Shown here: positions 1-64,000 of the stretch, in pieces
Layout: each line of letters begins with the position of its first letter
Numbering within the stretch: the stretch's first letter is position 1
Source of the DNA: Macrostomum lignano
Taxonomy: Eukaryota
Length of the DNA: 64,000 nucleotides
Assembly: GCA_002269645.1 (NCBI GenBank)
Contig: NIVC01000271.1
Coordinates: 372,001 to 436,000 of the forward strand
Reading direction: 5' to 3'
Position numbers and translations under genes: made by a program
Notes under the pieces: generated by a model
Seen by the model: the letters and a program-made list of their open reading frames with translations, nothing else
Told to the model about the DNA's origin: nothing
Database searches by the model: none

Positions 1-1097
1 CGAGTAGTCCCCAATATTTTGTTACTCGAACATCTCTAGCGATTTAATAATTTTGATACGGTCGCCAGTTGAATTCAGTCGCCAACGTACAGTTAAAAAT
101 ATCTTTTCGCCGTACTTAATAAACGATTAGCAACAACATTAATCTCTCGTTAATTAATCTGAAGCCTCGAGCCTATTTTGAGTCATTTGCCCACGGGGCG
201 TAAAAATTACCAAGTTCTCAACTCGAAGAAAGCTCGACCTAAGACTTCAACGTTCCGTAATACGTAAATTACGGTGGTGGCAGCGCTACTCTACTGTTAG
301 TAATAGAACAAGCATACGAGGAACATTGAATATACGGTGTCTGAGGACCCGCATCTGAACGCTCGCGCCAGACGAAGACCGCTCGCCTACGACTAAAACT
401 ACCCTCCCCCCGGGATTGAGGACCCCGGCAGTCGGAGTATCTATGAGACATTTCAATTGGGATTCGTCCGCTCGATTTTCCGGCTTATTCGTGCGAACTC
501 AACGCCGATCGGTTTCGAAGAAACCCGAAGAACTGAAATTTAAAATTTAACCCAATTTCCACATTTTTTTCTTAAACCGCCCCCACCTCATTTGACTTAA
601 TTAGGAAATTTTTACTAATATGGGGTGCGCGAAGGTGGCGGAAGTTTCTAGAAATTAGGGACGTTGAATAAAATTGCAACAGGAAACGTTGTTCAATAAT
701 TGCAAAACTTATTGCAGCAGAAAATATAACGGAATTATAAAATTGTATTTTAATAAGTGCATTGACATAATTTTTAAAAAAAATAAACAGTGCGGTTTAC
801 TTTTCCTTCGCGACATTTTCGTCCATGTTAATACTGGTCGCAACACTAAATGAATCAGTCGCACTGCGTTCATCGTTGTTTGCCTTTGCAACCATCAGAG
901 TGTAATCATTTGGATGTTTCAAGCACTGCAGAACGCATACAAAATCAAGTGAAACATAGGCTCAAAACTTTAAAAGTCCGCTTAAAAATGTTGGAAACTT
1001 TTAATGCGCGTTCGAAAACATTGAAAACTTTCAAAGTAATTGCAACGCTGTTTTAAAAGACTTAAAAGTTTTACAAGACAAATTTTTTTCTACGAAT

Positions 1098-4000
1098 CTA
1101 ATCTAAAAGACAAATCTTTTTATCCAGTGGTGCATCGGCTGGCTCATCGGCTAGCTCATCGCGTAGAGCATCAGGTGGCTCATCGCGTAGAGCATCAGGT
1201 GGCTCATCGCGTAGAGCATCAGGTGGCTCATCGCGTAGAGCCTCGTCACGTAGAGAATCAGGTGGCTCATCGCGTAGAGCATCAGGTGGCTCATCGCGTA
1301 GAGCATCAGGTGGCTCATCGCGTAGAGCATCAGGTGGCTCATCGCGTAGAGCATCAGGTGGCTCGTCACATAGAGAATCAGGTGGCTCATCGCGTAGAGC
1401 ATCAGATGGCTCATCGCGTAGAGCATCAGGTGGCTCGTCACATAGAGAATCAGGTGGCTCATCGCGTAGAGCATCAGGTGGCTCATCGGCTAGCTCATCG
1501 CGTAAAGCATCAAGTGGCGCATCCAGTGGTGCACCAAGTGGCTCATCGGCTGGTTCATCGCGTAGAGCATCAAGTGGCTCATCGGCTGGCTCATCGGGTA
1601 GCTCATCGGGTGGCTCATTGGGTGGCTCAGCTGGTGGCTCATCGCGTACAGCATCATGTGGCGCACCCAGTGGTGCACCAAGTGGCTCATCGGCTGGTTC
1701 ATCGCGTAGAGCATCAAGTGGCTCATCGGCTGGCTCATCGGGTAGCTCATCGGGTGGCTCATTGGGTGGCTCAGCTGGTGGCTCATCGCGTAGAGCATCA
1801 AGTGGCTCATCGGCTGGCTCATCGGGTAGCTCATCGGGTGGCTCATTGGGTGGCTCATCGGCTGGCTCATCGCGTACAGCATCAAGTGCGGCATCCGATG
1901 CTGCATTGGGCGGTGCATCGGGTGGCTCATCGTGTGGTGCATCTGACGATGTATTGGGTGACACATTAAAATGTGCATCATGTGGCACATCCGGAAGTGC
2001 ACCTAGTGGTGCACATGGTGGTTCATTAAGTGACAAATCGGGTGGTGCATCGAGTAGCGCATCCGATGTTGCACCGGGTGCTGCACTCGTTGATGCAATC
2101 GTAGGTGGCGGACTGTAATACTCGTACTTGTTTGAATCCCAGCTGACACTTGGTTTGTGCTGCTCTGAATCCGAACCGTCGGTCCAATTTAGAGCGAATC
2201 TTGGAACCATTTCGGTGTCTGGTGTCACATCGAGTGGTGCATCGAATCTTACTATCGGTGGCGAATTTCGTGCCGCATTCAATGGTGCCTCAATTGGCCC
2301 ACTAAATGTGGCGTCGTGTACCACACTGCGCTGATCGTCTCGGCAGCTCTCGTTTAAGAGGTAGTAGTTTTCTGAAGTACTCGTTGAAACCTTGCTTGCA
2401 TCACCTACTAAAGCGCCGCCTGAAATCCCAGTTTGATGCGTAATTAAAGGTTTTAAAACATTTTTCAGTAGTTCAATATCAGCATTTTCTTTCCCAACAG
2501 ACTGCTCAGAACTATTTAATGAGCTGTAACGTCTTTTGCAGACGATAATTATCACAATGGTTATAATTACAAGGACCACCAGAATCGGACAGGAAACTCC
2601 AACAATTACAGCCAAGTTAGCTGCTGGAGCTTCAGTTGAGGTCTGGCCTAGCACTTTTGCGGTCCATTTCTGTCGCGGCGTTTTCAGAATTTTCCAAATG
2701 ATCGTCTTAGCGATACAGCTGGCTGGATAGGGTCCCGCAGTGCCTCCTCTCTCAGGAAACTTTACAAGAAATGGAATCTGGCTGCTACAGCTTTTCGATT
2801 TGATTTCCGCTCTGTCCGAAGCATCCACATTCATAGTCACGCACGGACCTGTCGCGCCGTTTGACTCTCTGTAGTTATTTAAAGGTGGTTCCTGATTTAC
2901 TCCCAGCTTATTTTTCATAGCCTCTTCCGTTTTACAGAGATGAGAGGGAATTACTCACACAAAACCCTCAGATCTGAGAACAGGCTTCAATCCACATTCA
3001 CCGCTATCCTGTCTGATTAGAGAGAGCGCTGAGGCATCGGCTGCACTGTAGAACATGCCGAGACGCACTGGCTGGCTCAGGCTCAGAGGCCGTCTGTACG
3101 GATGCACTGATAGTCTGGCCGTGTCTGAAAGCGGTTTTTGATGCTCATTTTTATAGTAAAGTAGCCATGGAAATTGAAAACAAATTATCATAGTCACAAC
3201 TCACTTGCAGCAATGAGACTGCGGATCTCAGACATGCTGGAGAAGCTGGCCAGCTGAGCATCGCCTCTGATGCTGGACATTGCGGATGTCACATTGGCTC
3301 TGAGTTCGCTCACAGCGTAGCAGTTTCCGTTGAAGCTGAGCATGTCTCTGTGGCAGAGTCCAGGGAGAATCAGCAGGAGTCTCAGCTTTACCTGGGTGGC
3401 ACGTTGATACCTCGGATCCCAGCTGGCCTCCACCGTGAGCGGGAACCTAAAATAGCAATGTGATTTTAGTTTCCCAATTGTCGGAACACAAGTATTTTGG
3501 TCGAGTGGAGACCGTAGCGCAAAGTCATAGTGCTTGTTGACCTGAACGCCTTTATGCCCGAGAGATTTGACCGAAATTGAACTAGAAAGCTCCTAGAATT
3601 ATTGATTAACTTTAACCATTGTATATTTTTATACTCGTAGGCAAGGTAAAACATCTTAGATCTAACAATATATTTTAGCGTCTTGTTATTTGTACCTGAG
3701 GACATCTAGATTATACGAAAAGACCAACTAACTACCCAAACTGTATTTCCCGCAACTAGTGTTTCTATTGTAAATAAGTTAAGCAAAAGCATTTGTAAAT
3801 AATTTAATTGTTATGCTGTATTTTCTCACAGTATGGTCGCTAACTAGTCTGAGAAAGAATAATGTACGCATTTGCAGAAATGCGCACTTCATAGCAGACT
3901 GAACTGCCATGGAACTTTCATGGAACAACCATGGAATTACCGGGGACTTTCTACGGAATTACCGTTTGATGTTTTCAGACTGTTGCCACTTTTCAATTTC

Positions 4001-5332
4001 TATAGCTATTTGATCCAGTTTTTATTTCAATCGCACCCCGTGTGAGCTATATCCATGCTCGTGCTCTATGTCAGTAAAATGGGCATGACTGTTTGCTGTC
4101 TTGAGTAGGTCTCCATTACGTTTTTTTTCTCAGTTTGAAAATTTTCAAGCACCAAAGGATCTCTGTATCTCATTGACGAACATGGATTTTTGTGGTTGGA
4201 CGCGAAACATTCCAGCCGTCACGGGAATCTCTCCTCCGCTGTAGCTGATGACCAACTTTGCTGAGCCAGTTTGATTCTCTCCCGATTGTAAGCGCAAGTC
4301 GGTGTTGTCGGCAGAATCGATGAGCACTCCCTGTAGGACAAGCTGCATGTCTTCTTGAGCAGCAGAATTCTTAATGATCCACCTGCATCTCCTGTAGCTC
4401 GTATCCAACTCGTCCGTCAGCACTCTCGGAATGATGCTCTCGTCTCGGGGGAAAAAATCGTCAACTGTTATCAGCAATGTGAGTCCATTCGCGCAGTAGT
4501 GGTTGGCGCCTTGGCAACTGGAATAAACAGTGGCACAAACTGGTGAACCAGTGAAAAACATTGACCAGAGTTTTTTAAGACTGAGAGGTGAGAGCCAGCA
4601 AAAATTTAAGAAAGCGACTTTGCACGAATACAGTTAACCTTCAACTGGGCCTTGGAATCAGCAAAAAATAATGGATGTTAAGTCATCGCTTTTGGGCGGG
4701 TGCTAGAAATTGTGAAAATGAGCTTTCTAGAAAAAGCTTAGCTGCAACTGTTTGTACAATGCTGTCTGAGTGTTTGCGTAAATTGTGTTTCATACAGTAT
4801 ATGGTGGTGACCCTGATGCCATTGTCTCCGACAGGAGGAACCAGCTGGCGCGCCGCGAAACTCCTCAGGAAAGTTTTCAATTCTGCTTCAAGAGGCGACT
4901 TGGGTATGGAGGCTGTGCAGCTGACTGACACGCGAGAGCGTGCCCTGAACGTGCGCTGGGGCGTGAGAAAGAATGGGGGCGGGTGCAGACAGCTAGGGAA
5001 GGGGGTTGACTCAGACACATGGGCCGAAGGGGGGTAAGGCTCATTCACACTGCCATCAATCGAGCCACCAAAGCACACGACCAATGTACAAAGAAATCAA
5101 ATTTGATGCACAAATTGCTTGATTACACGAAATTTGGTCTTATTTAATGGCAGTGTGAACGAGCCTTAAGAATTGCAATGCACGGTCCGCCCGTCTGACC
5201 AAGAGCTCGAGTCTGCCTATCAATGGAATTATACAGAAACAACAATTGTGTATAAAATAGTTACCTAGGGCCCATCAGCAGCAGAAACACCACCAACACA
5301 ACTGTCAAAGTCGGAAATGATAAATTCAGCAT
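1098..5332 (-). CDS. Paralog A: signal peptide + CUB-like + atypical CTLD + TM + long acidic/Pro repeat tail (~860 aa)
   Basis: Exons 5332-5265 (MLNLSFPTLTVVLVVFLLLMGP), 4517-4182, 3446-3205, 3124-2959, 2868-1098. All introns GT-AG with matching phases 2,2,1,2; total 2583 nt = 861 codons. CUB-like SIIP..RCRWII..LVL; CTLD-like CHRDMLSFNGNCY..LASFSSMSE..GPCVTM..SC..FLVK; TM LAVIVGVSCPILVVLVIITIVIIIVC followed by KRR. The 4182 donor (AT/GTTCGT) is weak but aligns exactly with the donors of B and C. Confidence 0.85.
1132..1960 (-). repeat. Coding tandem repeats in the tail of paralog A (24-bp DALRDEPP units plus higher-order duplications)
   Basis: Unit CATCAGGTGGCTCATCGCGTAGAG on +, in frame within the 1098-2868 terminal exon. 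Confidence 0.9.
5037..5166. mobile_element. ~130-bp MITE in intron 1 of paralog A
   Basis: TIR AGGCTCATTCACACTGCCA ... TGGCAGTGTGAACGAGCCT with TA on both flanks; a related element lies at 35640-35757. Confidence 0.65.
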
Positions 5333-6547
5333 AATTAAACTGCCGACTTCTTTTTAGCCTTGAGCAGACTACTCGTAATAAGTCACCAGTTCAAAGTTCA
5401 TAGTTTGATTCTGTTTCAGTATAGCCTTAGAATATAAGTTGTATAGCTTTACACAGAGCATCTTTTTTATGCTTAAATAGATTCCCTCATTTTCATCCAC
5501 CGTACAGAGTACCGAGCAGTATTGTTGAGGCTAAGCAAATGGAGGTTTATAAGTGCACACTTTTCTCTGCATCTCTGACAGATGTATTGCATAGCTGTAC
5601 GCTACACTCGTATGCATGTACTTTTTGCGCACAGAGTTTTTGTGGATAATTATAGGTGCTTCGCTAAAGAATTTTAGCACCTTGTAACTCTGCATCTCTG
5701 CTTCTATTTACGAGCAGAATACTTCTGCTAGTAAACGCTAGTAAACAAAGTATTATGCTTCTCTCGAAAGCATTCTACGAGTATATGATTTAGCAATTAG
5801 AATGCTGCACTCAGGATGCTTGGATTAAATGAACTGATTCCAGAGATCGGACCGGAAAATATTAATTCTGTTCTAAACAAACAACTCCTTTTTTGCTGAG
5901 GATGATAATTTCAGAGAAAAACTGATGTAGCTCGTACATCTATGTCACAATAAATCACTTGTTATATTGCAATACCCTCACTACAGGAATACTTTTTCAT
6001 GCATCATGCAACAACAAAAATCACGGGACATTTTTGGCTAAATGCAAGTTTTTTCTGTGCTGCTGCGCGTTAAATGTCAGTAAGAAAGTGGTCAGAAAAG
6101 TTTTTGGCAAAGTGAATCATTTAGAAAAAACTAAATATATCGATATCAATTAATAAATTTTCACACTGTTTTTGGTTCTACGTCAATGTAATTAACTTAA
6201 ATGAATCCGGTTATTTTACAATTTGATCAATGACAAAAATTTTTATCATTCCAAACTCAGAACTGTCAACTCAGTTTGGAGATAAGAAAGCTGTCCATAA
6301 GGTCTGTGAGTAAAACTTGTTCTGTTTCCGGAGTTGAGCTATTCCTCTTGGCTCGAATATGAGCTATGCAATGGCCCAGAACTCGAACTGTTCACTTGGT
6401 AATCCAAGCTAGACTGTGATCCACCTCACAGTTCACGCTTTCAGTCCCGGTTCGAGCGAAACTGCAAGACAGTTCAGAGTCGGAGCCGTTCATCCGATTC
6501 GGAGGTAAACTCTTGAGCCTTTCCAAGCTTGAGCTGTTCCTCTGGAA

Positions 6548-7017
6548 GGGTCGCCATCATAAACCCGAAAAATCACAACTCCGAAAGCACTTCCCATCAT
6601 AAACCCGAAATATCATAAACCCGAAATATCATAAACCCGAAATATCACAAACCCGAAATATCACAAACCCGAAATATCATAACTCCGAAAAACAAAATAG
6701 CAACGCCCATCATAAACCCGAAATATCAGAAACCCGAAAAATTACAACTCCGAAATTAATAGCAACGCCCATCATAAACCCGAAATATCAGAAACCCGAA
6801 AAATTACAACTCCGAAATTAATAGCAACGCCCATCATAAACCCGAAATATCACAAACCCGAAATATCATAACTCCGAATACCAAAATAGTGTTGGACATT
6901 GCTAAAACTTTCGGATTTATGATATTTCAGGTTTGTGGTATTTCGGGTTTATGATATTTCGGGTTTATGATGGAAAGCGCTTTTCGGATTTTTCGGGTTT
7001 GTGATGCCCCCCCCCCC
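6548..7017. mobile_element. Non-autonomous inverted-repeat element built from CATAAACCCGAAATAT subrepeats
   Basis: Tandem CATMAACCCGAAATAT copies at 6556-6880 and reverse-complement copies at 6905-7006; ends G..GCCATCATAAACCCGAAAAATC versus GATTTTTCGGGTTTGTGATGCCCC. No clear TSD. Confidence 0.6.
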
Positions 7018-7289
7018 TCTGTGCTCCGTTTGCTATAAAATTAAAAGCTGAGCCACATCAGCAGCTGAAGCAGCGCACCTGACGAAATCCGAAATAGTAA
7101 AATCGGCATAACAAACTGCCGTCATGGTGTGGCACGCTCGTATTTTATTGTTAAAGTGAACTGATTTTTAATTTTGAGCAAACTCATAAATCAACAGTTT
7201 AAACTTGATTGAAGTAGATGTTTAAGTTGTTTAAAAAATTATATTTTACATAGCGAGCCGTCTTATTTTTATAATAATTATAACAATAA

Positions 7290-7527
7290 CTGATTACATA
7301 TGTCCAAAATAGGCCAGATGCGCAACCGACAGCTCAGCCGCAGCTATTGCCCATACACACACCCTCAATTACCCCAGCTAATGCTGGTGCCCTTTTTACA
7401 GCTGGGTGAACTGAAGCAATGCAGAGTTAAGTGTCATGCTCAAGGACACAAATTGTTCCAGTGGGATCGGGAATCGAACCCCGACCTTTAAGTCGTGAGT
7501 CCGACGCTCTAACCAGACTACAGCCCC
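7290..7527 (-). mobile_element. tRNA-derived CORE-type SINE, copy 1
   Basis: Minus strand has A-box-like TAGTCTGGTTAG and B box GGTTCGATTCC, then GTGTCCTTGAGCATGACACTTAACTCTGCATTGCTTCAGTTCACCCAGCTGTAAA resembling the MIR CORE domain; close match to 57437-57722. Confidence 0.8.
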
Positions 7528-8157
7528 TAGGCTTTTAAACAGTAGCATTTCTGTTGGAATTATTTATTTTCATCAAACATACAAGGGCACTGACACAGTA
7601 TGGTCCTACTTAAGCAAATGAAACTTCATGAGTGCACACTTTTTCTGCATCATCATTGACAGATTCAATGCTTACGTACAATTTTGTGCAAAGTAGTTTT
7701 ATGATGGTAAAAATAGCTACAGACTACTTTTTATGAAATTAAATATCGTTGCGAAATTTCGTTCTTGTGAAGCGACGCCTGGCGTGTTTAGTAGTAGACA
7801 ATGTTTTCTCTTTCCCGTTTCTCAACGTACTGTTTCACCACCTTAAACCGTCTTTTTTACCTGCTTCGTTTCAACGAAGATAAGACATAAAGCAATCTGG
7901 CCTCTCGGATACTGTTTCTACCCTAAACTTTAGCTATCTTATAAGTTCCGTATACTCATCAGCTAGCAGAATATCTCAACTCACTCTAAAGAAGGGACAG
8001 CGATGCTCAGTCAAGATAGAAAATTTGATGTCCATTTAAATAAATTTTATGCTTTTAGAATTAAAAGTCAGATGCAGATATTTACACAGCTATGGTAAAA
8101 ATAATAATATTAATATTAATCTCACGCCCCGCTCCGACCACAAAAGGCACATAGCCC

Positions 8158-9830
8158 TTCGACAGTACCCCCAAGGACAGTGCCCATTTTCAAGGACTGC
8201 GTCCATCTTCAAGGACAGCGCCGATCTTCAAGGACATTGCCCAAATCAGAGACAGCGCTCATCTTCAAGGACAGTGCCCATCTTCAAGGACAGTGCCCAT
8301 CTTCAAGGACAGTGCCCATCTTCAAGGACAGTGCCCATCTTCAAGGACAGTGCCCAACTTCAAGGACATTGTCCATCTTCAAGGACAGTGTCCATCTTAA
8401 AGGACAGTGCCCATCTTCAAGGACAGTGCCCATCTTCAAGGACAGTGCCCATCTTCAAGGACAGTGCCCATCTTCAAGGACAGTGCCCATCTTCAAGGAC
8501 AGTGCCCATCTTCAAGGAGAGTGCCCATCTTCAAGGTCAGTACCCAACTCAGAGACAGCGCCCATCTTAAAGGACAGTGCCCATCTTCAAGGAGAGTGCC
8601 CATCAAGGATATGTATACAATAGTAACTTCTATTGGTCCTTGGTGCCCATCTTCAAGGACAGTACCCAACTTCAAGCACAGTGCCCAACTTCAAGGACAG
8701 TGCCCATCTTCAAGGACAGTGCCCATCTTCAAGGACAGTGCCCAACTTCAAGGACATTGTCCATCTTCAAGGACAGTGTCCATCATCAAGCACAGTACCC
8801 AACTTCAAGCACAGTGCCCAACTTCAAGGACAGTGCCCATCTTCAAGGACAGTGCCCATCTTCAAGGACAGTGCCCAACTTCAAGGACATTGTCCATCTT
8901 CAAGGACAGTGTCCATCTTCAAGCACAGTACCCAACTTCAAGCACAGTGCCCATCTTCAAGCACAGTGCCCATCTTCAAGGACAGTGTCCATCTTCAAGG
9001 ACAGTGTCCATCTTCAAGGACAGTGCCCATCTTCAAGGACAGTATCCATCTTCAAGGACAGTGCCCAACTTCAAGGACATTGTCCATCTTCAAGGACAGT
9101 GTCCATCATCAAGCACAGTACCCAACTTCAAGCACAGTGCCCAACTTCAAGGACAGTGCCCATCTTCAAGGACAGTGCCCATCTTCAAGGACAGTGCCCG
9201 ACTTCAAGGACATTGTCCATCTTCAAGCACAGTACCCAACTTCAAGCACAGTGCCCATCTTCAAGCACAGTGCCCATCTTCAAGGACAGTATCCATCTTC
9301 AAGGACAGTGCCCATCTTCAAGGACAGTATCCATCTTCAAGGACAGTGCCCATCTTCAAGGACATTGCCCATCTTCAAGGACAGTGCCCATCTTCAAGGA
9401 CAGTGCCCATCTTCAAGGACAGTGCCCATCTTCAAGGACAGTGCCCGACTTCAAGGACATTGTCCATCTTCAAGCACAGTACCCAACTTCAAGCACAGTG
9501 CCCATCTTCAAGCACAGTGCCCATCTTCAAGGACAGTATCCATCTTCAAGGACAGTGCCCATCTTCAAGGACAGTATCCATCTTCAAGGACAGTGCCCAT
9601 CTTCAAGGACAGTGCCCATCTTCAAGGACAGTGCCCATCTTCAAGGACAGTGCCCATCTTCAAGGACAGTATCCATCTTCAAGTACAGTGCCCAACTTCA
9701 AGGACAGTGCCCATCTTCAAGGACAGTGTCCATCTTCAAGGACAGTGTCCATCTTCAAGGACAGTGCCCATCTTCAAGGACAGTATCCATCTTCAAGGAC
9801 AGTGCCCATCTTCAAGGATGGTGCCCAACT
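8158..9830 (+). repeat. 19-bp minisatellite (AAGGACAGTGCCCATCTTC)n, about 85 copies with variants
   Basis: Direct reading; the 19-aa periodicity (HLQGQCPSSRTVPIFKDSA) in all three + frames is what a stop-free 19-nt unit produces. Confidence 0.95.
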
Positions 9831-10230
9831 TTGCCCAACCAAGAAATATTTCCTGCCAGTGACAAGTGTGGACACTATTGCTTACATTTTAACGGCACAG
9901 CATGACTCTTTACCTTTTAATTTTTATTTACCGCTCTCGATCGATGCTTTGCTTTCGTATTTGTTATAATAATAACAGCAGCTTGTTCTAACAAAGCTTT
10001 CTCTAGCTAAATAATCAAAGAAGAAATGCAAGCAAGGGTAAAAATCGCATTCGATTAGCTTGTATTGTCATTATTGTTACGGTACAAGAACTCAAAACGT
10101 CTTGTAAACGTTTCTACATTTTCCTAGAAACGAAGTATCTTTTTCGATAGAGTGGCCTTTGCTCATTGGTTAAATAGAACATCGCGATCAACTTTCATGT
10201 GATGCATATACAACAAAAAGGAACAAGGAG

Positions 10231-10588
10231 TACTATTGCTTTTGTCAGCCTAACTGAGAATAAAGCCACCCAAAATGAGAATCCTGCCTACGCTGACCGC
10301 GAAGGGCCCGGCTGCGTGCAGCCTTAGTCTATGGGCCATAGACAATAAAGGACAAGCAAAGTGATAAAAAGCCATCCAATGTGAGAATCGATTGGTCTAT
10401 GCGTCGTATTCTTTTATTTTTATACCTTCTGAGCTTCTGAGCCATATGACTAGCCAATCATAGCTTATCCTTTATAGTCTATGGCTCATAGACTAGGCTG
10501 GACGCAGCTAGGCCCTTCGTATTCAGCGTAGGCAGGATTCTCACTTTGGATGGCTTTACTCTCAGTTAGGCTGACAAAACCAATAGTA
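10231..10588. mobile_element. MITE-like element with ~110-bp inverted arms ending internally in GTCTATGG..CATAGAC palindromes
   Basis: 10231-10343 is the reverse complement of about 10477-10588 (TACTATTGCTTTTGTCAGCCTAACTGAG / CTCAGTTAGGCTGACAAAACCAATAGTA). Confidence 0.7.
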
Positions 10589-10899
10589 TAAACTATACAT
10601 TGTCACTATCACTATTGCATAAACATGTAGCTAGCTATTATAGATAAAATATTAGTATAGAAGTCCTTGGCCGTAACTTACGCAGAAAGACGATAAATAA
10701 AGCTTCTCGGAAACTTTGTAAGCCAATTAAAAAAATCACATTACTAACTTCTTTCACTATAGGAATTAGGTACTACAAAAACAAATTTAGGAAAATTAAT
10801 ACATTTTGGCTTGGAGCCTCTATTTTGTTTCTAGCTAATGAGTATAGATGTTTAGTAATTCTTATGAGTGATTTATACTTGGTATAAATGGGTGAATCA

Positions 10900-11320
10900 T
10901 GCGACCCAGTGATTAGCTCAGGACAGCGTGTTGCAGTGGTCGCACTTTGGTGGCGAGTGCTCTTCGCCCCGTACAACGCAGATGCCTCAACCTCGTAGTG
11001 TTCAGAAAACTGTCAGTGGCACACAGGTCGTTATTCATTCAGATGAACAGGAAGCGATCGCACAAGTTGAGGTCAGGACTTTGAAACAGTGTTCCGATGC
11101 TCCTCTTTTCGAAGTAGTCCTGTACAGTCCTGCTTGCATACGGTCGTACAATTGTGAAATTGTCCCACTGAGCGCCACGAATCGCCGGTTCGTTTCACAA
11201 ACTAGACAGTGCGTTCACCAACAAATGTGCGGGGCTGTAGCAGAAATAGGAAAATCGCTTGTTCGGAGTGAACACCAAAAGCAGCATTGTTTTACGAGCG
11301 CTGATCTGCTGTCGTTTAGC
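10900..11320 (-). mobile_element. Degraded Tc1/mariner-superfamily transposase fragment
   Basis: Minus-strand translation KTMLLLVFTPNKRFS ... QWDNFTIVRPYASRTVQDYFEKRSIGTLFQSPDLNLCDRFLF matches the WDNARPH and (Y)SPDLNxCDxFLF motifs; contains stops; TIRs not found. Confidence 0.7.
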
Positions 11321-11768
11321 TTTGTGTTGCACTAGGGTTGAGGCTCACTCGCAAAATTATACTGATGCTGCTTCCAATGCATGTCTATGTCTGAAATTGC
11401 TTTGTCTGGCAGCTGACGCTTCTTACTTTTAGATTCTGCTACAACCGTACAGCCAATTTGGATTCCAATTGATTTTCGTGATATATCTCGAGTCGCATGA
11501 TTACCCAGATGCCGGTAATATGTAATACAGTACTCCATGGATAGTATACGTGGATGTAATATTAGAAGCAAACGCGTGATTGTTCACAGACCAGATATCA
11601 ATAATTGCCGATTCGAAACAAATGAACAAATATTTCTTTGAAAATCAACTCCGACGCTGAGTCAAAATGAGCTGTAAAACTATTCAATAAAGTTATCCTC
11701 TCCGCTCCCATTTGGTTCGAAACCGGTGCTCTCCAACCGATCCAGTGCCAAACCCTGTCGAAGGTCTT

Positions 11769-14700
11769 CTACTTCCATTCTTCCATTGTTTCTGATCTGT
11801 TTGAAATACTGTGAAAGGTTTCGTTCATGCTGTCCATGCCATCTGGTGCTGAACTGTAATACCTATCCGAATCAAGGCTGGTCATTCTGTTTAAGGAGGA
11901 CAACGTTGGATTAGACGTCCCGTCATGTTGTTCATCAGGTGTGGAATTTTGTGCATTTTCAGGTGTAAAATCAGGTGGTTCTTCAGGTAGGCCACCAAAA
12001 GGAAACGAGTCCGGAGGCAGACAGCTGTAGTAATTGTCTGAAAGCCAGCTGTCGTTTAGTTCGGTGCCAGATTTCGTATCGGGTGGTGCATTAGATGGTG
12101 CATCAGGTGGTGCGTCAGGTGGTGCGTCAGATGGTGCATCAGGTGGTGCATCAGATGGTGCACCAGGTGGTGCATCGAGCTGTGCATCGAGTGGTGCATC
12201 AGGTGGTGCATCAGGTGGTGCATCGAGTGGTGCATCAGGTGGTGCATCAACTGTCCCACCAGAAGTAGTCACATCGGGTTCCAGACTGTGCTGATTGGCT
12301 AAAGACGAGCTAGCGCTTGGGTTTTTTGGAGTGCCAGCAGCAGCATCGACTTTATCACTTTCTGAAGCGTCTGCTGGATTCCTAGGTTTTGATTCAATTA
12401 AAGGTTGTGAAACACTGCTCAGTTTAACATCTTCTTTCTCCACAGACGGCTCAGAACTATTTAATGAGCACAACCGTCTTTTGTAGACAATGAACACCAC
12501 AATGGTTGCAATAAGTACCAGCATAATCGGGCAGGAAACTCCTAAAATGATGGCCAATTTGCTTGGTGAAGCTTCAGTTGAGGTCCAGTCTCGTATTGAT
12601 TGAGTCGTTGCTGTTGGTGATATTCTAATACCGGTAATTAGATCAGAAGAATCTCTAGCGACAACACTAGTAGCATCAGTATCTGCAATGAAATGCATCT
12701 TAGTTGTCTGCTTCTGTTGCAGTGCTTCCATAACTCTCAAAATGACCGCCTTCGCGCTACAGCTGTCTGCATTGTATATCACTGGGTCTCCTCTCTCAGG
12801 AAACTTTACAAGAAATGGAATCTGGCTGCTGCAGCTTCTCGATTTGATTTCCGCTCTGTCCGAAGCATCCACATTCACAGTCACGCACGGACCTGTCGCA
12901 GCGCCTGAATCTCTGTAGTTATTTAAAGGTGTTCCTGATTTACTCCCAGCTTATTTTCATAGCCTCTTCCGTTTTACAGAGATGAAACAGAATTACTCAC
13001 ACAAATTTCTCAGATCCGAGAACAGGCTTCAATTCACATTCACCGCTATCCTGTCTGATTAGAGAGAGCGCTGAGGCATCGGCTGCACTGTAGAACATGC
13101 CGAGACGCACTGGCTGGCTCAGGCTCAGAGGCCGTCTGTACGGGTGCACCGACAGTCTAGCTGTGTCTGAAAACATTTTTATGCTCGTTTTTATAATAAA
13201 GTAGCCATAAAAATTGAAAACAAATTATGAGAGTAGCAACTAACTTGCAGCAATCAGACTGCGGATCTCAGACATGCTGGAGAAGCTGGCCAGCTGAGCA
13301 TCGCCTCTGATGCTGGACATTGCGGCTGTCAAATTGGCTTTGACTTTGCTCACAGCGTAGCTGCTTCCGTTGAAGCTGAGCATGTCCCTGTGGCAGAGTC
13401 CAGGGAGAATCAGCAGGAGTCTCAGCTTTATCTGTGCGGCACGTTGATACCTCGTGTCCCAGCTGGCCTCCACAGTAAGCGGCAGCCTGAAGGCAGCGTT
13501 TGTTAAATTTTAGCGGGGTTTTTATATTTTTACTTAGGGCTGGCTGCTCGATGATTGCTCGCATCTATCCCTTCAGCCTATCAGTCAGACCAAGGTTTGT
13601 CGGCTTTTAAAGCCTGACTTGTGCCTTTCCTGTGCTGAATTCGCTGCACAGTCTGACTTATTCTACTCGCACTGTCTTTTAAGTTGAAGCGGCTTGTGAT
13701 TGGCTGATGTCGTTTTCTCTTATTTCTCTTCCCATCATCTCTCTACTCGGTAAATATTTGATTATTTATTCTGAAGGGAGCTGGAACACCGGAGGGACGC
13801 AGGATTGAGCGCGCATGACATTAGCACGCATTTTGAAACTGCTCTACGTGACACAAGCGCGCATTATCACTTCAAGTGGCAGCTTACTTTACTTTATCGT
13901 TCGTCTTTGTATTTGATCCAAAAATATTCAAAAACATTCCCGACTGGTTTCGTATGCCTGTTTAATGCAAGATTTTTTTCTCTTGGGCTTGGGTCACAGT
14001 CATCGACTTATCTTTGAGGTGACTGCCGTCAAAACTGTCTGCGCTCTTGTGTCACTGCCGCATTCGCGCGCTTCTGCCTGTGCGCGCTTATGTCAAATAT
14101 TGTAAAAATATACGCAATGGCAGTAGCGTCTTGCGCGCTTATTCAGCCCTCCCCACCGGGGTACAGAGGTCACCCTCTTGGAGGCGTTTTTAAAATCAGC
14201 CTCTAGAATCTTTAACTATCTTGAGCAAATAAATTACCCGTTTGATGTGCTTAGCCATGTAATTTAAACTCATAAACGATCCTTACTCATGAGCAACATG
14301 TGCATTTTTCAGTACTTACAGCTGCCGGATTGGGCGGACGAGAAAGAGCCCTGCAGTTGCCAAAAGTTGCCCTCCCGAGCTGTTGAGGACAAGATCCGCC
14401 TGACTTTTCACGTTGTTAATGGACAGAGAAGATCCAGCTGTTGAATTTATCGGTTCTGCCAACAAGACAAGTTTTTGCATGTCATTTTCTGTTGCAGCAG
14501 CCTTGATGCTCCATCGGCAGGTTCGATTGCTCAACGGTCTGTTGTCATTGGTGTCGCCAAGAACTTCGGGAATGATTTTTACGTCTCCATTGTTGATGTC
14601 AATTGTAATTGGACTGACGACTCCGTTTGTGCAGTAGTATGTTTCGGCCTGGCATTCGGATCTATGCGTTTGTGTGGGTTATTTCTGTTTGGATACTTTT

Positions 14701-16078
14701 TATGATCAGATCAAATGCAAATCGAACGAGCAGAGCAAAGTGTGAAAAAAAGAGCTTACTTGAGACAGGCGAGTAAAAGCCAGCAGCTAGCTAGGGCGCA
14801 GGTTCGAATCTAGAATAGCGAAAACAATTTTTATTGCGATAATGAATCTCATTGTTTAGCTTGCAAGGTGTACAGCAGCCCCAACTTTTTAATCGTCAAA
14901 CCCTCTGCGCCAAATGGACGGCCCTCATTGGCAAGAACTCCAAAGTCCTCAGTCAATTTTCGTGCACGAGTCTCAAACTAAGGAGACCACTTTTTAATTA
15001 GTCGCGTTAACGGCTGAGTTTACTCTGAACTAGGGGTGTTCGGGGTTCGGGGTCGGGTCGGGTTTTGGTACCGGGTTCGGGGTCGGTGTAGGGTGTTCGG
15101 GTCGGGTATCGGGTTCGGGGTTAGGTGTTCGGGTTTTCGGGGTTTTCGGGTTCAAAGGATAAAAAAACTTTTTAAAAATAAATTTCTCCTAGCCGTTATG
15201 TAACGCTTTTAAGCATAAAAAGGCGAATATTTAAACTTCGAAAATGCTTGAATTTAAGTTTTCAATTACAAATTTAGGGTTTTAGGGATGAAATCTATGA
15301 ATCTATGGATTCTGGCTGGCCTCTGGACTATGCTTGTGGATTTCAAAATCCCTTTATTTTTAACTACAAACATTTTTATCAAACACATGAATTAAAGATG
15401 TAAGGGTGTTTAACCTTTATTTTCCAATTCTTCATTAAGCTACACTCGGATGTTGCGCTAACAATGACAACTTAAACCCAAGTTGGTAAACATTAGGATA
15501 AGTGGATGTTAAAGTCAATGCTTAGATCTTAAGAATGAGGAGTCAAATTATAGGGAGGAGAGGAGTGAAGACTTAAAATTGCTAGCTGATGACTAGAAAT
15601 AGGAGTAAGGAGCCAGGGCTGCAATGAAAACGAGAAGTAGACTACTAGAAGTACCTCTTGACGAGCAACTCCCTTCAGTTGTCACTCTTGGAAAATCACG
15701 GAAAGCCTGCGATGAAGCGTTCTACTTTTAGGGAAAGTTCGGGGTCGGGTCGGGTCGGGTTTCGGTCCGGGTTGGGTTTTGGGTTCGGGGTCCGTACCCG
15801 GAAAAAATGGAAACCCGAACACCCCTACTCTGAACACAGGTAAGGAAAATGCGCTAAGCAATTAATCTGTAAAAATATGTCTAGTACAATTCGTTTTTTG
15901 ACTAAACTAATCATTTTAGTCACTACAAAACAATTGGATCAATAAATAAAGTTGAAAATATTGTTATGCTATACTACAGTATTTGACAAATTGATTTTTT
16001 AACCAGCAAAATTTGCTCAAATAGCTCCTAAGATATTGGAGCACAAAAATAAAAGCCCGATGACTACAAACTTACCAT
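11769..16078 (-). CDS. Paralog B: signal peptide + CUB-like + atypical CTLD + TM + DAPP-repeat tail (~648 aa)
   Basis: ATG 16078-16076 directly followed by GTAAGT; exons 14809-14760, 14661-14320, 13486-13245, 13166-13001, 12912-11769; total 1947 nt = 649 codons. N-terminus MIRTCALASCWLLLACLKSECQAETYYC; TM LAIILGVSCPIMLVLIATIVVFIVY-KRR. Confidence 0.85.
15031..15827. mobile_element. Non-autonomous hAT-like element in intron 1 of paralog B
   Basis: TIR TAGGGGTGTTCGGG ... CCCGAACACCCCTA; perfect 8-bp TSD CTCTGAAC (15023-15030, 15828-15835); subterminal TCGGG(T) repeats. Confidence 0.88.
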
Positions 16079-17178
16079 ATTTCGGACAGACCGAACAAAT
16101 TTTCTGCTAGCAAATTCAGTGAATACAGTGTCGTCGTACTTGTGGCTTTTCTGTGATATTACAACTGAGACGTCGAAAGATAACCCAGCCTTTTTACAAC
16201 CTATGCTATTAAATCCTTGCACAGCTGTGCAAAAGATCGAGCTGAGAATTTCATTGTACAAAACTCACTTGAAGACGTGAATAGTTTGATTGTACAGCGA
16301 ATAGACAATGAAGAAAAGTTTTTGAGCAAAAGAGCTAGACTTAGCTAACTGGAGAGGCTGGAATTGGAGCTGAGAGAAGATGAAGCGCGTTGCAGAGCTC
16401 ACTCAAATTGAAAGAGAGACGGAGAGACAGAGAATAATACTCGAGTAGCTGAGTATTGCTTATTCACCTCTGCTGCTCATTCTCATTCTTAGTAATACGG
16501 GTGTATCATGAGCTGACAAAGATGCCAAGTAGCTAGTAGTATTGCATGTTTGCAAAGATACCAGCTCACACATTTGCCTAGCATTTTCGGGTTTAATATG
16601 AAGTCGGTAAATTTTCTAGAGTTGCCTCCTGCATTAGTGAAACTCGGACTACACACAATACAGAACTTCTCAGCTGTACTCTTTATCAAAGCCAATCACT
16701 GAGCATTAGAACCATACAGCAATTTTTTATAGAGGCTTAAGCGCACGTTTAGAATCAAATTACAGAAGACCATTCTTTGTAGGCTATAGTATTTCTCACG
16801 AATGGTTTATTGGGATACATATATATTTATAGCTTATGCAGCTAAGGTTTGTAAGAGCTTAAGCTCGCTCATATTCTTTAGCATATTTAAAAAAACAATT
16901 TTAAATTCTGAATAATGATTAGTATCATCTTACGAGTACTACTGACCGTGAATCTTAATTCAATGACTAACCATTTCGATAGAAATTATCGAAAGAAGTA
17001 TGTTCTTTACGAAGCATATTGAAAGGAAAAAGACATCTTAAAAGCATCAATGAGAAATTTCAAAGTTTTAACAAGTATTGAAACATTAAACAGTTCTTAT
17101 ATGTAAAAAAAACGTCTTATACAGGTAGCTCGGCCACATTTTTCAAACAAGTTCCTTCATCGACAACGAAGCCCAAAT

Positions 17179-20019
17179 CTATTGCTGATCAGAGCTCGTG
17201 CTTGCCATCTGGTTTGAATCAGAATAAAACTTACACGTCTGGAAGTCTTCTTCGAAAATTGGCTGGCTTGGAGGATCTTGATGCTGATCAGAGTTAATGC
17301 TTTCCATCTGGTTTGAATCAAAATCAAACTTACACGTCTGGAAGTCTTCTTCGAAAATTGGCTGGCTTGGAGGATCTTGATGCCGATCAGAGTTTATGCT
17401 TTCCATCTGGTTTGAATCAAAATTAGGACACGTCTGGAAGTCTTCGTCGAAAATTGGCTGGCTTGGAGTATCTTGATGCTGATTAGAGCTTACTATTTGA
17501 TTTGGATCTTTGAACTGTTCTGGATCATCAGAATTTGTCGGATTTGGATTGCGATGCTGTTCCGGCCTTACGGCTTTCATGTGACTCTGACTCATCAAAC
17601 CTGTTGTGTACTCCTCTGGATCCTCAAAGGTGACATGTTTCGAATTTTCAGTTGATTCGGCAGTCTTTTCACCAGATGGATCAGCTGAGAGCCCAGGCTG
17701 CACATGTAAATTTGAAGATGCATTGGATTTAGCATTCGGCTGGGGCGGCTCGCTTACATAGGCGACCAAAGCAGAACCTTCTTCCTTTTCTAATTCAACT
17801 TCTTTTTTGCTATCATCCCGCATTGCTGTTCTTCTTTGCCTTTTTCGCCTCTTCTTTTTGAGCACGAAATATAATACAGAAGATCCAAGCAAAACGGCAA
17901 CAACTGCACAGATGACTGCAACTATTATTGGCAGATTGGTTTGAGAACTTTCTGGTGTTGTTTCGACCAGCAGCGTTGACATGGTAGTAGGCAATGCTGT
18001 GCTAGATGGTTTAGTAATCGTTGAAATGAAGTTAGCAGCCCTTTGCAATAGTTCTGAAATGGCTGTAACGACAGCCTGAGTATTGCAGCTTGTGAGATCA
18101 CGGTCAGCGCTTCTGCTCTCTGGAAAACTTATGAGAATTAGCATTGAACTGCTACAGTTCCTAAACTCGACAGACGCTTTGTCTGATGCATCAACTTTCA
18201 GGGTTGAGCATGGACCTGACACTGCAGCTGATCCACTGAAAGGCAAGAAATACTTGAAGTTTTAGAATGGACTTTTATATAAATAAAAACAAGACAGCAG
18301 CCATTTTCATTGCTGACTCACACAAACTCCTCAGCTGTGGCAACCGGCTCCAGTTCACACGCACCATAGCGGTTTCTTTTAGGAGAAATCATTGAGGCAT
18401 TGGCTGCACTGTAGAACATGCCGAGACGCACTGGCTGGCTCAGGCTCAGGGGCCGTCTGTACGGATGTACCGACAGTCTGGCTGTGTCTGAAACGTTTGC
18501 AATGTTAAATTCGAATAGAAATCGGAAAAGGTAAAATAAATTTGCTTTATTTTCAGCAACTCACTTGCAATTGTAAAGTTATTGATTTCAGTCATGCTAG
18601 AGAAGCTGGCCATCTGAGCATCGCCTCTGATGCTGGACATTGCGGCTGTCACATTGGCTTTGACTTTGCTCACAGCGTAGCAGTTTCCGTTAAAGCTGAG
18701 CATGTCTCTGTGGCAGAGTCCAGGGAGAATCAGCAGGAGTCTCAGCTTTACCTGTGCGGCACGTTGGTACCTCGGGTCCCAGCTGGCCTCCACAGTGAGC
18801 GGCAGTCTGAAGCATCAAATCAAATTGCAGCTTGCCTTTTTTTGATCACTAATTATATGCCTTTACTGGAAAGTATTCTCTACTTACAGCTGTCCGATGG
18901 GCAGAGCGAAAAACATTCCAGCCGTCACTGGAACTTTTCCACCGTTGTAATTTACGACAAAGTCTGCAGGACGTTTCTGCTCGCCTTTTGGCGGTGGCGA
19001 ACTTCTGTCCACTGTGGCATCCATGGTCACTCCCTGAAGGACTAGCGGTATTTCTTTTCTTGTCACAGAACTGTCAATGCTCCATCGGCAGCTCTTGTAG
19101 CTCAGTTCAGAGTCGCCGCTCTCACCAAATATCACAGGGACAATCGTTTCCTCTTGGTTTTGTAATTCGTCAATTTTTACTGGCCTGATCATATTATTGT
19201 TGCAGTAGTGATTCGCGGCCTCGCATTGGAATCTTGAAGGTGGAATGCGTGGAAGTTTTGCAGGTACATTAAAAAGTCTGGACCGACATCAATCTATCTG
19301 TATTCCTAGTTGCTTCAGGTAAATTTAGCCATCGAGTTTGCTAGTAAACTAAACTAACTAAACCATACTAAACTAAACTAGCGAGCCATAGGCAATTCGT
19401 TGTCACGCTTAGATTATTGAGGAAGTAGGTACAAAGTTGCTCAAAATTAGGTACAGAGATGAACAGAAAACCATATTTTTAGTTCGTAGTAACACCTCCA
19501 CACCTAATCACGCTAGAACACTTACTTTAAACACGTTATTAGTAGCAGGACAAGCACAGGATCGCATCTTTGACTCTGAAAAATTCGGCGAATTAAATCA
19601 ACCACCATGTTCGTTCGAAAACTTGTCATTCTATTGTACTTGCTGGTGATCGGTAGCTATTATTGGTATATTACAGGTATATTTACAAGTTACTGTAGGT
19701 AGGAGTCACAGCTTAATATAGCCAAAGCTCCAACTCCTTATTTAGGTATCTTATCATTTGAGCACGGGAAAGGTTGTTGTTGGGGCAGCATAACTCAAAA
19801 CAGTGGGTCGACCTTATCACTTGCTTTGTGCATATACAGTATGTTTTAACTAAATTTAAGTAGCTCGTAATTTGAGATTAGACAATTAAAACCGATCGAC
19901 AGTAAATAGGCTTTTGTACTTTTTTAGTTCCTTGTTTTTTGCTTAACAACTGACTTTACTGTCAACTGAGATTCCTAAATAAACTCTTTCTTTGCAAACA
20001 AGACAGGAACACTTACCAT
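17179..20019 (-). CDS. Paralog C: signal peptide + CUB-like + atypical CTLD + TM + tail with three ~33-aa repeats (~620 aa)
   Basis: ATG 20019-20017 then GTAAGT; exons 19575-19526, 19232-18888, 18806-18565, 18487-18322, 18235-17179; total 1863 nt = 621 codons. Same 50, 242 and 166-nt exons as B. N-terminus MSQRCDPVLVLLLITCLKFQCEAANHYC; TM LPIIVAVICAVVAVLLGSSVLYFVL-KKKRR. Confidence 0.87.
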
Positions 20020-21299
20020 ATCGTTATGCATGAGTATCTGGCCTTCATAAGCCAGTAGAATGCTGAGAACCTACTTGGCGGAAAGTTTTTCGTGTCAGTA
20101 TTGTACTGTTTTGCTACACAGAATGGAATAGCATACTTTTTTCTGCAAGTGCTTTTTATGCATTTCTCTTGTACGCTTAAATTGTACGTTACCCGTACGT
20201 ACTCGTACATACAGTGGAGACACAATATAGAAGAACTTTCTCACTTGCAAGCAGAAGAGAAAAGGCTTGGATCCAGAACCGCAAGCCCAGTAGCTGCCTG
20301 CTTTAGGCTAGTCGAGGACTGAAAATGAGAACGAATGTACAGCTACGGCACATGTAGACGGAAAATATAGAATGGAAAAGCGGAGTAACAGAACGACTGA
20401 GTAACAGAGCGACGGAGTGTACGGAGTGTATGGAATGGGGTGTACGGCTTATAATTTTACAAGCCGTACACTCCATTGGGCTCAAGAGAGAGTAAACCAT
20501 GAGTCACTACTCTCTACATAGGAGTATGTACTGTGTATAAATTTAACCGATACATTCGAAACAAATTATGATGGATTCACAGGAGAACGAGACTAAATTT
20601 AGAGATAAAGGAAGATTCAACTGGGATATATATGGTACCCATTTATATTAACAATTCACATTCTTCTAAAGACTTATAGCTGTATTTGAATTTTGTTTGA
20701 ATTTATATTGTCAGCCCAGTTGGTAGACGACATTTGACTGCTCCAATTTGACTGCCACAAATCAATAACGTGTACATTAACTTAACTTCTGGCACCCTCC
20801 CAGTGGTCAAGACAGAGAGCCGCATTCAAACTAACAAAGTTAAGCGGCTAACAAACCACCCGCACCACGCGAAGGCAGCAAAGCGAACGCCATGCTGCTG
20901 CCGTGCTGGTCCCTACGGATCTTCCAGGTAGCGCCGGGGTCACTAGGCTTAATTGTGTCGAGCCCCAGTCGTACTCGCTAGCGTCAAGGCTGACTCGGGA
21001 CTTCACCATGAAGACTTAGGCACCGGATGAATCTTCTAATACACATCGGTGGACCAATGGTATTGTTCAATTGCTAGCTTGTACTTCAGGTTGACGTCTG
21101 GCTGGAACGAGTTTTTGAGTAGCTCTTGGTGCAGGGGGAAACAAGCGTGACACAGGGGTTGAACTCGGATACCTGAACGCGTTCTGCGCAGGTCCGAGCG
21201 ATAACTGTTCGTGATGGCAGAAATGGGAGAACTAAAGCACTGGAGAACCTGGAGAGGTAGGACGCGACCTTCATGGGCCGCCAAAGGAGGCGGTGAAAC

Positions 21300-22605
21300 G
21301 AACGCGGCGGCCGAAATTCAAAATGGAATGGACACAGCTCGATTATAAGCTTGTGCACTTTTGTGAGCGCTTACTGCCGAGCCATCACACCATTGGCTTT
21401 GCAATCTGATCCGTCTGCAACCTTCGGCTTTGCGATCCGCTCTACCATCCGCCGCCGTGGTGCTACTACCGCACTCTCAGGGACACCGACAATGCACCGC
21501 CGCCGCTTTGCTAGAGCTGCAGTTAGAGCCCCCCTCCCCCATGGAATAGGAAGTCCTGCTGATGCGACCAGGACAACCCACGATTTAGCAAGCAAGGGAA
21601 GATCTGGATAGGCTCCGTTTGAGCACCCAGGACTAGATGTCAGAGGGCGCATGGCCTGATATTCCATTAACGCTCTGACGGGGGCGAAAGCGGCAAATTC
21701 CAGACAATACCAGACAATCTGACTTTGTCGCCAGAGGCGTCATTCGCGGAGGAGAATTTCAGTGTAGCAGCAGTCAGTACAGGCGACTTTGTAAAGCTCA
21801 CCTAACAGTCGTCAGGCGGGAAAGCACTGGATCCGGACAAGGTGCTAGACAAGGTCAAGGTATTGCGGATAAACCATGTAGCCAATAAGGTCGCCAGAGT
21901 GGGGGCAACACATCGCCGCTATTCTTAAGAAGTCGGACCCTCAGTCCTGGGCTGCGAATTTGTTCAACCGGATGCTGTTGTGGTTGCAGCCCGTGCTGGA
22001 TCCGTACCTGCTACCTGAGCAGAACGGTTTCGCGGCCCCTATCGCGACAGAGTGGCGCAAATCCTGGTACTTTTTCCGAGTCATCGAGTTGACGCAGATG
22101 CGCCAGTCGATCCTGATTGAATTTTTTCTTTGCTGTTTTCCAGAAGGTATTCGACTTGGTCGTCTGAGCCATGCTCTCAAAGGTGTGTGCGATGTAAAAG
22201 AGCAACTATAGTTTTCGCCATTTCGGCACTAAAGTGCTGCATCAATACGGGACTCCCTTTCGACCTTCTTTAAGACATTCCCTAGGGTGCTTCAGGTATA
22301 TCCTCAACCACCGAGGGCTCCCAGCAACACCAGGACAGTCTGTTTGCTGTTGCAGCGAATGCGTATCTGGTGGTCAACACCTAGAGGGCCATTGCGCTCT
22401 GCATGCAGGACGACACCAATGCCTTTGTGTCGAGGCGCTGACAGACAGGGGACTGAACCTTTGCACGTTGTCAGCAGTTCATGCCCCGGATTCGGTCTAC
22501 GTTTGCGCCTAGGCTCTGAGGCGTACTTCTGTGACACTGACGTGCTAGTGAACTGAATGACAGTGTGTTATATTTTTGTTGTTGTTGTTGTTGTTGTTGT
22601 TGTTT
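21300..22605 (+). mobile_element. Heavily decayed RTE/RTEX-like non-LTR retrotransposon (5' boundary uncertain, may start near 20800)
   Basis: Fragments in shifting frames: TQLDYKLV (APE endonuclease), KALDPD, HIAAILKKSD, LFNRMLLWLQPVLDPYLLPEQNGF, FQKVFDLV (RT), and a C-terminus GRHQCLCVEALTDRGL loosely like the 28-kb element; (TTG)n tail at 22576-22605. Confidence 0.65.
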
Positions 22606-23747
22606 GAATTTCACGCTATTTAAATTATAGCATGCTAATAAATATGGTATTGCATTCAAGACAGAAAACGACTCGATCTAAAATTAAGAATGGTTTAAAG
22701 TAAGACTCTTAAGAGGAAAATAACAAGTACTGTTGAAATCGGTGAATAAAAAACAAATGTAATCTTCGAGAATTTTAATAGTCGGCAGTCAAATGATCGG
22801 CCTAAAATTAGAGCTGGTTAAAACGTAGAGCTCTGAAAAGGTTCCCAATGTTTGACCCCAACGCGATTTGGTCAACATGCTGCCGACGGGTTCAAAGATT
22901 GCTGGCACAACAAACAGCCAATGATTTTCAAGCTGCAACTTTTGCGCGAGATCTGTCGATACCAACTTGCTTTCTAGATGCATGCGTAATTAGTCTGCTT
23001 TGTGGATGATTCTGCGAATAGCAAAAGAAAATACGAATCTGACAACTGCGTGTACGAGCCGTATAACTGTATGTAGTTGCGTACTGGGAAGTTTTTGCAC
23101 AAACTGCGTTGCTGAAGTGCGAAATTTGAGTGTTTCACACTATTTCCATGATCTGTTTATATACGAACCCGGGTGCAATCTCGTATCTCTGAACAAAAAC
23201 CACTTGATCTATATGAATATTTCATCATAGCTATACATAACTTTTAAAGTAAAATTTAAGTAAAATAGCGAAAATGTAAAATAATTTTGATTGCCATTGA
23301 ACTTCTGTCGAATTTTTTTAAGGTAATGTTCTACGAGTAGTGTTCTCGTAAGCATAGCAACGTCCTAAAGAAGTCCTGACGAATGAGTCTCACAAGCAGT
23401 ATTCAGTGCCGCTCTAATGTACGTGTAATGCTATTCGATATAACTGTGGGATGCAGTATTCGTTATTACCAGGTAATTTGAGAGGATTTTCACTAAGTTA
23501 ATTCTATATTGTTAGTTGCATACTGCACAAGAATGTTAGCTTGTTAAGTTAGATTTTGTTTCCAAGAAATGATACTCATATTAAAAATGCAATTTTTAGT
23601 CTTTTCTGTAAACATTGTAATACAACTTGGACTTCAATTAGCCTGTGAACGAGCTATAACATCGTAAAGAGCAGAAAATTATATTAGTAGTCACTGTTGC
23701 TCCACACTAAAGCAAGATAATAGAAACATAATATACATTTATTTTCC

Positions 23748-23952
23748 ATTAAGAAGGTGAGCGCTATTATTTTTTTTTGCGACATGTTTCGCCTCGCGTC
23801 AGGCATCTTCAGGCTCTTAAAGTTAGTAACGATTTATTTGTTCATTTATATTTAACAATTAAGAGTAAGATCGGGTCGATAAAAATCAGAAATGTATATA
23901 AATTAACAGTAGATTGTACAGTCCGACGGAGCGCTCACAGAGTTGCAATGAG

Positions 23953-23990
<38 letters not shown>

Positions 23991-24326
23991 GTGAGTGAGA
24001 GTGAGATGAGCACAAGTGTACACCTAGAATACTCTAAGTAGGGCACTGGCACCATGATTGGCAAGTTGCTTATTTAGGATTGGTTTACGCGATTTTATAT
24101 ACAGGGCTTCAAGCACTTTTAGTCTGTACTCATTTGAGCACGCATGGATGGTGGAAAAGTTTTTATCTATTTGGCTGTCACAGCATTCTTTGCATATCAT
24201 CAGGTGGTCGTGCACGGCCGACATCTTTTGCCTATGTTCTCTACTTCTCACGTACAGGTGTCGGGTAGTGCCTGACGCGAGGCGAAACATGTCGCATAAA
24301 AAATGATAGCGCTCACCTTCTTAATT
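23748..24326 (-). mobile_element. 5'-truncated Penelope-like element with GIY-YIG C-terminus and inverted terminal copy
   Basis: ORF 24024-24290 GTTRHLYVRSREH..SAVHDH..C..F..LKVLEALYIK..PILNKQ is typical of PLE GIY-YIG domains; 23748-23806 and 24270-24326 are inverted copies of the 3' end. Confidence 0.8.
23779..23816 (-). ncRNA. Minimal hammerhead-ribozyme-like core at the PLE 3' end
   Basis: Minus strand CUGAAGA-U-GCCU gacgcg AGGC-GAAAC-AU-GUC: conserved core, 4-bp stem II, palindromic ACAUGU stem III; stem I reduced to about 2 bp. Confidence 0.55.
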
Positions 24327-25065
24327 CTACTTTTTCTCAGACGCGCAACTTTACCACAGTATTATTTTCCATTAGTTAATTGCAGCGCAACGTAGTAGCT
24401 GCTTAACTTACTATACTACTGCTAGTACTGTACTCGAGTCACCTACATGTAGAAAAAGCTCGTATATGCGAGTCGTTCAAAACTATGCTTACATGTATTG
24501 AAAAGCTCTGATTAAGTAAGAATGTTAGAATGTTCTCGACTTCAGCTCCTGCGCCATGGAGCTGTACTGTGCAATTAGCGTCTGGAGGAGGGAGATTACC
24601 CTCCACTCGGATAGCCAAGCGGCCGATTCACGCACTTGAGCGCACCACCACCTGCTCGCGTACAGTCCTCGACTGCATCAAGGCAGCTTAACCTTTTAGG
24701 CGTCTCCAGCTAGATGTCCCTAAGATGAATCCCCGGGCACTCGGGCCACCCCGGCATCGCCTGACCAAGGCTGGTTCGACGGGTCTTTAAGGGGTTACCT
24801 TTCTTTCAAGGGCTACCGGCGAGCGACCATCCATCTTCTGGACTCTCCAGAAGTTAGTCTCGTAGTTAGTTAAGAAAGACAATTTAAATGTTTTTTGCAC
24901 TGTACCTATGACAAAAAATGTAACACCATGGCACAAACAAGGCAGTTATTTTTAATGATGCAACAAATTTTGAACTTTTATGCGTTAGTAGAAACTATTT
25001 ACATTTTTCGAAGAAATACTAGTTTATTGACTTTATTGTTATTTTTTTAACTTAACAATTTAAAT

Positions 25066-26864
25066 TTACACAATTCGCACACCGGAAACTTCTGACTTTG
25101 ATGGCTTAACAACCGCATAGCCTCCAAGAATGTTACCGCCCGCAGTTCGTATGAACCAAAGTTTCTGTACAGAGTTTGGCAGATAGTCAAAAAAGTAGGT
25201 CAAAATAACCCACTTGACAAACAGTAAAATTAATAACACAAAAATCGGCAGCAGAGTGATGATGGAGCCATAGAGAGCTGCATTTTCCCAGCGAGAACTT
25301 TTACTCTGCAGTATCTTTCCAACCGAATTAAAGACGCCGGTTTCTTCTAAAAGACGAATTCTCTGCAACAAATCATATTGATTGCAGCTGCTACGCTCCG
25401 ATGCTTGAGCAGTGATGAAGTCAGGCTCCATGATCAGCGAAGGCCTTGGGACGCTGCAGTTGCCGAAACCCAGAGCCGGTTTGCCGTCGTCTGCCGCTTT
25501 TAGTAGAAAGGCGCACGGACCGGCTGCGTTGCTGACAGAATGCCTGCTAAATCAAAGTTCAAAAAATTGTTATTACTCGACGAATTATACCGGCCCGAGA
25601 CCAAAGCGGTGTCCTAAGACTCAAATTGGCGATATGAGACTTAAAGCAGCACCCTGAGACCCAAAGTAGCGCCCTGAGACCCAAAGTAGCGCCCTGAGAC
25701 CCAAAGTAGCGCCCTGAGACCCAAAGTAGCGCCCTGAGACCCAAAGTAGCGCCCTGAGACCCAAAGTAGCGCCCTGAGACCCAAAGTAGCGCCCTGAGAC
25801 CCAAAGTAGCGCCCTGAGACCCAAAGTGGTGCCTCAATACCCAAAGTGGTGCCCTCTGAGACCCAAAGTGGCGCCCTGAGACACAAAATGACATCCTGAG
25901 ACCCAAAGTGGCATCCTGCATTAGCCCAAAAGTGGCGCCTTGAGACACAAAGTGGCATCCTGCATGAGACCCAAATTGGCGCCTTGAGACACAAAGTGGC
26001 ATCCTGCATGAGACCCAAAGTGGCGCCCTGAGACCCAAAGTGGTACCTTGAGACCCAAAGTGACACCTTGAGACCCAAAGTGGCGCCTTGAGACCCAAAG
26101 TGGCATCCTGCATGAGACCCAAAGTGACACCCTGAGATCCTGACGATCACCCTGACGACTCAGTGGCACTCCTACACAAAAATGCCGCACCTCAAGTGTT
26201 TGCATATACTTTAATTGTAGTAAAGTACAAAATGACACAAATCATAAACAAGAGCATTTTTAACTCACGTCAGCTCCGACAAATTTCCAATGGGAACCAG
26301 TCCGCAGGCGCCGCTCTGATTTCTGCTCAGGGCAAGCAGGATGTCATCAGCTGGTTCGTAGAGCAAGCCAACTCTGATTGATGGGCTGTGCTCGAACAAC
26401 TGGTGCAGCATTTTGCCTGAAACTTTGAAGGCAAATGAGTTCGTAAAGCTTTCACTCCAATATTCTCCGTTGAGTCAGTGTTCCAAAAATATGTTTTATA
26501 TGTGCATAAATGAAACCCAAAACTCACTGACAGCAAGAAAGTCATCAAGTTCATCTGTACTGGAGAAGCTGGCCAGCTCAGCATCATCTCCGATGACGGA
26601 GCTGATGAAGTCTGTCAAGCTCATGCTTGCATCGCTTCTATAGTAGCAGTTGCCATGGAAACTGAGCCTGCCCCGACTGCAAGCTGTCCGATTAGCAGCC
26701 TCAGCTGTTTCGCACCTGCAGATCATGATAATAAAATGATAAAAGGTAATGCAGTTTAATATTTAAGAAAATGAGTTTTTTAATAATTTCTTTGCTTACT
26801 TTGTGAAGACATTTAACGAAATGCAGAGAAAAAACGAACAACCGAATGTACATATTTTGCGCAT
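25066..26864 (-). CDS. Paralog D: short CUB-less form, signal peptide + atypical CTLD + TM (~292 aa)
   Basis: Exons 26864-26800 (MRKICTFGCSFFLCISLNVFT), 26715-26528, 26416-26269, 25543-25066; phases 2,1,2 as in the other paralogs; total 879 nt = 293 codons. CSRGRLSFHGNCY..LASFSSTDE..GACGL..GPCAF..GNC; hydrophobic ALYGSIITLLPIFVLLILLFVKWVILTYFF. Confidence 0.8.
25632..26135. repeat. 20-bp minisatellite (GAGACCCAAAGTAGCGCCCT)n with variants, in the last intron of paralog D
   Basis: About nine near-perfect units then degenerate 20/31-bp variants; explains the overlapping ORFs here. Confidence 0.92.
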
Positions 26865-27524
26865 GTTTCGTTTTAGACTAAATATTGTTAATTAAGGCTA
26901 ATTTGGTTATATTCGTAACGTTGATCACAAACGGCTTTTAGTTCAAGTCTTAGAAGTCTATGAGCTCGTATAAGTATCTCGTTCAGTGGCATTTCCATTA
27001 TATTTAAGCTACTGTGTGAGAAAACCCTATCCAGTGGAGTCTCAAATAGACTTACTTGATGAACAATAGAATGTACATTTTTTGCTCTTACGATTGTACC
27101 ATATCATAGCACTCAGTTTCTATAAAACGCCATGACCAGAACATTCCTAGTAATGAATTTGCTCACAAATAAATGTGACGATGGCAGTTCCTTATTATAT
27201 GTAGCTAGCATTTAATTTGATTTAAATCGTATATCCTTCATTTCAGCTATTCTTTTGACTGAATTACTATTGTAGCAAATAGTAATAGTACAAGTAATAG
27301 GAATCAATACAAATTCGGTTGGGCCATATAACAAGCATCTAGGCATACGCTCGAGTAGCTGTTTTCTAATGAGGTTGCACTTTTTTACACCTTAGAATCG
27401 CTATCTATAAGTCACAATATATTAGTTTGATCTGGTTACTAGCAATTAGCGCCGCGCGTTGGGGAGCTAAAAGGAATGCAATAAAAGATTTTTTAAAAAT
27501 AAACTAAATGTAGCTTCTGACCTT

Positions 27525-27722
27525 TCAGCCTTGACATCTCAGCGATTCCCCCCGTAAGCCTTGAAATCTCAGCAATTCCCCCAGTAAGCCTTGACTTCTC
27601 AGCAATTCCCCCGTAAGCCTTGACATCGCAGCAATTCCCCCCGTAAGCCTTGACATCGCAGCAATTCCCCCCGTAAGCCTTGACATCGCAGCAATTCCCC
27701 CCGTAAGCCTTGACGTCTCAGC
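27525..27722. repeat. ~30-bp tandem repeat (AAGCCTTGACATCGCAGCAATTCCCCCCGT), 6-7 copies
   Basis: Direct reading. Confidence 0.9.
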
Positions 27723-28161
27723 AAATTGGATTCGAGCAATTCAGCTCTATATAATTAACAACGATTCGAGCGAAACAAAAGTTTCTCCGGTTTTTTTCAA
27801 AAAATTATTAGTAAAGAAACAAATTTTCTTGATAAACTATGTAGTACTAGTGCTTTTATAAAAATAACAGCTTATATTGTTACGAGCGCTAAAATTTAAA
27901 GTTATTCATGTTTACGTGCGCATATTCAGTGAGTACCTAGCGGAGCTACAGAAAAACCTTTGACAATGAATCTGAATTCTGTCACAATGGTAAGCTAGAG
28001 ATAAAAAATTCATTAAAAGCTTTGCTTTCATTTAAAAACGAAGGGGACCTGATGCACACGCAGTAGAAATGAACAAAATGAGCAAATGAGCAAATATCCC
28101 ATAAGCTTCTATGAAAATTAGTTAGCCTTAGAGCAGTAAAGCAGCGACAGCTCAAGCTCTT

Positions 28162-29298
28162 TTGTACATTACATTACTTTACATTACAACGACGCTAGGG
28201 TCGGGGGGCACTAGCGCGCACACGATTGCGAAAAAGAGGGGCAGGGCAGGTCGCAGCAGTCTGGGGAGTCAGTCCAATTGCCTCCAGGTCGGCAACAAGT
28301 GTCTCCCGGAGCGTCTGGGTCCGCCCTTGGCCGCGGCGGAACCGTTCGGTCGGCGGATGCAGAATGGCCAGTCCAAGCAGGTTGTCGTCGCCGCGGGTGA
28401 ATCGCCGCAGGCAGTGTCCCAGCAGGGCCTGGCGGCGCCGGCGGAGGGTGGCGCTGAGGGACGGCGATTTCGATCTCGCCATCAGCTGGGCCGTCGAGAG
28501 GACGGTCGGGTAGCGCACGCCCAGCACCTTGCGCAGCAGGTTGCGGTGCAACGCGTCCAGGGCCCGTTCTCGCGCGGTTGTCATCGGGACAGCCTCCATG
28601 CCGTAGAGAAGGATCGGCTCTACAGCGGCGCGGAACAGGTGGATCTTCAGGTCGTCACGCGCTCCGGAGGTGAAGATCGGCCTGAGGTGGTGCATGGCGC
28701 GCCAGGCCTGGGTCCTCCTGTCCGCGATGATCGCCTCTGGGCTCATCACGAGGGTGCCTAGGTAGCGGAAGTCGCTGCACGTTGAAATGGCCTCGTCGTT
28801 GGGCAGGGTCAGCGGAGGGGCATTGTCAGCACCCACGTGCAGCACCTCCGTCTTGCCTGCGTTAATCTGCAAGCCGATCCGGGCGCCTTCCTCGGAGAGT
28901 CGAGTAAGAGCGTGCTGGGCTGCTACAGGGTCTCGGCACAGCAGCGCGATGTCAGCAGCGTAGGCGAGGGCTGGGAGCGTCACGGCAGTGTGGCGGGAGC
29001 TAAGCTGAGGCGCGAGGACAAAGCTGTCGTCGTCTCGAAGGCAGCGGCGCAGGATGTAGTCAACAGCCAGAATGAAAAGCAGGGGAGATAGCGTGTCCCC
29101 TTGCAGCACCCTGGAAGTGGTATCGAACTCGTCCGTGGGGCCATCGCTGGAGTCGACAAACGCCTTGGAGTTGTGGTACAGGTCCATAACTGCCGTCACC
29201 AGGGTGTCGCGGACGCCGTACTGAGCCAGGAGCCAGGCTAAGGCCGTCCTGCTGACAGAGTCGAAGGCCTTCCGGAAGTCAACCAAGACGATAGACAT
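28162..29298 (-). mobile_element. 5'-truncated RTE/RTEX-like non-LTR retrotransposon (RT domain and C-terminus)
   Basis: 367-aa ORF: VDFRKAFDSV, LQGDTLSPLLFI, YAAD (YADD altered), GLQINAGKTE, FRYLG, RRRRQALLGHC; (TGTAA)-type 3' tail at 28162-28190; visibly far more GC-rich than its flanks. Confidence 0.92.
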
Positions 29299-29488
29299 CT
29301 AAAATGTCTATATTTTGTAAGTCTACGCTCGTATCTTTTGTATCTTTTTGTATCTTTTCTGTATCTTTTTGTATCTTTTGTCTATCTTACTAAAAAGTCT
29401 ATCTTTTGTACAGCCATGGTTGAAAGCACTGTTCTTTAAGCCTCTGAGGCCTGGAGGCTTCGTTTTGAAGAAACTGGGACCCTCGAAC

Positions 29489-29745
29489 CGAAGTCTAATC
29501 AAGAGGATCAATTACAGATCTTGTAAGGGAGTTCTACAAGTTGGCCGAAATATGGATACTAACAGGACGTAATGAAGTCTAATCAAGAAAATCAATTACA
29601 GATCTTGTAAGGGAGTTCTACAAGTTTGCCGAAATATGGATACTAACAGGACGTAATGAAGTCTAATCAAGAGGATCAATTACAGATCTTGTAAGGGAGT
29701 TCTACAAGTTTGCCGAAATATGGATACTAACAGGACGTAATGAAG
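29489..29745. repeat. Three tandem 85-bp units
   Basis: GAAGTCTAATCAAGAGGATCAATTACAGATC...CAGGACGTAAT starts at about 29489, 29574 and 29659. Confidence 0.9.
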
Positions 29746-30017
29746 CCTGCCCAAAGCTAGACAGATGTCTTTATTGTCTGTCAAAAAGAGAATTAGAGAG
29801 TTATCCAATAGTGATAAAACAGAACTATAAATCGCCCAGACTCCATGCATCATCTTGAAACCAGTCGAGGAGCCAGTTTACACTGAGATGGGCCTTACAG
29901 CTAAAATGAATAGCGAAACGATGCGAAACTGTCAAGCATGGACGAGTAGCCAAACCAATCAGAACCATGGATGAATAATATAGCTGAATCGCCAAAAGCT
30001 CGATTTTTGGTCCCAAG

Positions 30018-30233
30018 CCAAGGACAACTTGATAACTCAGGACCGGAAACGAGCCAATTCATGGCGAAAAAAGTATGAGGCTCGTTTAAAAGCATTGTTC
30101 TATGGCCCATCCGTATGCGCATGCGCTTTCGTAGCTTTGGATCGGCCATAGAACAATGCTTTTAAACGAGCCTCATACTTTTTTCGCCATGAATTGGCTC
30201 GTTTCCGGTCCTGAGTTATCAAGTTGTCCTTGG
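30018..30233. repeat. Perfect 90-bp inverted repeat with a 36-nt loop
   Basis: 30018-30107 (CCAAGGACAAC...TTCTATGGCC) is the reverse complement of 30144-30233 (GGCCATAGAA...GTTGTCCTTGG). Confidence 0.92.
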
Positions 30234-30243
30234 TAACTCAGAA

Positions 30244-30560
30244 TGTCGACACCATGTCGACAGAATCAGTCAATGGACAGGGCTGACGGATGAGCAAGAG
30301 AGGCTAATTGATGAGGAACTACGCAATCCTACGCCGGAAGATCACGTTGGAAACCTGTTTCGTGAATTGACCGAAGAAGAAGAAGCTGGCCTACATCATG
30401 TGGAGCAAGAAAGTAAACGGAAGTCGACGGTTAAGCAAACTGAATTGCATATTCGCAAACTAAAAGTTTCTACGCGCGGAGAATTTACCTGATCACATCG
30501 AGAATATGCCAGTTAGGTATCTCAACTCCTATCTACGCCTGTTCTTCGTTCAGCTTAACT
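30244..30560 (+). mobile_element. Truncated, frameshifted Crypton-like N-terminal ORF relic
   Basis: EEEAGLHHVEQESKRKSTVKQTELHIRKLK / FLRAENLPDHIENMPVRYLNSYLRLFFVQL aligns with ELEQLVSEIEDTAASKSVTKATEYYVGKLQSFM..DLATSTPREIDSLLRYFYGSL of the 55532-56227 ORF; bracketed by CCATAGAA (30146) and CCATAGAC (30731). Confidence 0.6.
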
Positions 30561-31197
30561 TTACGAGCTCGCAATCAATCAAACTAAGGTCAGAAGGTAT
30601 ACCGCGTGAGAAATCGAAAGACTTGTCAATGACTATATATCTAATGTTTATCTCATGTTAATGTTAATATTTCATGTTAATGCTAATATTAGCTCAAAAT
30701 ATACACATAGTTTCTTTGTGCCCACTTGGGCCATAGACAACTTTTGCTGGCGGGCAGACATCGTTGCTTTCACCCTCGTTTCGGCAGTTAGGACTGCTAC
30801 AATATATGGTATCACCCCCATGGATTCATTTACTTTGTCGACAGAGCGGCTGAGGGCTGCATTTATTGGCCGAGGCTTTCCCAAAGGGATTAAATGTTTT
30901 ACCTAATGATTAATGAAGGTAGAGACAGGTAGAGACACACAGGAAGTTCTACCAAAATTCATCAAGGACATGATGCAATCCAGAACTGCTCTAAGGCTTC
31001 GAATCGGTACCTAGTTGGGCACGAGAATATAACTCATGTCCCGTAGAAAGTTTTATTAGCTTTTCGAATTTACATGTAGTTTTTTCTTATTTTGTATTTA
31101 CTTGTTATGCAGTTTAATAGCTTAATAATATGATAAAATAAAAAAATCAGCAACCTCGATTTGAGCGAGCATTTAATAATATTAACTATTTAAATAT

Positions 31198-31221
31198 TCT
31201 TATTATTATTATTATTATTAT

Positions 31222-31254
<33 letters not shown>

Positions 31255-31277
31255 GTTATTTTATTACTACTATTATA
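31198..31277. repeat. (TTA)n microsatellite
   Basis: Direct reading. Confidence 0.9.
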
Positions 31278-32769
31278 TGTTGCATATTTGAGTAAATGAA
31301 ATGAGTGAACAGAGATCTCAAACTGTCGGTGTCAGGCAGAAACGTATATTGGTAGTACAGACGTAAGTAGTAAAGCATGCTGTACAGTGACAAAAATTGT
31401 CTAGTTATGCCACAGTGGGTGTTCTATGGATGCGCGGAAGAAGTTTCTAGAGCGTTACTAGATTTTGGCATTCGGGAGAGCATAGAAATTTCTAGAGTAT
31501 GTGGGAAATAGCTATTAGTAAATTTTATAACCATGCAACTATTGTATTTGTATACATGCATAGACATCTAGAATGCATGTCTGCTGGAATTACATATATC
31601 GACACTAAAAAGAAATAGTAATTATTACAGGGTAATTTTCTTATCTTAGCGATGCCACCAAGTTGCCAAGTTGTGACGGTTTTTTTGTTCTTCTGGGGAA
31701 TCGATCTCACTGTTATGCCACCAATTTGTTATTTATTGTTTGGGGATTAATTTCACGCGTCACCAATTTGGGATAGGGGTCTTGGGGGGTTCTTGGAATG
31801 TATGGAGAATTTACTATTCTAATGCGAGTGTGAATAGTCTAAATACTCAGGTAGCGTTCAGTGTCGGAGCGGCAAGACACTATTCCTAACTAAACTAATT
31901 AAATTCAGTCGAAAGAGCTTCGCGGGGATCAGTGTTGCCTGGAGAATGTGGGTACGCGCTATTTCTAAGGGGGACTTATTGCCCCCTTAATGGGTAATTT
32001 TAGCGAGGGCAGAACGCTTAATAGGGATTGGGAAAGAGGCAAAACGCTAATAGAATAGAGAGCTAGGGTTAGGCAAGACGCCTGGGAGCCTGAGGAGACA
32101 GCGCGTCTGGGGGATAGGCAATTAAAACGCTATTTTTAAAATGAAATAATTCAATATAATATTTCAATATTTCAATAATATGATGAGGACGCACTTTTTC
32201 CCAAATCCTGCGCTAGCACATGGGCTCGAAACTTACTAGCCTACTAACAGTGGGCGATGGGCATTTTTATCCTTTTTCTGCGATTTGTCATGGAATCTAT
32301 ACTAGATATAATGTCTGGCCATACTAGTAGTCATAATAACATAGGCATTGTATTTTGGGTCATAAATCATCGCTTTCGAAGCTGGTCTGACAGCCACCTG
32401 CGCCTCACTCAGTGTTGAGACGGGCGCCAGATGGTCTGAGAGGATGCGGGCGGTAGCTTTTTTCTCATCATTTTGACAGGCCATCAAGATTTATGAGGTC
32501 AGAGCCTATTGTTCGGATTCACTCAAGCGTGTGACAGCTTTGACAGCTATGCATTTTACCCCTAAAAGTACCTTGGGATTAGCGATTAGCAATTTCTCTT
32601 CATTATCTTCACTTTCTATTTAATAAGAGCTTTCTAATGTATATTTTTTCATTAATTTCTGTCAATCCTACGCGAAAAGTCATAAATCATTTTGTTGCGA
32701 TTTTGAGTGATTTATGGCCGCACCTGTCATCTTTTTACGACCCTGTGGGAACTGATAGGATCTCTCGGT

Positions 32770-32900
32770 CACGTGATTCTGGGTAGCAACAAGCTTAGCC
32801 AATCAGAAAATTCGGCGCTCATTTTAACAAAACGGCTCAGCCAATCAGAATCGACGTGTTCCATTATAACAAACTGCGGTCCAGTTGGCGGCTATTTAAA
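32770..32900 (+). promoter_or_regulatory. Possible LTR-like promoter (two CCAAT boxes then a TATA-like box)
   Basis: GCCAATCAG twice (about 32797 and 32830) and CTATTTAAA (about 32892), inside a GC-richer unexplained block; no partner LTR found. Confidence 0.25.
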
Positions 32901-34959
32901 CCGGAGTTTTTGGCCCGCTCGGACTAACTCTTGCTCGGGCCCAGCACGCAACTTCTGGTTCCCGAAGCGCGACCGTCGTTTCTTGATCCCCGGATTGCGA
33001 CTTCCCCCATCATCATCAAGGACGTATCCCCCGGTCGTCAGCAGTGAACATCAAGCGAAGATCATCACCTGCTAGCTATCAGCGAAGATCGTGACAGCAT
33101 CATCCCGAGTCTACAGCTACAGAGCATCAAGCCGATTTGGTCACTGTGGATTACCTGGTCTCCGGCTGTTGAGTTTCTGATTGGTTGGGTGAGAGGCTAC
33201 CTAGACTTGCTTGATTGGGTGATCCCCTATCTGTCTCCTGTTTCAGTAGCTGAATTAGGCGCACACTTTTGCTCATTTTGTTCAGTAGTGCTGTTACTGA
33301 GGCAGAAGTCATTCAACAATACTGCTAGTAGTCTAAACTCCAATTCAATCTGAAGTGTGAAGTGATCTAAGGAGAAGGTTAAATCCAACAGTTATTTTTA
33401 TCGGTTTTATTTCTTTGTTCGCCGATGGCTCAGATAAGTAGCTAAGCTAGTAGGCGCCGGTCACAGTGGACCAATGGCCAGGCAGTTCTCAGTCGATCAA
33501 TCAATCAAATCAGTGAGCAAAACTGCCAGAAGTGCAGAATCGGCGCCAGAGATGTACTTTGTGCACTCTAGGTTAGCCAAGCGGCTCGGGTAATGAATCA
33601 TGCGGTCTCTGAAGTTCGAGTTAGTCTATCATCAGCGCTATGAGAGGCTAGTTGGCGCGTTGAAGGCCAAAAGTACCTATCTTCGTATTTAGCAATGTAA
33701 TAGTACATGTAGCTACCCCATAGACTCGCCACTGCAAGAATCCCCTGCACAAGTCCCCTCTGTACCTGCATGGCCAATGCAATCTAGTCCCAGCAGTGTC
33801 CCTTAAAATCGGCTATGACTTCGAGATTGACAGCAAAAAGACACTATAGTTGGCAGATAAGTACTAAGCCCCTTCTAGTCGGAAGCCCGATTTTGAAAGT
33901 TTCGGTGTGGTGAGCCAGGGCGTACGAGCTGGTGGCAGCGGGTTAGTTATAATCTGCGGATTAGCTAATCTCTACCTTCAAAATTCTCCCTGCTTGTCTC
34001 TCGCTGTCCCTCTCTTAGCTATAGGACCTAGACTGCTCGCCACAGATCAAGCTACCATGGGGCTGACTATCTGACAGGAGTGGGGGGCCAGGACTCTAAT
34101 TGATTTATTTCTGAGCCTGAGGTCCGAAGGCTTCCCTAACAAGGGACCCGAAGGTCGAAACCCATCAAATAATATAATATTCAATATAATACAATATAAT
34201 ATAATATTTTATAATTCAATACTTACTATTATGCTATAATAATGCTATAAAATCGCAAGGTAAAAGCAAGTTGCGCTGTCCGTATATTTTCTGATTCTTT
34301 TTAACAGAGCAAAGCCGTGAGTGTGGTATTTAATAAAACAAAGTTTTGACGATTCGCAGAGATATAATGTTTATCTATAAAGTATAAAAAAGGATTTGAT
34401 TATATGAAAAAGGATAGTAAGATATCTAATAGAAATTTGATAAGGTATTTTTAACGCAGATGGTGTAATAACGATCCTAGCAAAAGAAAAGACTATAATT
34501 ACGAACTACTTAACACTAATTACTACAAACGAGAATTATTACTATTACACTATAGCAAATATGAATCATTTAAAAATGAATTTCTGTTTATTTTATAAAA
34601 TGTTTTTCAATTGCGAATTCGCTGGTCTTGAATAACATTCGGAATCAGGGTTAAAAAACACGATGTAACGAGTACGGTATATTTACTTAGCGGAGGCTAT
34701 AAAGTACCGTACTAGTAGTAGTAATAGAATAATACTAGAATCTTCAGTGTATGAATTTAATAACGTATGATCTGTTAGTACCCTGGAATAAATGACGCAC
34801 GAAATAGTCAAGGACTACCTCAAGCAGTAACATACATCTACTTAAGTTGTCCTTGGAAATAGTATCAACTAAAAATTAATACGAGTGTATCTTGATTAAA
34901 GTTTTAAGAATACATTTGCTTTCTATTGAATTATCAAACAATTACAAAGATCAAAGGAC

Positions 34960-37100
34960 TTAAACTACGCTCGTATCTGGTAGCATTTTTATATTTGCAT
35001 CCAACTGTCCGAGATTCGCACTGTCCCTCTTTACTGTTCGAAGTCGTGATATTAAGTGCAAGAAGCAAGGACACACAGCTACTTGCAGTAAACATGCAAT
35101 GGCGACAGCCAAAGCACGAGCCCAAATTCCTGCACAATTCTCCTCCGGATATTGTTTTGTTTGATTGCGAAGCATCCCTCCTGCCTGCAGAGGATATGCG
35201 TCTTTTTCCATCGACAAAACTTTTGGAATAATTTCTGGACAGAAACGGCTAATTATTCTTTTATCACTACGAGCAACTTGCGGAAATTTTATGAGCGCCA
35301 GAATCGAAGCGTCACAGCTACCGAACTCAACCAGCGCTTTGTCTGTTACATCCAAACTGAGATGAGCGCATGGACCGACAACAGTATTTGAGATTCTGAA
35401 ATAGTTTTACCCGTAGTAGCCAATAAATGCTTTTATTTGTGACATGTTTTGGTCCCAATTTCAAAGAGTTGTAGCTGGAGCCCCTCAGCGCACAAGAGAG
35501 GTATTTTTTAAAAGCTTGAAATCTCATATCGTCTAAGTCTTGATATCTAGCTAGTTGCACTTTTCTCTAGCTCGAAAACTTCACATTGTCCAGGATGTCA
35601 AAGATCGAGCTCGTGAAGTTGTTAAAGTATGAAGTTTTAAGCCTCGCTTACACCGAGGCCAAATAGGCTTTGTGTGTTTGACCAAATTCTGTGTGATCAC
35701 CCAGACTTCATTCCTTTTACATCGGTCGTGTGATTCTATGGCAGTGTGAATGGGCCTTTAGGTGGTTTATGAACTTTCGAGCTTGTGAAATATGGTTATT
35801 GCAGTGTTTTAACCTAACTCAAACAGATTATTTCGATGACTCACTTAAATGTCTCAAGTGTAGATAACGGTTCTAGACCGCATCCTGCACTATTGTTTCC
35901 TCTTTTTAGCATGGACACAGTTTGATCCTGACCATCGGAGCCGAGGAACATGCCAAGGCGGAGTGGAGTGGTTGACTCAGATTTAGAGGCCGTCTGTACG
36001 GGTACTCAGACTCTCGAGCGATATCTACAGAATATTTAATAAGAATGTGTATTGCTCGTGGACTGAACTTTATATTAAACAAGCTGTTGTTTTTACTACA
36101 ACTATTTAGCTTTAAGAATATACATCTTTAATATTATTCTACATTTACCCTCACGACACTTTTACTAGCAGGGGATGACAGGGCCAAATAAAGTAATAAC
36201 ATATTACTAAAAATTCGTAAGATGATAAATTTATCAATCATTGATTCGTAGTAGTTCTACGAATTTTTTCAGAACTTACTTGCTGCAACGAACTCGTTAA
36301 TTTCTGCCATGCTGGCGAAGCTGGCCAGCTCGACATCACCTTCAATAGTAGACAAAGCTTCAGTTAGATTTTGTTTAAAGGCACTCACGGCGTAACAGCT
36401 ACCATTGAAGCTGAGCATGTCATTGTTGCATATTCCTGGAATCGGGATCAGATAGCGAAGTCGAATTGGCGTTCTGCTCTGGATTTTTGGGTCCCATTTG
36501 ATTGTGTTAGTGAAGAGGTTTCTGAAACCATAGGAAAGCAGTTTGTTTGGTTAACAGAAAACGTCGGTATAGTTTTTAACACTATTTGGAAAACTTTATT
36601 CCTGACCTTCGACGCAGTGGGTACAGTCGAAACAATCCACGCGTTGCAACAAACGCATCTTCTTGCGAAACAACAATCAAGTCTTTACGGGCTGTTTCAT
36701 TTTCTCTGACCGCGACTTGCTCGTCTGGAGTTGTCTGAATACGTAACAATTTGAAGACTCTTCCAGGTGCTGGAGGTTCGAATACGAATTAACCATCTGC
36801 ATCGTCTGTAGCTTTTGTGCTGCGTGTCCAGCTCGTTTGGAATTCTGGGCACAATCGTTTCGTCCCGATGATAGAAGTTGTCGAGTCCTACACTAGTTGT
36901 CAGACCGTTGACGCAATAATGATTGGCCGCGTCGCAGCTGCCGTGATGAAGACACATATTTAATTAGTTTTGTATTTTTAATTTATGTAGATTCACTTCA
37001 TTGCTTGCTTGACTTACAATTTGACGCAGCAAAAGTTACTCTCAAAAAATAGCATCAAATAGATTACCACGATATGGGACCATCGAGGAGAGGCAAACTC
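34960..37100 (-). pseudogene. Paralog E: CUB-like/CTLD/TM gene with two frameshifts
   Basis: Exons 37100-37018, 36937-36607 (331 nt, should be 3n; TGA at 36697), 36521-36280 (242 nt as in A-C), 36024-35845 (180 nt, contains a CCACT duplication; 175 nt restores phase), 35395-34960. Homologous sequence resumes in the shifted frames (ENETARKDLIV..GLFRLYP; LRLGMF..AGCGLEP). ATG exon not found. Confidence 0.8.
35640..35757. mobile_element. Small MITE related to 5037-5166, in the last intron of E
   Basis: AGCCTCGCTTACACCG ... GGCAGTGTGAATGGGCCT degenerate TIRs. Confidence 0.5.
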
Positions 37101-38711
37101 CTAAAAGATTAAGGTACAGGCCAGTAAATTGTTAAAGAAAATACTGTACTATTTCTTAAAACAGAAATAAATTTTTTTAAGACAGGGCGATCATTTAAAA
37201 CAAGAAACAAATACTTACTATTTAATCTCGAGGAGAAAGTTTTTATCATCTTCAATGATTAAGAAAATACGTTGAGATTGACTTTCTATTTTTAAAGATG
37301 AACTATTTGATGTCACTTCGCACTCCTTCACACCGCAAGGAACTACAGATAGCAACACGGATTAGCAATGTAAAATGCATTAAGAATTGTACTCGTAGAC
37401 AAGGTCCAGTTTTTTGTTAAAATTAAATTGAATTTTCCAGTTATTAGTAGCTAAAAACTACAATTCACCAGCAAAAAGTTAATGTTTATGGTAAGCATAC
37501 TAATAATATTTCGACGTTAAAAGGCTAAAATGTGCTACAATTATCCGGAGTTTACTACGTCGTATATTTGAATCAACTGTTTTCCACTAGTTAGCCTTCG
37601 ATCGGGGTTTTTTATAGCTTTGACTTGAAACGTTTTTTCTGTTGTGGTCGCCTGTGGCATTTGACTGACGGCCGTCTCGAACTTGAGCCAACTCTGGTTC
37701 TTAAGTCCATGAAGCACGCGATCTAAAATTCGAAAAAAGGTAATACACGAGCTCAATCATTTGTTGTTTCGAACAAATGGAGCTGAAAATAATCGCTCAG
37801 TACAGGTTCACTCGCCTACCCGATCTCAGCGTAAGCAGGAGCGTCTCAGAAGTCGCAGGGACGCACGCTCGTCAGCTCCATCTTGGTTAAAACCCGACAG
37901 AGTCGCTTGCTGCACCCTGCTATCTTCTCAGCTTTCTGCTTAAATCTCAGCATAATGTCTGCACCAACTGTGACAGAAAAAGTAAAAGTAGAAAAAGTAC
38001 TTCCAGTGTCTCGTCAATTCCATTCTAGCTGTATGTCAACCTCACTGTAAACTGGGTTCCCCGATTAGTCTCGAGATGATGGAGTCTGGGCGATTTGCTA
38101 GCGAGGCCTGGTGCTGAATAATTCTTTCTGAATTTTGTTTAAGAAAAGTCTGCCTAGCTCTCAGTGGACTCAAGGCTATCAGTATTTTGCCTAACTTGTA
38201 GAAATAGCTTGCAATATTTAAAATTCATCCTCTCGATAGGACTTTGGTCCCCGGGTCCCAGGTTTTAGGAAATGAAAGCCCCCTAGGCCTCAGAGGAATG
38301 GAGAGCCATGCTTTCAACCATGGCTGCGCAAAATTAGCGAATGAATTATATCGGTGCTTTACTGCACCGATAATCCAAGGCAATTTAATTTTCTTGAATG
38401 CATTATACAGGAAAAACAGTAAGGGTGAAAGGGGAAGCAAAAGTAATGGTGAATGAGAAATTAAGCCTAAAACCATGAGCCCTCTCCACTCCGTTCCACT
38501 GCTGCTCTGAAGAATCTACCAGGGCCTGTTGCTGTAGAGGCCATTGTGACGCGAGGTACCTCGATCGAGTCGGTAGCTTTTAGTTCTGAAAGCCCTGACC
38601 GGTCGATCCTGGCGATGCTTTAGCCTTCATGATCGTAGCTTCAGGCGGAACCTCATAAATATTGCTTTAGATACCACAGCCCCTATTCATACAGCAAAAA
38701 TATATTACATT

Positions 38712-41700
38712 ACTACTAAGGGCACCCGTATCCGGGGTTTTTGAAGGTGGGGTGGGTGTCAACCCTCCTCGCCTCTCATTGGCTGGCGCTCGGCGCGCGC
38801 GCGCCGCAGGCGCGTGGCGCCAAGCGCCGACCAGCCGCAGGCGCACCCTCCCGATATGTATGTACACCCTCCCGATATGTATGCCGCAAGCGCACCCTCC
38901 CGATATGTACACCCTCCCGATATGTATGCACACCCTCCAGAGCAGCAGGAGCCCATGCCGCAGGCACCCCACTCTCCCAAGCCGCAGGCACCCCGAGTGT
39001 ACACTCTCCCGAGCCAAAGGTACACTCTCCCCAGTACGGGTGTACACTCTCCCAATACAGGTGTACACTCTCCCAATACAGGTGTACACTCGCCCAATAC
39101 AGGTGTACACTCTCCCAATACAGGTGTACACTCTCCCGATATGTAGTCAACGATACGTACCCCGCAGGCCCCCTATACCTCACACCCTGCCCCCCACCTA
39201 GCCTCTTCCCCTCTCTCACCCGCATCTCAACTAGCGAAATCGAACTCAGGTCGCGCCCATACTAGGCCACTACACGGTTGGGTATAGGAAGTTTCAGCCC
39301 CGATGCTGACGCAGCCCTGTACAGTGAGCGTGTACGGGCAGAGAGGGGTGGGTGGACAGAGAGCCAGTCACTAGGTTGTTATACTGTTGAAGCATAGGGA
39401 GCGAGAAGTTTTAACCCCGACGCTGACGCAGCCCTGTACAGTGAGCGTGTACGGGCAGAGGGTGGGTGGAAAGAGATGTGAACAACACAGCCTGCTGCAG
39501 GAGCCGGATAGAGAGGCGCATGCTAGGACAGAGAGGCAGTGTGAGTCACACACACCCCACAGAGAGAGTCGTACAGAGGATAGAGAGCTCCCTCCCCAGT
39601 TGCAGGGGACAGAGAGGCAAGCAGGGTATGCAGGGGCATGCGATCAGTCAAGGGGCCACGCGAGGATAGAGTGGAGGAGCAGAGATGTGTAGGGACAGAG
39701 AGCAGGCCACGCGTGCGTAGTGTGAGGGAACAGAAACATATGGAGCAGGAGGGAGATAGGGAGCAAACGCTCTGGGTAAGGGAGCCACACAAGGGAGCCA
39801 TGCAGCAGGGAGCAGTGTACAGTGAGACACGGGCAGGGGTGGAGCCGTGCGTGGACAGAGCTGAACGGCACGGTCAGCTGCAGGAATAGGATGATAGAGA
39901 GGCGCGGAGAGGAGGGGGGGGGCAGAGAGCAGTGTGCAGGGGTAGGCAGCCACGCAGGCTGGGGAACAGAGAGGCGCGTGTCAGCCAGTTGCAGCCCGGG
40001 ACAGAGAAGTGTGAAGGGGGCCTGGGACAGAGTTGCGAGCAAGGCACAGAGAGGTAGGGTCCAGTAGCTATGTATAGACAGGGACCCACGCGAGGGCAGG
40101 ACTGGGGAGTAGGCATGCAAGTTGCATGCAAGGGCAGAGAGGTGTGCGCGGAGGGAGACAGAGAGCAGTGTGTAGGGGTAGGTAACAGCAAACTTTAGTA
40201 GAGGCGCGTGCGGGGACGGAGAAACCAGTCTGAGCGTACAGAGACGTTACAGAGAGGTACACAAACAGAGACCAAAGCGGGCAGAGCACGTGTAGGGACA
40301 GAGACGTGAGGGAGAATCGACCAAAACACGCTATGTATTATCAAAAGTTGGATTTAGTGCAGCATATTTAATAGTGGGTAGTATAATAGTATGTACATAG
40401 TACCTAGTAGTATTAATAGTAAGTATATTAGCCCAAAAGGTAGGCTAAAACAGGCTAAACTGTGTGTACGCATCCTCATCATCCCACAAGCACCCTCCCC
40501 TGCCAGACTCACTCTTCCAAACCCTCCTGTATTGCTGTATGAAGGAAAATATAGTGTAAAAATACAGATGTTAACCGCTAGACCACTGAAATCAGGGCAC
40601 ACTAGAGGGGTTTCGGGGTCTGCATGCTCTATGTAAGCTGCTTGAGGAGGTTCCAGGGTGTAGGGAGGGTTTCCATTATGTTTTGAAAAAAGAACTAGGA
40701 GGTTAAATTCAACGGTTTATTCAAAAAGTAGGTTATTTTAATGAAATAGCTGATACAATCATTGTCGAGAGTAGAAATTTTTATAAGAAACCAGGTATTT
40801 TAGCAAAAATAAACCTTCAAACCACATAAATTTGAATAAAAAGCAGACATTTTCAAGTAAGCAAACTACATAGAAACTACATAGAAAAGTAAGTAAACTA
40901 GGCACAAAACCAGCAAATTTTACCTTTTTTATTTTAATGTTACTGATAAAGTAGAGAGTAGAAACTTGTGAGCTGTACGGAGTTAGAAAGTATTAGGCAT
41001 TATGTATCGTATGAATTATTAGTTCAGTACCAGCCATTGGTCAAGCGAGCATTTATGAAGTTATTACGAGCGAAGAAGGGATAGAGAGGCATATACAGGA
41101 AGACCATCGTCTCCTTCTAAACCACCGCGATCAGATTGCTAATAGAGATAAGCTTTGTCTGTGTGTAGTATGAGTAAGCGAAGGCGGGGCAAATACTTTT
41201 CAACATGCCAGACAGACAGTATTATGCTAGGATTTCTCTCGAAATCTCGATACGTTAGTTTTTATCACACCATCCAGATGCGCCAACTAGTCAGCAGTAG
41301 TCATTTATATGTTATTAAACCTTACAAACCCAGGTCCGGTAAATATTACAAAGAGTATATTACGTACACACGCCAACCTCGAATACCAAACCATACTAGT
41401 CTACTTGCAGTGCTCCCGGAGGGAAGGGATGGTCTGGAGTTACACACCAAGAATGCATTCATACAAAGAGTACATCACTCGAGCCCAGTCCAGGCGCCCC
41501 GACATGTATGACGCAGGCAACCCTCCCGACATGTATGCAGCAGGCGCACCCTCCCGATATGTACCCCGATATGTACACCCTTCCGATATGTATGCCCACC
41601 CTCCAGAGCAGCAGGCACCCATGCCGCAGACGCCCAAGCCGCAGGCACCCCGAGTGTACACTCTCCCGAGCCAAAGGTACACTCTCCCCAGTACGGGTGT

Positions 41701-44700
41701 ACACTCTCCCAATACAGGTGTACACTCTCCCAATACAGGTGTACACTCTCCCAATACAGGTGTACACTCTCCCAATACAGGTGTACACTCCCCGATATGA
41801 GTGTACACTCTCCCAATATGAGTGTACACTCTCTCGATATGTATGTGTACACCGATATGTAACCAACGATATTAACACAAAATTAGGCTAGTGAAAACTA
41901 CTCATAGTAGGTGAAATTGCGTATATTTACATAAAAAGTAAGCAAAACGCATATTAAACATATCAGTAGGTGTAAATATCGGTGCATAATGCATATTACG
42001 ATGCATATAGGTGTACAGACATATAGAATTAAGTATATGGGCAGCAAAAAACACACAATATAGATGCATTTTATCGATATATTGACAGAAAAGTAGGTGA
42101 AATAGACAAAATCGTAATACAAAGCGGGTACATATCGCTTTATTAGTGGAGTAGGCGCTTGCAGATGCTAGTATAATGTAAAACATAGGTTGAAATACAC
42201 ATACACAGAGTAGATACAAGTATAATACAGGTGCATATGCACACACTGTAGATTCAAATTATGTAGGTGTATAGGCTAAAATACACACATCGTAGAGGCA
42301 GAAGCAAGCATAATGCAGGAAAATTATGATACATATTAGTGCATAAAAGTATCATATTATGACACACTGTAGCACATATTGACATAATGCAGGGGAAAAT
42401 ATTGACAGAAATAATGCACAATTGTAGAGGTAACAACCCGCCAACTAGTAAGGGCATCCAACACTTGTTCAGGTTTTTATTATTTCGAGACGAGTGTCAC
42501 GCCCTCGCAAGAGATCTTATCAGACATTTGTTGAACCCCACTGCAACTCCCCAGAGCCTCCAAATGCGAGTTTTTAACCCAGGGTCGAGTACAAAGGGCC
42601 CGCCCACTCTTAACCCCAAGGGGAGATCCCTAGCGGAGACCAAGTACAGTGCGGATGGAGAGGGGTAACAGAAAGCGCTGCATCAGACCGCGGAGCTGCA
42701 TTCCTCCCTGAGGTAGGCGCGTCAGCTCCCACTCCTCATTTAACCATCAAGTAAACTAAATAAGTCAAGCAGAAAGCCCCTACATTCACCCACAACCAGC
42801 ACAAGTAAGAGTACTTTCCACTAGAGAGCCATAGTGCAAGATTCGCGAGCCAAGTTGAAGCACACCCAATTACACTAAAGACATATGTATTAAAAAGCAG
42901 GCCTGCACCTCTACAAAAACACAGTATGTACCAACAAAATTTGCTTTTGGTGCAGCGTATTTAATAAAAAGCAGGTGTCTTAGCACAAAAGTAGGCATCA
43001 ATGCGGGGCACGGGCTAAACTGTATAAACTGTATTTACAAACGCAGGTCAACAAACTACACACAATGTAGCGCATAGACATAATTGTACGCATAAATGTA
43101 CACAATTTCCTGTATATAGGACCTCATGTACGCAAATTTACGCAAATGTACACACACACACACACACACATGCACGCACACGCGTATCCTGCAGCGCATC
43201 CTGCAGCGCCGATCGCCGCAGGCGATGGCGCCATCGGCAGGGAGCTCTTGCTGTGAATACGCGTGTGCGTGCATGTGTGTGTGTGTGTGTGTGTGTACAT
43301 TTGCGTAAATTTGCGTACATATCGGGGTACATATCGGGAGGGTGCGCCTGCTGCATACATGTCGGGAGGGTTGCCTGCGTCATACATGTCGGGGCGCCTG
43401 GACTGGGCTCGAGTGATGTACTCTTTGTATGAATGCATTCTTGGTGTGTAACTCCAGACCATCCCTTCCCTCCGGGAGCACTGCAAGTAGACTAGTATGG
43501 TTTGGTATTCGAGGTTGGCGTGTGTACGTAATATACTCTTTGTAATATTTACCGGACCTGGGTTTGTAAGGTTTAATAACATATAAATGACTACTGCTGA
43601 CTAGTTGGCGCATCTGGATGGTGTGATAAAAACTAACGTATCGAGATTTCGAGAGAAATCCTAGCATAATACTGTCTGTCTGGCATGTTGAAAAGTATTT
43701 GCCCCGCCTTCGCTTACTCATACTACACACAGACAAAGCTTATCTCTATTAGCAATCTGATCGCGGTGGTTTAGAAGGAGACGATGGTCTTCCTGTATAT
43801 GCCTCTCTATCCCTTCTTCGCTCGTAATAACTTCATAAATGCTCGCTTGACCAATGGCTGGTACTGAACTAATAATTCATACGATACATAATGCCTAATA
43901 CTTTCTAACTCCGTACAGCTCACAAGTTTCTACTCTCTACTTTATCAGTAACATTAAAATAAAAAAGGTAAAATTTGCTGGTTTTGTGCCTAGTTTACTT
44001 ACTTTTCTATGTAGTTTCTATGTAGTTTGCTTACTTGAAAATGTCTGCTTTTTATTCAAATTTATGTGGTTTGAAGGTTTATTTTTGCTAAAATACCTGG
44101 TTTCTTATAAAAATTTCTACTCTCGACAATGATTGTATCAGCTATTTCATTAAAATAACCTACTTTTTGAATAAACCGTTGAATTTAACCTCCTAGTTCT
44201 TTTTTCAAAACATAATGGAAACCCTCCCTACACCCTGGAACCTCCTCAAGCAGCTTACATAGAGCATGCAGACCCCGAAACCCCTCTAGTGTGCCCTGAT
44301 TTCAGTGGTCTAGCGGTTAACATCTGTATTTTTACACTATATTTTCCTTCATACAGCAATACAGGAGGGTTTGGAAGAGTGAGTCTGGCAGGGGAGGGTG
44401 CTTGTGGGATGATGAGGATGCGTACACACAGTTTAGCCTGTTTTAGCCTACCTTTTGGGCTAATATACTTACTATTAATACTACTAGGTACTATGTACAT
44501 ACTATTATACTACCCACTATTAAATATGCTGCACTAAATCCAACTTTTGATAATACATAGCGTGTTTTGGTCGATTCTCCCTCACGTCTCTGTCCCTACA
44601 CGTGCTCTGCCCGCTTTGGTCTCTGTTTGTGTACCTCTCTGTAACGTCTCTGTACGCTCAGACTGGTTTCTCCGTCCCCGCACGCGCCTCTACTAAAGTT

Positions 44701-46178
44701 TGCTGTTACCTACCCCTACACACTGCTCTCTGTCTCCCTCCGCGCACACCTCTCTGCCCTTGCATGCAACTTGCATGCCTACTCCCCAGTCCTGCCCTCG
44801 CGTGGGTCCCTGTCTATACATAGCTACTGGACCCTACCTCTCTGTGCCTTGCTCGCAACTCTGTCCCAGGCCCCCTTCACACTTCTCTGTCCCGGGCTGC
44901 AACTGGCTGACACGCGCCTCTCTGTTCCCCAGCCTGCGTGGCTGCCTACCCCTGCACACTGCTCTCTGCCCCCCCCCCTCCTCTCCGCGCCTCTCTATCA
45001 TCCTATTCCTGCAGCTGACCGTGCCGTTCAGCTCTGTCCACGCACGGCTCCACCCCTGCCCGTGTCTCACTGTACACTGCTCCCTGCTGCATGGCTCCCT
45101 TGTGTGGCTCCCTTACCCAGAGCGTTTGCTCCCTATCTCCCTCCTGCTCCATATGTTTCTGTTCCCTCACACTACGCACGCGTGGCCTGCTCTCTGTCCC
45201 TACACATCTCTGCTCCTCCACTCTATCCTCGCGTGGCCCCTTGACTGATCGCATGCCCCTGCATACCCTGCTTGCCTCTCTGTCCCCTGCAACTGGGGAG
45301 GGAGCTCTCTATCCTCTGTACGACTCTCTCTGTGGGGTGTGTGTGACTCACACTGCCTCTCTGTCCTAGCATGCGCCTCTCTATCCGGCTCCTGCAGCAG
45401 GCTGTGTTGTTCACATCTCTTTCCACCCACCCTCTGCCCGTACACGCTCACTGTACAGGGCTGCGTCAGCGTCGGGGTTAAAACTTCTCGCTCCCTATGC
45501 TTCAACAGTATAACAACCTAGTGACTGGCTCTCTGTCCACCCACCCCTCTCTGCCCGTACACGCTCACTGTACAGGGCTGCGTCAGCATCGGGGCTGAAA
45601 CTTCCTATACCCAACCGTGTAGTGGCCTAGTATGGGCGCGACCTGAGTTCGATTTCGCTAGTTGAGATGCGGGTGAGAGAGGGGAAGAGGCTAGGTGGGG
45701 GCAGGGTGTGAGGTATAGGGGCCTGCGGGGTACGTATCGTTGACTACATATCGGGAGAGTGTACACCTGTATTGGGAGAGTGTACACCTGTATTGGGCGA
45801 GTGTACACCTGTATTGGGAGAGTGTACACCTGTATTGGGAGAGTGTACACCCGTACTGGGGAGAGTGTACCTTTGGCTCGGGAGAGTGTACACTCGGGGT
45901 GCCTGCGGCTTGGGAGAGTGGGGTGCCTGCGGCATGGGCTCCTGCTGCTCTGGAGGGTGTGCATACATATCGGGAGGGTGTACATATCGGGAGGGTGCGC
46001 TTGCGGCATACATATCGGGAGGGTGTACATACATATCGGGAGGGTGCGCCTGCGGCTGGTCGGCGCTTGGCGCCACGCGCCTGCGGCGCGCGCGCGCCGA
46101 GCGCCAGCCAATGAGAGGCGAGGAGGGTTGACACCCACCCCACCTCCAAAAACCCCGGATACGGGTGCCCTTAGTAGT
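38712..46178. mobile_element. 7.47-kb foldback element with 2.86-kb near-identical TIRs and a 6-bp TSD; non-autonomous
   Basis: Left arm 38712-41576 is the reverse complement of 43315-46178 (the ORF track shows mirrored identical ORFs); termini ACTACTAAGGGCACCCG / CGGGTGCCCTTAGTAGT; TACATT at 38706-38711 and 46179-46184; no recognisable protein. Confidence 0.88.
43126..43320. repeat. Small hairpin with (CA)n/(TG)n arms abutting the right arm of the foldback element
   Basis: ATGTACGCAAATTTACGCAAATGTACACACAC...CACGCGTAT (43126-43187) versus ATACGCGTG...GTGTACATTTGCGTAAATTTGCGTACAT (about 43257-43320). Confidence 0.85.
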
Positions 46179-47074
46179 TACATTGAGTTCTTTCTGACAA
46201 AAAGCTTCATACAATCGCTGTTCAAATACCTACTACGCTCGTAACTGCTTGTATATAAAATCTATGCATTTTATAGTGCATTCAAAGTAGCTTTAAATAT
46301 TTGAGTTTCAATTTTTTCCGAGAAGTATAATTTCTACTTTACTCTAGCTAGGCCTGCTCCGTGGGCCTCATTGTAAAGTGTGTTAACCTCACCCCTCCCC
46401 CTTTGCCCACCTCTCCTCTGCCCGTCCCTCCGCCGCGTGCAGGGGGTTCTTAAGCCCAGAATTTTCTGGCCTAGTTGTCGGCGTGCAACTGATCTGATTT
46501 TTTTCTTGTTTTTTCCCCCCAGTTTTATCGATCCAATTCGCATTCGACGTACGCCCGTATATTGCGTAAAATAAATGCAACATACGAAGGGGTCGCCTTC
46601 CCACCTCTTCGCTGCTTTGTGCTCGCTACCAACCCGCCGCCTTTGCCTTCCTTTTGCTGCTTGTGGGGTTGTAGATTAATATCTTGCTATTTCAGAAATA
46701 TACAAAATCTGTGGCCTTTCTTTTGCCCGGAACTCTAAAGTTCTTAGGCTCCACTAAATGACTGAATTATTTTTACAGACAACTTAGGAGTAAGTTCGCT
46801 TTATATTTTTATTTCTGTTTTGTTTGCTTCGTTAAAATTGTAGTTATAAAATATTAGCAAATGTGTATGTAGCTTTGGTGAACTTCTGCTGTTATGTTAC
46901 TCAATGTGAGAACGCAAAGAAACGATATGCGAACTTCTCCTCTTATTTTTGGGGTTATAGCAAAATCAAACTTAGCAGGGTTAAATTAGTGCCAATATTA
47001 AGGTTATAGTTATTTTATAGAATATCCAGTACAAAAAACTTCCGTAAATTTTCGATTACATCTTAGAATCATTT

Positions 47075-48890
47075 TATAATTAACCTTTTTGCTCTCTAGT
47101 TGGTGCGAATTCGCCAGCAGGCCAGCGTATCAGAAACTTAGGTTTTGGCCAAAGAAGGTTTGGCCATAGATTTGCAGAAAGCAGAAAGCAATTAGGAAAT
47201 AGCTGTATTTAATTTGGTCTGCCCACAGATACTTGAATAAGTTATTCTACGGGGAAAAACCGGTACAGAGGCTGACTGTGATATTCGAATTTGATGCAAC
47301 TTGCGTCATAAGTAGAAAAAAATCCAACGGTTGTTTTGCTTTTTAAATTGGGTAAAAATGTCAATTCATTAAAAAGTTATGCCTATAAATAGAACAAGGG
47401 GTAGGGGGTAAAGTTACACCAAGTCGAGCCTACTATGCTGGCCAAAGACTAAACTTTTGATGTTTAGTCAGAACCATCGATTCGAAAACAAAAGCAAACG
47501 AAGAAGCTGAAGAGAAACAAAAGAGCACATAAGCCCTCGAAAAAAGTAGAAGCTAATCTGAAGCAGCAGCAGAAGCAGAACAGCTGCAGGCTGCAGGCTG
47601 AGGGGTGACTTCGTCGAAAAGTCATCAGTCAAGGGCGATGGCGATGCTGCGTGACCGACTTTGCAGACCCCTCGACTTGGTGGGAAGCAGAATAACACGC
47701 CGTGAGCGTATTTTCGAACGCCTGTGCATGCGCGAGACTGCTTGGTGTAGTTATTAGAAGGCAACTGCGCCTCTAGCTTAACACCCTCAAACCCGCTGGC
47801 TGCTCTGCAGCCATCTGCCATCCGCGGAATGGAGGAATCTAGCACGCTGACGAGTGCGTCAATGGCTGAAACACGAGTGCGCGTAGCGCACGAGGGTTTT
47901 TGCCAAAGACGCACAAGTCAAAGTGCTTGATTTCCATTCTTATTTGATCCAACATGTGTGCCTAAAGTAGACAAGGGTGGAGCTGGGTGTGTGGAGTTAG
48001 ACTTGAACCATAGAGAAAATATGCGCGAGCTAGTCTGAACATTCTTGCACGATGGAAAGAAGATTATGCTTGTAGTCTATGGCTGTTATGCTAAATATAG
48101 AAACATTGCGCATTACATTCTTGCACGATTGACGTTCCTGCACGGAGTGCACATGCAAATTCAAGGTGCTTTTACCATAGACACTAGCATTTCTGCACGC
48201 ATATGGCGACTTCCAAAGCATTCTTGCACGCTGGATCAAATAAGAATGCCCGCCGCCACAGCTGTCTGTGGCCAGGACCAGCGGCGCCCTGCAACTCACT
48301 CAGAAAACCCACTATGGCTGCAGAGCAGCCATCAAAGAAATAGCACTCATTTTTACACAGCTCATTTAGTGAATCTATGGCTACTCTGCAGCCAGTGGGT
48401 TTTCAAAGAGTGAATGCTGTGGCTGCTTTGGGCAGACCCAGATGTCTATGGCTGCTCTGCATCTAACGGGTTTTCTCAGAGTGATTGCACAGGCTTGAGG
48501 GAGCAGAAATGGTTTAAAAGCAAAACAACCGTTGGATTTTTTCTACTCATGACGCAAGTTGCATCAAATTCGAATATCACAGTCAGCCTCTGTACGGGTT
48601 TTTCCCGCTATTTCTGGGACAACCCTCGTAGTATCAGTGGGTCTGCCTAAGAACAGCTTGTACAAGAAAAATTGAGACATGGCACAATATGGCACATATT
48701 GAGAGACCTTACTCCAAAATCAGCTTGATGGACCGTGAGAGAATCCTTTAGTTAGCCCAAATAGAACACAGTCTAAACCAAATTGGTGGCTGGTTTTCTG
48801 CACATGTCTATATGGCAAACCATGTTTTTCGGCTTGGCTCGTTTCCGCTGCGTGTGTCGCACCAAAAATAGAACGCAAAAAGGTATAGTT
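47075..48890. mobile_element. ~1.8-kb element with long inverted repeats; boundaries approximate
   Basis: 47251-47347 is a near-perfect reverse complement of 48513-48606; degenerate inverted similarity continues outward (47075-47200 versus 48780-48890); internal GTCTATGG copies at 48075 and 48444. Confidence 0.55.
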
Positions 48891-49719
48891 TAACTTGAAC
48901 TTTGCTGCTCCCTACTCGATCCTGCTTATTTCCCGGATGCTCTATTTCCATTTATTTTGCAGTTAAAAGTTGTCTGTCTTGTTCGAAGTCATGTTTTTCA
49001 AAGCCCCCACTAAACTTAAGAATAAAGCAACAAATGGTCTATCCGTAGACACATTCTCATAAATTTTTATCAACTTTTCATTCCACTTAGGTTACTCGTA
49101 ATTGTTCATGCGAGTGATTAGAAGACACAGCTAGCGGTTGGAAGAATGCTTACATGGAGTGATTTTAGATATTGTGGCGCAACTAAACGAGATTAGATAA
49201 AAATTGTAGAATCTCATAATAAACGCATCAGATGACAAGTAGTGAAACCTTTTTTCATTTATTCTGTGGCAAGTGAATATTAATAAAATTTAAAACATTT
49301 GGTTAGTGCTAGTACCAATATAATGCTTTTGGAATATATAGCTAGCTCGTACACTCAGTTGCTGTGCCAGTTGTAATTGTGCTTACCATTCAGTTAGCTC
49401 GCAACTATAAAGTCGCTTCGTCGAGTCTCTGGCTCGTATAAAAATTGCAGTTTGACAGTTGCTGTCTCTCTTCGCTCTCTTCGCTCTTCGCTCGCTCAAA
49501 TAGAATTATAGAATTAATTAAAGCTGAAGTTCCCTTTTTGTACGAGTGCAAACACCAGTGCAGCCGCACGTGAAACCCCCAACCTCTGTCTAGCTGAGGT
49601 GGGGTAGGTGCGCTAGCCGGCTCGCTAAGCTGGGGGGGGTTGGCGAAGTCTATCACGCCAAGCCACCTTTTCGCACCTCCCCAAGCCCCACAATTTCGCG
49701 CACTCTCACGACTACCATA

Positions 49720-51003
49720 GACTTCCGTGGCCCGCTCAGCTGACCGTCGTCAAAGCTGAGAAGCAGTTTGGTCTGCTAGGCCGTGATCTCTTGCAATCTG
49801 ACAGTCTCTTCAACGTGACTAAAGCCCCTCCTAAGGAGGACAAAACACTTCCGGTGATAAAGGGCACTGAGGCTAAGATGTCACTCGTGGAAAGCACTGC
49901 CCCAAAGTTTTGCGGAGCCCGTCCTGTGCTAATTGCCATGGAGTCTGCGGTGAACGCTGAGCTGGAGAGACTTCAACAACTGGTTTGACTTTCTTTCAAA
50001 AAGTCATCGAGCGCGTTTGCTTGGGACATTTGTCCCAGTGTACACACGCCGAAATGCTGTTCAAAAAGGTGGCCGACTCTTCGACGGTAGAAGATGGCTT
50101 GCTGTTCAAGGGTCGCAATGTCTTCATTTCTCCCAGACTTAGGAAAGAAACTTTCATGGCAGCTCATGACACTCACTTGAGATATCTTGCGACGTACAAT
50201 ATCATGGCCCTCTCATGCTGGTGGCCACACATGCGCTCAGACATTGAGCAGTTTGTTCACAATCGTTCGGCCTGCTGCCGTCTGCGCCCAAGACTCCTAG
50301 AATCACGAGATAGCTGGCCATCTGCAGAATTCCCATTCCAAAAGCTACACATGAATTGGGCTTACGTTAAAGATGTCGGAAATATTTTCACAGTGATTCT
50401 TTGCGCTCCTGGCTAAAGATCAGTGGAATGAAAAAACTTGAATCCCCAACATATTACCCCCAGGCTAACTGGGCAGCTGAGCGTGCTGTTCAAACTGTGA
50501 AACGGGGATTGCGAGCTTGGACCGAGCGGATTACTCATGCTGACTTTGTACCCTTCCTGTAGCGCGTGCTGTTCCACCACAGAATATCGTCGCTCCACCG
50601 AGGGCGAAGCCCGGCAGAACTCGTGTTCGGTCGTCGACTCCGTGTTCCTGTGGTGTCAACGTTCGATCAGGGCGAAAAGGTTGCCTACAGACCAACATTT
50701 GATGCCTCAACATCAACCGCAGAGTTTCTAATGCACAAAGGCAGCAATACGTCATGGATTCTGAACAATGACTTTACGCTACGCCTTGCAAGCAACAACC
50801 AACTTGCCACGATAGCTGCTGGTGCTGAGAATTCTGATGACGAGAGCCTGGATCAGCCACACAGTGCACCTGCCAATCAAGTGATTCCAACCCCTGACGG
50901 CAGTCCTCGGCCACAAGAGCAAGCTTCTGAGATTGAGGACAGTACTGGTGGTACATGCAAAGGCACTCGCACTCGACGCCCACACGAACGATACACTCCG
51001 TGA
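49720..51003 (+). mobile_element. Internally deleted Ty3/Gypsy pol relic (protease end, RT start, integrase)
   Basis: LLGRDLL; PKFCGARPV..VNAELERL; then a jump to the integrase zinc finger AHDTH..WWPHMRSDIEQFV..C; PQANWAAERAVQTVKRGL; SPAELVFGRRLR. Most of RT and all of RNase H missing; frameshifts; no LTRs recognised. Confidence 0.85.
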
Positions 51004-51845
51004 CAATAAAAATACCACTCTTGGTTTATCCTACCATCAACAACCCATACGAACTCATATTCATACTTGTTGCAGTTTTGGGAATATTTTTGTTGATTGC
51101 TCCGTTATGTGCGCCATAAAATCTACTGAATGAATGTTGCTCTAAATACTCTTTGTCCATAAGACACAGCCTGGCGTAATGACAAACTCAACTGGCCATT
51201 ATTTCAGCTTTATCAGGCGTTTGAACCATAGACGATTAGTTAACTATGTATTTATTAACTGACATAAGGGAATAATGTTCGCAAAAAGTCTACATGGCAT
51301 GGAATACATTGAAAAAAGGAGAGTCAAGACATTTTAGCTAACAAACAATGGAAAACGCGCACATTAAGCACAAATATAGCACAGCAGTCATAGACTGTTC
51401 ATCAGAAGTTGCTCATTAAAACTGAAACGTGCAATCCTTGAAGTGGCAGTTCTCGAAGAAGCGAACTGCGCGTTCCATCTTATGGTTATATTATGCTTAC
51501 CATGCTTCACCCACATCTCCTGTGTCACCTCCACTGAAGCATAGGTCGAACGGTTCGTTCAGTCATCGACAAGACGATTTTTCCAATTAATAAGCGGGGT
51601 CTGTTTGACGAGATGCAGCAGCCATAGTTGTTTGACAAGGCAAATAGCTTTTACTCGTACTACCCGCTTTCCTGATTTCTTGCAAGACGCAAACGAATTC
51701 AGCATTCATCACAGTGTTGTCTATGGTCAAACTAAGACACACATCTCAGTCGTCTATGGGTAGAATAACTCTCAAAACAGCCAATTGAGGCAGGCGTGAT
51801 AAAAAAGCTTCCGGCACGCCAGACTACGCTATGCTGAAACAATTT

Positions 51846-52672
51846 GGCCGTATGAATAAAGTGAGTAGTTGCTCAAACTCGGCGAGATTCTCAAATCAGT
51901 ATGAATAAAATGAGTGCGTCCTCCTGAGCAAGTGCTCAAAATCAATTTCCCAAGAGTTTGTGCTCTTTCCGTGAGCAAATGCTCGGTGACTGAGTAGTGA
52001 TTCGCTTCAGTATGAATAAACTCTGGTCATAGACAAATTGTCTTGAGATCTTGCTCAGCAAAAGTTGAGTCTCCTCTGTAGTAGACTCACTGGTTGAGCA
52101 GCATCCAGCCACTGCTTTGAAAGGGAATCTTCCAGCCACTGCCTGCCACTGGCTACTTGTGTTATTCCAGATGGCCGAATTCATTCAGACAGAGTGCCTG
52201 CGAAGCGAAAACTATATACTGTATGAAGCGACACAGTATGGATGTGTATCGCGTCGATGAGTATAAGCGGCTCTTTCGTTTCTCTAGTGAAAGCGTTGGA
52301 TTTCTGGGATCCGTCGTCATCAGTTTCTAACGGCCCCATCTCTGTTGAATTCCTGTTGAAATCAAACTGACGCAAACCTAAGCTAAGTCAGTTTCTACTT
52401 CGAGACAGATGCTAGGACGAAAGATAAGGCGATTTATACTATACGACACACGAGAGATGCCGGGGACCGCTTTCTCTTCGTCTATGGCCAAGAGGTGCCA
52501 AGCAGTTACTCAGAATGAGGAGCAAATGCTCCGCATTTGAGAAATTTCTTTAATTCATATGAACATTGAGCAACTGCTCCAGATCAGAGCAGTTGCTCGA
52601 GTTCGAGCTCTTGCACAATCTCAGAGTTTGAGGTGAAACTCGCCAGTTATTGCTCACTTTATTCATATGGCC
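51846..52672. mobile_element. MITE with TIRs related to the neighbouring Harbinger element
   Basis: GGCCGTATGAATAAAGTGAG ... CTCACTTTATTCATATGGCC; the same TATGAATAAA core recurs at about 52749, 54882 and 54931. Confidence 0.6.
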
Positions 52673-53436
52673 AAATGGCCTCTATGTGTCTTATGACCGC
52701 TGAGACAATGACGTTGCGTAATAGGTAAGGGACTGAAATAATAGCCCGTATGAATAAAAAGAGTAATTTGAACATTCTCAAATCAGAGTCGGAGCAATTG
52801 CTCAATCGTGAGAATATTCTCTGAGTCTGAGCAAGTGCTCATCGGGGGTATGAATAAAGAACAAACTCAAACTCTGAGAATATTCTCCGTAGCTTGAGTA
52901 AATGATCAGAATGCTTTTAGCCACAGACAAAAATCGTTCATACGACTTCTTGCCGTTAGTACGGCTTTTTACGGCTTCGTAGGGCTTCTTACTTACGACT
53001 GATTTTTCACTCGCTTCTCACTTTTGGGAGGTTACATCATGGAGGAAAGAATAGAATGGAGTGCTATTCTGAGCAAGTTATTTTTGTCTCGCTAGATCTT
53101 CACTTTTAACATCTCTTTCCCCCCGTTCTTTCCTATTGGCTCGTGACTGCCATAGACAAAGTATTTTTCGTCTCGTTTTCGTTTTCGTTCCCCTCTGAAA
53201 GGTCTGTCCCAGCATAGTACGAGCTCGCATCATGCTTTCAGCCAATAGGAAGGAACGGGGGGGAAAGGGATGTTAAAAGCGAAAATCGAGCGAGATAAAA
53301 ACAAGTGGCTCAGATTAGCACTCCATTCTATTCTTTCCTACATGGGTTACATGCGCTAAGCTTAAGTTCAGAAGCAAAGGTCTAGCTTTTTTGTTCCTTA
53401 CGGAAACTTCCAGTCGTACGACTTCTTTGGGCCACG

Positions 53437-53900
53437 ATGGACGGAAATGACGCCGAAGACGAGTTGTTCGTAAAAGTTGTCTCTCGCTACCCCGTCGTCC
53501 TCGACAAAAGCAAGACGCCCGACACAATGGAGAAGAAGAACGCAGCATTCAGCTCAATACAAAAGGACCTGGAGGATAATGGAGTAAATCTAACCTGCAA
53601 GAAGATCAACATAAAGACTTTCGAACATTAAGACGCGGCTGAAAGCAAAGACGGGCTTGAAGAAGACCGGAAATAAAAAGATTGTTCTGAAGAAGTGGGA
53701 AGAATCCATGCTACCGTTTTTCAACATCGAGGAAAACCCAGTTTTTTCCAAGGTCCCTGGCGTTCGTGGGTGTGGGGTTGCATCACAACTCGCTGACGAC
53801 GATGAACCACAGACACCCCCGAGACCCAGCCCGAGCAGCGAGGAGTCTGATCGCCAACCCGCAACAGCACACAAGCGACTTCGGGGATGCGTCTGCTTCG
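53437..53900 (+). pseudogene. Harbinger-associated Myb/SANT-like protein, frameshifted near 53620
   Basis: MDGNDAEDELFVKVVSRYPVVLDKSKTPDTMEKKNAAFSSIQKDL..TCKKI / NIKTRLKAKTGLKKTGNKKIVLKKWEE..EENPVFSKVPG; 3' limit uncertain. Confidence 0.7.
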
Positions 53901-54279
53901 TATATGCAACTTTAGGGGCCAATATAAAGCTTGTTATAGGTTTTCGGACTGCTAAGCACGCTTGCTACTTGTTATTGTTAATATTGTTACTTACGTTACA
54001 GTCGAATTGTTACTTTACAATTATTTTACGTGGTTACGACGCTTTAAATATACGACGACAAGTAAGAAAAAACGGTAAACGTTTATTTTTGTCATAACAA
54101 ACATAAAACACAGCTTTTATTTACTAACGTGAATATTATTAGCTAGGTTAGGGCCAGATTGCAATACCTTACAATGCCTTACAAAAGTTAGGAAGCTTTA
54201 AACATACGTTGAGAAATATGAAAAAACAGCAAAACGTGAGCAGCATGAGGTAAGTCAGTACGGATCGCGACGCAGTTTG

Positions 54280-54605
54280 TCATGGCCCATGCCTGAACAT
54301 GATGTCGGCGATAGCGTTCCGGCGCTGGACTCCGGCCGCTCTTTTCGCGGCCTCACTGGCATTGTTCACGTCGAACGGTGGTGCGAGGGGCTCTTCCATC
54401 TCCTCCTCAATAGCTTCATCGTCAATGGTATCATCGTTGAGCTCCTTCGCAATGTTGTGTGAAGTGCACCACCACGCGTTTCTACGCTATTTCGATGAAA
54501 GCGAAACAGACGCCGGTATTCGTCGTCCCGATACACATCTGAGTGATAACGCTCCAAATACAGTTTCCGCCGAGCAGGCGCTACATCAGGCATGTATTCG
54601 GCCAT
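54280..54605 (-). pseudogene. HARBI1-like transposase with the DDE core deleted
   Basis: N-terminus ..DDEYRRLFRFHRNSV joined out of frame to C-terminus WCTSHNIAKE..AGVQRRNAIADIMF*. Confidence 0.7.
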
Positions 54606-55487
54606 GCTCCAGAGTTTGAAAATCTCAAGAAAAGCTTTAGCTTTAGCTTTCAGGAGTTAAGCTTTGACGATTTATCTGCTTTTTACACTGCGACTCGTTC
54701 TTGAGTCTGCCAGGAGGCTGCCTCAACGTTTTCTGAGTAATTGCTCAGAAATTTAGCCTGCGGTAGTAGTTTTATTCTTATTGACCTAAGTAATTGTCAA
54801 TCTCAGAGTATTTGCTATGAAATCGGAGCAAATTCTCTTGAGAAAAATCTCATGAACATTTGCTCATGAGCAATTTCTCAGTTTATTCATACAGGCCCGA
54901 GTAAATGCTTGAGTTGGAGCAGTTGCTCATTTTATTCATATGGCCTAATGGCCAAACACGAGTGCCTCAGATTTTTTCGGCCTCCAGTCTTCAAGCAAAC
55001 TCGCCACTCAGTTCCTCCAGACATCGAGTTGCAGATTCGGAAGTCAACCAATGTAGCTCCTCCGTTGATGATCCGAATACCATTTGATCCGGTTTCAGCA
55101 TTCTCAAGAAGTAAATCGCTTATAGAGTTGTAATTAAGTCTCAGAATGGCTTTCTGAACAGAATATAAATCTCAATTGCGTCCCTCTCATCCAAACACTG
55201 AACAAAACTTCTCTTGTCGCTCTCTTTCCTAAATTTAGCCTCTATCCATCAGTAAATCAGAAACAGACTTCTACTATAAACTTTCTGATCAGCTCCAACA
55301 CCCGGCCTATTCCCTAACATAGAGCCCGCAAATTTCTACACATTGTCACCCGGAATTTTCTTGAAGTGATCAAGTTAATCATAATCAAATTGTTATAGAG
55401 CTTTGCTAGTAGTCAATAATAATGTTATATCATTGTATCACGCTGGCGCGCGTTAGATGCACGATTTACTGTGCGTCTAATGTAGGT

Positions 55488-56322
55488 GTCTATGGCAATT
55501 TTCTATCTGAGTAAAGGCAACAAGCGTGCGTCTAACGCGTGCGTGTAATGCACGGAAAGTGAGTATATTTTAATAAGTATACTTCTGTTTTTTCTGGAGA
55601 TTTCCGATCGAAGTAGTCAGACAGCCTCTTCAGATCAACAGGCTCGATCGATTGGAAGTGTCGGGCGTGTCCGCCTCGGGCAATGAAGATTCTGCCCATT
55701 GACTTCAGTGTCGTATTGGAAGCATAGAATGCGTCGTCAGTTAGAATATTGATTCGCCTTGTCGACATGAAATGCCGGTAGAGCGCAGCTCGGATACAAA
55801 TCAACGTGGCTGGAGCAAAGTATTCGCCATTCCTCTTGCGAAGTGAGCCATAGAAGTATCGCAATAGACTGTCGATCTCGCGCGGTGTAGAAGTCGCCAA
55901 ATCACGCTGAACTGACGGATGGTTCTCCATGAAGCTCTGCAACTTACCGACATAATATTCGGTAGCCTTTGTCACACTTTTACTAGCAGCGGTGTCCTCG
56001 ATTTCGGAAACGAGCTGTTCCAATTCAAGTAGTTCAGCTTCTTCGTCAGGTATCTTCTTGAAAAGTGCCTCCAGAAGATCCTCCTCTTCTCGATCAATTG
56101 CCGACTCCGGTAGATTATCAGGCTCGTTCAGAATGTCGTCAATCTCATTGGTGGACAAGCCGGAAATCATTTCGTTTGGAAATTTGCTCAGATTCAGAAG
56201 TCTGACTTTAGTTGGTGGCTCAGCCATATTCTCTCACAAGTGATTTTAATTTAACAGCTTCTTATTCCCTTCTTCGCAACACTCAATCAACTTGCGTGCC
56301 TTTCACGCATTTTTGTCTATGG
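55488..56322 (-). mobile_element. Crypton-like element, truncated; N-terminal ORF 55532-56227
   Basis: LRYFYGSLRKRNGEYFAPATLICIRAALYRH..FYASNTTL..IEPVDLKRL resembles the region upstream of DUF3504 in Crypton tyrosine recombinases and KCTD1/ZMYM proteins; catalytic domain not found; GTCTATGG direct repeats at 55488 and 56315; inverted GCGCGTTAGATGCACG repeats just outside. Confidence 0.72.
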
Positions 56323-56655
56323 TTAAGACAAATTAACTGAGCGTGCATCTAACGCGCCATCTAAAGTATTAAGCCAACGTAATACAATGCAACTCATACA
56401 TCGATTTTGCGTGCTTAAATGGTCTATGCACGAGTGCGCTGCGCTGTATGAATCCTACATAGTACACTTACGCTGAGGAATTTTAACTGACTTTTGACGG
56501 ATCCGAAGTTGAAATGTTATATTACCTATACTTTATTCAATTTATCATTAAATCATTCAAATGTCTTTGGGGCGATAAGAATTCAAATGAATGCAAAATT
56601 TAAATCACGTCCGACAGCATAGTTGTGACCATAGAATACCAATTAAATTGTGTAT

Positions 56656-56838
56656 CAAGGAGTTCTATAATTAGCAGCCTGGAGTGGAAACGAGTTTTTC
56701 ATTTTTACCTCATGAGGCCAGACTAGCATAGACAGAGTCCGACGGAGCCAAAGACATCCAGTGCTGGCTCATTAATTTGCGTGGCCTCATGAGGTAAAAC
56801 TCGTTTCCACTCCAGATTGCTAATTATAGAACTCCTTG
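56656..56838. mobile_element. 183-bp MITE with long TIRs, 100 bp upstream of knottin gene 1
   Basis: CAAGGAGTTCTATAATTAGCA ... TGCTAATTATAGAACTCCTTG; flanks TTGTGTAT / TTGTGTAC (7 of 8, hAT-like TSD). Confidence 0.75.
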
Positions 56839-56938
56839 TTGTGTACGAGTATAAAGTTCAAGAGATTAGCGATCCAAGATATTTGCAAAAATTTGAGGTC
56901 AGAAATTGATTCGTTGCTAATTTGTCAGACTGTCAACA

Positions 56939-57267
56939 ATGCGACTAAATGCGACTGTAATAGTTCTAGTTTTTCTGCTAGCAGCAGTTCAACTTTCACG
57001 ATGTAGTTCAACAGTGTCTGTCACAACAGCCGAATCGAACACAACAGATATGTGGTTAGTTCGCAACCCAAGGTCAGGATTTTAACAAACTTTTTTTCTT
57101 TTAGTTATTTTTCTGTCTAACAGTGGTTTTTCTGTTTTAGGTACGCTGCAAGATGCCTGGAACGGTACAAAATCTGCGCTACAATACCCGAGGGCCTCAT
57201 CGGTGCCTGCTGTCCGGAATTAATTTGTCAACGTTTCTCAAATTTCTACTGGGCTTGCTCTGTTTGA
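56939..57267 (+). CDS. Secreted knottin-like prepropeptide 1 (86 aa)
   Basis: Exon 1 56939-57072, phase-2 intron 57073-57140, exon 2 57141-57267: MRLNATVIVLVFLLAAVQLSRCSSTVSVTTAESNTTDMWLVRNPR-YAARCLERYKICATIPEGLIGACCPELICQRFSNFYWACSV*; C-x6-C-x10-CC-x4-C-x9-C. Confidence 0.85.
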
Positions 57268-57436
57268 ATTTGGCGGCTGAGCCTGCAGTGTTTGAGTTCG
57301 GCTTTAACTACTCGACAATTTGAACTCATCTTTGTTAAAGTACTTGTAAATGTACGCCATTTAAATATGATTCTGAAAGGCATAAGAAGCTTTACTTCAA
57401 TTTATATTGCTTAATGATTGAGACCGATTGTAGGAG

Positions 57437-57722
57437 GGGGGTTGTAGTCTAGTGGTCAGAGCGTCGGACTCACGACTTGAAGGTCCGGGGGTTCGATTCC
57501 CGATCCCACTGGAACAATTTGTGTCCTTGAGCAAGACACTTAACTCTGCATTGCTTCAGTTCACCCAGCAGTAAAGGGAGTGCCAGCATTAGTTGAGATA
57601 ATTGAGGGTGTGTGTATGCCGACATCCTTGTCCTTGGACTGAACAGCCATACGCAGCTTTCAGGTGCGCCGCGCAATAGCTGCGGCTGAGCTGTCGGTTG
57701 CACATCTGGCCATTGGGGAAGG
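57437..57722 (+). mobile_element. tRNA-derived CORE-type SINE, copy 2
   Basis: A box TAGTCTAGTGG, B box GGTTCGATTCC, CORE-like GTGTCCTTGAGCAAGACACTTAAC..CAGTTCACCCAGCAGTAAA; carries an internal segment absent from copy 1. Confidence 0.82.
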
Positions 57723-58193
57723 TCCAATCAATTGTTAGTATTATGGTTAATTGTTTAAACATTAATTGTTGTACAATATTATTTCGTAGAGATGAACTTT
57801 ATATATACCTACGTAACTAAAACCTATTGGGGGGATTTTTCTAAACTCACTTTGACCAGTAAGTTAATTGTTTTACTCGTTAAAAGCTCGTTAGAATTTT
57901 ACTAAACGGGATCTGGATTGTTCCACTGAATTAAGATGAAAACTGCAGCGCTTAACGCATTAAGTATATAGAAAATTAACTTTTGTCGAGAAGATTTAAA
58001 ATGCTTTAGTTTATGGTCTGACTAACCATCTTCCCGTGTCTGTACATCTGTCAGTCTAACTGCACGAGTTCATTGAGACAAGTTGGACTTATCAACACGT
58101 CTCTAAAGCATAGGCTATGATATTATATGCTACAAATTATATGTTTAATTTTAAAATTAACAAACCCCTGGAAGTTCGACCTCGAGTTTCACT

Positions 58194-58752
58194 ATGCATC
58201 TCCATTGCATTCTGGGCATAGGCGCAAGTCTATTTGCCATCCAACTGCTTTCTGTCTCGGCTGATAGACGACGGACTGATGTGCCATCGACATTTAACCC
58301 GGCGGATGAGTCATTGCCACATGTGCAGCCTTGGCCACCAGGATGGCCCGGCTATTCCGCTGAGTGAGAAAATCGAATTGTTTCATTTTTATTTATTTGT
58401 ATGCCAGCTTGGAGAAGAGAGGGAAGATGAGAGACAGTAGAGAGTAAGGAAGAGAGCTAAGAAGAGACACAAATCTTGATTAGGCCGAATTGCCATTGGG
58501 AAGTTCTTAAAGGACCCGAGGGTCGGATAGAGAGGCTTCGTGAGCCAACGCAGTTTGCCCAACCACCCTTCTTGTTGTTTCACCTTAATTTCCAAAATTC
58601 TGTTATTTTATATCATGATTTTTTTAATTTTCATTGTTAGAGAATGTGCTGGTCTCGGTCAACTCTGCGGCCCTCGCTGGTACGGATACAAGAGCTGCTG
58701 CACTGGCAAATGCACTCTTGCCATAGTTCGTGGCCTCCCTATTTGTTATTGA
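58194..58752 (+). CDS. Secreted knottin-like prepropeptide 2 (93 aa)
   Basis: Exon 1 58194-58363, phase-2 intron 58364-58640, exon 2 58641-58752: MHLHCILGIGASLFAIQLLSVSADRRRTDVPSTFNPADESLPHVQPWPPGWPGYSAE-ECAGLGQLCGPRWYGYKSCCTGKCTLAIVRGLPICY*; C-x6-C-x9-CC-x3-C-x10-C. Confidence 0.85.
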
Positions 58753-58900
58753 ACAGCAATAAAACAATTCAATTAAATTAAACTTTGATTATGGCAGTTT
58801 AAAGTGAACACATGAAAGTTTTTTATTGTTGAGAGTAAAAACCAATAAACAAAGTAAGGCTATCAAAAGTGCACACATTTTATGTAACCAATTTGTTTTT

Positions 58901-59665
58901 TGAAGAGCTTGATCGGGCGGTGATCAGTCACCCGAAAACTCTCACTTCCAGACCTCAAGCCTGGGAACAGAATTCAGTGCTCACTTACTGGTGCGGGCTC
59001 CTTTTCTTTGTCGGGCAGGTTCTCCGAGCTCGTTTCTTCAATTCTTTTTCCTCCGGAGTAGTCTTGAATTCTAAAATCGGCCGAAAGTGAGAGTGTAACA
59101 CTTGAATCCGTCGACGTCACAGTATTCCTCGAGTGCAGAAATCAATATATTCCTCGGGTGCAGAAATCAATATATTCCTCGGGTGCAGAAATCAATATAT
59201 TCCTCGGGTGCAGAAATCAATATATTCCTCGAGTGCAGAAATCAATATATTCCTCGAGTGCAGAAATCAATATATTCCTCGGGTGCAGAAATCAATATAT
59301 TCCTCGGGTGCAGAAATCAATATATTCATCGGGTGCAGAAATCAATATATTCCTCGAGTGCAGAAATCAATATATTCCTCGAGTGCAGAAATCAATATAT
59401 TCCTCGAGTGCAGAAATCAATATATTGAAGAGTTTGATCGGGTGGTGATCAGTCACCCGAAAACTCCCACTTCCAGACCCTAAGCCTGGGAACAAAATTT
59501 AGTGATCACTTACTGTTGCGGGCTCCTCTTCTTTGTTGGGCGGGTCCTAGGAACTCTTCTCTTGTCTCCGGAGTAGTCTTCTTTGGTCCTGAAATCGGCC
59601 GAACGTGAAAGCGTAACAACTTTTCTTGTCGATGTCGCAGTATTCCTCGACTGCAGAAATCAATA
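58901..59665. repeat. Two direct copies of a ~240-bp unit; the first has its terminal 25-mer expanded about 12 times (59121-59425)
   Basis: TGAAGAG(C/T)TTGATCGGG(C/T)GGTGATCAGTCACCCGAAAACTC at 58901 and 59426; 25-mer TCCTCGRGTGCAGAAATCAATATAT. Confidence 0.9.
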
Positions 59666-61236
59666 TCAACGATGCGCCCTAATAACAAAGTCAACTTTCT
59701 ATAACAATAACGAGGTCCTCCAAAAAGAGGCGTCTTCTTCTAGAAATAACGAAATCGGAGTCGTGTGCTCCTATCGGTTACTCTTGGGTAATCCAAATCA
59801 ATCGATCGATAATTCTCTAAGGGTATCGGAATCGGTCCGCAGATCCTATCCAATCCCTTAGGAAAAAGGGAGGCCTCAAACGCAATAAACTCAGTTGAAT
59901 CAACTGATTAGTAACGGCCGGCAATAAAATCGCTCTCAATCAATCAAATAACAAAGGCTCGAACAAGGGCTTACCGAACGGTATTCGTCTTCCTCAGAGA
60001 TGTAGCCTCGATTAGCTTCTCCCGTTAGCTCAAGATGTTTTGATGCTGCTCCGAGTCTGAGATTTTTAGCTCGGATTTTGCGTTTGTATTTATAGGCAAT
60101 TTTTTTGAAATATAAATAGTAACATGACTCATCTTTTCGCTATAAAAGGTAATATGATTAATCTTCTCGTTATAAATAGTTACATGACTCATTTTTGTTA
60201 TAAATAGTGATTATGATTCATTTCTTCGCTATAAATAGTAAGATTATTCATAGTTCAAGTTTTGGTGCGCATGTGTGCGTTGCTCTACTTGCAGTAGAAT
60301 TCTATGAATTAAACTTCTACATTTTCTTTATTCAAATCGGCGCCTGACCGTCAGCAGTGTGACGTGGCAGCGTGGCAAAGATCTGACACAGACAAACCAT
60401 AGAAAGGCCATAGACAACAGAGATTAATTTTGGCCACAGCTGGATGGCATGGCTACGAGCGTAAAGTAAAGAATGGCGTAGAGAGAGAACCATGCGCTAA
60501 AATATGTTGTCTGTTGGACAGAGAAAGAGACAGAGAATGTTCGTGGCATAAACCAAATTGCCTAGTGATTTCAATTCTCAGTCTGTATGGTGAATATGAA
60601 TTCTGCTGGGCTCCTTGCAAAGCAAAAAACTGGACGCAGTGAAAGTCAAATAGTTATAGAAGTTATAACTTTTCTAAGCAGATTTGTGCAGCTGCAGCAT
60701 AACCTCAATCAAGGCCATTGACCATATTGACCCAGACAGACGACAAACTTTTGTTTCTCGTGCATCAAGGGCCAGATAGAGAACCTATCACATGACTTCT
60801 GGTCAGAGGAAGGTAGAGAGAGGATGTGGAGAAGAGAAGAGAGAAGAGGAGAAGAGGAGATAATAAGGGAGAGGAGAGTAGAGAGGAGATGAAAGAAAAC
60901 GAAAGATATTAGAGATAAGACAGCTGAGAAGAGACACAAACCTATCTGTGGTTACTATTGCGATGTTGCAAAGGACCCGAGGGCCCTTTAGGCCATAGAC
61001 ATCCTGAGCAGAGGAATATCCATCCGATTCAAAGTCGATTAAATTCGCAAAAAGGCTACATAACTACATGTACATAAACGCAACGTTCATTGAATAATTA
61101 ATTTTATCAAAATATTTTTTATAGAAGATCAATTTAGCAATAGCTTCATTTGTGTATGCGCTCTGATTTTGATTACAAGCAATCAGAAAGTGCATTAAAT
61201 TTACAGATTCATTAACTAACATATTCTCTCGCTAAT

Positions 61237-62451
<1,215 letters not shown>

Positions 62452-62764
62452 CTGATGGCTGGAGTGACATGCAGGATTAAAATTGTATTATTAAAATGCG
62501 AAATACGCTAAACAAGCAAATTGTGTTACAATTCTGTTTTCGCTTCAACCTCAATACGTCCATGCTAAATTTTGCACACGGAAAACGTTAAAATGACATT
62601 CCAAAATTCATCTATACTCATTTATTTCAACTTTGAGACAATTGCGAGCGTAGATTTTGCTGAGATTTTTCAGCTTTGCTACGAATGTATGCTGTCAACT
62701 TCTTAGCTTTTAGTGATAAAACTACATGTACGAGTATTCCATACAAATTATTCTAATTCCCTAA

Positions 62765-63270
62765 CGACTATTTCAATTCTCTAGAGACCATTCCACTTCT
62801 CTTGAGATTATTCTACTTCTGTAGAGACTATTCCACTTCCCTAGAGACTATTCGACTTCTCTAGAGACTATTCCACTTCCCAAGAGACTATTAGACTTCT
62901 CTAGAGACTACTCCACTTCTCTAGAGACTACTCCATTTCTCTAGACACTAGTCCACTTCTCTAGAGACTACTCCACTTCCCTAGAGACTATACTCCACTT
63001 CTCTAGAGACTATTCTACTTCTCTAGAGACTACTCCACTTCTCTAGAGACTACTCCACTTCTCTAGACACTAGTCCACTTCTCTAGAGACTACTCCACTT
63101 CCCTAGAGACTATACTCCACTTCTCTAGAGACTAGTCGACTTCTCTAGAGACTAGTCCACTTCTCTAGACACTAGTCCACTTCTCTAGAGACTACTCCAC
63201 TTCTCTAGAGACTACTCCACTTCTCTAGAGACTACTCCACTTTCTCTAGAGACTACTCCACTTCTCTAGA
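62765..63270. repeat. 21-bp minisatellite (TCTCTAGAGACTACTCCACTT)n, about 24 copies
   Basis: Direct reading. Confidence 0.93.
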
Positions 63271-64000
63271 TAAAATTTTGAGTCTTCGTTTATAAGAAGT
63301 AGGCACCAGTAAATGTATATCGACTTAGGGTCAAGCTGTCCTTTCTCAAACAGCGTCTGTGTAAATTCCAATTGCGATCAAAGAGCAAATAGAAAATTAT
63401 TCCACCTTCCTATCCGAACGTACTTTTATCTTTGATAGTAAAAAACGATTGGTTGGTTCCGACTACCTATAGGGAAGGATCGAATTGCTTATTGATAGAT
63501 GCCACACATACTTCTTGAGGCAGGAATCTAGAGTGTACATGCAGACTATCTGAGGCGTACACTTACCCGGGGTATAGTGTTCTCACTGTTGTCTACTGCA
63601 GAGCAATAGTAGCACTGTATGCAGAATGATTGGTGAACTGTTTTTGAGTTGATCTTCGTGCAATGGCCCCCACGCCTAATATATTATTAATGTTAAGAGG
63701 AAGTTGACGTAGGAATTAAACTCTTGTGGAATGATGCTGAGTAGCTGCATGGAGCAGGCTTGAACTGCCCAAGACAAGGTGAAATACTCTAACCCATTCA
63801 GCAACTTCCTTGATTCCTAAAACGTTGTTTTGAGTCATAGAGCTAGGCTTTACGGAAGTTTCGTCACTTCTCCCTTTAAATAGCCTTAATTGTAGTCGCT
63901 TAAACTCTCAGTTAATTGTAGTGGATTCTTCACGTATGAGTCCAAGCTCGCGTCTTGGCCATGGATAAACAGATCCTGTTGCGACTTTTTAAGGCTTGTA

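Follow-up and report, generated by a model that had tools for sequence, protein, structure and literature searches.

Three tandem genes of Macrostomum lignano, here called A, B and C, were found to be mosaics of closely similar and highly divergent exons, very probably as the result of repeated interlocus gene conversion between tandem paralogs. The window analysed was the whole 64,000-nucleotide stretch of contig NIVC01000271.1 (positions 372,001 to 436,000, numbered below from its first letter), in which the three genes lie in a tandem array on the minus strand together with two divergent members, D and E. The mosaic, its breakpoints and the variants shared between paralogs are observed directly; from them we infer the molecular mechanism and the direction of transfer.

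The five genes constitute a lineage-restricted, previously undescribed family confined to Macrostomum. A, B and C appear from their sequences to be old tandem duplicates, with the synonymous sites of exon 3 saturated. The predicted family architecture is that of a type I membrane protein with a CUB-like domain, a CTLD-like domain, a stalk, a transmembrane segment and a repeat tail. In the minus-strand gene models, exon 4 measures 242 nt and exon 5 166 nt in each of A, B and C, accompanied by introns of 77-90 nt; intron 3 of gene C has just 81 nt. The features were located as follows:

4182..4517, minus strand: gene A exon 3 (open reading frame and splice sites), most of the CUB-like domain; identical to UniRef protein P0001
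3447..4181, minus strand: gene A intron 3, 735 nt, without homology to intron 3 of gene B
3205..3446, minus strand: gene A exon 4, 242 nt, last two strands of the CUB-like domain and start of the CTLD-like domain
2959..3124, minus strand: gene A exon 5, 166 nt (gene model)
1098..2868, minus strand: gene A exon 6, a 618-aa open frame with the end of the CTLD-like domain, stalk, transmembrane segment and cytoplasmic tail
14320..14661, minus strand: gene B exon 3 (open reading frame and splice sites)
13487..14319, minus strand: gene B intron 3, 833 nt
13245..13486, minus strand: gene B exon 4, 242 nt
13001..13166, minus strand: gene B exon 5, 166 nt (gene model)
11769..12912, minus strand: gene B exon 6, with transmembrane segment and DAPPDAPL-type repeat tail
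17179..20031, minus strand: gene C (PAA86620.1, BOX15_Mlig016100g1), 624 aa
19232-18888, 18806-18565, 18487-18322 and 18235-17179, minus strand: exons 3, 4, 5 and 6 of gene C
34984..36936, minus strand: paralog D, divergent (exon 4 about 52% identical in amino acids and about 70% in nucleotides), outside the exchange group
25069..26762, minus strand: paralog E, a very divergent family member with open reading frames like exons 4, 5 and 6

In exon 6 of gene A the transmembrane segment lies at about 2530-2600 and the tail is made up of DALRDEPP-type tandem repeats; relative to A, exon 6 of gene B has a 34-aa insertion in the stalk. The family-wide conserved core reads SSIRGDAQLASF...PYRRPLSL.QPVRLGMF, and the exon 4b-5a core, with 11 invariant and 18 nearly invariant columns, is the most conserved stretch in the family. 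Automated annotation has left fragmentary or fused gene models in these arrays (P0001, P0012 and an 823-aa model beside C). The exon 3 donor of gene A is a weak GTTCGT, though positionally exact; exon 4 of gene B reads SSYAVS in place of NCYAVS, with loss of a conserved Cys; and paralog D has apparent frameshifts in exons 3 and 5.

The names CUB and CTLD had been given to the two extracellular domains in an earlier note made from the sequence alone, and of these CUB holds at the level of the fold. The AF2 model of residues 1-140 reached a pLDDT of 62-86, and the top Foldseek matches in the PDB were C1r CUB2 (E 3.6e-4), Neto2, neuropilin a1, MASP, PCPE-1 and spermadhesin, at a probability of 0.95-1.0 and a TM score of about 0.5 on single-domain targets; the automatic UniRef name is ‘CUB domain-containing protein’. 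With moderate confidence, the N-terminal domain may thus be called a CUB-like beta-sandwich. Exon 3 encodes three Cys (positions 1, 8 and 44), including a C-x-W-x-I motif (CRWII), and a second Cys pair was not evident by eye. Pfam recognised neither domain: CUB (PF00431) gave no match at E<=1 in A, B and C or at E<=10 in 11 family members, and Lectin_C (PF00059) none at E<=10 in any family member or in the distant relatives. Pfam searches of the exon translations and family members returned transmembrane noise only. Domain 2 is predicted to follow the order beta-beta-alpha-alpha-beta-beta-beta-beta, compatible with a CTLD, and all ten PDB matches of its profile were CTLDs (among them DC-SIGNR, CLEC4M, antifreeze II, CD69 and MRC2). 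The best of these had an E of only 0.02, with the alignment limited to the beta1-alpha1-alpha2 half, and by eye neither the canonical C1-C4 disulfide positions nor the WIGL Trp seem to be present. The pLDDT of this domain (30-47 in the full model, 37.7 alone) was too low for a fold search, and the CTLD label, with marginal profile support, is unproven. The domain-2 profile matched only 37 representatives among 1.84 billion proteins; two of the distant representatives, P0026 and P0034, look like low-complexity false positives.

The tract homogenised between A and B was delimited as:

2746..3451, minus strand: A/B tract, gene A copy (alignment and maximum chi-square scan; A residues 114-289)
12790..13491, minus strand: A/B tract, gene B copy (self-BLAST, alignment and maximum chi-square scan)

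It runs from exon 4 through exon 5 and into the first 123 nt of exon 6, with introns 4 and 5 between them, and thus takes in, beyond the two exons and two introns reported earlier, part of a third exon. Self-BLAST of the window joined 2668-3451 with 12712-13491 at 89.8% identity (784 columns, E=0), and in the high-identity core (A 3451-2746, B 13491-12790) 650 of 702 positions agree. At 92.6% the similarity is real, and ‘nearly identical’, as it had been described, is too strong for a divergence of 7.4%. The tract is also not simply the CTLD, as had been supposed, for the CUB-like fold reaches about 28 residues into exon 4. Nucleotide identity was 92.6% in exon 4, 84.6% in intron 4, 94.0% in exon 5, 96.6% in intron 5 and 93.5% over the first 123 nt of exon 6, after which it fell to 69%. 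On the other side, exon 3 is 54% identical and intron 3 about 41%, with no local homology between the introns of A and B (best local match 17 nt, E=0.07). The protein identities given earlier were reproduced: 85% (A/B) and 83% (A/C) in exon 4, and 36-44% within A/B/C in exon 3, where A and B share 44% with a dN of about 0.5 and saturated dS. In other family pairs, an exon 4 identity of 88-90% in amino acids goes with about 67% in exon 3, against the 36-44% of A/B/C.

Synonymous divergence between A and B was 0.125 (dS) in the tract, 0.76 (pS, saturated) in exon 3 and 0.31 (dS) past the 3' boundary. The homogenisation of introns 4 and 5 and of synonymous sites, beside an unalignable intron 3 and a saturated exon 3, is such that protein-level selection cannot explain the mosaic. 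Breakpoint and run tests were significant, save the run test for B-C. By maximum chi-square, A and B differ at 6.5% of sites inside the segment and 38.7% outside (chi2 157), and a Sawyer-type run test gave P=2e-4 for A-B, P=0.004 for A-C and a non-significant P=0.37 for B-C. Congruent exon trees with uniform dS had been named as evidence against exchange; A, B and C group most closely with one another in every region, so that topological incongruence was not found, yet dS is far from uniform along the genes. The evidence is therefore a shift in divergence together with reticulate site patterns, and not an altered tree. No GC enrichment indicative of GC-biased conversion was seen, the converted introns being AT-rich (32-39% GC). 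An embedded RNA was rejected as the cause of the conserved introns, the Rfam search of the window having found nothing.

Gene C takes part over a shorter length:

18403..18806, minus strand: gene C segment common to A and B (exon 4 and the first 85 nt of exon 5; 88-96% identity, dS about 0.2-0.3)

That C follows A and B only to the middle of exon 5 was borne out: dS is about 0.26 up to this point and about 0.94 after it, and the maximum chi-square segment for A-C covers A residues 114-224 (9.3% difference inside, 45% outside; B-C, 8.8% and 46%). Exon 4 is mostly 92-94% similar across A, B and C, about equally in all three, so the A-B-specific stretch begins only near its 3' end. The segment shared with C is not continuous, as exon 4 diverges at its 3' end and intron 4 cannot be aligned; with this intron between two similar exon patches, either two separate short tracts or another constraint is needed.

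Homeologous copies B' and C' on contig NIVC01000413.1, in a part that ends about 0.7 kb short of the expected A', were compared with B and C. The M. lignano reference contains three subgenomes diverged by about 2%, and 36% of the assembly length is in chimeric scaffolds (PMC10733133). Background identity between the two loci is about 98% (divergence 1.6-2.4%), and divergence is 3-4 times higher in the tract exons than in their flanks. Substitutions between B and B' amount to 1.63% in exon 3 plus intron 3 vs 5.99% in the tract (Fisher 6e-7); for C and C' the figures are about 1.1% in the flanking sequence and 4.2% from exon 4 to exon 5a (5e-4). Of the 31 sites that differ between B and B', 15 have both of their states present in other paralogs (1.8 expected, P<5e-5), as do 6 of the 17 between C and C' (0.57 expected, P=5e-5). 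Intron 4 of B' is 96% A-type and just 87% B-type, and a 100-nt A-type patch in B', for which A' is the presumed donor, has 13 of its 15 diagnostic sites switched. The motif GFKG is common to B' and C', with SFNG in A, B and C, and a third B-type copy (P0003) has A-type residues past the 3' boundary of B. B' carries a nonsense codon. These patterns indicate that repeated short exchanges probably went on after genome duplication; those detected are between tandem paralogs inside each locus, not demonstrably between homeologs.

The same comparison changes the dating. The A-B tract, thought recent, differs by 7.4% with a dS of 0.125, i.e. 3-5 times the homeolog background of 1.6-2.4% (PMC10733133), and its divergence about equals that between A and B' (93.3% identity over the tract); the tract-wide event is therefore older than the homeolog split, and only small patches came later. 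Nor is there support for a diversifying CUB-like domain, as had been suggested. Its exon 3 is old in divergence and conserved now (B/B' 99.7%, C/C' 98.2% identical), and between homeologs, with only 1 (B) and 6 (C) substitutions, exon 3 gave no sign of accelerated evolution or positive selection.

Under gene conversion, short tracts of DNA (at most about 0.7 kb) would have been transferred non-reciprocally and repeatedly, overwriting the middle of the genes. An older event or series of events would have homogenised the sequences of A and B, along with introns 4 and 5, between the exon 4 acceptor and about codon 289 of exon 6, and exon 4 with the first half of exon 5 would have been exchanged among A, B and C. 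Smaller patches (about 100 nt) may have been swapped after whole-genome duplication, the nonsense-bearing B' taking part. Strong purifying selection on the family-wide conserved core may retain homology enough for heteroduplex seeding, and the tracts may end where homology was already gone, within intron 3 and in the stretch of exon 6 that codes for the stalk. In every pair the 5' boundary falls on the exon 4 acceptor, which implies that selection clearly contributes to where similarity begins.

Purifying selection on the CTLD-like core beside a fast CUB exon, without any exchange, is an extremely improbable cause of the mosaic. It would agree with the position of the exon 4b-5a core as the most conserved of the family, with the exact start of similarity at the exon 4 acceptor and with other pairs of the family, in which exon 3 (67%) evolves faster than exon 4 (89%). 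For A-B, however, introns and dS refute it: identity is 85-97% in introns 4 and 5 while intron 3 cannot be aligned, and adjoining exons differ more than 8-fold in synonymous divergence. Moreover, exon 3 is not fast now (B-B' 99.7%), and the A-D identity of only about 70% in exon 4 nucleotides argues that synonymous conservation is not a property of this exon. An artefact of assembly or polishing, in which collapse, a chimeric consensus or mis-mapped reads made the A/B similarity or the small patches, is highly unlikely, even with the chimeric scaffolds and the slightly diverged subgenomes of this reference (PMC10733133) and with a B' nonsense codon and D frameshifts that could themselves be errors. 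A and B are separated by 10 kb on a single contig, have unique flanking sequence and disagree at 7.4% of the sites in the tract, which recurs in the second contig (B' 93.3% to A) and in gene predictions of other source (P0001, P0003, P0004). Homeolog chimerism can give rise to no more than about 2.4% divergence, well below 6%. Small conversion patches could be mimicked if paralogous reads were mis-mapped during short-read polishing, but the switching of 13 of 15 sites in the B' patch is hard to obtain by mis-polishing at 85-93% identity.

One unequal crossover or the formation of a chimeric gene, in which recombination within intron 3 linked an old, divergent exon 3 with the 3' portion of a sister gene of recent duplication and uneven divergence followed, seems unlikely. 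It is in keeping with the 5' boundary, one abrupt change where intron 3 ends, and with the younger age of all A-B sequence 3' of that intron than of exon 3 (dS 0.125 in the tract, 0.31 in the rest of exon 6), and may be the source of the intermediate dS seen in the 3' part. Against it stand the second sharp boundary within exon 6 (93.5% to 69%), the absence of similarity in 3' intergenic DNA by self-BLAST and the different boundary in C (mid exon 5), and it cannot explain the post-duplication patches common to paralogs inside each homeologous locus. Because the tract is bounded on both sides, conversion, of the two processes proposed earlier, fits better than one unequal crossover.

Interlocus gene conversion is known among tandem receptor and immune-type genes, such as MHC class I/II, KIR and the C-type-lectin-like receptors Ly49/NKG2, and among globins and opsins. 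As in conversion of the MHC, KIR or Ly49 type, the tracts of A, B and C are hundreds of bp long and include introns, with sharp boundaries and a mosaic of donor patches; pseudogene copies take part, and allelic or homeologous divergence is raised exactly in the converted exons. Unlike in those systems, the family is flatworm-specific and uncharacterised, in a neopolyploid genome with three subgenomes, and what is converted is a conserved core and not a hypervariable ligand-binding surface; no evidence of selected diversity from exchange was found in A, B and C. Membrane or secreted proteins combining CUB and C-type-lectin domains include C. elegans clec genes with CUB and vertebrate attractin, which may serve as a lead. 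Like them, the present family has an N-terminal CUB-like beta-sandwich with a putative CTLD-like module after it, in an extracellular or type I membrane setting, and forms lineage-specific tandem expansions; it differs in that Pfam recognised neither CUB nor Lectin_C at E<=10. Homoeologous exchange and gene conversion after whole-genome duplication are known in plants, teleosts and Xenopus. As there, copies on two homeologous contigs carry paralog-type patches and exchange persisted after duplication; here, in contrast, the exchanges join tandem paralogs in one locus and not demonstrably homeologs.

It is doubtful, though conceivable, that patchwise conversion among tandem and homeologous copies diversifies the recognition domain of a Macrostomum-specific surface-receptor repertoire, with nonsense-bearing copies such as B' as reservoirs. 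If true, this would be a flatworm analogue of MHC/KIR or of pseudogene-templated diversification, strengthened by neopolyploidy. The mosaic of A, B and C is a clear but ordinary case of textbook conversion between tandem duplicates. A literature search returned no report of interlocus gene conversion for free-living flatworm models, and of such conversion the three genes provide a quantified case. Their exons 4-6a are unfit for orthology, homeolog assignment and dating, and methods based on subgenome-specific k-mers or SNPs will be misled in such tracts.

Members of one membrane-receptor-like family were found as a tandem array on the minus strand of the window, in the order A, B, C, E, D:

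about 1098-4517, minus strand, gene A
about 11769-14661, minus strand, gene B
17179-20031, minus strand, gene C (PAA86620.1 / BOX15_Mlig016100g1)
about 25069-26762, minus strand, paralog E, very divergent
about 34984-36936, minus strand, paralog D, divergent, with two apparent frameshifts

Each array gene has an exon 3 of ~335 nt, an exon 4 of 242 nt, an exon 5 of 166 nt and a long exon 6 encoding the ectodomain end, a stalk, a single TM helix and a cytoplasmic tail of gene-specific tandem repeats. The assembled gene A ectodomain matched 11 proteins in the homology search, all 11 from Macrostomum lignano; P0001 is the gene A protein (identical), and the family protein P0012 is a fusion of three tandem members from a different array. 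By exact protein match, window 7179-30031 lies in reverse orientation on contig NIVC01000271.1 of GCA_002269645.1, at 100% identity. The in-frame tail repeats are DALRDEPP-type 8-mers in A (1119-2085), DAPPDAPL-type in B (12078-12262) and a 33-aa unit in C (17183-17492); these tails diverge through repeat turnover, not substitution. Paralog D changes frame inside exon 3 (about 36745-36704) and again inside exon 5 (about 35990), and is probably a pseudogene, or else carries assembly indel errors. An 823-aa NCBI gene model (window about 7179-16204, minus strand; L002 13828-22853) begins upstream of B and extends past the A-B intergenic repeat. It was absent among the ectodomain homologs and is therefore probably mis-joined or repeat-derived.

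Genes A and B were aligned by self-BLAST at 2668-3451 and 12712-13491 (89.8% identity). In the core tract (A 3451-2746, B 13491-12790), 650 of 702 positions were identical (92.6%). The coordinates, the 242-nt exon and the amino-acid counts of the earlier note were all correct and the similar tract is real, but "nearly identical" is too strong at this identity.

Nucleotide identity of A and B by gene segment
Exon 3: 54%
Intron 3: about 41%
Exon 4: 92.6%
Intron 4: 84.6%
Exon 5: 94.0%
Intron 5: 96.6%
Exon 6, first 123 nt: 93.5%
Exon 6, following 78 nt: 69%

The best local match between introns 3 of A and B was only 17 nt. Intron 3 measures 81 nt in C (18807-18887), 735 nt in A (3447-4181) and 833 nt in B (13487-14319); lacking mutual homology, those of A and B appear to have expanded independently. 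Breakpoints were located with a two-breakpoint maximum-chi-square scan on the codon alignment.

Low-divergence segments from the chi-square scan (A residues; difference inside and outside)
A-B: residues 114-289; 6.5% and 38.7%; chi2 157
A-C: residues 114-224; 9.3% and 45.0%; chi2 130.5
B-C: residues 111-224; 8.8% and 46.1%; chi2 144

A Sawyer-type run test was significant for A-B (P=2e-4) and A-C (P=0.004); for B-C, P was 0.37. The segment end at residue 224 agrees with the earlier observation that C follows A and B only to mid exon 5. Over most of exon 4 the three genes were roughly equidistant (92-94%), and closeness specific to A and B started only near its 3' end. In C, intron 4 and the final ~25 nt of exon 4 could not be aligned with A or B, so C shares two separate patches.

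Synonymous divergence (dS) between A and B was 0.125 in the tract, saturated in exon 3 (pS 0.76) and 0.31 in exon 6 past the tract. Introns 4 and 5 were homogenised, while intron 3 was unalignable. Protein-level constraint cannot yield this pattern, and introns and dS likewise refute rate heterogeneity without exchange, which we consider scarcely credible. For gene C, dS was 0.26 in exon 4 and the first part of exon 5, and 0.94 in the rest of exon 5 and the first part of exon 6. In other pairs of family members whose exon 4 is 88-90% identical, exon 3 identity was ~67%, against 36-44% among A, B and C, whose exon 4 is thus more similar than gene age predicts. Family-wide, protein conservation is highest in the segment encoded by the latter half of exon 4 and the first part of exon 5. 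This core is probably the source of the persisting homology that seeds exchange, and probably also accounts for every 5' boundary falling at the exon 4 acceptor.

A syntenic copy with counterparts of C and B (C' and B') was reached via the family protein P0002 at NIVC01000413.1:294172-317017 (L001). Across an 11-kb block the two loci were typically 97-100% identical, which fits the 1.9-2.4% SNP divergence reported among the three M. lignano subgenomes (PMC10733133). Identity dips within the block fell precisely on exons 4-5 of both genes. Substitutions between B and B' amounted to 5.99% in the tract versus 1.63% in exon 3 plus intron 3 (Fisher 6e-7); those between C and C' made up 4.2% from exon 4 to the first part of exon 5, versus about 1.1% on either side (P=5e-4). 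B-B' was barely the closest pair within the tract (94.0%; A-B' 93.3%, A-B 92.6%). Both states occurred in other paralogs at 15 of 31 sites differing between B and B' (1.8 expected from random point mutation, P<5e-5) and at 6 of 17 between C and C' (0.57 expected, P=5e-5). From intron 4 to the start of exon 5, B' carried the A state at 13 of the 15 diagnostic sites (96% identical to A, 87% to B). A GFKG variant was common to B' and C', with SFNG in A, B and C, and P0003, a third B-type protein, carried A-type residues (GTAG, WK, PA) past the 3' boundary of B. Such patches indicate short conversions between loci that recurred and went on after the genome duplication.

Exon 4 of B' (L001 16600-16841) contains an in-frame TGA (AGA to TGA, VKL*LLL); B' is either a pseudogenised homeolog or the TGA is a sequencing error. 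The nonsense codon suggests a probably dead copy still within the exchange pool. P0003 and P0004, the B-type models in UniRef, begin downstream of this position. In exon 4 of B (13245-13486) a nearly invariant family cysteine is lost (NCYAVS to SSYAVS); it is kept in B', A and C. The C-B block (window 12306-23191) was about 98% identical between the homeologous loci. On both sides of it, in the A-B spacer and around D and E, identity was only 70-87%, through either locus-scale homogenisation or non-orthologous array members as flanking genes.

Gene conversion homogenising the tract, as proposed earlier, is well supported by the intron and dS contrast, the two-sided boundaries and the paralog-shared patches. 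One unequal crossover within intron 3 would make all sequence 3' of it younger than exon 3, but leaves the second boundary, the different boundaries of C and the post-duplication patches unexplained, and is unlikely. An assembly or polishing artefact deserves mention since chimeric scaffolds make up 36% of this assembly's length (PMC10733133); it is more improbable still, as two contigs carry the tract, gene predictions of a different source show it too, and chimerism between homeologs is unable to give 6% divergence.

The A-B and A-B' tract divergences were about equal, both 3-5 times the homeolog background, so tract-wide homogenisation of A and B predates the split of the two loci; the conversion can be called recent, as the earlier note had it, for the small patches only. 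Between paralogs exon 3 had a dN of about 0.5 with saturated dS. Between homeologs its identity was 99.7% for B and 98.2% for C, a divergence that does not exceed that of adjacent non-coding DNA and gives no support to the proposal that the distal CUB domain diversifies. Exon 3 is old, and nothing indicates ongoing diversification; the mosaic arises by a homogenised gene middle, not by an accelerated 5' exon.

Neither CUB nor Lectin_C was detected by Pfam in any family member. Residues 1-140 of an AF2 model built on the family alignment were moderately confident (pLDDT 62-86), and their Foldseek PDB matches were almost exclusively CUB domains (probability 0.95-1.0, TM about 0.5), including C1r CUB2 (E 3.6e-4), Neto2, neuropilin a1, MASP, PCPE-1 and spermadhesin. 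Exon 4 encodes the last two strands of this predicted CUB-like domain (residues 115-137), so the exon 3/4 junction, hence the tract boundary, is not a domain boundary, and the suggested division into a homogenised CTLD and a divergent CUB needs correction. The second domain reached only pLDDT 30-47 (37.7 alone), too low for a usable model. All PDB matches of its profile were C-type lectin-like domains, in correct register but with a best E of 0.02, and among 1.84 billion proteins it matched only 37 representatives; a CTLD-like identity is plausible but unproven.

Elsewhere in the window, the arms of a 2.9-kb inverted repeat (38712-41576 and 43315-46178, spacer about 1.7 kb) were 99.86% identical, GC-rich (52-55%) and full of short tandem repeats, with no convincing ORF. 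Candidate origins are a palindromic duplication of recent date, a long-TIR element and a fold-back in the assembly. The A-B intergenic tandem array (8162-9831, 1.7 kb, 57-nt register) has copies 85-90% identical; a related array in the homeologous locus (L001 18604-19395) shows only about 70% identity. A 367-aa ORF (28195-29298, minus strand) with non-LTR (LINE) reverse-transcriptase motifs lies in a stretch absent or shorter in that locus (window 27608-34943, L001 1718-3700).

Gene conversion in tandem receptor families is a well-known phenomenon. This new example comes from a so far undescribed flatworm gene family; it is of modest general interest and has practical relevance for analysis of the polyploid genome of M. 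lignano.

Follow-up and report, generated by a model that had tools for sequence, protein, structure and literature searches.

A row of related genes on one strand of a Macrostomum lignano contig raises the question of what kind of protein these genes encode, and of how copies that are alike in one domain came to diverge so strongly in another. The window that we analyzed, 64,000 nucleotides in length, corresponds to contig C271:372001-436000. We consider it probable that a multigene family specific to Macrostomum, coding for type I membrane glycoproteins, forms a tandem array whose right-hand end lies in this stretch, and that these proteins would serve at the cell surface as receptors for recognition or adhesion.

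The first-pass annotation of this DNA had described five same-strand paralogues with kept intron phases, a description that the splice sites and phases bear out. The paralogues (A to E; n=5) share one orientation and span positions 1098-36937; four are apparently intact and one is broken. Their models are as follows.

1098-5332, minus strand: gene A, 860 aa, from splice sites and open reading frame
5332-5265, minus strand: gene A, candidate leader (signal-peptide) exon, conserved upstream of A-like copies
4517-4182, minus strand: gene A, CUB-like exon
3446-3205, minus strand: gene A, 242-nt exon
3124-2959, minus strand: gene A, 166-nt exon
2868-1098, minus strand: gene A, last exon (end of the CTLD, or C-type-lectin-like domain, stalk, transmembrane (TM) segment and acidic, Pro-rich (DEPPDALR)n tail)
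11769-16078, minus strand: gene B, 648 aa
16078-16076, minus strand: gene B, end of exon 1, ATG
14809-14760, minus strand: gene B, leader
14661-14320, minus strand: gene B, CUB-like exon
13486-13245, minus strand: gene B, 242-nt exon
13166-13001, minus strand: gene B, 166-nt exon
12912-11769, minus strand: gene B, last exon, with (DAPP)n tail
17179-20031, minus strand: gene C, 624 aa
20031-20017, 19575-19526, 19232-18888, 18806-18565 (242 nt), 18487-18322 (166 nt) and 18235-17179, minus strand: gene C, exons
25066-26864, minus strand: gene D, 293 aa, CUB-less
26864-26800, minus strand: gene D, leader
26715-26528, minus strand: gene D, shortened CTLD exon, 188 nt
26416-26269, minus strand: gene D, middle exon, 148 nt
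25546-25066, minus strand: gene D, last exon (TM segment and short basic 36-aa tail)
25635-26137: 20-bp satellite in intron 3 of gene D
34960-36937, minus strand: gene E, pseudogene in the window copy
36937-36607, minus strand: gene E, CUB-like exon, with a 4-nt insertion at 36745-36742 that leads to a downstream premature TGA
36521-36280, minus strand: gene E, 242-nt exon
36024-35845, minus strand: gene E, middle exon, with a 5-nt CCACT duplication at 35971-35967
35395-34960, minus strand: gene E, last exon

All named splice sites in the five genes are canonical AG/GT, and every copy has the same intron phases (leader/CUB-like 2, CUB-like/242 2, 242/166 1, 166/last 2). Each module is encoded by its own exon, and the phases between modules are fixed. 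The 242-nt exon of A, B, C and E and the 166-nt exon of A, B and C have exactly the sizes first reported. The models of A, B, C and D translate without stops, and the similarity between array copies is far above chance, with tblastn E-values from 1e-36 to 1e-78.

Gene D, which had been proposed as the one CUB-less member, uses the same intron phases as A-C and splices its leader exon directly to the lectin exon; because the intron between them is only 84 nt long, the gene is truly without a CUB exon. Its leader is 86-95% identical on contigs C413 and C3412. Neither the exact protein nor a public model of D was found in the protein collection. The one pseudogene had likewise been recognized correctly, as gene E carries two frameshifting insertions in the window. 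On the duplicated contig C413 (293.8-295.9 kb), its four exons read through with neither insertion and no frameshifts.

The GenBank annotation of M. lignano was made from RNA-seq (PMC5730564), and it contains parts of this array. Our model of gene C is identical, letter for letter, to PAA86620.1 (BOX15_Mlig016100g1) and to UniProt A0A267GKR5, a "CUB domain-containing protein"; for family members this name is UniProt's own automatic label. The 5' exons of gene B match PAA86619.1 (P0003), a model in which B supplies exons 1-4 and A supplies exons 5-6, and residues 24-369 of gene A equal UniProt A0A1I8J314 (P0002) exactly. Coding repeats are found in the tails, with units of 12/48 nt in gene A at 1133-1943 and three 33-aa repeats in gene C (a 99-nt repeat at 17183-17488); support from public models is limited to the C tail and the A C-terminus, and the cytoplasmic repeats could be partly mis-annotated.

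The domains of these proteins are not visible to standard searches. Exon pieces, spliced models and distant family members gave no match to Pfam Lectin_C, even at E<=1, and none to Pfam CUB. The CUB-like and C-type-lectin-like folds proposed initially nevertheless find support in structure prediction. An AF2 model of the family member P0006 (pLDDT 86, pTM 0.84) returns DCIR, DCAR2, dectin-2 and CLEC5A as Foldseek matches to the lectin-like part (target-normalized TM 0.6-0.7, top probability 1.00), and neuropilin-2 CUB1 (6gh8, TM 0.56), meteorin, PCPE-1 and Neto2 as matches to the CUB-like part. For the gene A ectodomain (P0002; pLDDT 81.6), the matches include NKR-P1B, mincle and CD69 (TM 0.68), together with C1r CUB2 (TM 0.45). 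By these matches the predicted lectin-like domain fits the CTLD fold, which is defined by two helices, two antiparallel sheets and the long-loop topology, and the models point, less firmly than for the CTLD, to a CUB beta-sandwich of ~110 residues. A family profile also reaches two known lectin-like receptors, CD69 and DC-SIGN, with E-values of 1.7e-4 to 1e-2 and a match confined to the N-terminal half. With no Pfam threshold reached, predicted structures and this one weak profile match are the basis for assigning the folds.

The lectin-like domain retains a hairpin cysteine pair (C..FNGNCY) and a C2...C3-like pair (GPC...KSC) and has no helix-1 cysteine; in gene B, a serine replaces the second hairpin cysteine (NGSSY). 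The position of the WIGL motif reads VRLGMF. The ectodomains of A-D contain no EPN, QPD or WND, and the canonical glycan site is therefore missing. The CUB-like exon encodes three cysteines, namely a C-x6-C pair and the single cysteine of a C-x-W motif on the second strand, rather than the four expected of a CUB domain. Each protein has a leader and one hydrophobic TM window, in agreement with the original proposal that these single-pass membrane proteins form a tandem family particular to one lineage. Apart from the short basic tail of D, the tails are Pro-rich and acidic, and no ITIM, ITSM or ITAM turned up when those of A-D were scanned with regular expressions. By eye, the TM segments of A-C contain no charged residue, and that of D has one lysine near its cytoplasmic end.

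Searches by tblastn place 12 copies in 91 kb of C271, at 318-409 kb. The suspicion that the array extends to the left of position 1 was well founded, with 7 further copies at C271:318-366 kb, and the assembly as a whole yields 138 or more matches to the CTLD exon. The named homologues in the protein collections that were searched all come from M. lignano (7/7 word-index matches and 10/10 distant profile matches whose sources were looked up). The variable module of the family is the CUB-like domain and not the lectin domain; in 259 of 268 protein pairs it is the less conserved of the two, with a mean identity of 22% vs 45% for the CTLD.

A comparison of genes A and B reveals a block of high similarity.

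2668-3451 (gene A) and 12712-13491 (gene B), minus strand: A-B common block, 90% identity over 784 nt

The block coincides exactly with the exons that encode the CTLD plus both of their introns, and the likeness ends at the acceptor of the 242-nt exon. Introns match as well as exons within it (exons 92.6/94.0/84.0%, introns 84.6/96.6%), in contrast to the CUB exon (54%) and its upstream intron (41%) outside. The 242-nt exon of C is also highly similar to those of A and B; because the introns are not similar, purifying selection instead of conversion may account for this likeness. Shared variants form a mosaic over the paralogues and contigs, as for GFKGNCYAVSKVRANVTAAM, which is common to B and C on C413, and the copies Le and Lf have A-like CUB exons attached to unrelated 3' exons. 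Disabled copies on C271 comprise Lc, Lg and E, and gene B on C413 has an in-frame stop. The interval from B to Lb holds six copies on C271 vs two on C3412, and these two contigs differ in the number of A-like copies. Co-oriented paralogues, pseudogenes and copy-number differences among duplicated contigs thus identify a birth-and-death tandem receptor family, as first suggested. The array has evolved by tandem duplication, by module exchange or gene conversion centered on the CTLD exons, and by pseudogenization. The resulting repertoire is one in which the CUB-like domain and the tail diverge strongly between members and the CTLD stays alike.

The surroundings of the genes are rich in repeats.

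28195-29298, minus strand: reverse-transcriptase fragment of a retroelement, D-E interval (Pfam RVT_1, E 3.3e-15), with a 97% identical copy on C268
32180-34170, no strand assigned: interspersed element of ~2.0 kb, D-E interval, at least 40 copies elsewhere at 93-97% identity with the same ends
~21100-22500, no strand assigned: older dispersed repeat, C-D interval, found on at least 40 contigs with 70-81% identity
8172-9831, no strand assigned: 19-bp satellite, 87 copies, A-B interval

The earlier description of dense transposable-element insertion between and within the genes therefore holds for the intergenic part, with three elements, but within the genes we could confirm only the 20-bp satellite in gene D.

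Pairwise Nei-Gojobori dN/dS values lie mostly at 0.04-0.56, which indicates that the genes are constrained. No well-sampled comparison reaches a ratio of 1, the few values close to it derive from ~5-11 substitutions, and these pairwise estimates reveal no excess of nonsynonymous change in the recognition domain. Among the three contig copies compared as "haplotypes" (n=3), which are duplicated blocks in the assembly of one inbred line and not population alleles, the CUB exon of gene B is 99-100% identical between the window and C413 and C3412 (0-1 residue difference), and gene C differs by 3.5-6%.

In the mechanism that we favor, the variable CUB-like domain with its hypervariable loop would set ligand specificity, and the conserved CTLD would provide a common scaffold or a partner-binding surface, probably one that binds protein and not a calcium-dependent sugar. 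The disordered tail may link the receptor to intracellular partners, and gene D would be a CUB-less variant that retains only the constant module.

The array could instead be a variable innate-immune recognition locus, encoding pattern-recognition receptors in activating, inhibitory and decoy forms, a reading that we regard as possible though clearly less likely. Such a locus would fit the birth-and-death turnover of the tandem copies, seen in pseudogenes and in differing copy numbers, and also the one strongly variable module and a CTLD fold like that of many immune receptors, and the C. elegans proteins CLEC-41 and CLEC-42, which combine a CTLD with a CUB domain, bind bacteria and are antimicrobial (PMC8051790). 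The tails and the uncharged TM segments of A-C argue against it, however, as do the missing glycan-site motifs and the dN/dS values. Because signalling motifs and an excess of amino-acid change are both lacking, the immune role and the inhibitory, activating and decoy split proposed in the first-pass annotation are left unsupported rather than refuted.

The proteins might also be reproduction-related surface proteins of the sperm, the egg, the female antrum or mate interaction, whose turnover would reflect sexual selection in an outcrossing hermaphrodite; this we judge unlikely. CUB and lectin-like domains are known in gamete-recognition and seminal proteins of other animals, and a lineage-restricted family with fast-evolving modules would suit such a function. 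Reproduction genes of Macrostomum are described as fast-evolving and without detectable homologues in two reports (PMC7336406, PMC8662610). Against this, 0 of 9 known family gene identifiers occur in the supplementary tables of the reproduction and germline papers searched, a weak argument since the tables may be incomplete or use other identifiers.

A bolder version of the receptor reading is a variable-on-constant-module system, in which highly divergent CUB-like exons and tails are recombined with a homogenized CTLD cassette through short-tract gene conversion, unequal crossing-over or in-frame splicing between neighbors. Each haplotype, possibly each cell, would then have its own repertoire for the recognition of non-self, microbes or mates. 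Splices between neighboring paralogues would stay in frame because the intron phases are common to all copies, and PAA86619.1 already shows such a join of B with A, yet we rate this scheme as improbable.

It appears very unlikely that most of the copies are duplicates without function, in decay within a genome that is rich in repeats and partly duplicated. The broken copies (E, Lc, Lg and B on C413), the conserved cysteine lost in B and the repeat-filled surroundings point in that direction, but A-D keep long open frames as well as conserved splice sites and phases, the CUB and CTLD exons have dN/dS values of 0.04-0.5, and RNA-seq-derived public models cover C and parts of B and A. Least likely of all, and hardly credible, is a locus for allorecognition or histocompatibility whose alleles are highly polymorphic, since only the general picture of a tandem surface-receptor array with one variable domain fits, the contig copies of B and C are too alike, dN/dS is below 1 and M. 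lignano lives as a solitary worm in which fusion or rejection is not known to occur.

The receptor array that we favor has partial counterparts elsewhere. Layilin, CD302 and chondrolectin are type I proteins with an extracellular CTLD, and attractin combines CUB and CTLD in one type I protein. These are single-copy, conserved proteins with other accompanying domains and no tandem lineage-specific family, and no sequence relationship of the flatworm family to them was detected. Similar to the flatworm proteins, the vertebrate NK-gene-complex receptors (NKR-P1, Ly49, CD69, CLEC) have CTLDs without calcium or sugar motifs; these CTLDs bind proteins, their genes form tandem arrays shaped by birth-and-death and gene conversion, and they are among the best structural matches (target-normalized TM 0.65-0.68). 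The NK-complex receptors, however, are type II, with an intracellular N-terminus and no CUB domain, and signal via ITIMs or charged TM residues, whereas the flatworm proteins are type I with an N-terminal CUB-like domain and none of those signalling motifs. The CUB domains of neuropilin, C1r and PCPE share the predicted beta-sandwich (Foldseek probability 0.99-1.00, target-normalized TM 0.45-0.56) but usually have two disulfide pairs, unlike the three-cysteine, Pfam-negative flatworm domain. In C. elegans, with 283 clec genes, CTLD and CUB domains are combined in CLEC-4 as well as CLEC-41 and CLEC-42 (PMC8051790). Both families place these modules in one extracellular protein, have undergone a large lineage-specific expansion and supply candidates for recognition or for effector functions. 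Those of the nematode are secreted rather than membrane-anchored, with several CTLDs and CUBs seen by standard domain models; the flatworm proteins have one CUB-like domain and one CTLD, neither of which Pfam detects, and after these a TM helix and a long tail of repeats, and the likeness is one of architecture, not of demonstrated sequence homology.

Overall, the main candidates for the source of recognition specificity in invertebrates are expanded families of lectin-like receptors, and almost nothing is known of them in free-living flatworms. The family described here is, as far as public data show, restricted to Macrostomum, and it has stayed "hypothetical" because standard domain searches miss both of its domains. 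Even if its members prove to be ordinary adhesion proteins, the array would still provide a useful annotation of a gene family uncharacterized in the literature searched. It also offers a testable idea on specificity, namely that a hypervariable CUB-like module is combined with a conserved lectin-like module exchanged between copies, and the question can be answered directly because transgenesis, RNAi and in situ methods are available in M. lignano.

All five paralogs (genes A to E) lie on the minus strand and have canonical AG and GT splice sites, which we placed by aligning the paralogs together with their flanks. The co-oriented array proposed in the first-pass annotation therefore holds, and the 242-nt exon of A, B, C, and E and the 166-nt exon of A, B, and C are both exact in the splice-site models. 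The intron phases described there as conserved are 2, 2, 1, and 2 in every copy.

Exons of the array placed by paralog alignment
Minus strand, 242-nt exon: A 3446-3205; B 13486-13245; C 18806-18565; E 36521-36280
Minus strand, 166-nt exon: A 3124-2959; B 13166-13001; C 18487-18322
Minus strand, CUB-like exon: 336 nt in A; 342 nt in B; 345 nt in C; 331 nt in E

In B and C, the ATG lies at the extreme end of the 5' exon and is followed by a 50-nt signal-peptide exon. Gene A has one leader exon (5332-5265), with related leaders upstream of other A-like copies. An in-exon ATG directly upstream of the A CUB exon (MFFTGSPV...) was dropped as the start in favor of this separate leader, which we prefer because it is conserved upstream of those copies and strongly hydrophobic. 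The models of A, B, C, and D have uninterrupted reading frames from start to stop codon and encode 860, 648, 624, and 293 amino acids, respectively. The spliced product of A is identical to an M. lignano UniProt entry, and the protein of C is identical to GenBank PAA86620.1, the source annotation of which was RNA-seq-guided (PMC5730564). The D leader (26864-26800) and a shortened lectin exon are spliced together over an intron of 84 nt, with phase 2 kept, and the leader is conserved on C413 and C3412, two other contigs of the assembly; given this direct phase-2 join, D is a true CUB-less member, as had been proposed. The suspected pseudogene is E, which two lesions disable: 4 nt are inserted in the CUB-like exon, followed shortly by a TGA, and the 5-nt sequence CCACT is duplicated in the middle exon. 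The E copy on C413 (293800-295900) has neither lesion, and all of its exons read through. On C3412, E is apparently disabled too, to judge from a tblastn exon-hit pattern that is the same as that of E in the window.

A second GenBank protein, PAA86619.1 (BOX15_Mlig023892g1), combines exons 1 to 4 of B (leader, CUB-like, and 242-nt) with exons 5 and 6 of A (166-nt and last) across ≈10 kb (window 11769-16204 and 1098-3124), with a tail repeat shorter than that in the genome. We considered and rejected a real B/A hybrid gene to the left of the window. Gene B itself holds the sole B-type CUB exon of the contig, and the model therefore spans B to A. Because the two genes share intron phases, the join stays in frame, and PAA86619.1 may, on slender support, reflect real splicing between paralogs rather than an annotation merge.

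Pfam scans of ten distant members of the family, of single exons, and of spliced ectodomains yielded no match to CUB or Lectin_C, and we therefore turned to structure prediction to identify the domains. AlphaFold2 models built with a family alignment of 37 to 40 sequences gave confident two-domain structures for the gene A ectodomain (pLDDT 81.6, pTM 0.81) and for a second family member, P0006 (pLDDT 86, pTM 0.84). Foldseek matches in the PDB fall into two classes, which supports the fold assignment: CTLDs (DCIR, DCAR2, dectin-2, mincle, NKR-P1B, CD69, and Ly49, with target-normalized TM of 0.6-0.7) and CUB domains (neuropilin-2 CUB1 at 0.56; meteorin, PCPE-1, and Neto2; C1r CUB2 at 0.45 on the same scale). 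The family profile also has weak but consistent matches to solved CTLDs, in their N-terminal half (CD69, E 1.7e-4; also DC-SIGN). The predicted CUB-like and CTLD folds are thus upheld, the CTLD more firmly than the CUB-like domain. In the CTLD, the N-terminal hairpin cysteine pair and a C2-C3-like pair are present, the helix-1 cysteine is absent, and VRLGMF stands where WIGL is expected. The EPN/QPD and WND motifs are absent from the domain, which, going by its sequence, should be called lectin-like; a canonical calcium-dependent sugar site would not be expected. A single strong transmembrane window is present in each protein. The tails that follow in A to C are acidic and proline-rich, comprise 224-472 residues, and consist of in-frame tandem repeats, of the form (DEPPDALR)n in A and (DAPP)n in B; C has three units of 33 residues each, and the D tail is basic and has 36 residues. 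A motif scan of the A to D tails found no ITIM, ITSM, or ITAM. Its only matches were isolated YxxΦ, PxxP, and acidic motifs within low-complexity repeats, which we discounted as signaling evidence.

The family is large. A word-index search found seven relatives, and an exhaustive profile search listed 55 matches (25 at E≤1e-10); all seven word-index matches, and all ten distant profile matches looked up, come from M. lignano. In the assembly (764 Mb, 5269 contigs), the 242-nt exon has at least 138 matches on ≈30 contigs, mostly clustered. The array was suspected to continue left of position 1, and seven further copies, two of them fragmentary, do lie at 318-366 kb of C271, the contig that carries the window, making 12 copies in 91 kb; there are none to the right of E on the contig. 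Three left-hand copies (C271:337128-360133) have CUB exons 95-96% identical to that of A and different 3' exons, with a stalk, transmembrane, and tail region 79%, 25%, and 50% identical to that of A, respectively. This pairing of A-like CUB exons with differing 3' exons suggests module shuffling within the array.

The two domains have diverged to different extents. Across 268 family pairs, mean identity is 22% for the CUB-like domain and 45% for the CTLD. The CUB exons of A, B, and C can hardly be aligned with one another (54-59% at the nucleotide and 35-42% at the amino acid level), and the 242-nt exons are 88-93% identical. Genes A and B share a similar block that runs from the 242-nt exon acceptor to 200 nt inside the last exon and takes in both introns at 85-97% identity; because it includes introns and ends sharply, it indicates that the CTLD cassette was recently duplicated or underwent gene conversion. 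The introns of C are not conserved relative to A and B, and its exon similarity must therefore come from selection and/or short conversion tracts. Variants of the 242-nt exon show mosaic sharing across paralogs and contigs; the 166-nt exon of copy Ld, which was out of register, was left out of the variant comparison. Pairwise dN/dS is mostly 0.04-0.56, and at this resolution nothing points to pervasive positive selection; on sequence evidence, the genes are constrained.

The DV1 line carries extra large chromosomes, and many blocks are duplicated in its assembly (PMC5730564), which accords with the two further copies of the locus on C413 and C3412. Spacer DNA on C413 is ≈97% identical to the window, and the region of gene E (34960-36937) is only 87.6% identical. 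On C3412, the D-E spacer (window 27700-34900 versus C3412:84229-91430) is 100% identical, but identity drops to 82-88% in the C-D spacer; the relationships among the duplicated contigs are therefore mosaic. The 242-nt exon of gene B on C413 is interrupted by an in-frame stop codon (C413:310775-311011). The CUB exon of this B copy encodes a protein identical to that of B in the window, with one difference in 342 nt, and its 242-nt exon differs at 15 of 237 sites and has a motif in common with the neighboring gene C. The second hairpin cysteine is lost by different substitutions in B of the window (Cys to Ser) and of C3412 (Cys to Trp).

The DNA separating the genes contains several satellites and a reverse-transcriptase fragment, together with an interspersed element (young, 2 kb) and a dispersed repeat that is older; this bears out the transposon insertion noted there at first pass.

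Repeats and mobile-element features of the window
8172-9831, satellite, 19-bp unit x87, between A and B
25635-26137, satellite, 20-bp unit x24, in D intron 3
32180-34170, sharp-ended interspersed element, ≈2.0 kb; other contigs hold at least 40 copies at 93-97% identity
49961-50416, plus strand, open reading frame with Integrase_H2C2 (integrase zinc-binding), E 1e-10, right of the array
55532-56233, minus strand, open reading frame of 233 amino acids with a weak QRICH1-domain match, right of the array
59048-59497; 61445-61920, satellite of 25-bp unit, long trinucleotide run

The element at 32180-34170 looks like a young transposon, probably non-autonomous, and the two open reading frames are probably mobile-element remnants. 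A perfect, GC-rich palindrome with 21-nt repeats occupies 38712-46178 (arms 38712-41576 and 43315-46178, 100% complementary in three blocks, with a ≈1.7-kb spacer) and may represent a foldback element or else an artifact of assembly. Rfam and tRNA scans found no RNA genes in the window.

From the architecture and mode of evolution documented here, we infer that these proteins are most economically read as cell-surface recognition or adhesion receptors. The variable CUB-like module would provide specificity, the conserved CTLD a common scaffold or partner site, and the disordered tail contact with intracellular proteins. A reproductive role is as natural an alternative as an immune one, the surface family being lineage-specific and fast-turning-over in M. 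lignano. An immune receptor role is possible, given that C. elegans proteins with CTLD and CUB domains bind bacteria (PMC8051790), although none of our tests favors it: ITIM, ITSM, and ITAM motifs, a canonical sugar site, and an excess of amino acid change are all absent. The family identifiers Mlig016100, 017487, 023892, 010820, 031203, 005992, 033614, 028521, and 029619 do not occur in the supplementary tables of M. lignano papers that we searched for expression. Allorecognition is unlikely, and the constraint, together with the open frames and the existence of RNA-seq-derived models, contradicts wholesale decay of the copies.

Literature searches for a Macrostomum CUB/lectin family returned only unrelated adhesion-gland papers, and we found no publication describing the family. 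The locus resembles the lectin-like receptor arrays of the NK complex in its evolutionary behavior and in having CTLDs without sugar motifs, and it resembles nematode CLECs in joining a CTLD with CUB modules. It differs from both, however, in its type I topology, domain order, and long repeat tails, with known signaling motifs absent and sequence homology not detectable. The flatworm locus belongs to neither group and is best regarded as a tandem family of lectin-like receptors that is specific to its lineage.

Follow-up and report, generated by a model that had tools for sequence, protein, structure and literature searches.

Gene-less palindromic elements of Macrostomum lignano with termini common to two complementary Polinton-derived partners

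Introduction

Non-autonomous Polintons are said to have been described already in the original 2006 Polinton paper of Kapitonov and Jurka. Such a derivative is recognized by termini in common with a coding partner in the same genome, and an autonomous Polinton carries pPolB and the rve integrase on one element, with terminal inverted repeats (TIRs) of 100-1500 bp. Gene-poor fold-back replicons upheld by the protein-primed polymerase of a helper are known from kalilo of Neurospora and from hairpin plasmids derived from pGKL1; each of these relatives of protein-primed linear plasmids arises directly by deletion from a single plasmid, stays outside the chromosomes and is not known to integrate. 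Bidnaviruses have single-stranded DNA, parvovirus-type capsids and no known integrase. Foldback elements of the MuDR and P/Galileo superfamilies make 7-9-bp duplications and have a DDE transposase partner.

The element analyzed here lies at 38712-46178 of a stretch of 64,000 nucleotides (the window; assembly GCA_002269645.1, contig NIVC01000271.1, positions 372,001 to 436,000), and its family is called P. Polintons/Mavericks (adintoviruses) resemble P in the 6-bp duplication, the long TIRs and the short terminal trinucleotide repeat, and their gene set (pPolB, rve integrase, ATPase-like, protease-like, capsid) is present jointly in two helper types, A and B (10.1101/2023.08.22.554363, PMC8097293). 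However, the ends of P and A, (ACT)2//(AGT)2, are outside the listed Polinton motifs (AGT)2, (AG)3 and (AC)3A, and the polymerase of type A is spliced, whereas intact vertebrate Polintons are described as intron-free (PMC8097293). The P arms, 2.9 kb in the window and ~4.4 kb in complete copies, make up nearly the whole element, and the core genes are divided between two elements while P has none. P does share termini with coding partners (terminal 27-mers and ~450 bp of A-type TIR). Bidnaviruses are likewise bipartite, with two segments bearing matching terminal sequences (PMC8502044), and their polymerase is likewise a Polinton-derived pPolB (PMC11161782); here, in contrast, each of the two halves integrates, and a double jelly roll is predicted for the capsid. 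Unlike the hairpin plasmids, P is a stable multi-copy family whose arms combine modules of two helpers with unrelated filler. The defective snap-back genomes known from AAV and other viruses are self-complementary with helper-type ends, as P is, and depend on the helper, as P would (PMC8235507), but AAV snap-backs are short, contain parts of helper genes and arise anew, whereas P has full segment length, is non-coding and is inherited through the germ line. The arms of a snap-back come from one uninterrupted terminal stretch of its helper, and those of P do not. The P duplication, at 6 bp, also differs from that of the MuDR and P/Galileo foldbacks. Our literature search, outside which lay the original Polinton paper as well as Repbase and survey supplements, where these families could be listed, found no description of these elements.

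Results and Discussion

The Copy in the Window

The features of the window copy are as follows.

38706..38711, no strand: left target-site duplication TACATT
38712..38742, +: left terminus, with ACTACT repeat, hypervariable nt 11-27 and T-run
38712..39173, +: first terminal-repeat block of A type; contains 17-21-bp subrepeats and is a homologue of the polymerase-element TIR
38712..41576, +: paired part of the left arm
39298..39551, +: motifs common to the B2 (integrase/capsid) TIR
39336..40305, +: purine-rich kilobase, an array of GGACAGAGAG-like words on a single strand
41499..42335, +: second A-type TIR block
41577..43125, +: left-arm remainder, unpaired, with the mirror sequence missing from the right arm by deletion; bulk of the "spacer"
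43126..43320, no strand: true centre, a 195-bp hairpin flanked by CA/TG, with a conserved ~77-nt loop at 43184-43260
43315..43320, no strand: 6-bp microhomology where the right arm has its 1.55-kb deletion junction
43315..46178, -: right arm, which mirrors 38712-41576
46179..46184, no strand: right target-site duplication TACATT

A sequence-only reading had recognized an insertion between 38712 and 46178, flanked by TACATT on either side and ending in ACT repeats. The element is real, and its ends, its duplication and its ACTACT...AGTAGT termini were all borne out. Its arms (38712-41576, 2,865 bp, and 43315-46178) are near-identical as claimed, at 99.86% over 2,866 columns. They had been said to differ in homopolymer lengths and several end substitutions; the former are present as three single-base indels, but there is one substitution only, at 38744. 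The arm subrepeats, put at 20-22 bp, measure 17-27 bp, the purine skew amounts to 68% purine across 39300-40300, and the supposed lack of coding capacity agrees with the absence of a conserved ORF. Assembly polishing may inflate arm identity.

The reading failed in its "unique 1.74-kb spacer". The sequence at 41850-43120 has at least 45 matches (40 scored of 241 candidates), many of them as inverted pairs, and the "spacer" is the unpaired left arm plus the true centre, being arm sequence in full copies. The right arm of the window copy is without ~1,556 bp (~1.55 kb), a loss that would probably be a microhomology-mediated deletion of the kind suffered by long palindromes. The window copy is a young, partly deleted member of a gene-less 9-kb palindromic family.

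The terminus architecture at 38712..38742 is common to A, B2 and P elements, and the nearest other terminus is on a polymerase-type element, with 2 differences in 27 nt. A 32-nt motif of the B2 TIR occurs twice in the arm (39298-39329 and 39415-39446; 94-97%) and a 26-nt motif once (39526-39551; 96%). GGACAGAGAG-like words number 14 in arm nt 600-1600 against a shuffle mean of 0.9 and a maximum of 4, and this word is found four times within each B2 TIR, at matching positions. At about the position of the second A-type block, other subfamilies have a B2-type TIR block instead, on both arms.

The Palindromic Family

Dozens of gene-less mirror-image elements of ~9 kb each constitute the P family. 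Complete copies (8 of 19) span 8.66-9.39 kb with arms of ~4.4 kb. Comparison of duplication lengths among copies, a check proposed from the sequence alone, gave 6 bp: the duplication is exact at 18 of 19 two-ended palindromic copies, and the 19th has it as well if one more ACT unit is allowed for. These recurrent duplications are not due to chance. Reversed control patterns gave 0 matches. All 37 P and A elements end in (ACT)2//(AGT)2. The hairpin loop occurs 47 times in the genome, and its 35-mer is variable at one site only. Elements were taken from search matches with both ends, a non-random sample in which 100 of 185 A/P termini were listed; the resulting 54-element table leaves out L225 (short, with a retrotransposon insertion), L228 (a 463-bp pair without a duplication), C190, C168, C135 and one-ended copies.

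No sign of coding was found in P. Per reading frame, 0-9 of up to 18 copies were intact, 16/20 and 16/19 indels were off a multiple of 3, no pPolB or integrase match was obtained in P elements, and Rfam gave no match at gathering level, only sub-threshold miRNA matches driven by microsatellites. One copy, C2693, with 7.7 kb between its arms, was considered as an autonomous form and rejected, as the inserted sequence is another element that has a 660-bp tandem array and lacks any relevant ORF.

The arms of a given copy resemble each other far more than those of other copies. A 1.1-kb segment has 0-2 differences within one copy versus up to 70 between copies, and large module swaps occur on both arms. 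The ends are alike within 1 nt in 19/19 P elements but in 27/37 of the A and B elements (p 0.01, one-sided Fisher test). In two P copies and in three A copies that are near-identical, the two ends still differ by 1 nt, so homogenization is incomplete at some rounds. The choice once offered between a very young insertion and arm-to-arm conversion was a false one: the youth of the insertion (1 substitution in 2.87 kb) and arm-to-arm copying in each lineage both hold. Deletions or insertions have made several P copies asymmetric. Short derivatives of 3.4, 3.2 and 1.1 kb are also flanked by duplications, and thus 9 kb is unnecessary for residence in the genome.

Coding Partners

Partners encoding pPolB or an integrase, for which a search had been suggested, were both found, on separate ACTACT-ended elements. 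Termini of A/P type numbered 185 and those of B2 type 36, with 0 in controls. Type A elements are ~9 kb long (8.76-9.77 kb in 16/18). They carry a PC4-like gene and a protein-primed polymerase that is spliced, and lack both an integrase and a capsid gene; those with two ends have 6-bp duplications in 18/18. Their PF03175 polymerase matches score above the cut-off and sit inside the ACTACT-ended elements. Polinton pPolB has a TP-vOTU-exonuclease-palm architecture, with TP standing for terminal protein; here the exonuclease and palm motifs lie in natural exon frames, the codon-position bias is 64:13:9, and a FHGCFYHG stretch is present that may be Vsr-like. Contigs from runs that we guess to be RNA show five GT..AG joints in this helper polymerase, which seems to be transcribed as well as spliced.

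Type B2 elements are ~10.5 kb long (10.3-10.6 kb in 8/11) and encode an integrase, a double-jelly-roll capsid protein, and ATPase-like and protease-like proteins. Their integrases are 81-82% identical to that of the related B1 type, which scores above the Pfam rve cut-off. The predicted fold of the 427-aa B2 protein is like the major capsid proteins of PBCV-1, mavirus and Sputnik (pLDDT 81; Foldseek E 1e-18). Searches for the polymerase in 12 B loci and 9 more B2-ended loci gave no match, and 31 B ORFs had no match in 38 A/P elements save frames overlapping the TIR. Among the elements examined (100 of 185 A/P termini listed), pPolB is only on A and the integrase only on B; an ACTACT-ended element with both may occur among the other termini. 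TIRs of both types, at ~0.4-1.4 kb, fall in the range of autonomous Polintons, and in many copies of B and A the reading frames are broken. The gene sets of A and B complement each other and sit on elements whose ends match, as for a bipartite Polinton-like virus.

B2 is preferred as the integrase donor because B1, which has the GGAGGTGAGG box in common with P, has neither its terminal 27-mer (at least 11 mismatches) nor its arm blocks. As for a DDE transposase partner, a single mariner-type ORF was met, in one 3.2-kb copy between such ends, and it was read as a secondary insertion.

Shared Ends and Mosaic Arms

Identical terminal 27-mers occur between classes (P-A 3, P-B2 1, A-B2 3), while the nearest canonical Polinton end has 11 mismatches to them. 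The first 31 nt are common to P and B2; past nt 31, P ends track the A TIR for ~450 bp. B2-TIR blocks of at least 60 bp are present in 14/19 P copies, in 12 of them on both arms and mirrored, and in a hybrid, C56, P sequence and loop are enclosed by B2 ends. On sequence comparison, each P arm is a mosaic of terminal modules from A and B2. In an arm of 4,500 bases, ~1,100-1,650 match A or B2 and ~3,000 match neither helper, so P cannot be read simply as a single helper end that has snapped back. The suggestion of a "non-autonomous Polinton-like" element is supported and sharpened, as polymerase-bearing and integrase/capsid-bearing partners have the same ends; a "new foldback family" with an unrelated transposase is unneeded.

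Proposed Life Cycle

We consider it probable that P is a fold-back satellite sharing its ends with two complementary Polinton-derived elements, copied by the A polymerase and inserted by the B2 integrase. We infer that P would be mobilized in trans by these partner enzymes, and a virus shell is possibly borrowed from the B2 half. The terminal-protein polymerase would prime a free linear form of P at its ends. A single strand would form a hairpin of 4.4 kb with the conserved loop at its closed end, fold-back synthesis or stem repair would make both arms descend from one, and the B2 integrase would insert P with a 6-bp stagger. The weakest step, to which we give slightly less than an even chance, is that the 9-kb size, kept with ~3 kb of untraced filler per arm, may reflect a size requirement of the capsid. 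Size, similar among P, A and B2 and smaller than in canonical Polintons, is the one feature that suggests packaging in particles, and the capsid itself is a predicted fold.

More tentatively, and with the balance tilting somewhat further against it, these elements may represent a three-component Polinton virus in an animal germ line, with a replication segment (spliced polymerase), a morphogenesis/integration segment, a capsid-sized gene-less hairpin satellite with cis-signals gathered from the two, and one recombining pool of hypervariable terminal tags. If true, a segmented double-jelly-roll DNA virus and its own defective-interfering parasite would be recorded in the host genome. Whether animal Polintons replicate extrachromosomally and form particles is a long-standing question, and a gene-less, segment-sized element with modules of both helpers and homogenized arms is what a life cycle of that kind predicts. 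The sequences retained by P would mark cis-signals: the origin, the integrase end and candidate packaging words. With the helper polymerase apparently transcribed and spliced, and a host that is probably a laboratory flatworm, free hairpin DNA and particles are open to direct search.

Alternative Explanations

P could instead be an ordinary non-autonomous element moved by a B-type integrase alone (cut and paste), its arms kept alike by chromosomal gene conversion, with no role for polymerase or capsid. An integrase suffices for 6-bp duplications, the first 31 nt are those of B2, and short derivatives exist. We nevertheless find this unlikely: P ends follow the A TIR for ~450 bp beyond nt 31, terminal variants are exchanged between three unrelated interiors, and complete copies hold 8.7-9.4 kb without shrinkage, whereas non-autonomous cut-and-paste families usually shrink.

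The near-invariance of the loop 35-mer, with just one variable site among 47 matches, and the arrays of helper motifs in the arms would also suit a P that is no parasite but serves as a third segment, functional although non-coding, or as a regulator that tunes A and B, for example by giving rise to dsRNA or by soaking up a terminal-binding protein; AAV snap-back genomes are reported as regulating their helper (PMC8235507). A selfish replicon, such as the proposed satellite, equally predicts conservation and motif arrays, and with no conserved ORF, most indels not multiples of 3 and no Rfam match at gathering level, this role seems distinctly improbable.

Canonical AGTAGT-ended Polintons of the same genome are abundant (at least 115 integrase matches; 114 scored of 2,318 candidates), complete, and able to make 6-bp duplications (4/5), with lengths of 16.8-17.1 kb in two full ones. 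As helpers of P they are hardly credible, having no nucleotide similarity to the P arm and ends that differ at 11/27 nt or more, while B2 supplies an integrase on an element with identical ends. The integrases related to canonical C114, also considered, were all in AGTAGT-ended Polintons (8 loci read), and 62 canonical Polinton ORFs gave PC4-like and dUTPase-like matches only, in the 7 of 15 ACTAC-ended elements for which matches were listed.

No empty site was present among the loose ends listed. Among runs with the sequence, none is recorded as RNA; in one guessed to be RNA, 18/30 bins of the left half were covered without a GT..AG joint, too uncertain to serve as evidence. Long inverted repeats are artefact-prone and contigs extend just 30 nt into the left end, but a fold-back or assembly artefact has next to no probability, since the mirror symmetry breaks off precisely where the element ends, with flanks that differ save for the 6-bp duplication, and recurs at 19 independent sites, a second contig has the same flank and left arm (99.8% over 13.3 kb), and contigs from three runs agree with flank and terminus together without a single difference.

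The palindromic element in the window

The palindromic element is real, and it belongs to a gene-less family, P, whose ends read ACTACT...AGTAGT. Its limits, and its center as recognized by comparison with complete copies, are as follows.

38712-46178: P element, window copy, bounded by two TACATT copies
43126-43320: CA/TG-flanked hairpin, the center of P

The TACATT duplication noticed in the sequence-only reading does enclose the element, and both the subrepeats and the purine-skewed kilobase (68% purine) are present. The arms had been said to differ mostly in homopolymer lengths plus a few end substitutions; the arm-to-arm alignment retains the former (three homopolymer indels over 2,866 aligned columns) and reduces the latter to one substitution. 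The supposedly unique 1.74-kb spacer is in fact arm sequence in complete copies, where the arms extend to the hairpin: when positions 41850-43120 were searched against the same genome (764 Mb), 40 of 241 candidates were scored and yielded 45 matches, many of them forming inverted pairs. A 35-nt piece of the hairpin loop occurs 47 times in the genome, duplicate haplotypes counted in, against 0 for the control. From the right arm of the window copy ~1,556 bp are missing, with a 6-bp microhomology at the loss point. The same flank and left arm recur on a second contig, which matches at 99.8% over 13.3 kb before it stops, and short-read contigs from three runs agreed with 0 differences over the flank and the element's first 30 nt, 1 base short of the bridging rule. 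A MITE-like element of 1.36 kb, with TIRs of ~95 bp (96%) and apparently TA-flanked, lies at 47249-48607.

The absence of coding capacity was upheld. Left-half stop-to-stop frames of the window copy are not conserved: among up to 18 further P copies, 0-9 keep any given frame intact. When a 2.25-kb arm stretch was compared with two other copies, indels off multiples of three made up 16 of 20 in one case and 16 of 19 in the other, and substitutions favored no codon position consistently; in an exon of the helper polymerase, used as control, codon-position counts were 64:13:9.

The P family and homogenization of its arms

Exact 6-bp duplications accompany 18 of 19 two-ended P copies, and the 19th has one if an extra ACT unit is counted. 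Complete copies (n = 8) measure 8.66-9.39 kb; the others have deletions, insertions or a tandem duplication. Within a copy, the two arms show 0-2 differences over a 1.1-kb segment, against up to 70 between copies, and large modules that distinguish subfamilies are found on both arms. Thus, in each P lineage one arm has served as template for the other. The insertion in the window is, moreover, a recent one, so that the earlier proposal, either very young or kept identical by arm-to-arm conversion, was right in both parts and wrong only in opposing them.

Several rearranged copies were also seen. A tandem P pair lies within one 6-bp duplication (G000:C261:123483-139759, L073-L074), its second unit without its first ~900 bp, and in the copy L066-L067 (C2693) the CA tract next to the loop, at the center of P, has received a 7.6-kb insertion, an element that combines short TIRs with about nine tandem units of 660 bp. 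Fold-back rearrangements are recurrent in these elements: canonical Polintons, the AGTAGT-ended elements of the same genome, have 6-kb internal inverted duplications at L202-L205 (C2301, C3189; both at contig ends and possibly artefacts), and in one polymerase-bearing A element (L152-L153, C1090) the TIR has grown to 4.7 kb.

Two complementary helpers

A search for partners sharing the termini found protein-primed polymerase (pPolB) on one class, helper A, and integrase on another, B2. Polymerase matches (PF03175) in A are located between the same termini as P. Most A elements span 8.8-9.8 kb. Their TIRs measure ~0.9-1.4 kb, 18 of 18 have 6-bp duplications, and the genes are the polymerase, a PC4-like gene (~30% identical to that of canonical Polintons) and sometimes an orphan ORF. 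The polymerase gene has five GT..AG joints, each found in 1-4 of 4 runs (contigs of presumed RNA runs, four studies). Intact vertebrate elements were found to be free of introns (PMC8097293); dinoflagellate Polinton-like elements have them (PMC11957031). Among database proteins the closest are gene models of Macrostomum lignano (up to 99%), the best others reaching 26-29%, so that this flatworm is very likely the host. A divergent subfamily, C1263, has ACTACGTA ends and a dUTPase on the same plan.

Helper B, located via single termini, comprises two subfamilies. B1 (ends ACTAC(G/A)TA) is mostly 10.1-10.5 kb with duplications in 8 of 9; B2 (ends ACTACTA; 36 such ends in the genome) is mostly 10.3-10.6 kb, with duplications in 9 of 11 B2-ended elements, a C56 hybrid included. 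The B1 integrase lies above the rve cut-off and shares 81-82% identity with the B2 integrases. The ATPase-like and protease-like ORFs match canonical Polinton counterparts by tblastn. The predicted structure of a 427-aa B2 protein (pLDDT 81) matches the major capsid proteins of PBCV-1, mavirus and Sputnik (E 1e-18 to 1e-16). Polymerase was sought in 21 B loci and B genes in 38 A/P elements, and none were detected.

At two places a B element and a P end are close together, 0.8 kb apart at G000:C261:122657-123483 and 1.3 kb apart at G000:C382:266850-268191, where chance alone would give ~0.03 such cases; co-insertion or common target regions could account for this. Canonical Polintons of the C114/C393 type have a gene for a TBP-like protein (L197:8023-8583; PF00352, E 3e-21).

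Shared ends and modules

Terminal nt 11-27 differ by ~50% between copies, against 0-9% at nt 40-70. Nevertheless identical terminal 27-mers link the classes: three are common to P and A, one to P and B2 and three to A and B2, and one 27-mer occurs in all three classes; the window terminus is nearest to an A terminus (2 differences in 27). Among terminal sites, 105 of 171 pairs fail the four-gamete test, a sign of either recombination or repeated change at the ends. The P arm starts with ~450 bp of A-type TIR, after which come B2-TIR motifs and, in addition, 14 GGACAGAGAG-like words on one strand (mean of 0.9 in shuffles); each B2 TIR contains this word 4 times. Deeper, window-type arms have a second A-type block and other copies a block of B2 type, and about two thirds of the arm is unlike either helper. 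Canonical AGTAGT-ended Polintons of the genome have neither ends nor arm sequence in common with P.

In P, A, B1 and B2 termini, the hypervariable stretch has the invariant terminal repeat on one side and a conserved box on the other, its variants are common to unrelated interiors, and C114-type canonical Polintons have a similar variable stretch. The C56 hybrid (G000:C56:643541-661960, L298-L299) combines B2-type ends and 1.2-kb TIRs with a P-type interior and loop, a 6-bp duplication and a long 623-bp tandem array.

P as a probable satellite

The suggestion of a non-autonomous Polinton-like element is supported by the 6-bp duplications and by the ends shared with polymerase-type A and integrase/capsid-type B2. 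P behaves as both a non-autonomous Polinton and a hairpin derivative of a protein-primed plasmid would; membership tests place it outside autonomous Polintons and simple snap-back genomes. The Polinton end motifs in the available text of PMC8097293 do not include that of P. Polintons without capsid, protease and ATPase are on record (PMC4028283), and bidnaviruses have two segments with matching termini (PMC8502044). Further papers drawn on were 10.1101/2023.08.22.554363, PMC6431247, PMC11414722, PMC4443254 and PMC8235507. In literature searches at the level of listings and opening lines of abstracts, a scope that leaves Repbase and the 2006 Polinton paper outside, no palindromic Polinton satellite, split Polinton or Macrostomum Polinton study came up.

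P is probably a satellite served by helpers A and B2. The sequences establish the palindromic structure, the family, the common ends, the complementary gene sets of the helpers and the homogenized arms; the mechanism set out here is proposed. Panhandle replication is named in the literature. On free linear P, the A polymerase would prime at the ends, and the displaced strand would form one long hairpin whose open end has a normal origin. Fold-back synthesis or stem repair would then equalize the arms, and the B2 integrase would insert the product. This scheme is modeled on protein-primed replication of adenoviruses and linear plasmids (PMC11161782, PMC9863843). A full-length hairpin stage would make ends alike within a P copy more often than in A/B; matching ends were found in 19 of 19 P against 27 of 37 A/B elements (p 0.01, in a sample that was not random). 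Packaging of P is conceivable but somewhat doubtful, this step being weak because 1.1-3.4-kb derivatives carrying duplications are present in the genome. What suggests a packaging constraint is that complete P, A and B elements are of matching size.
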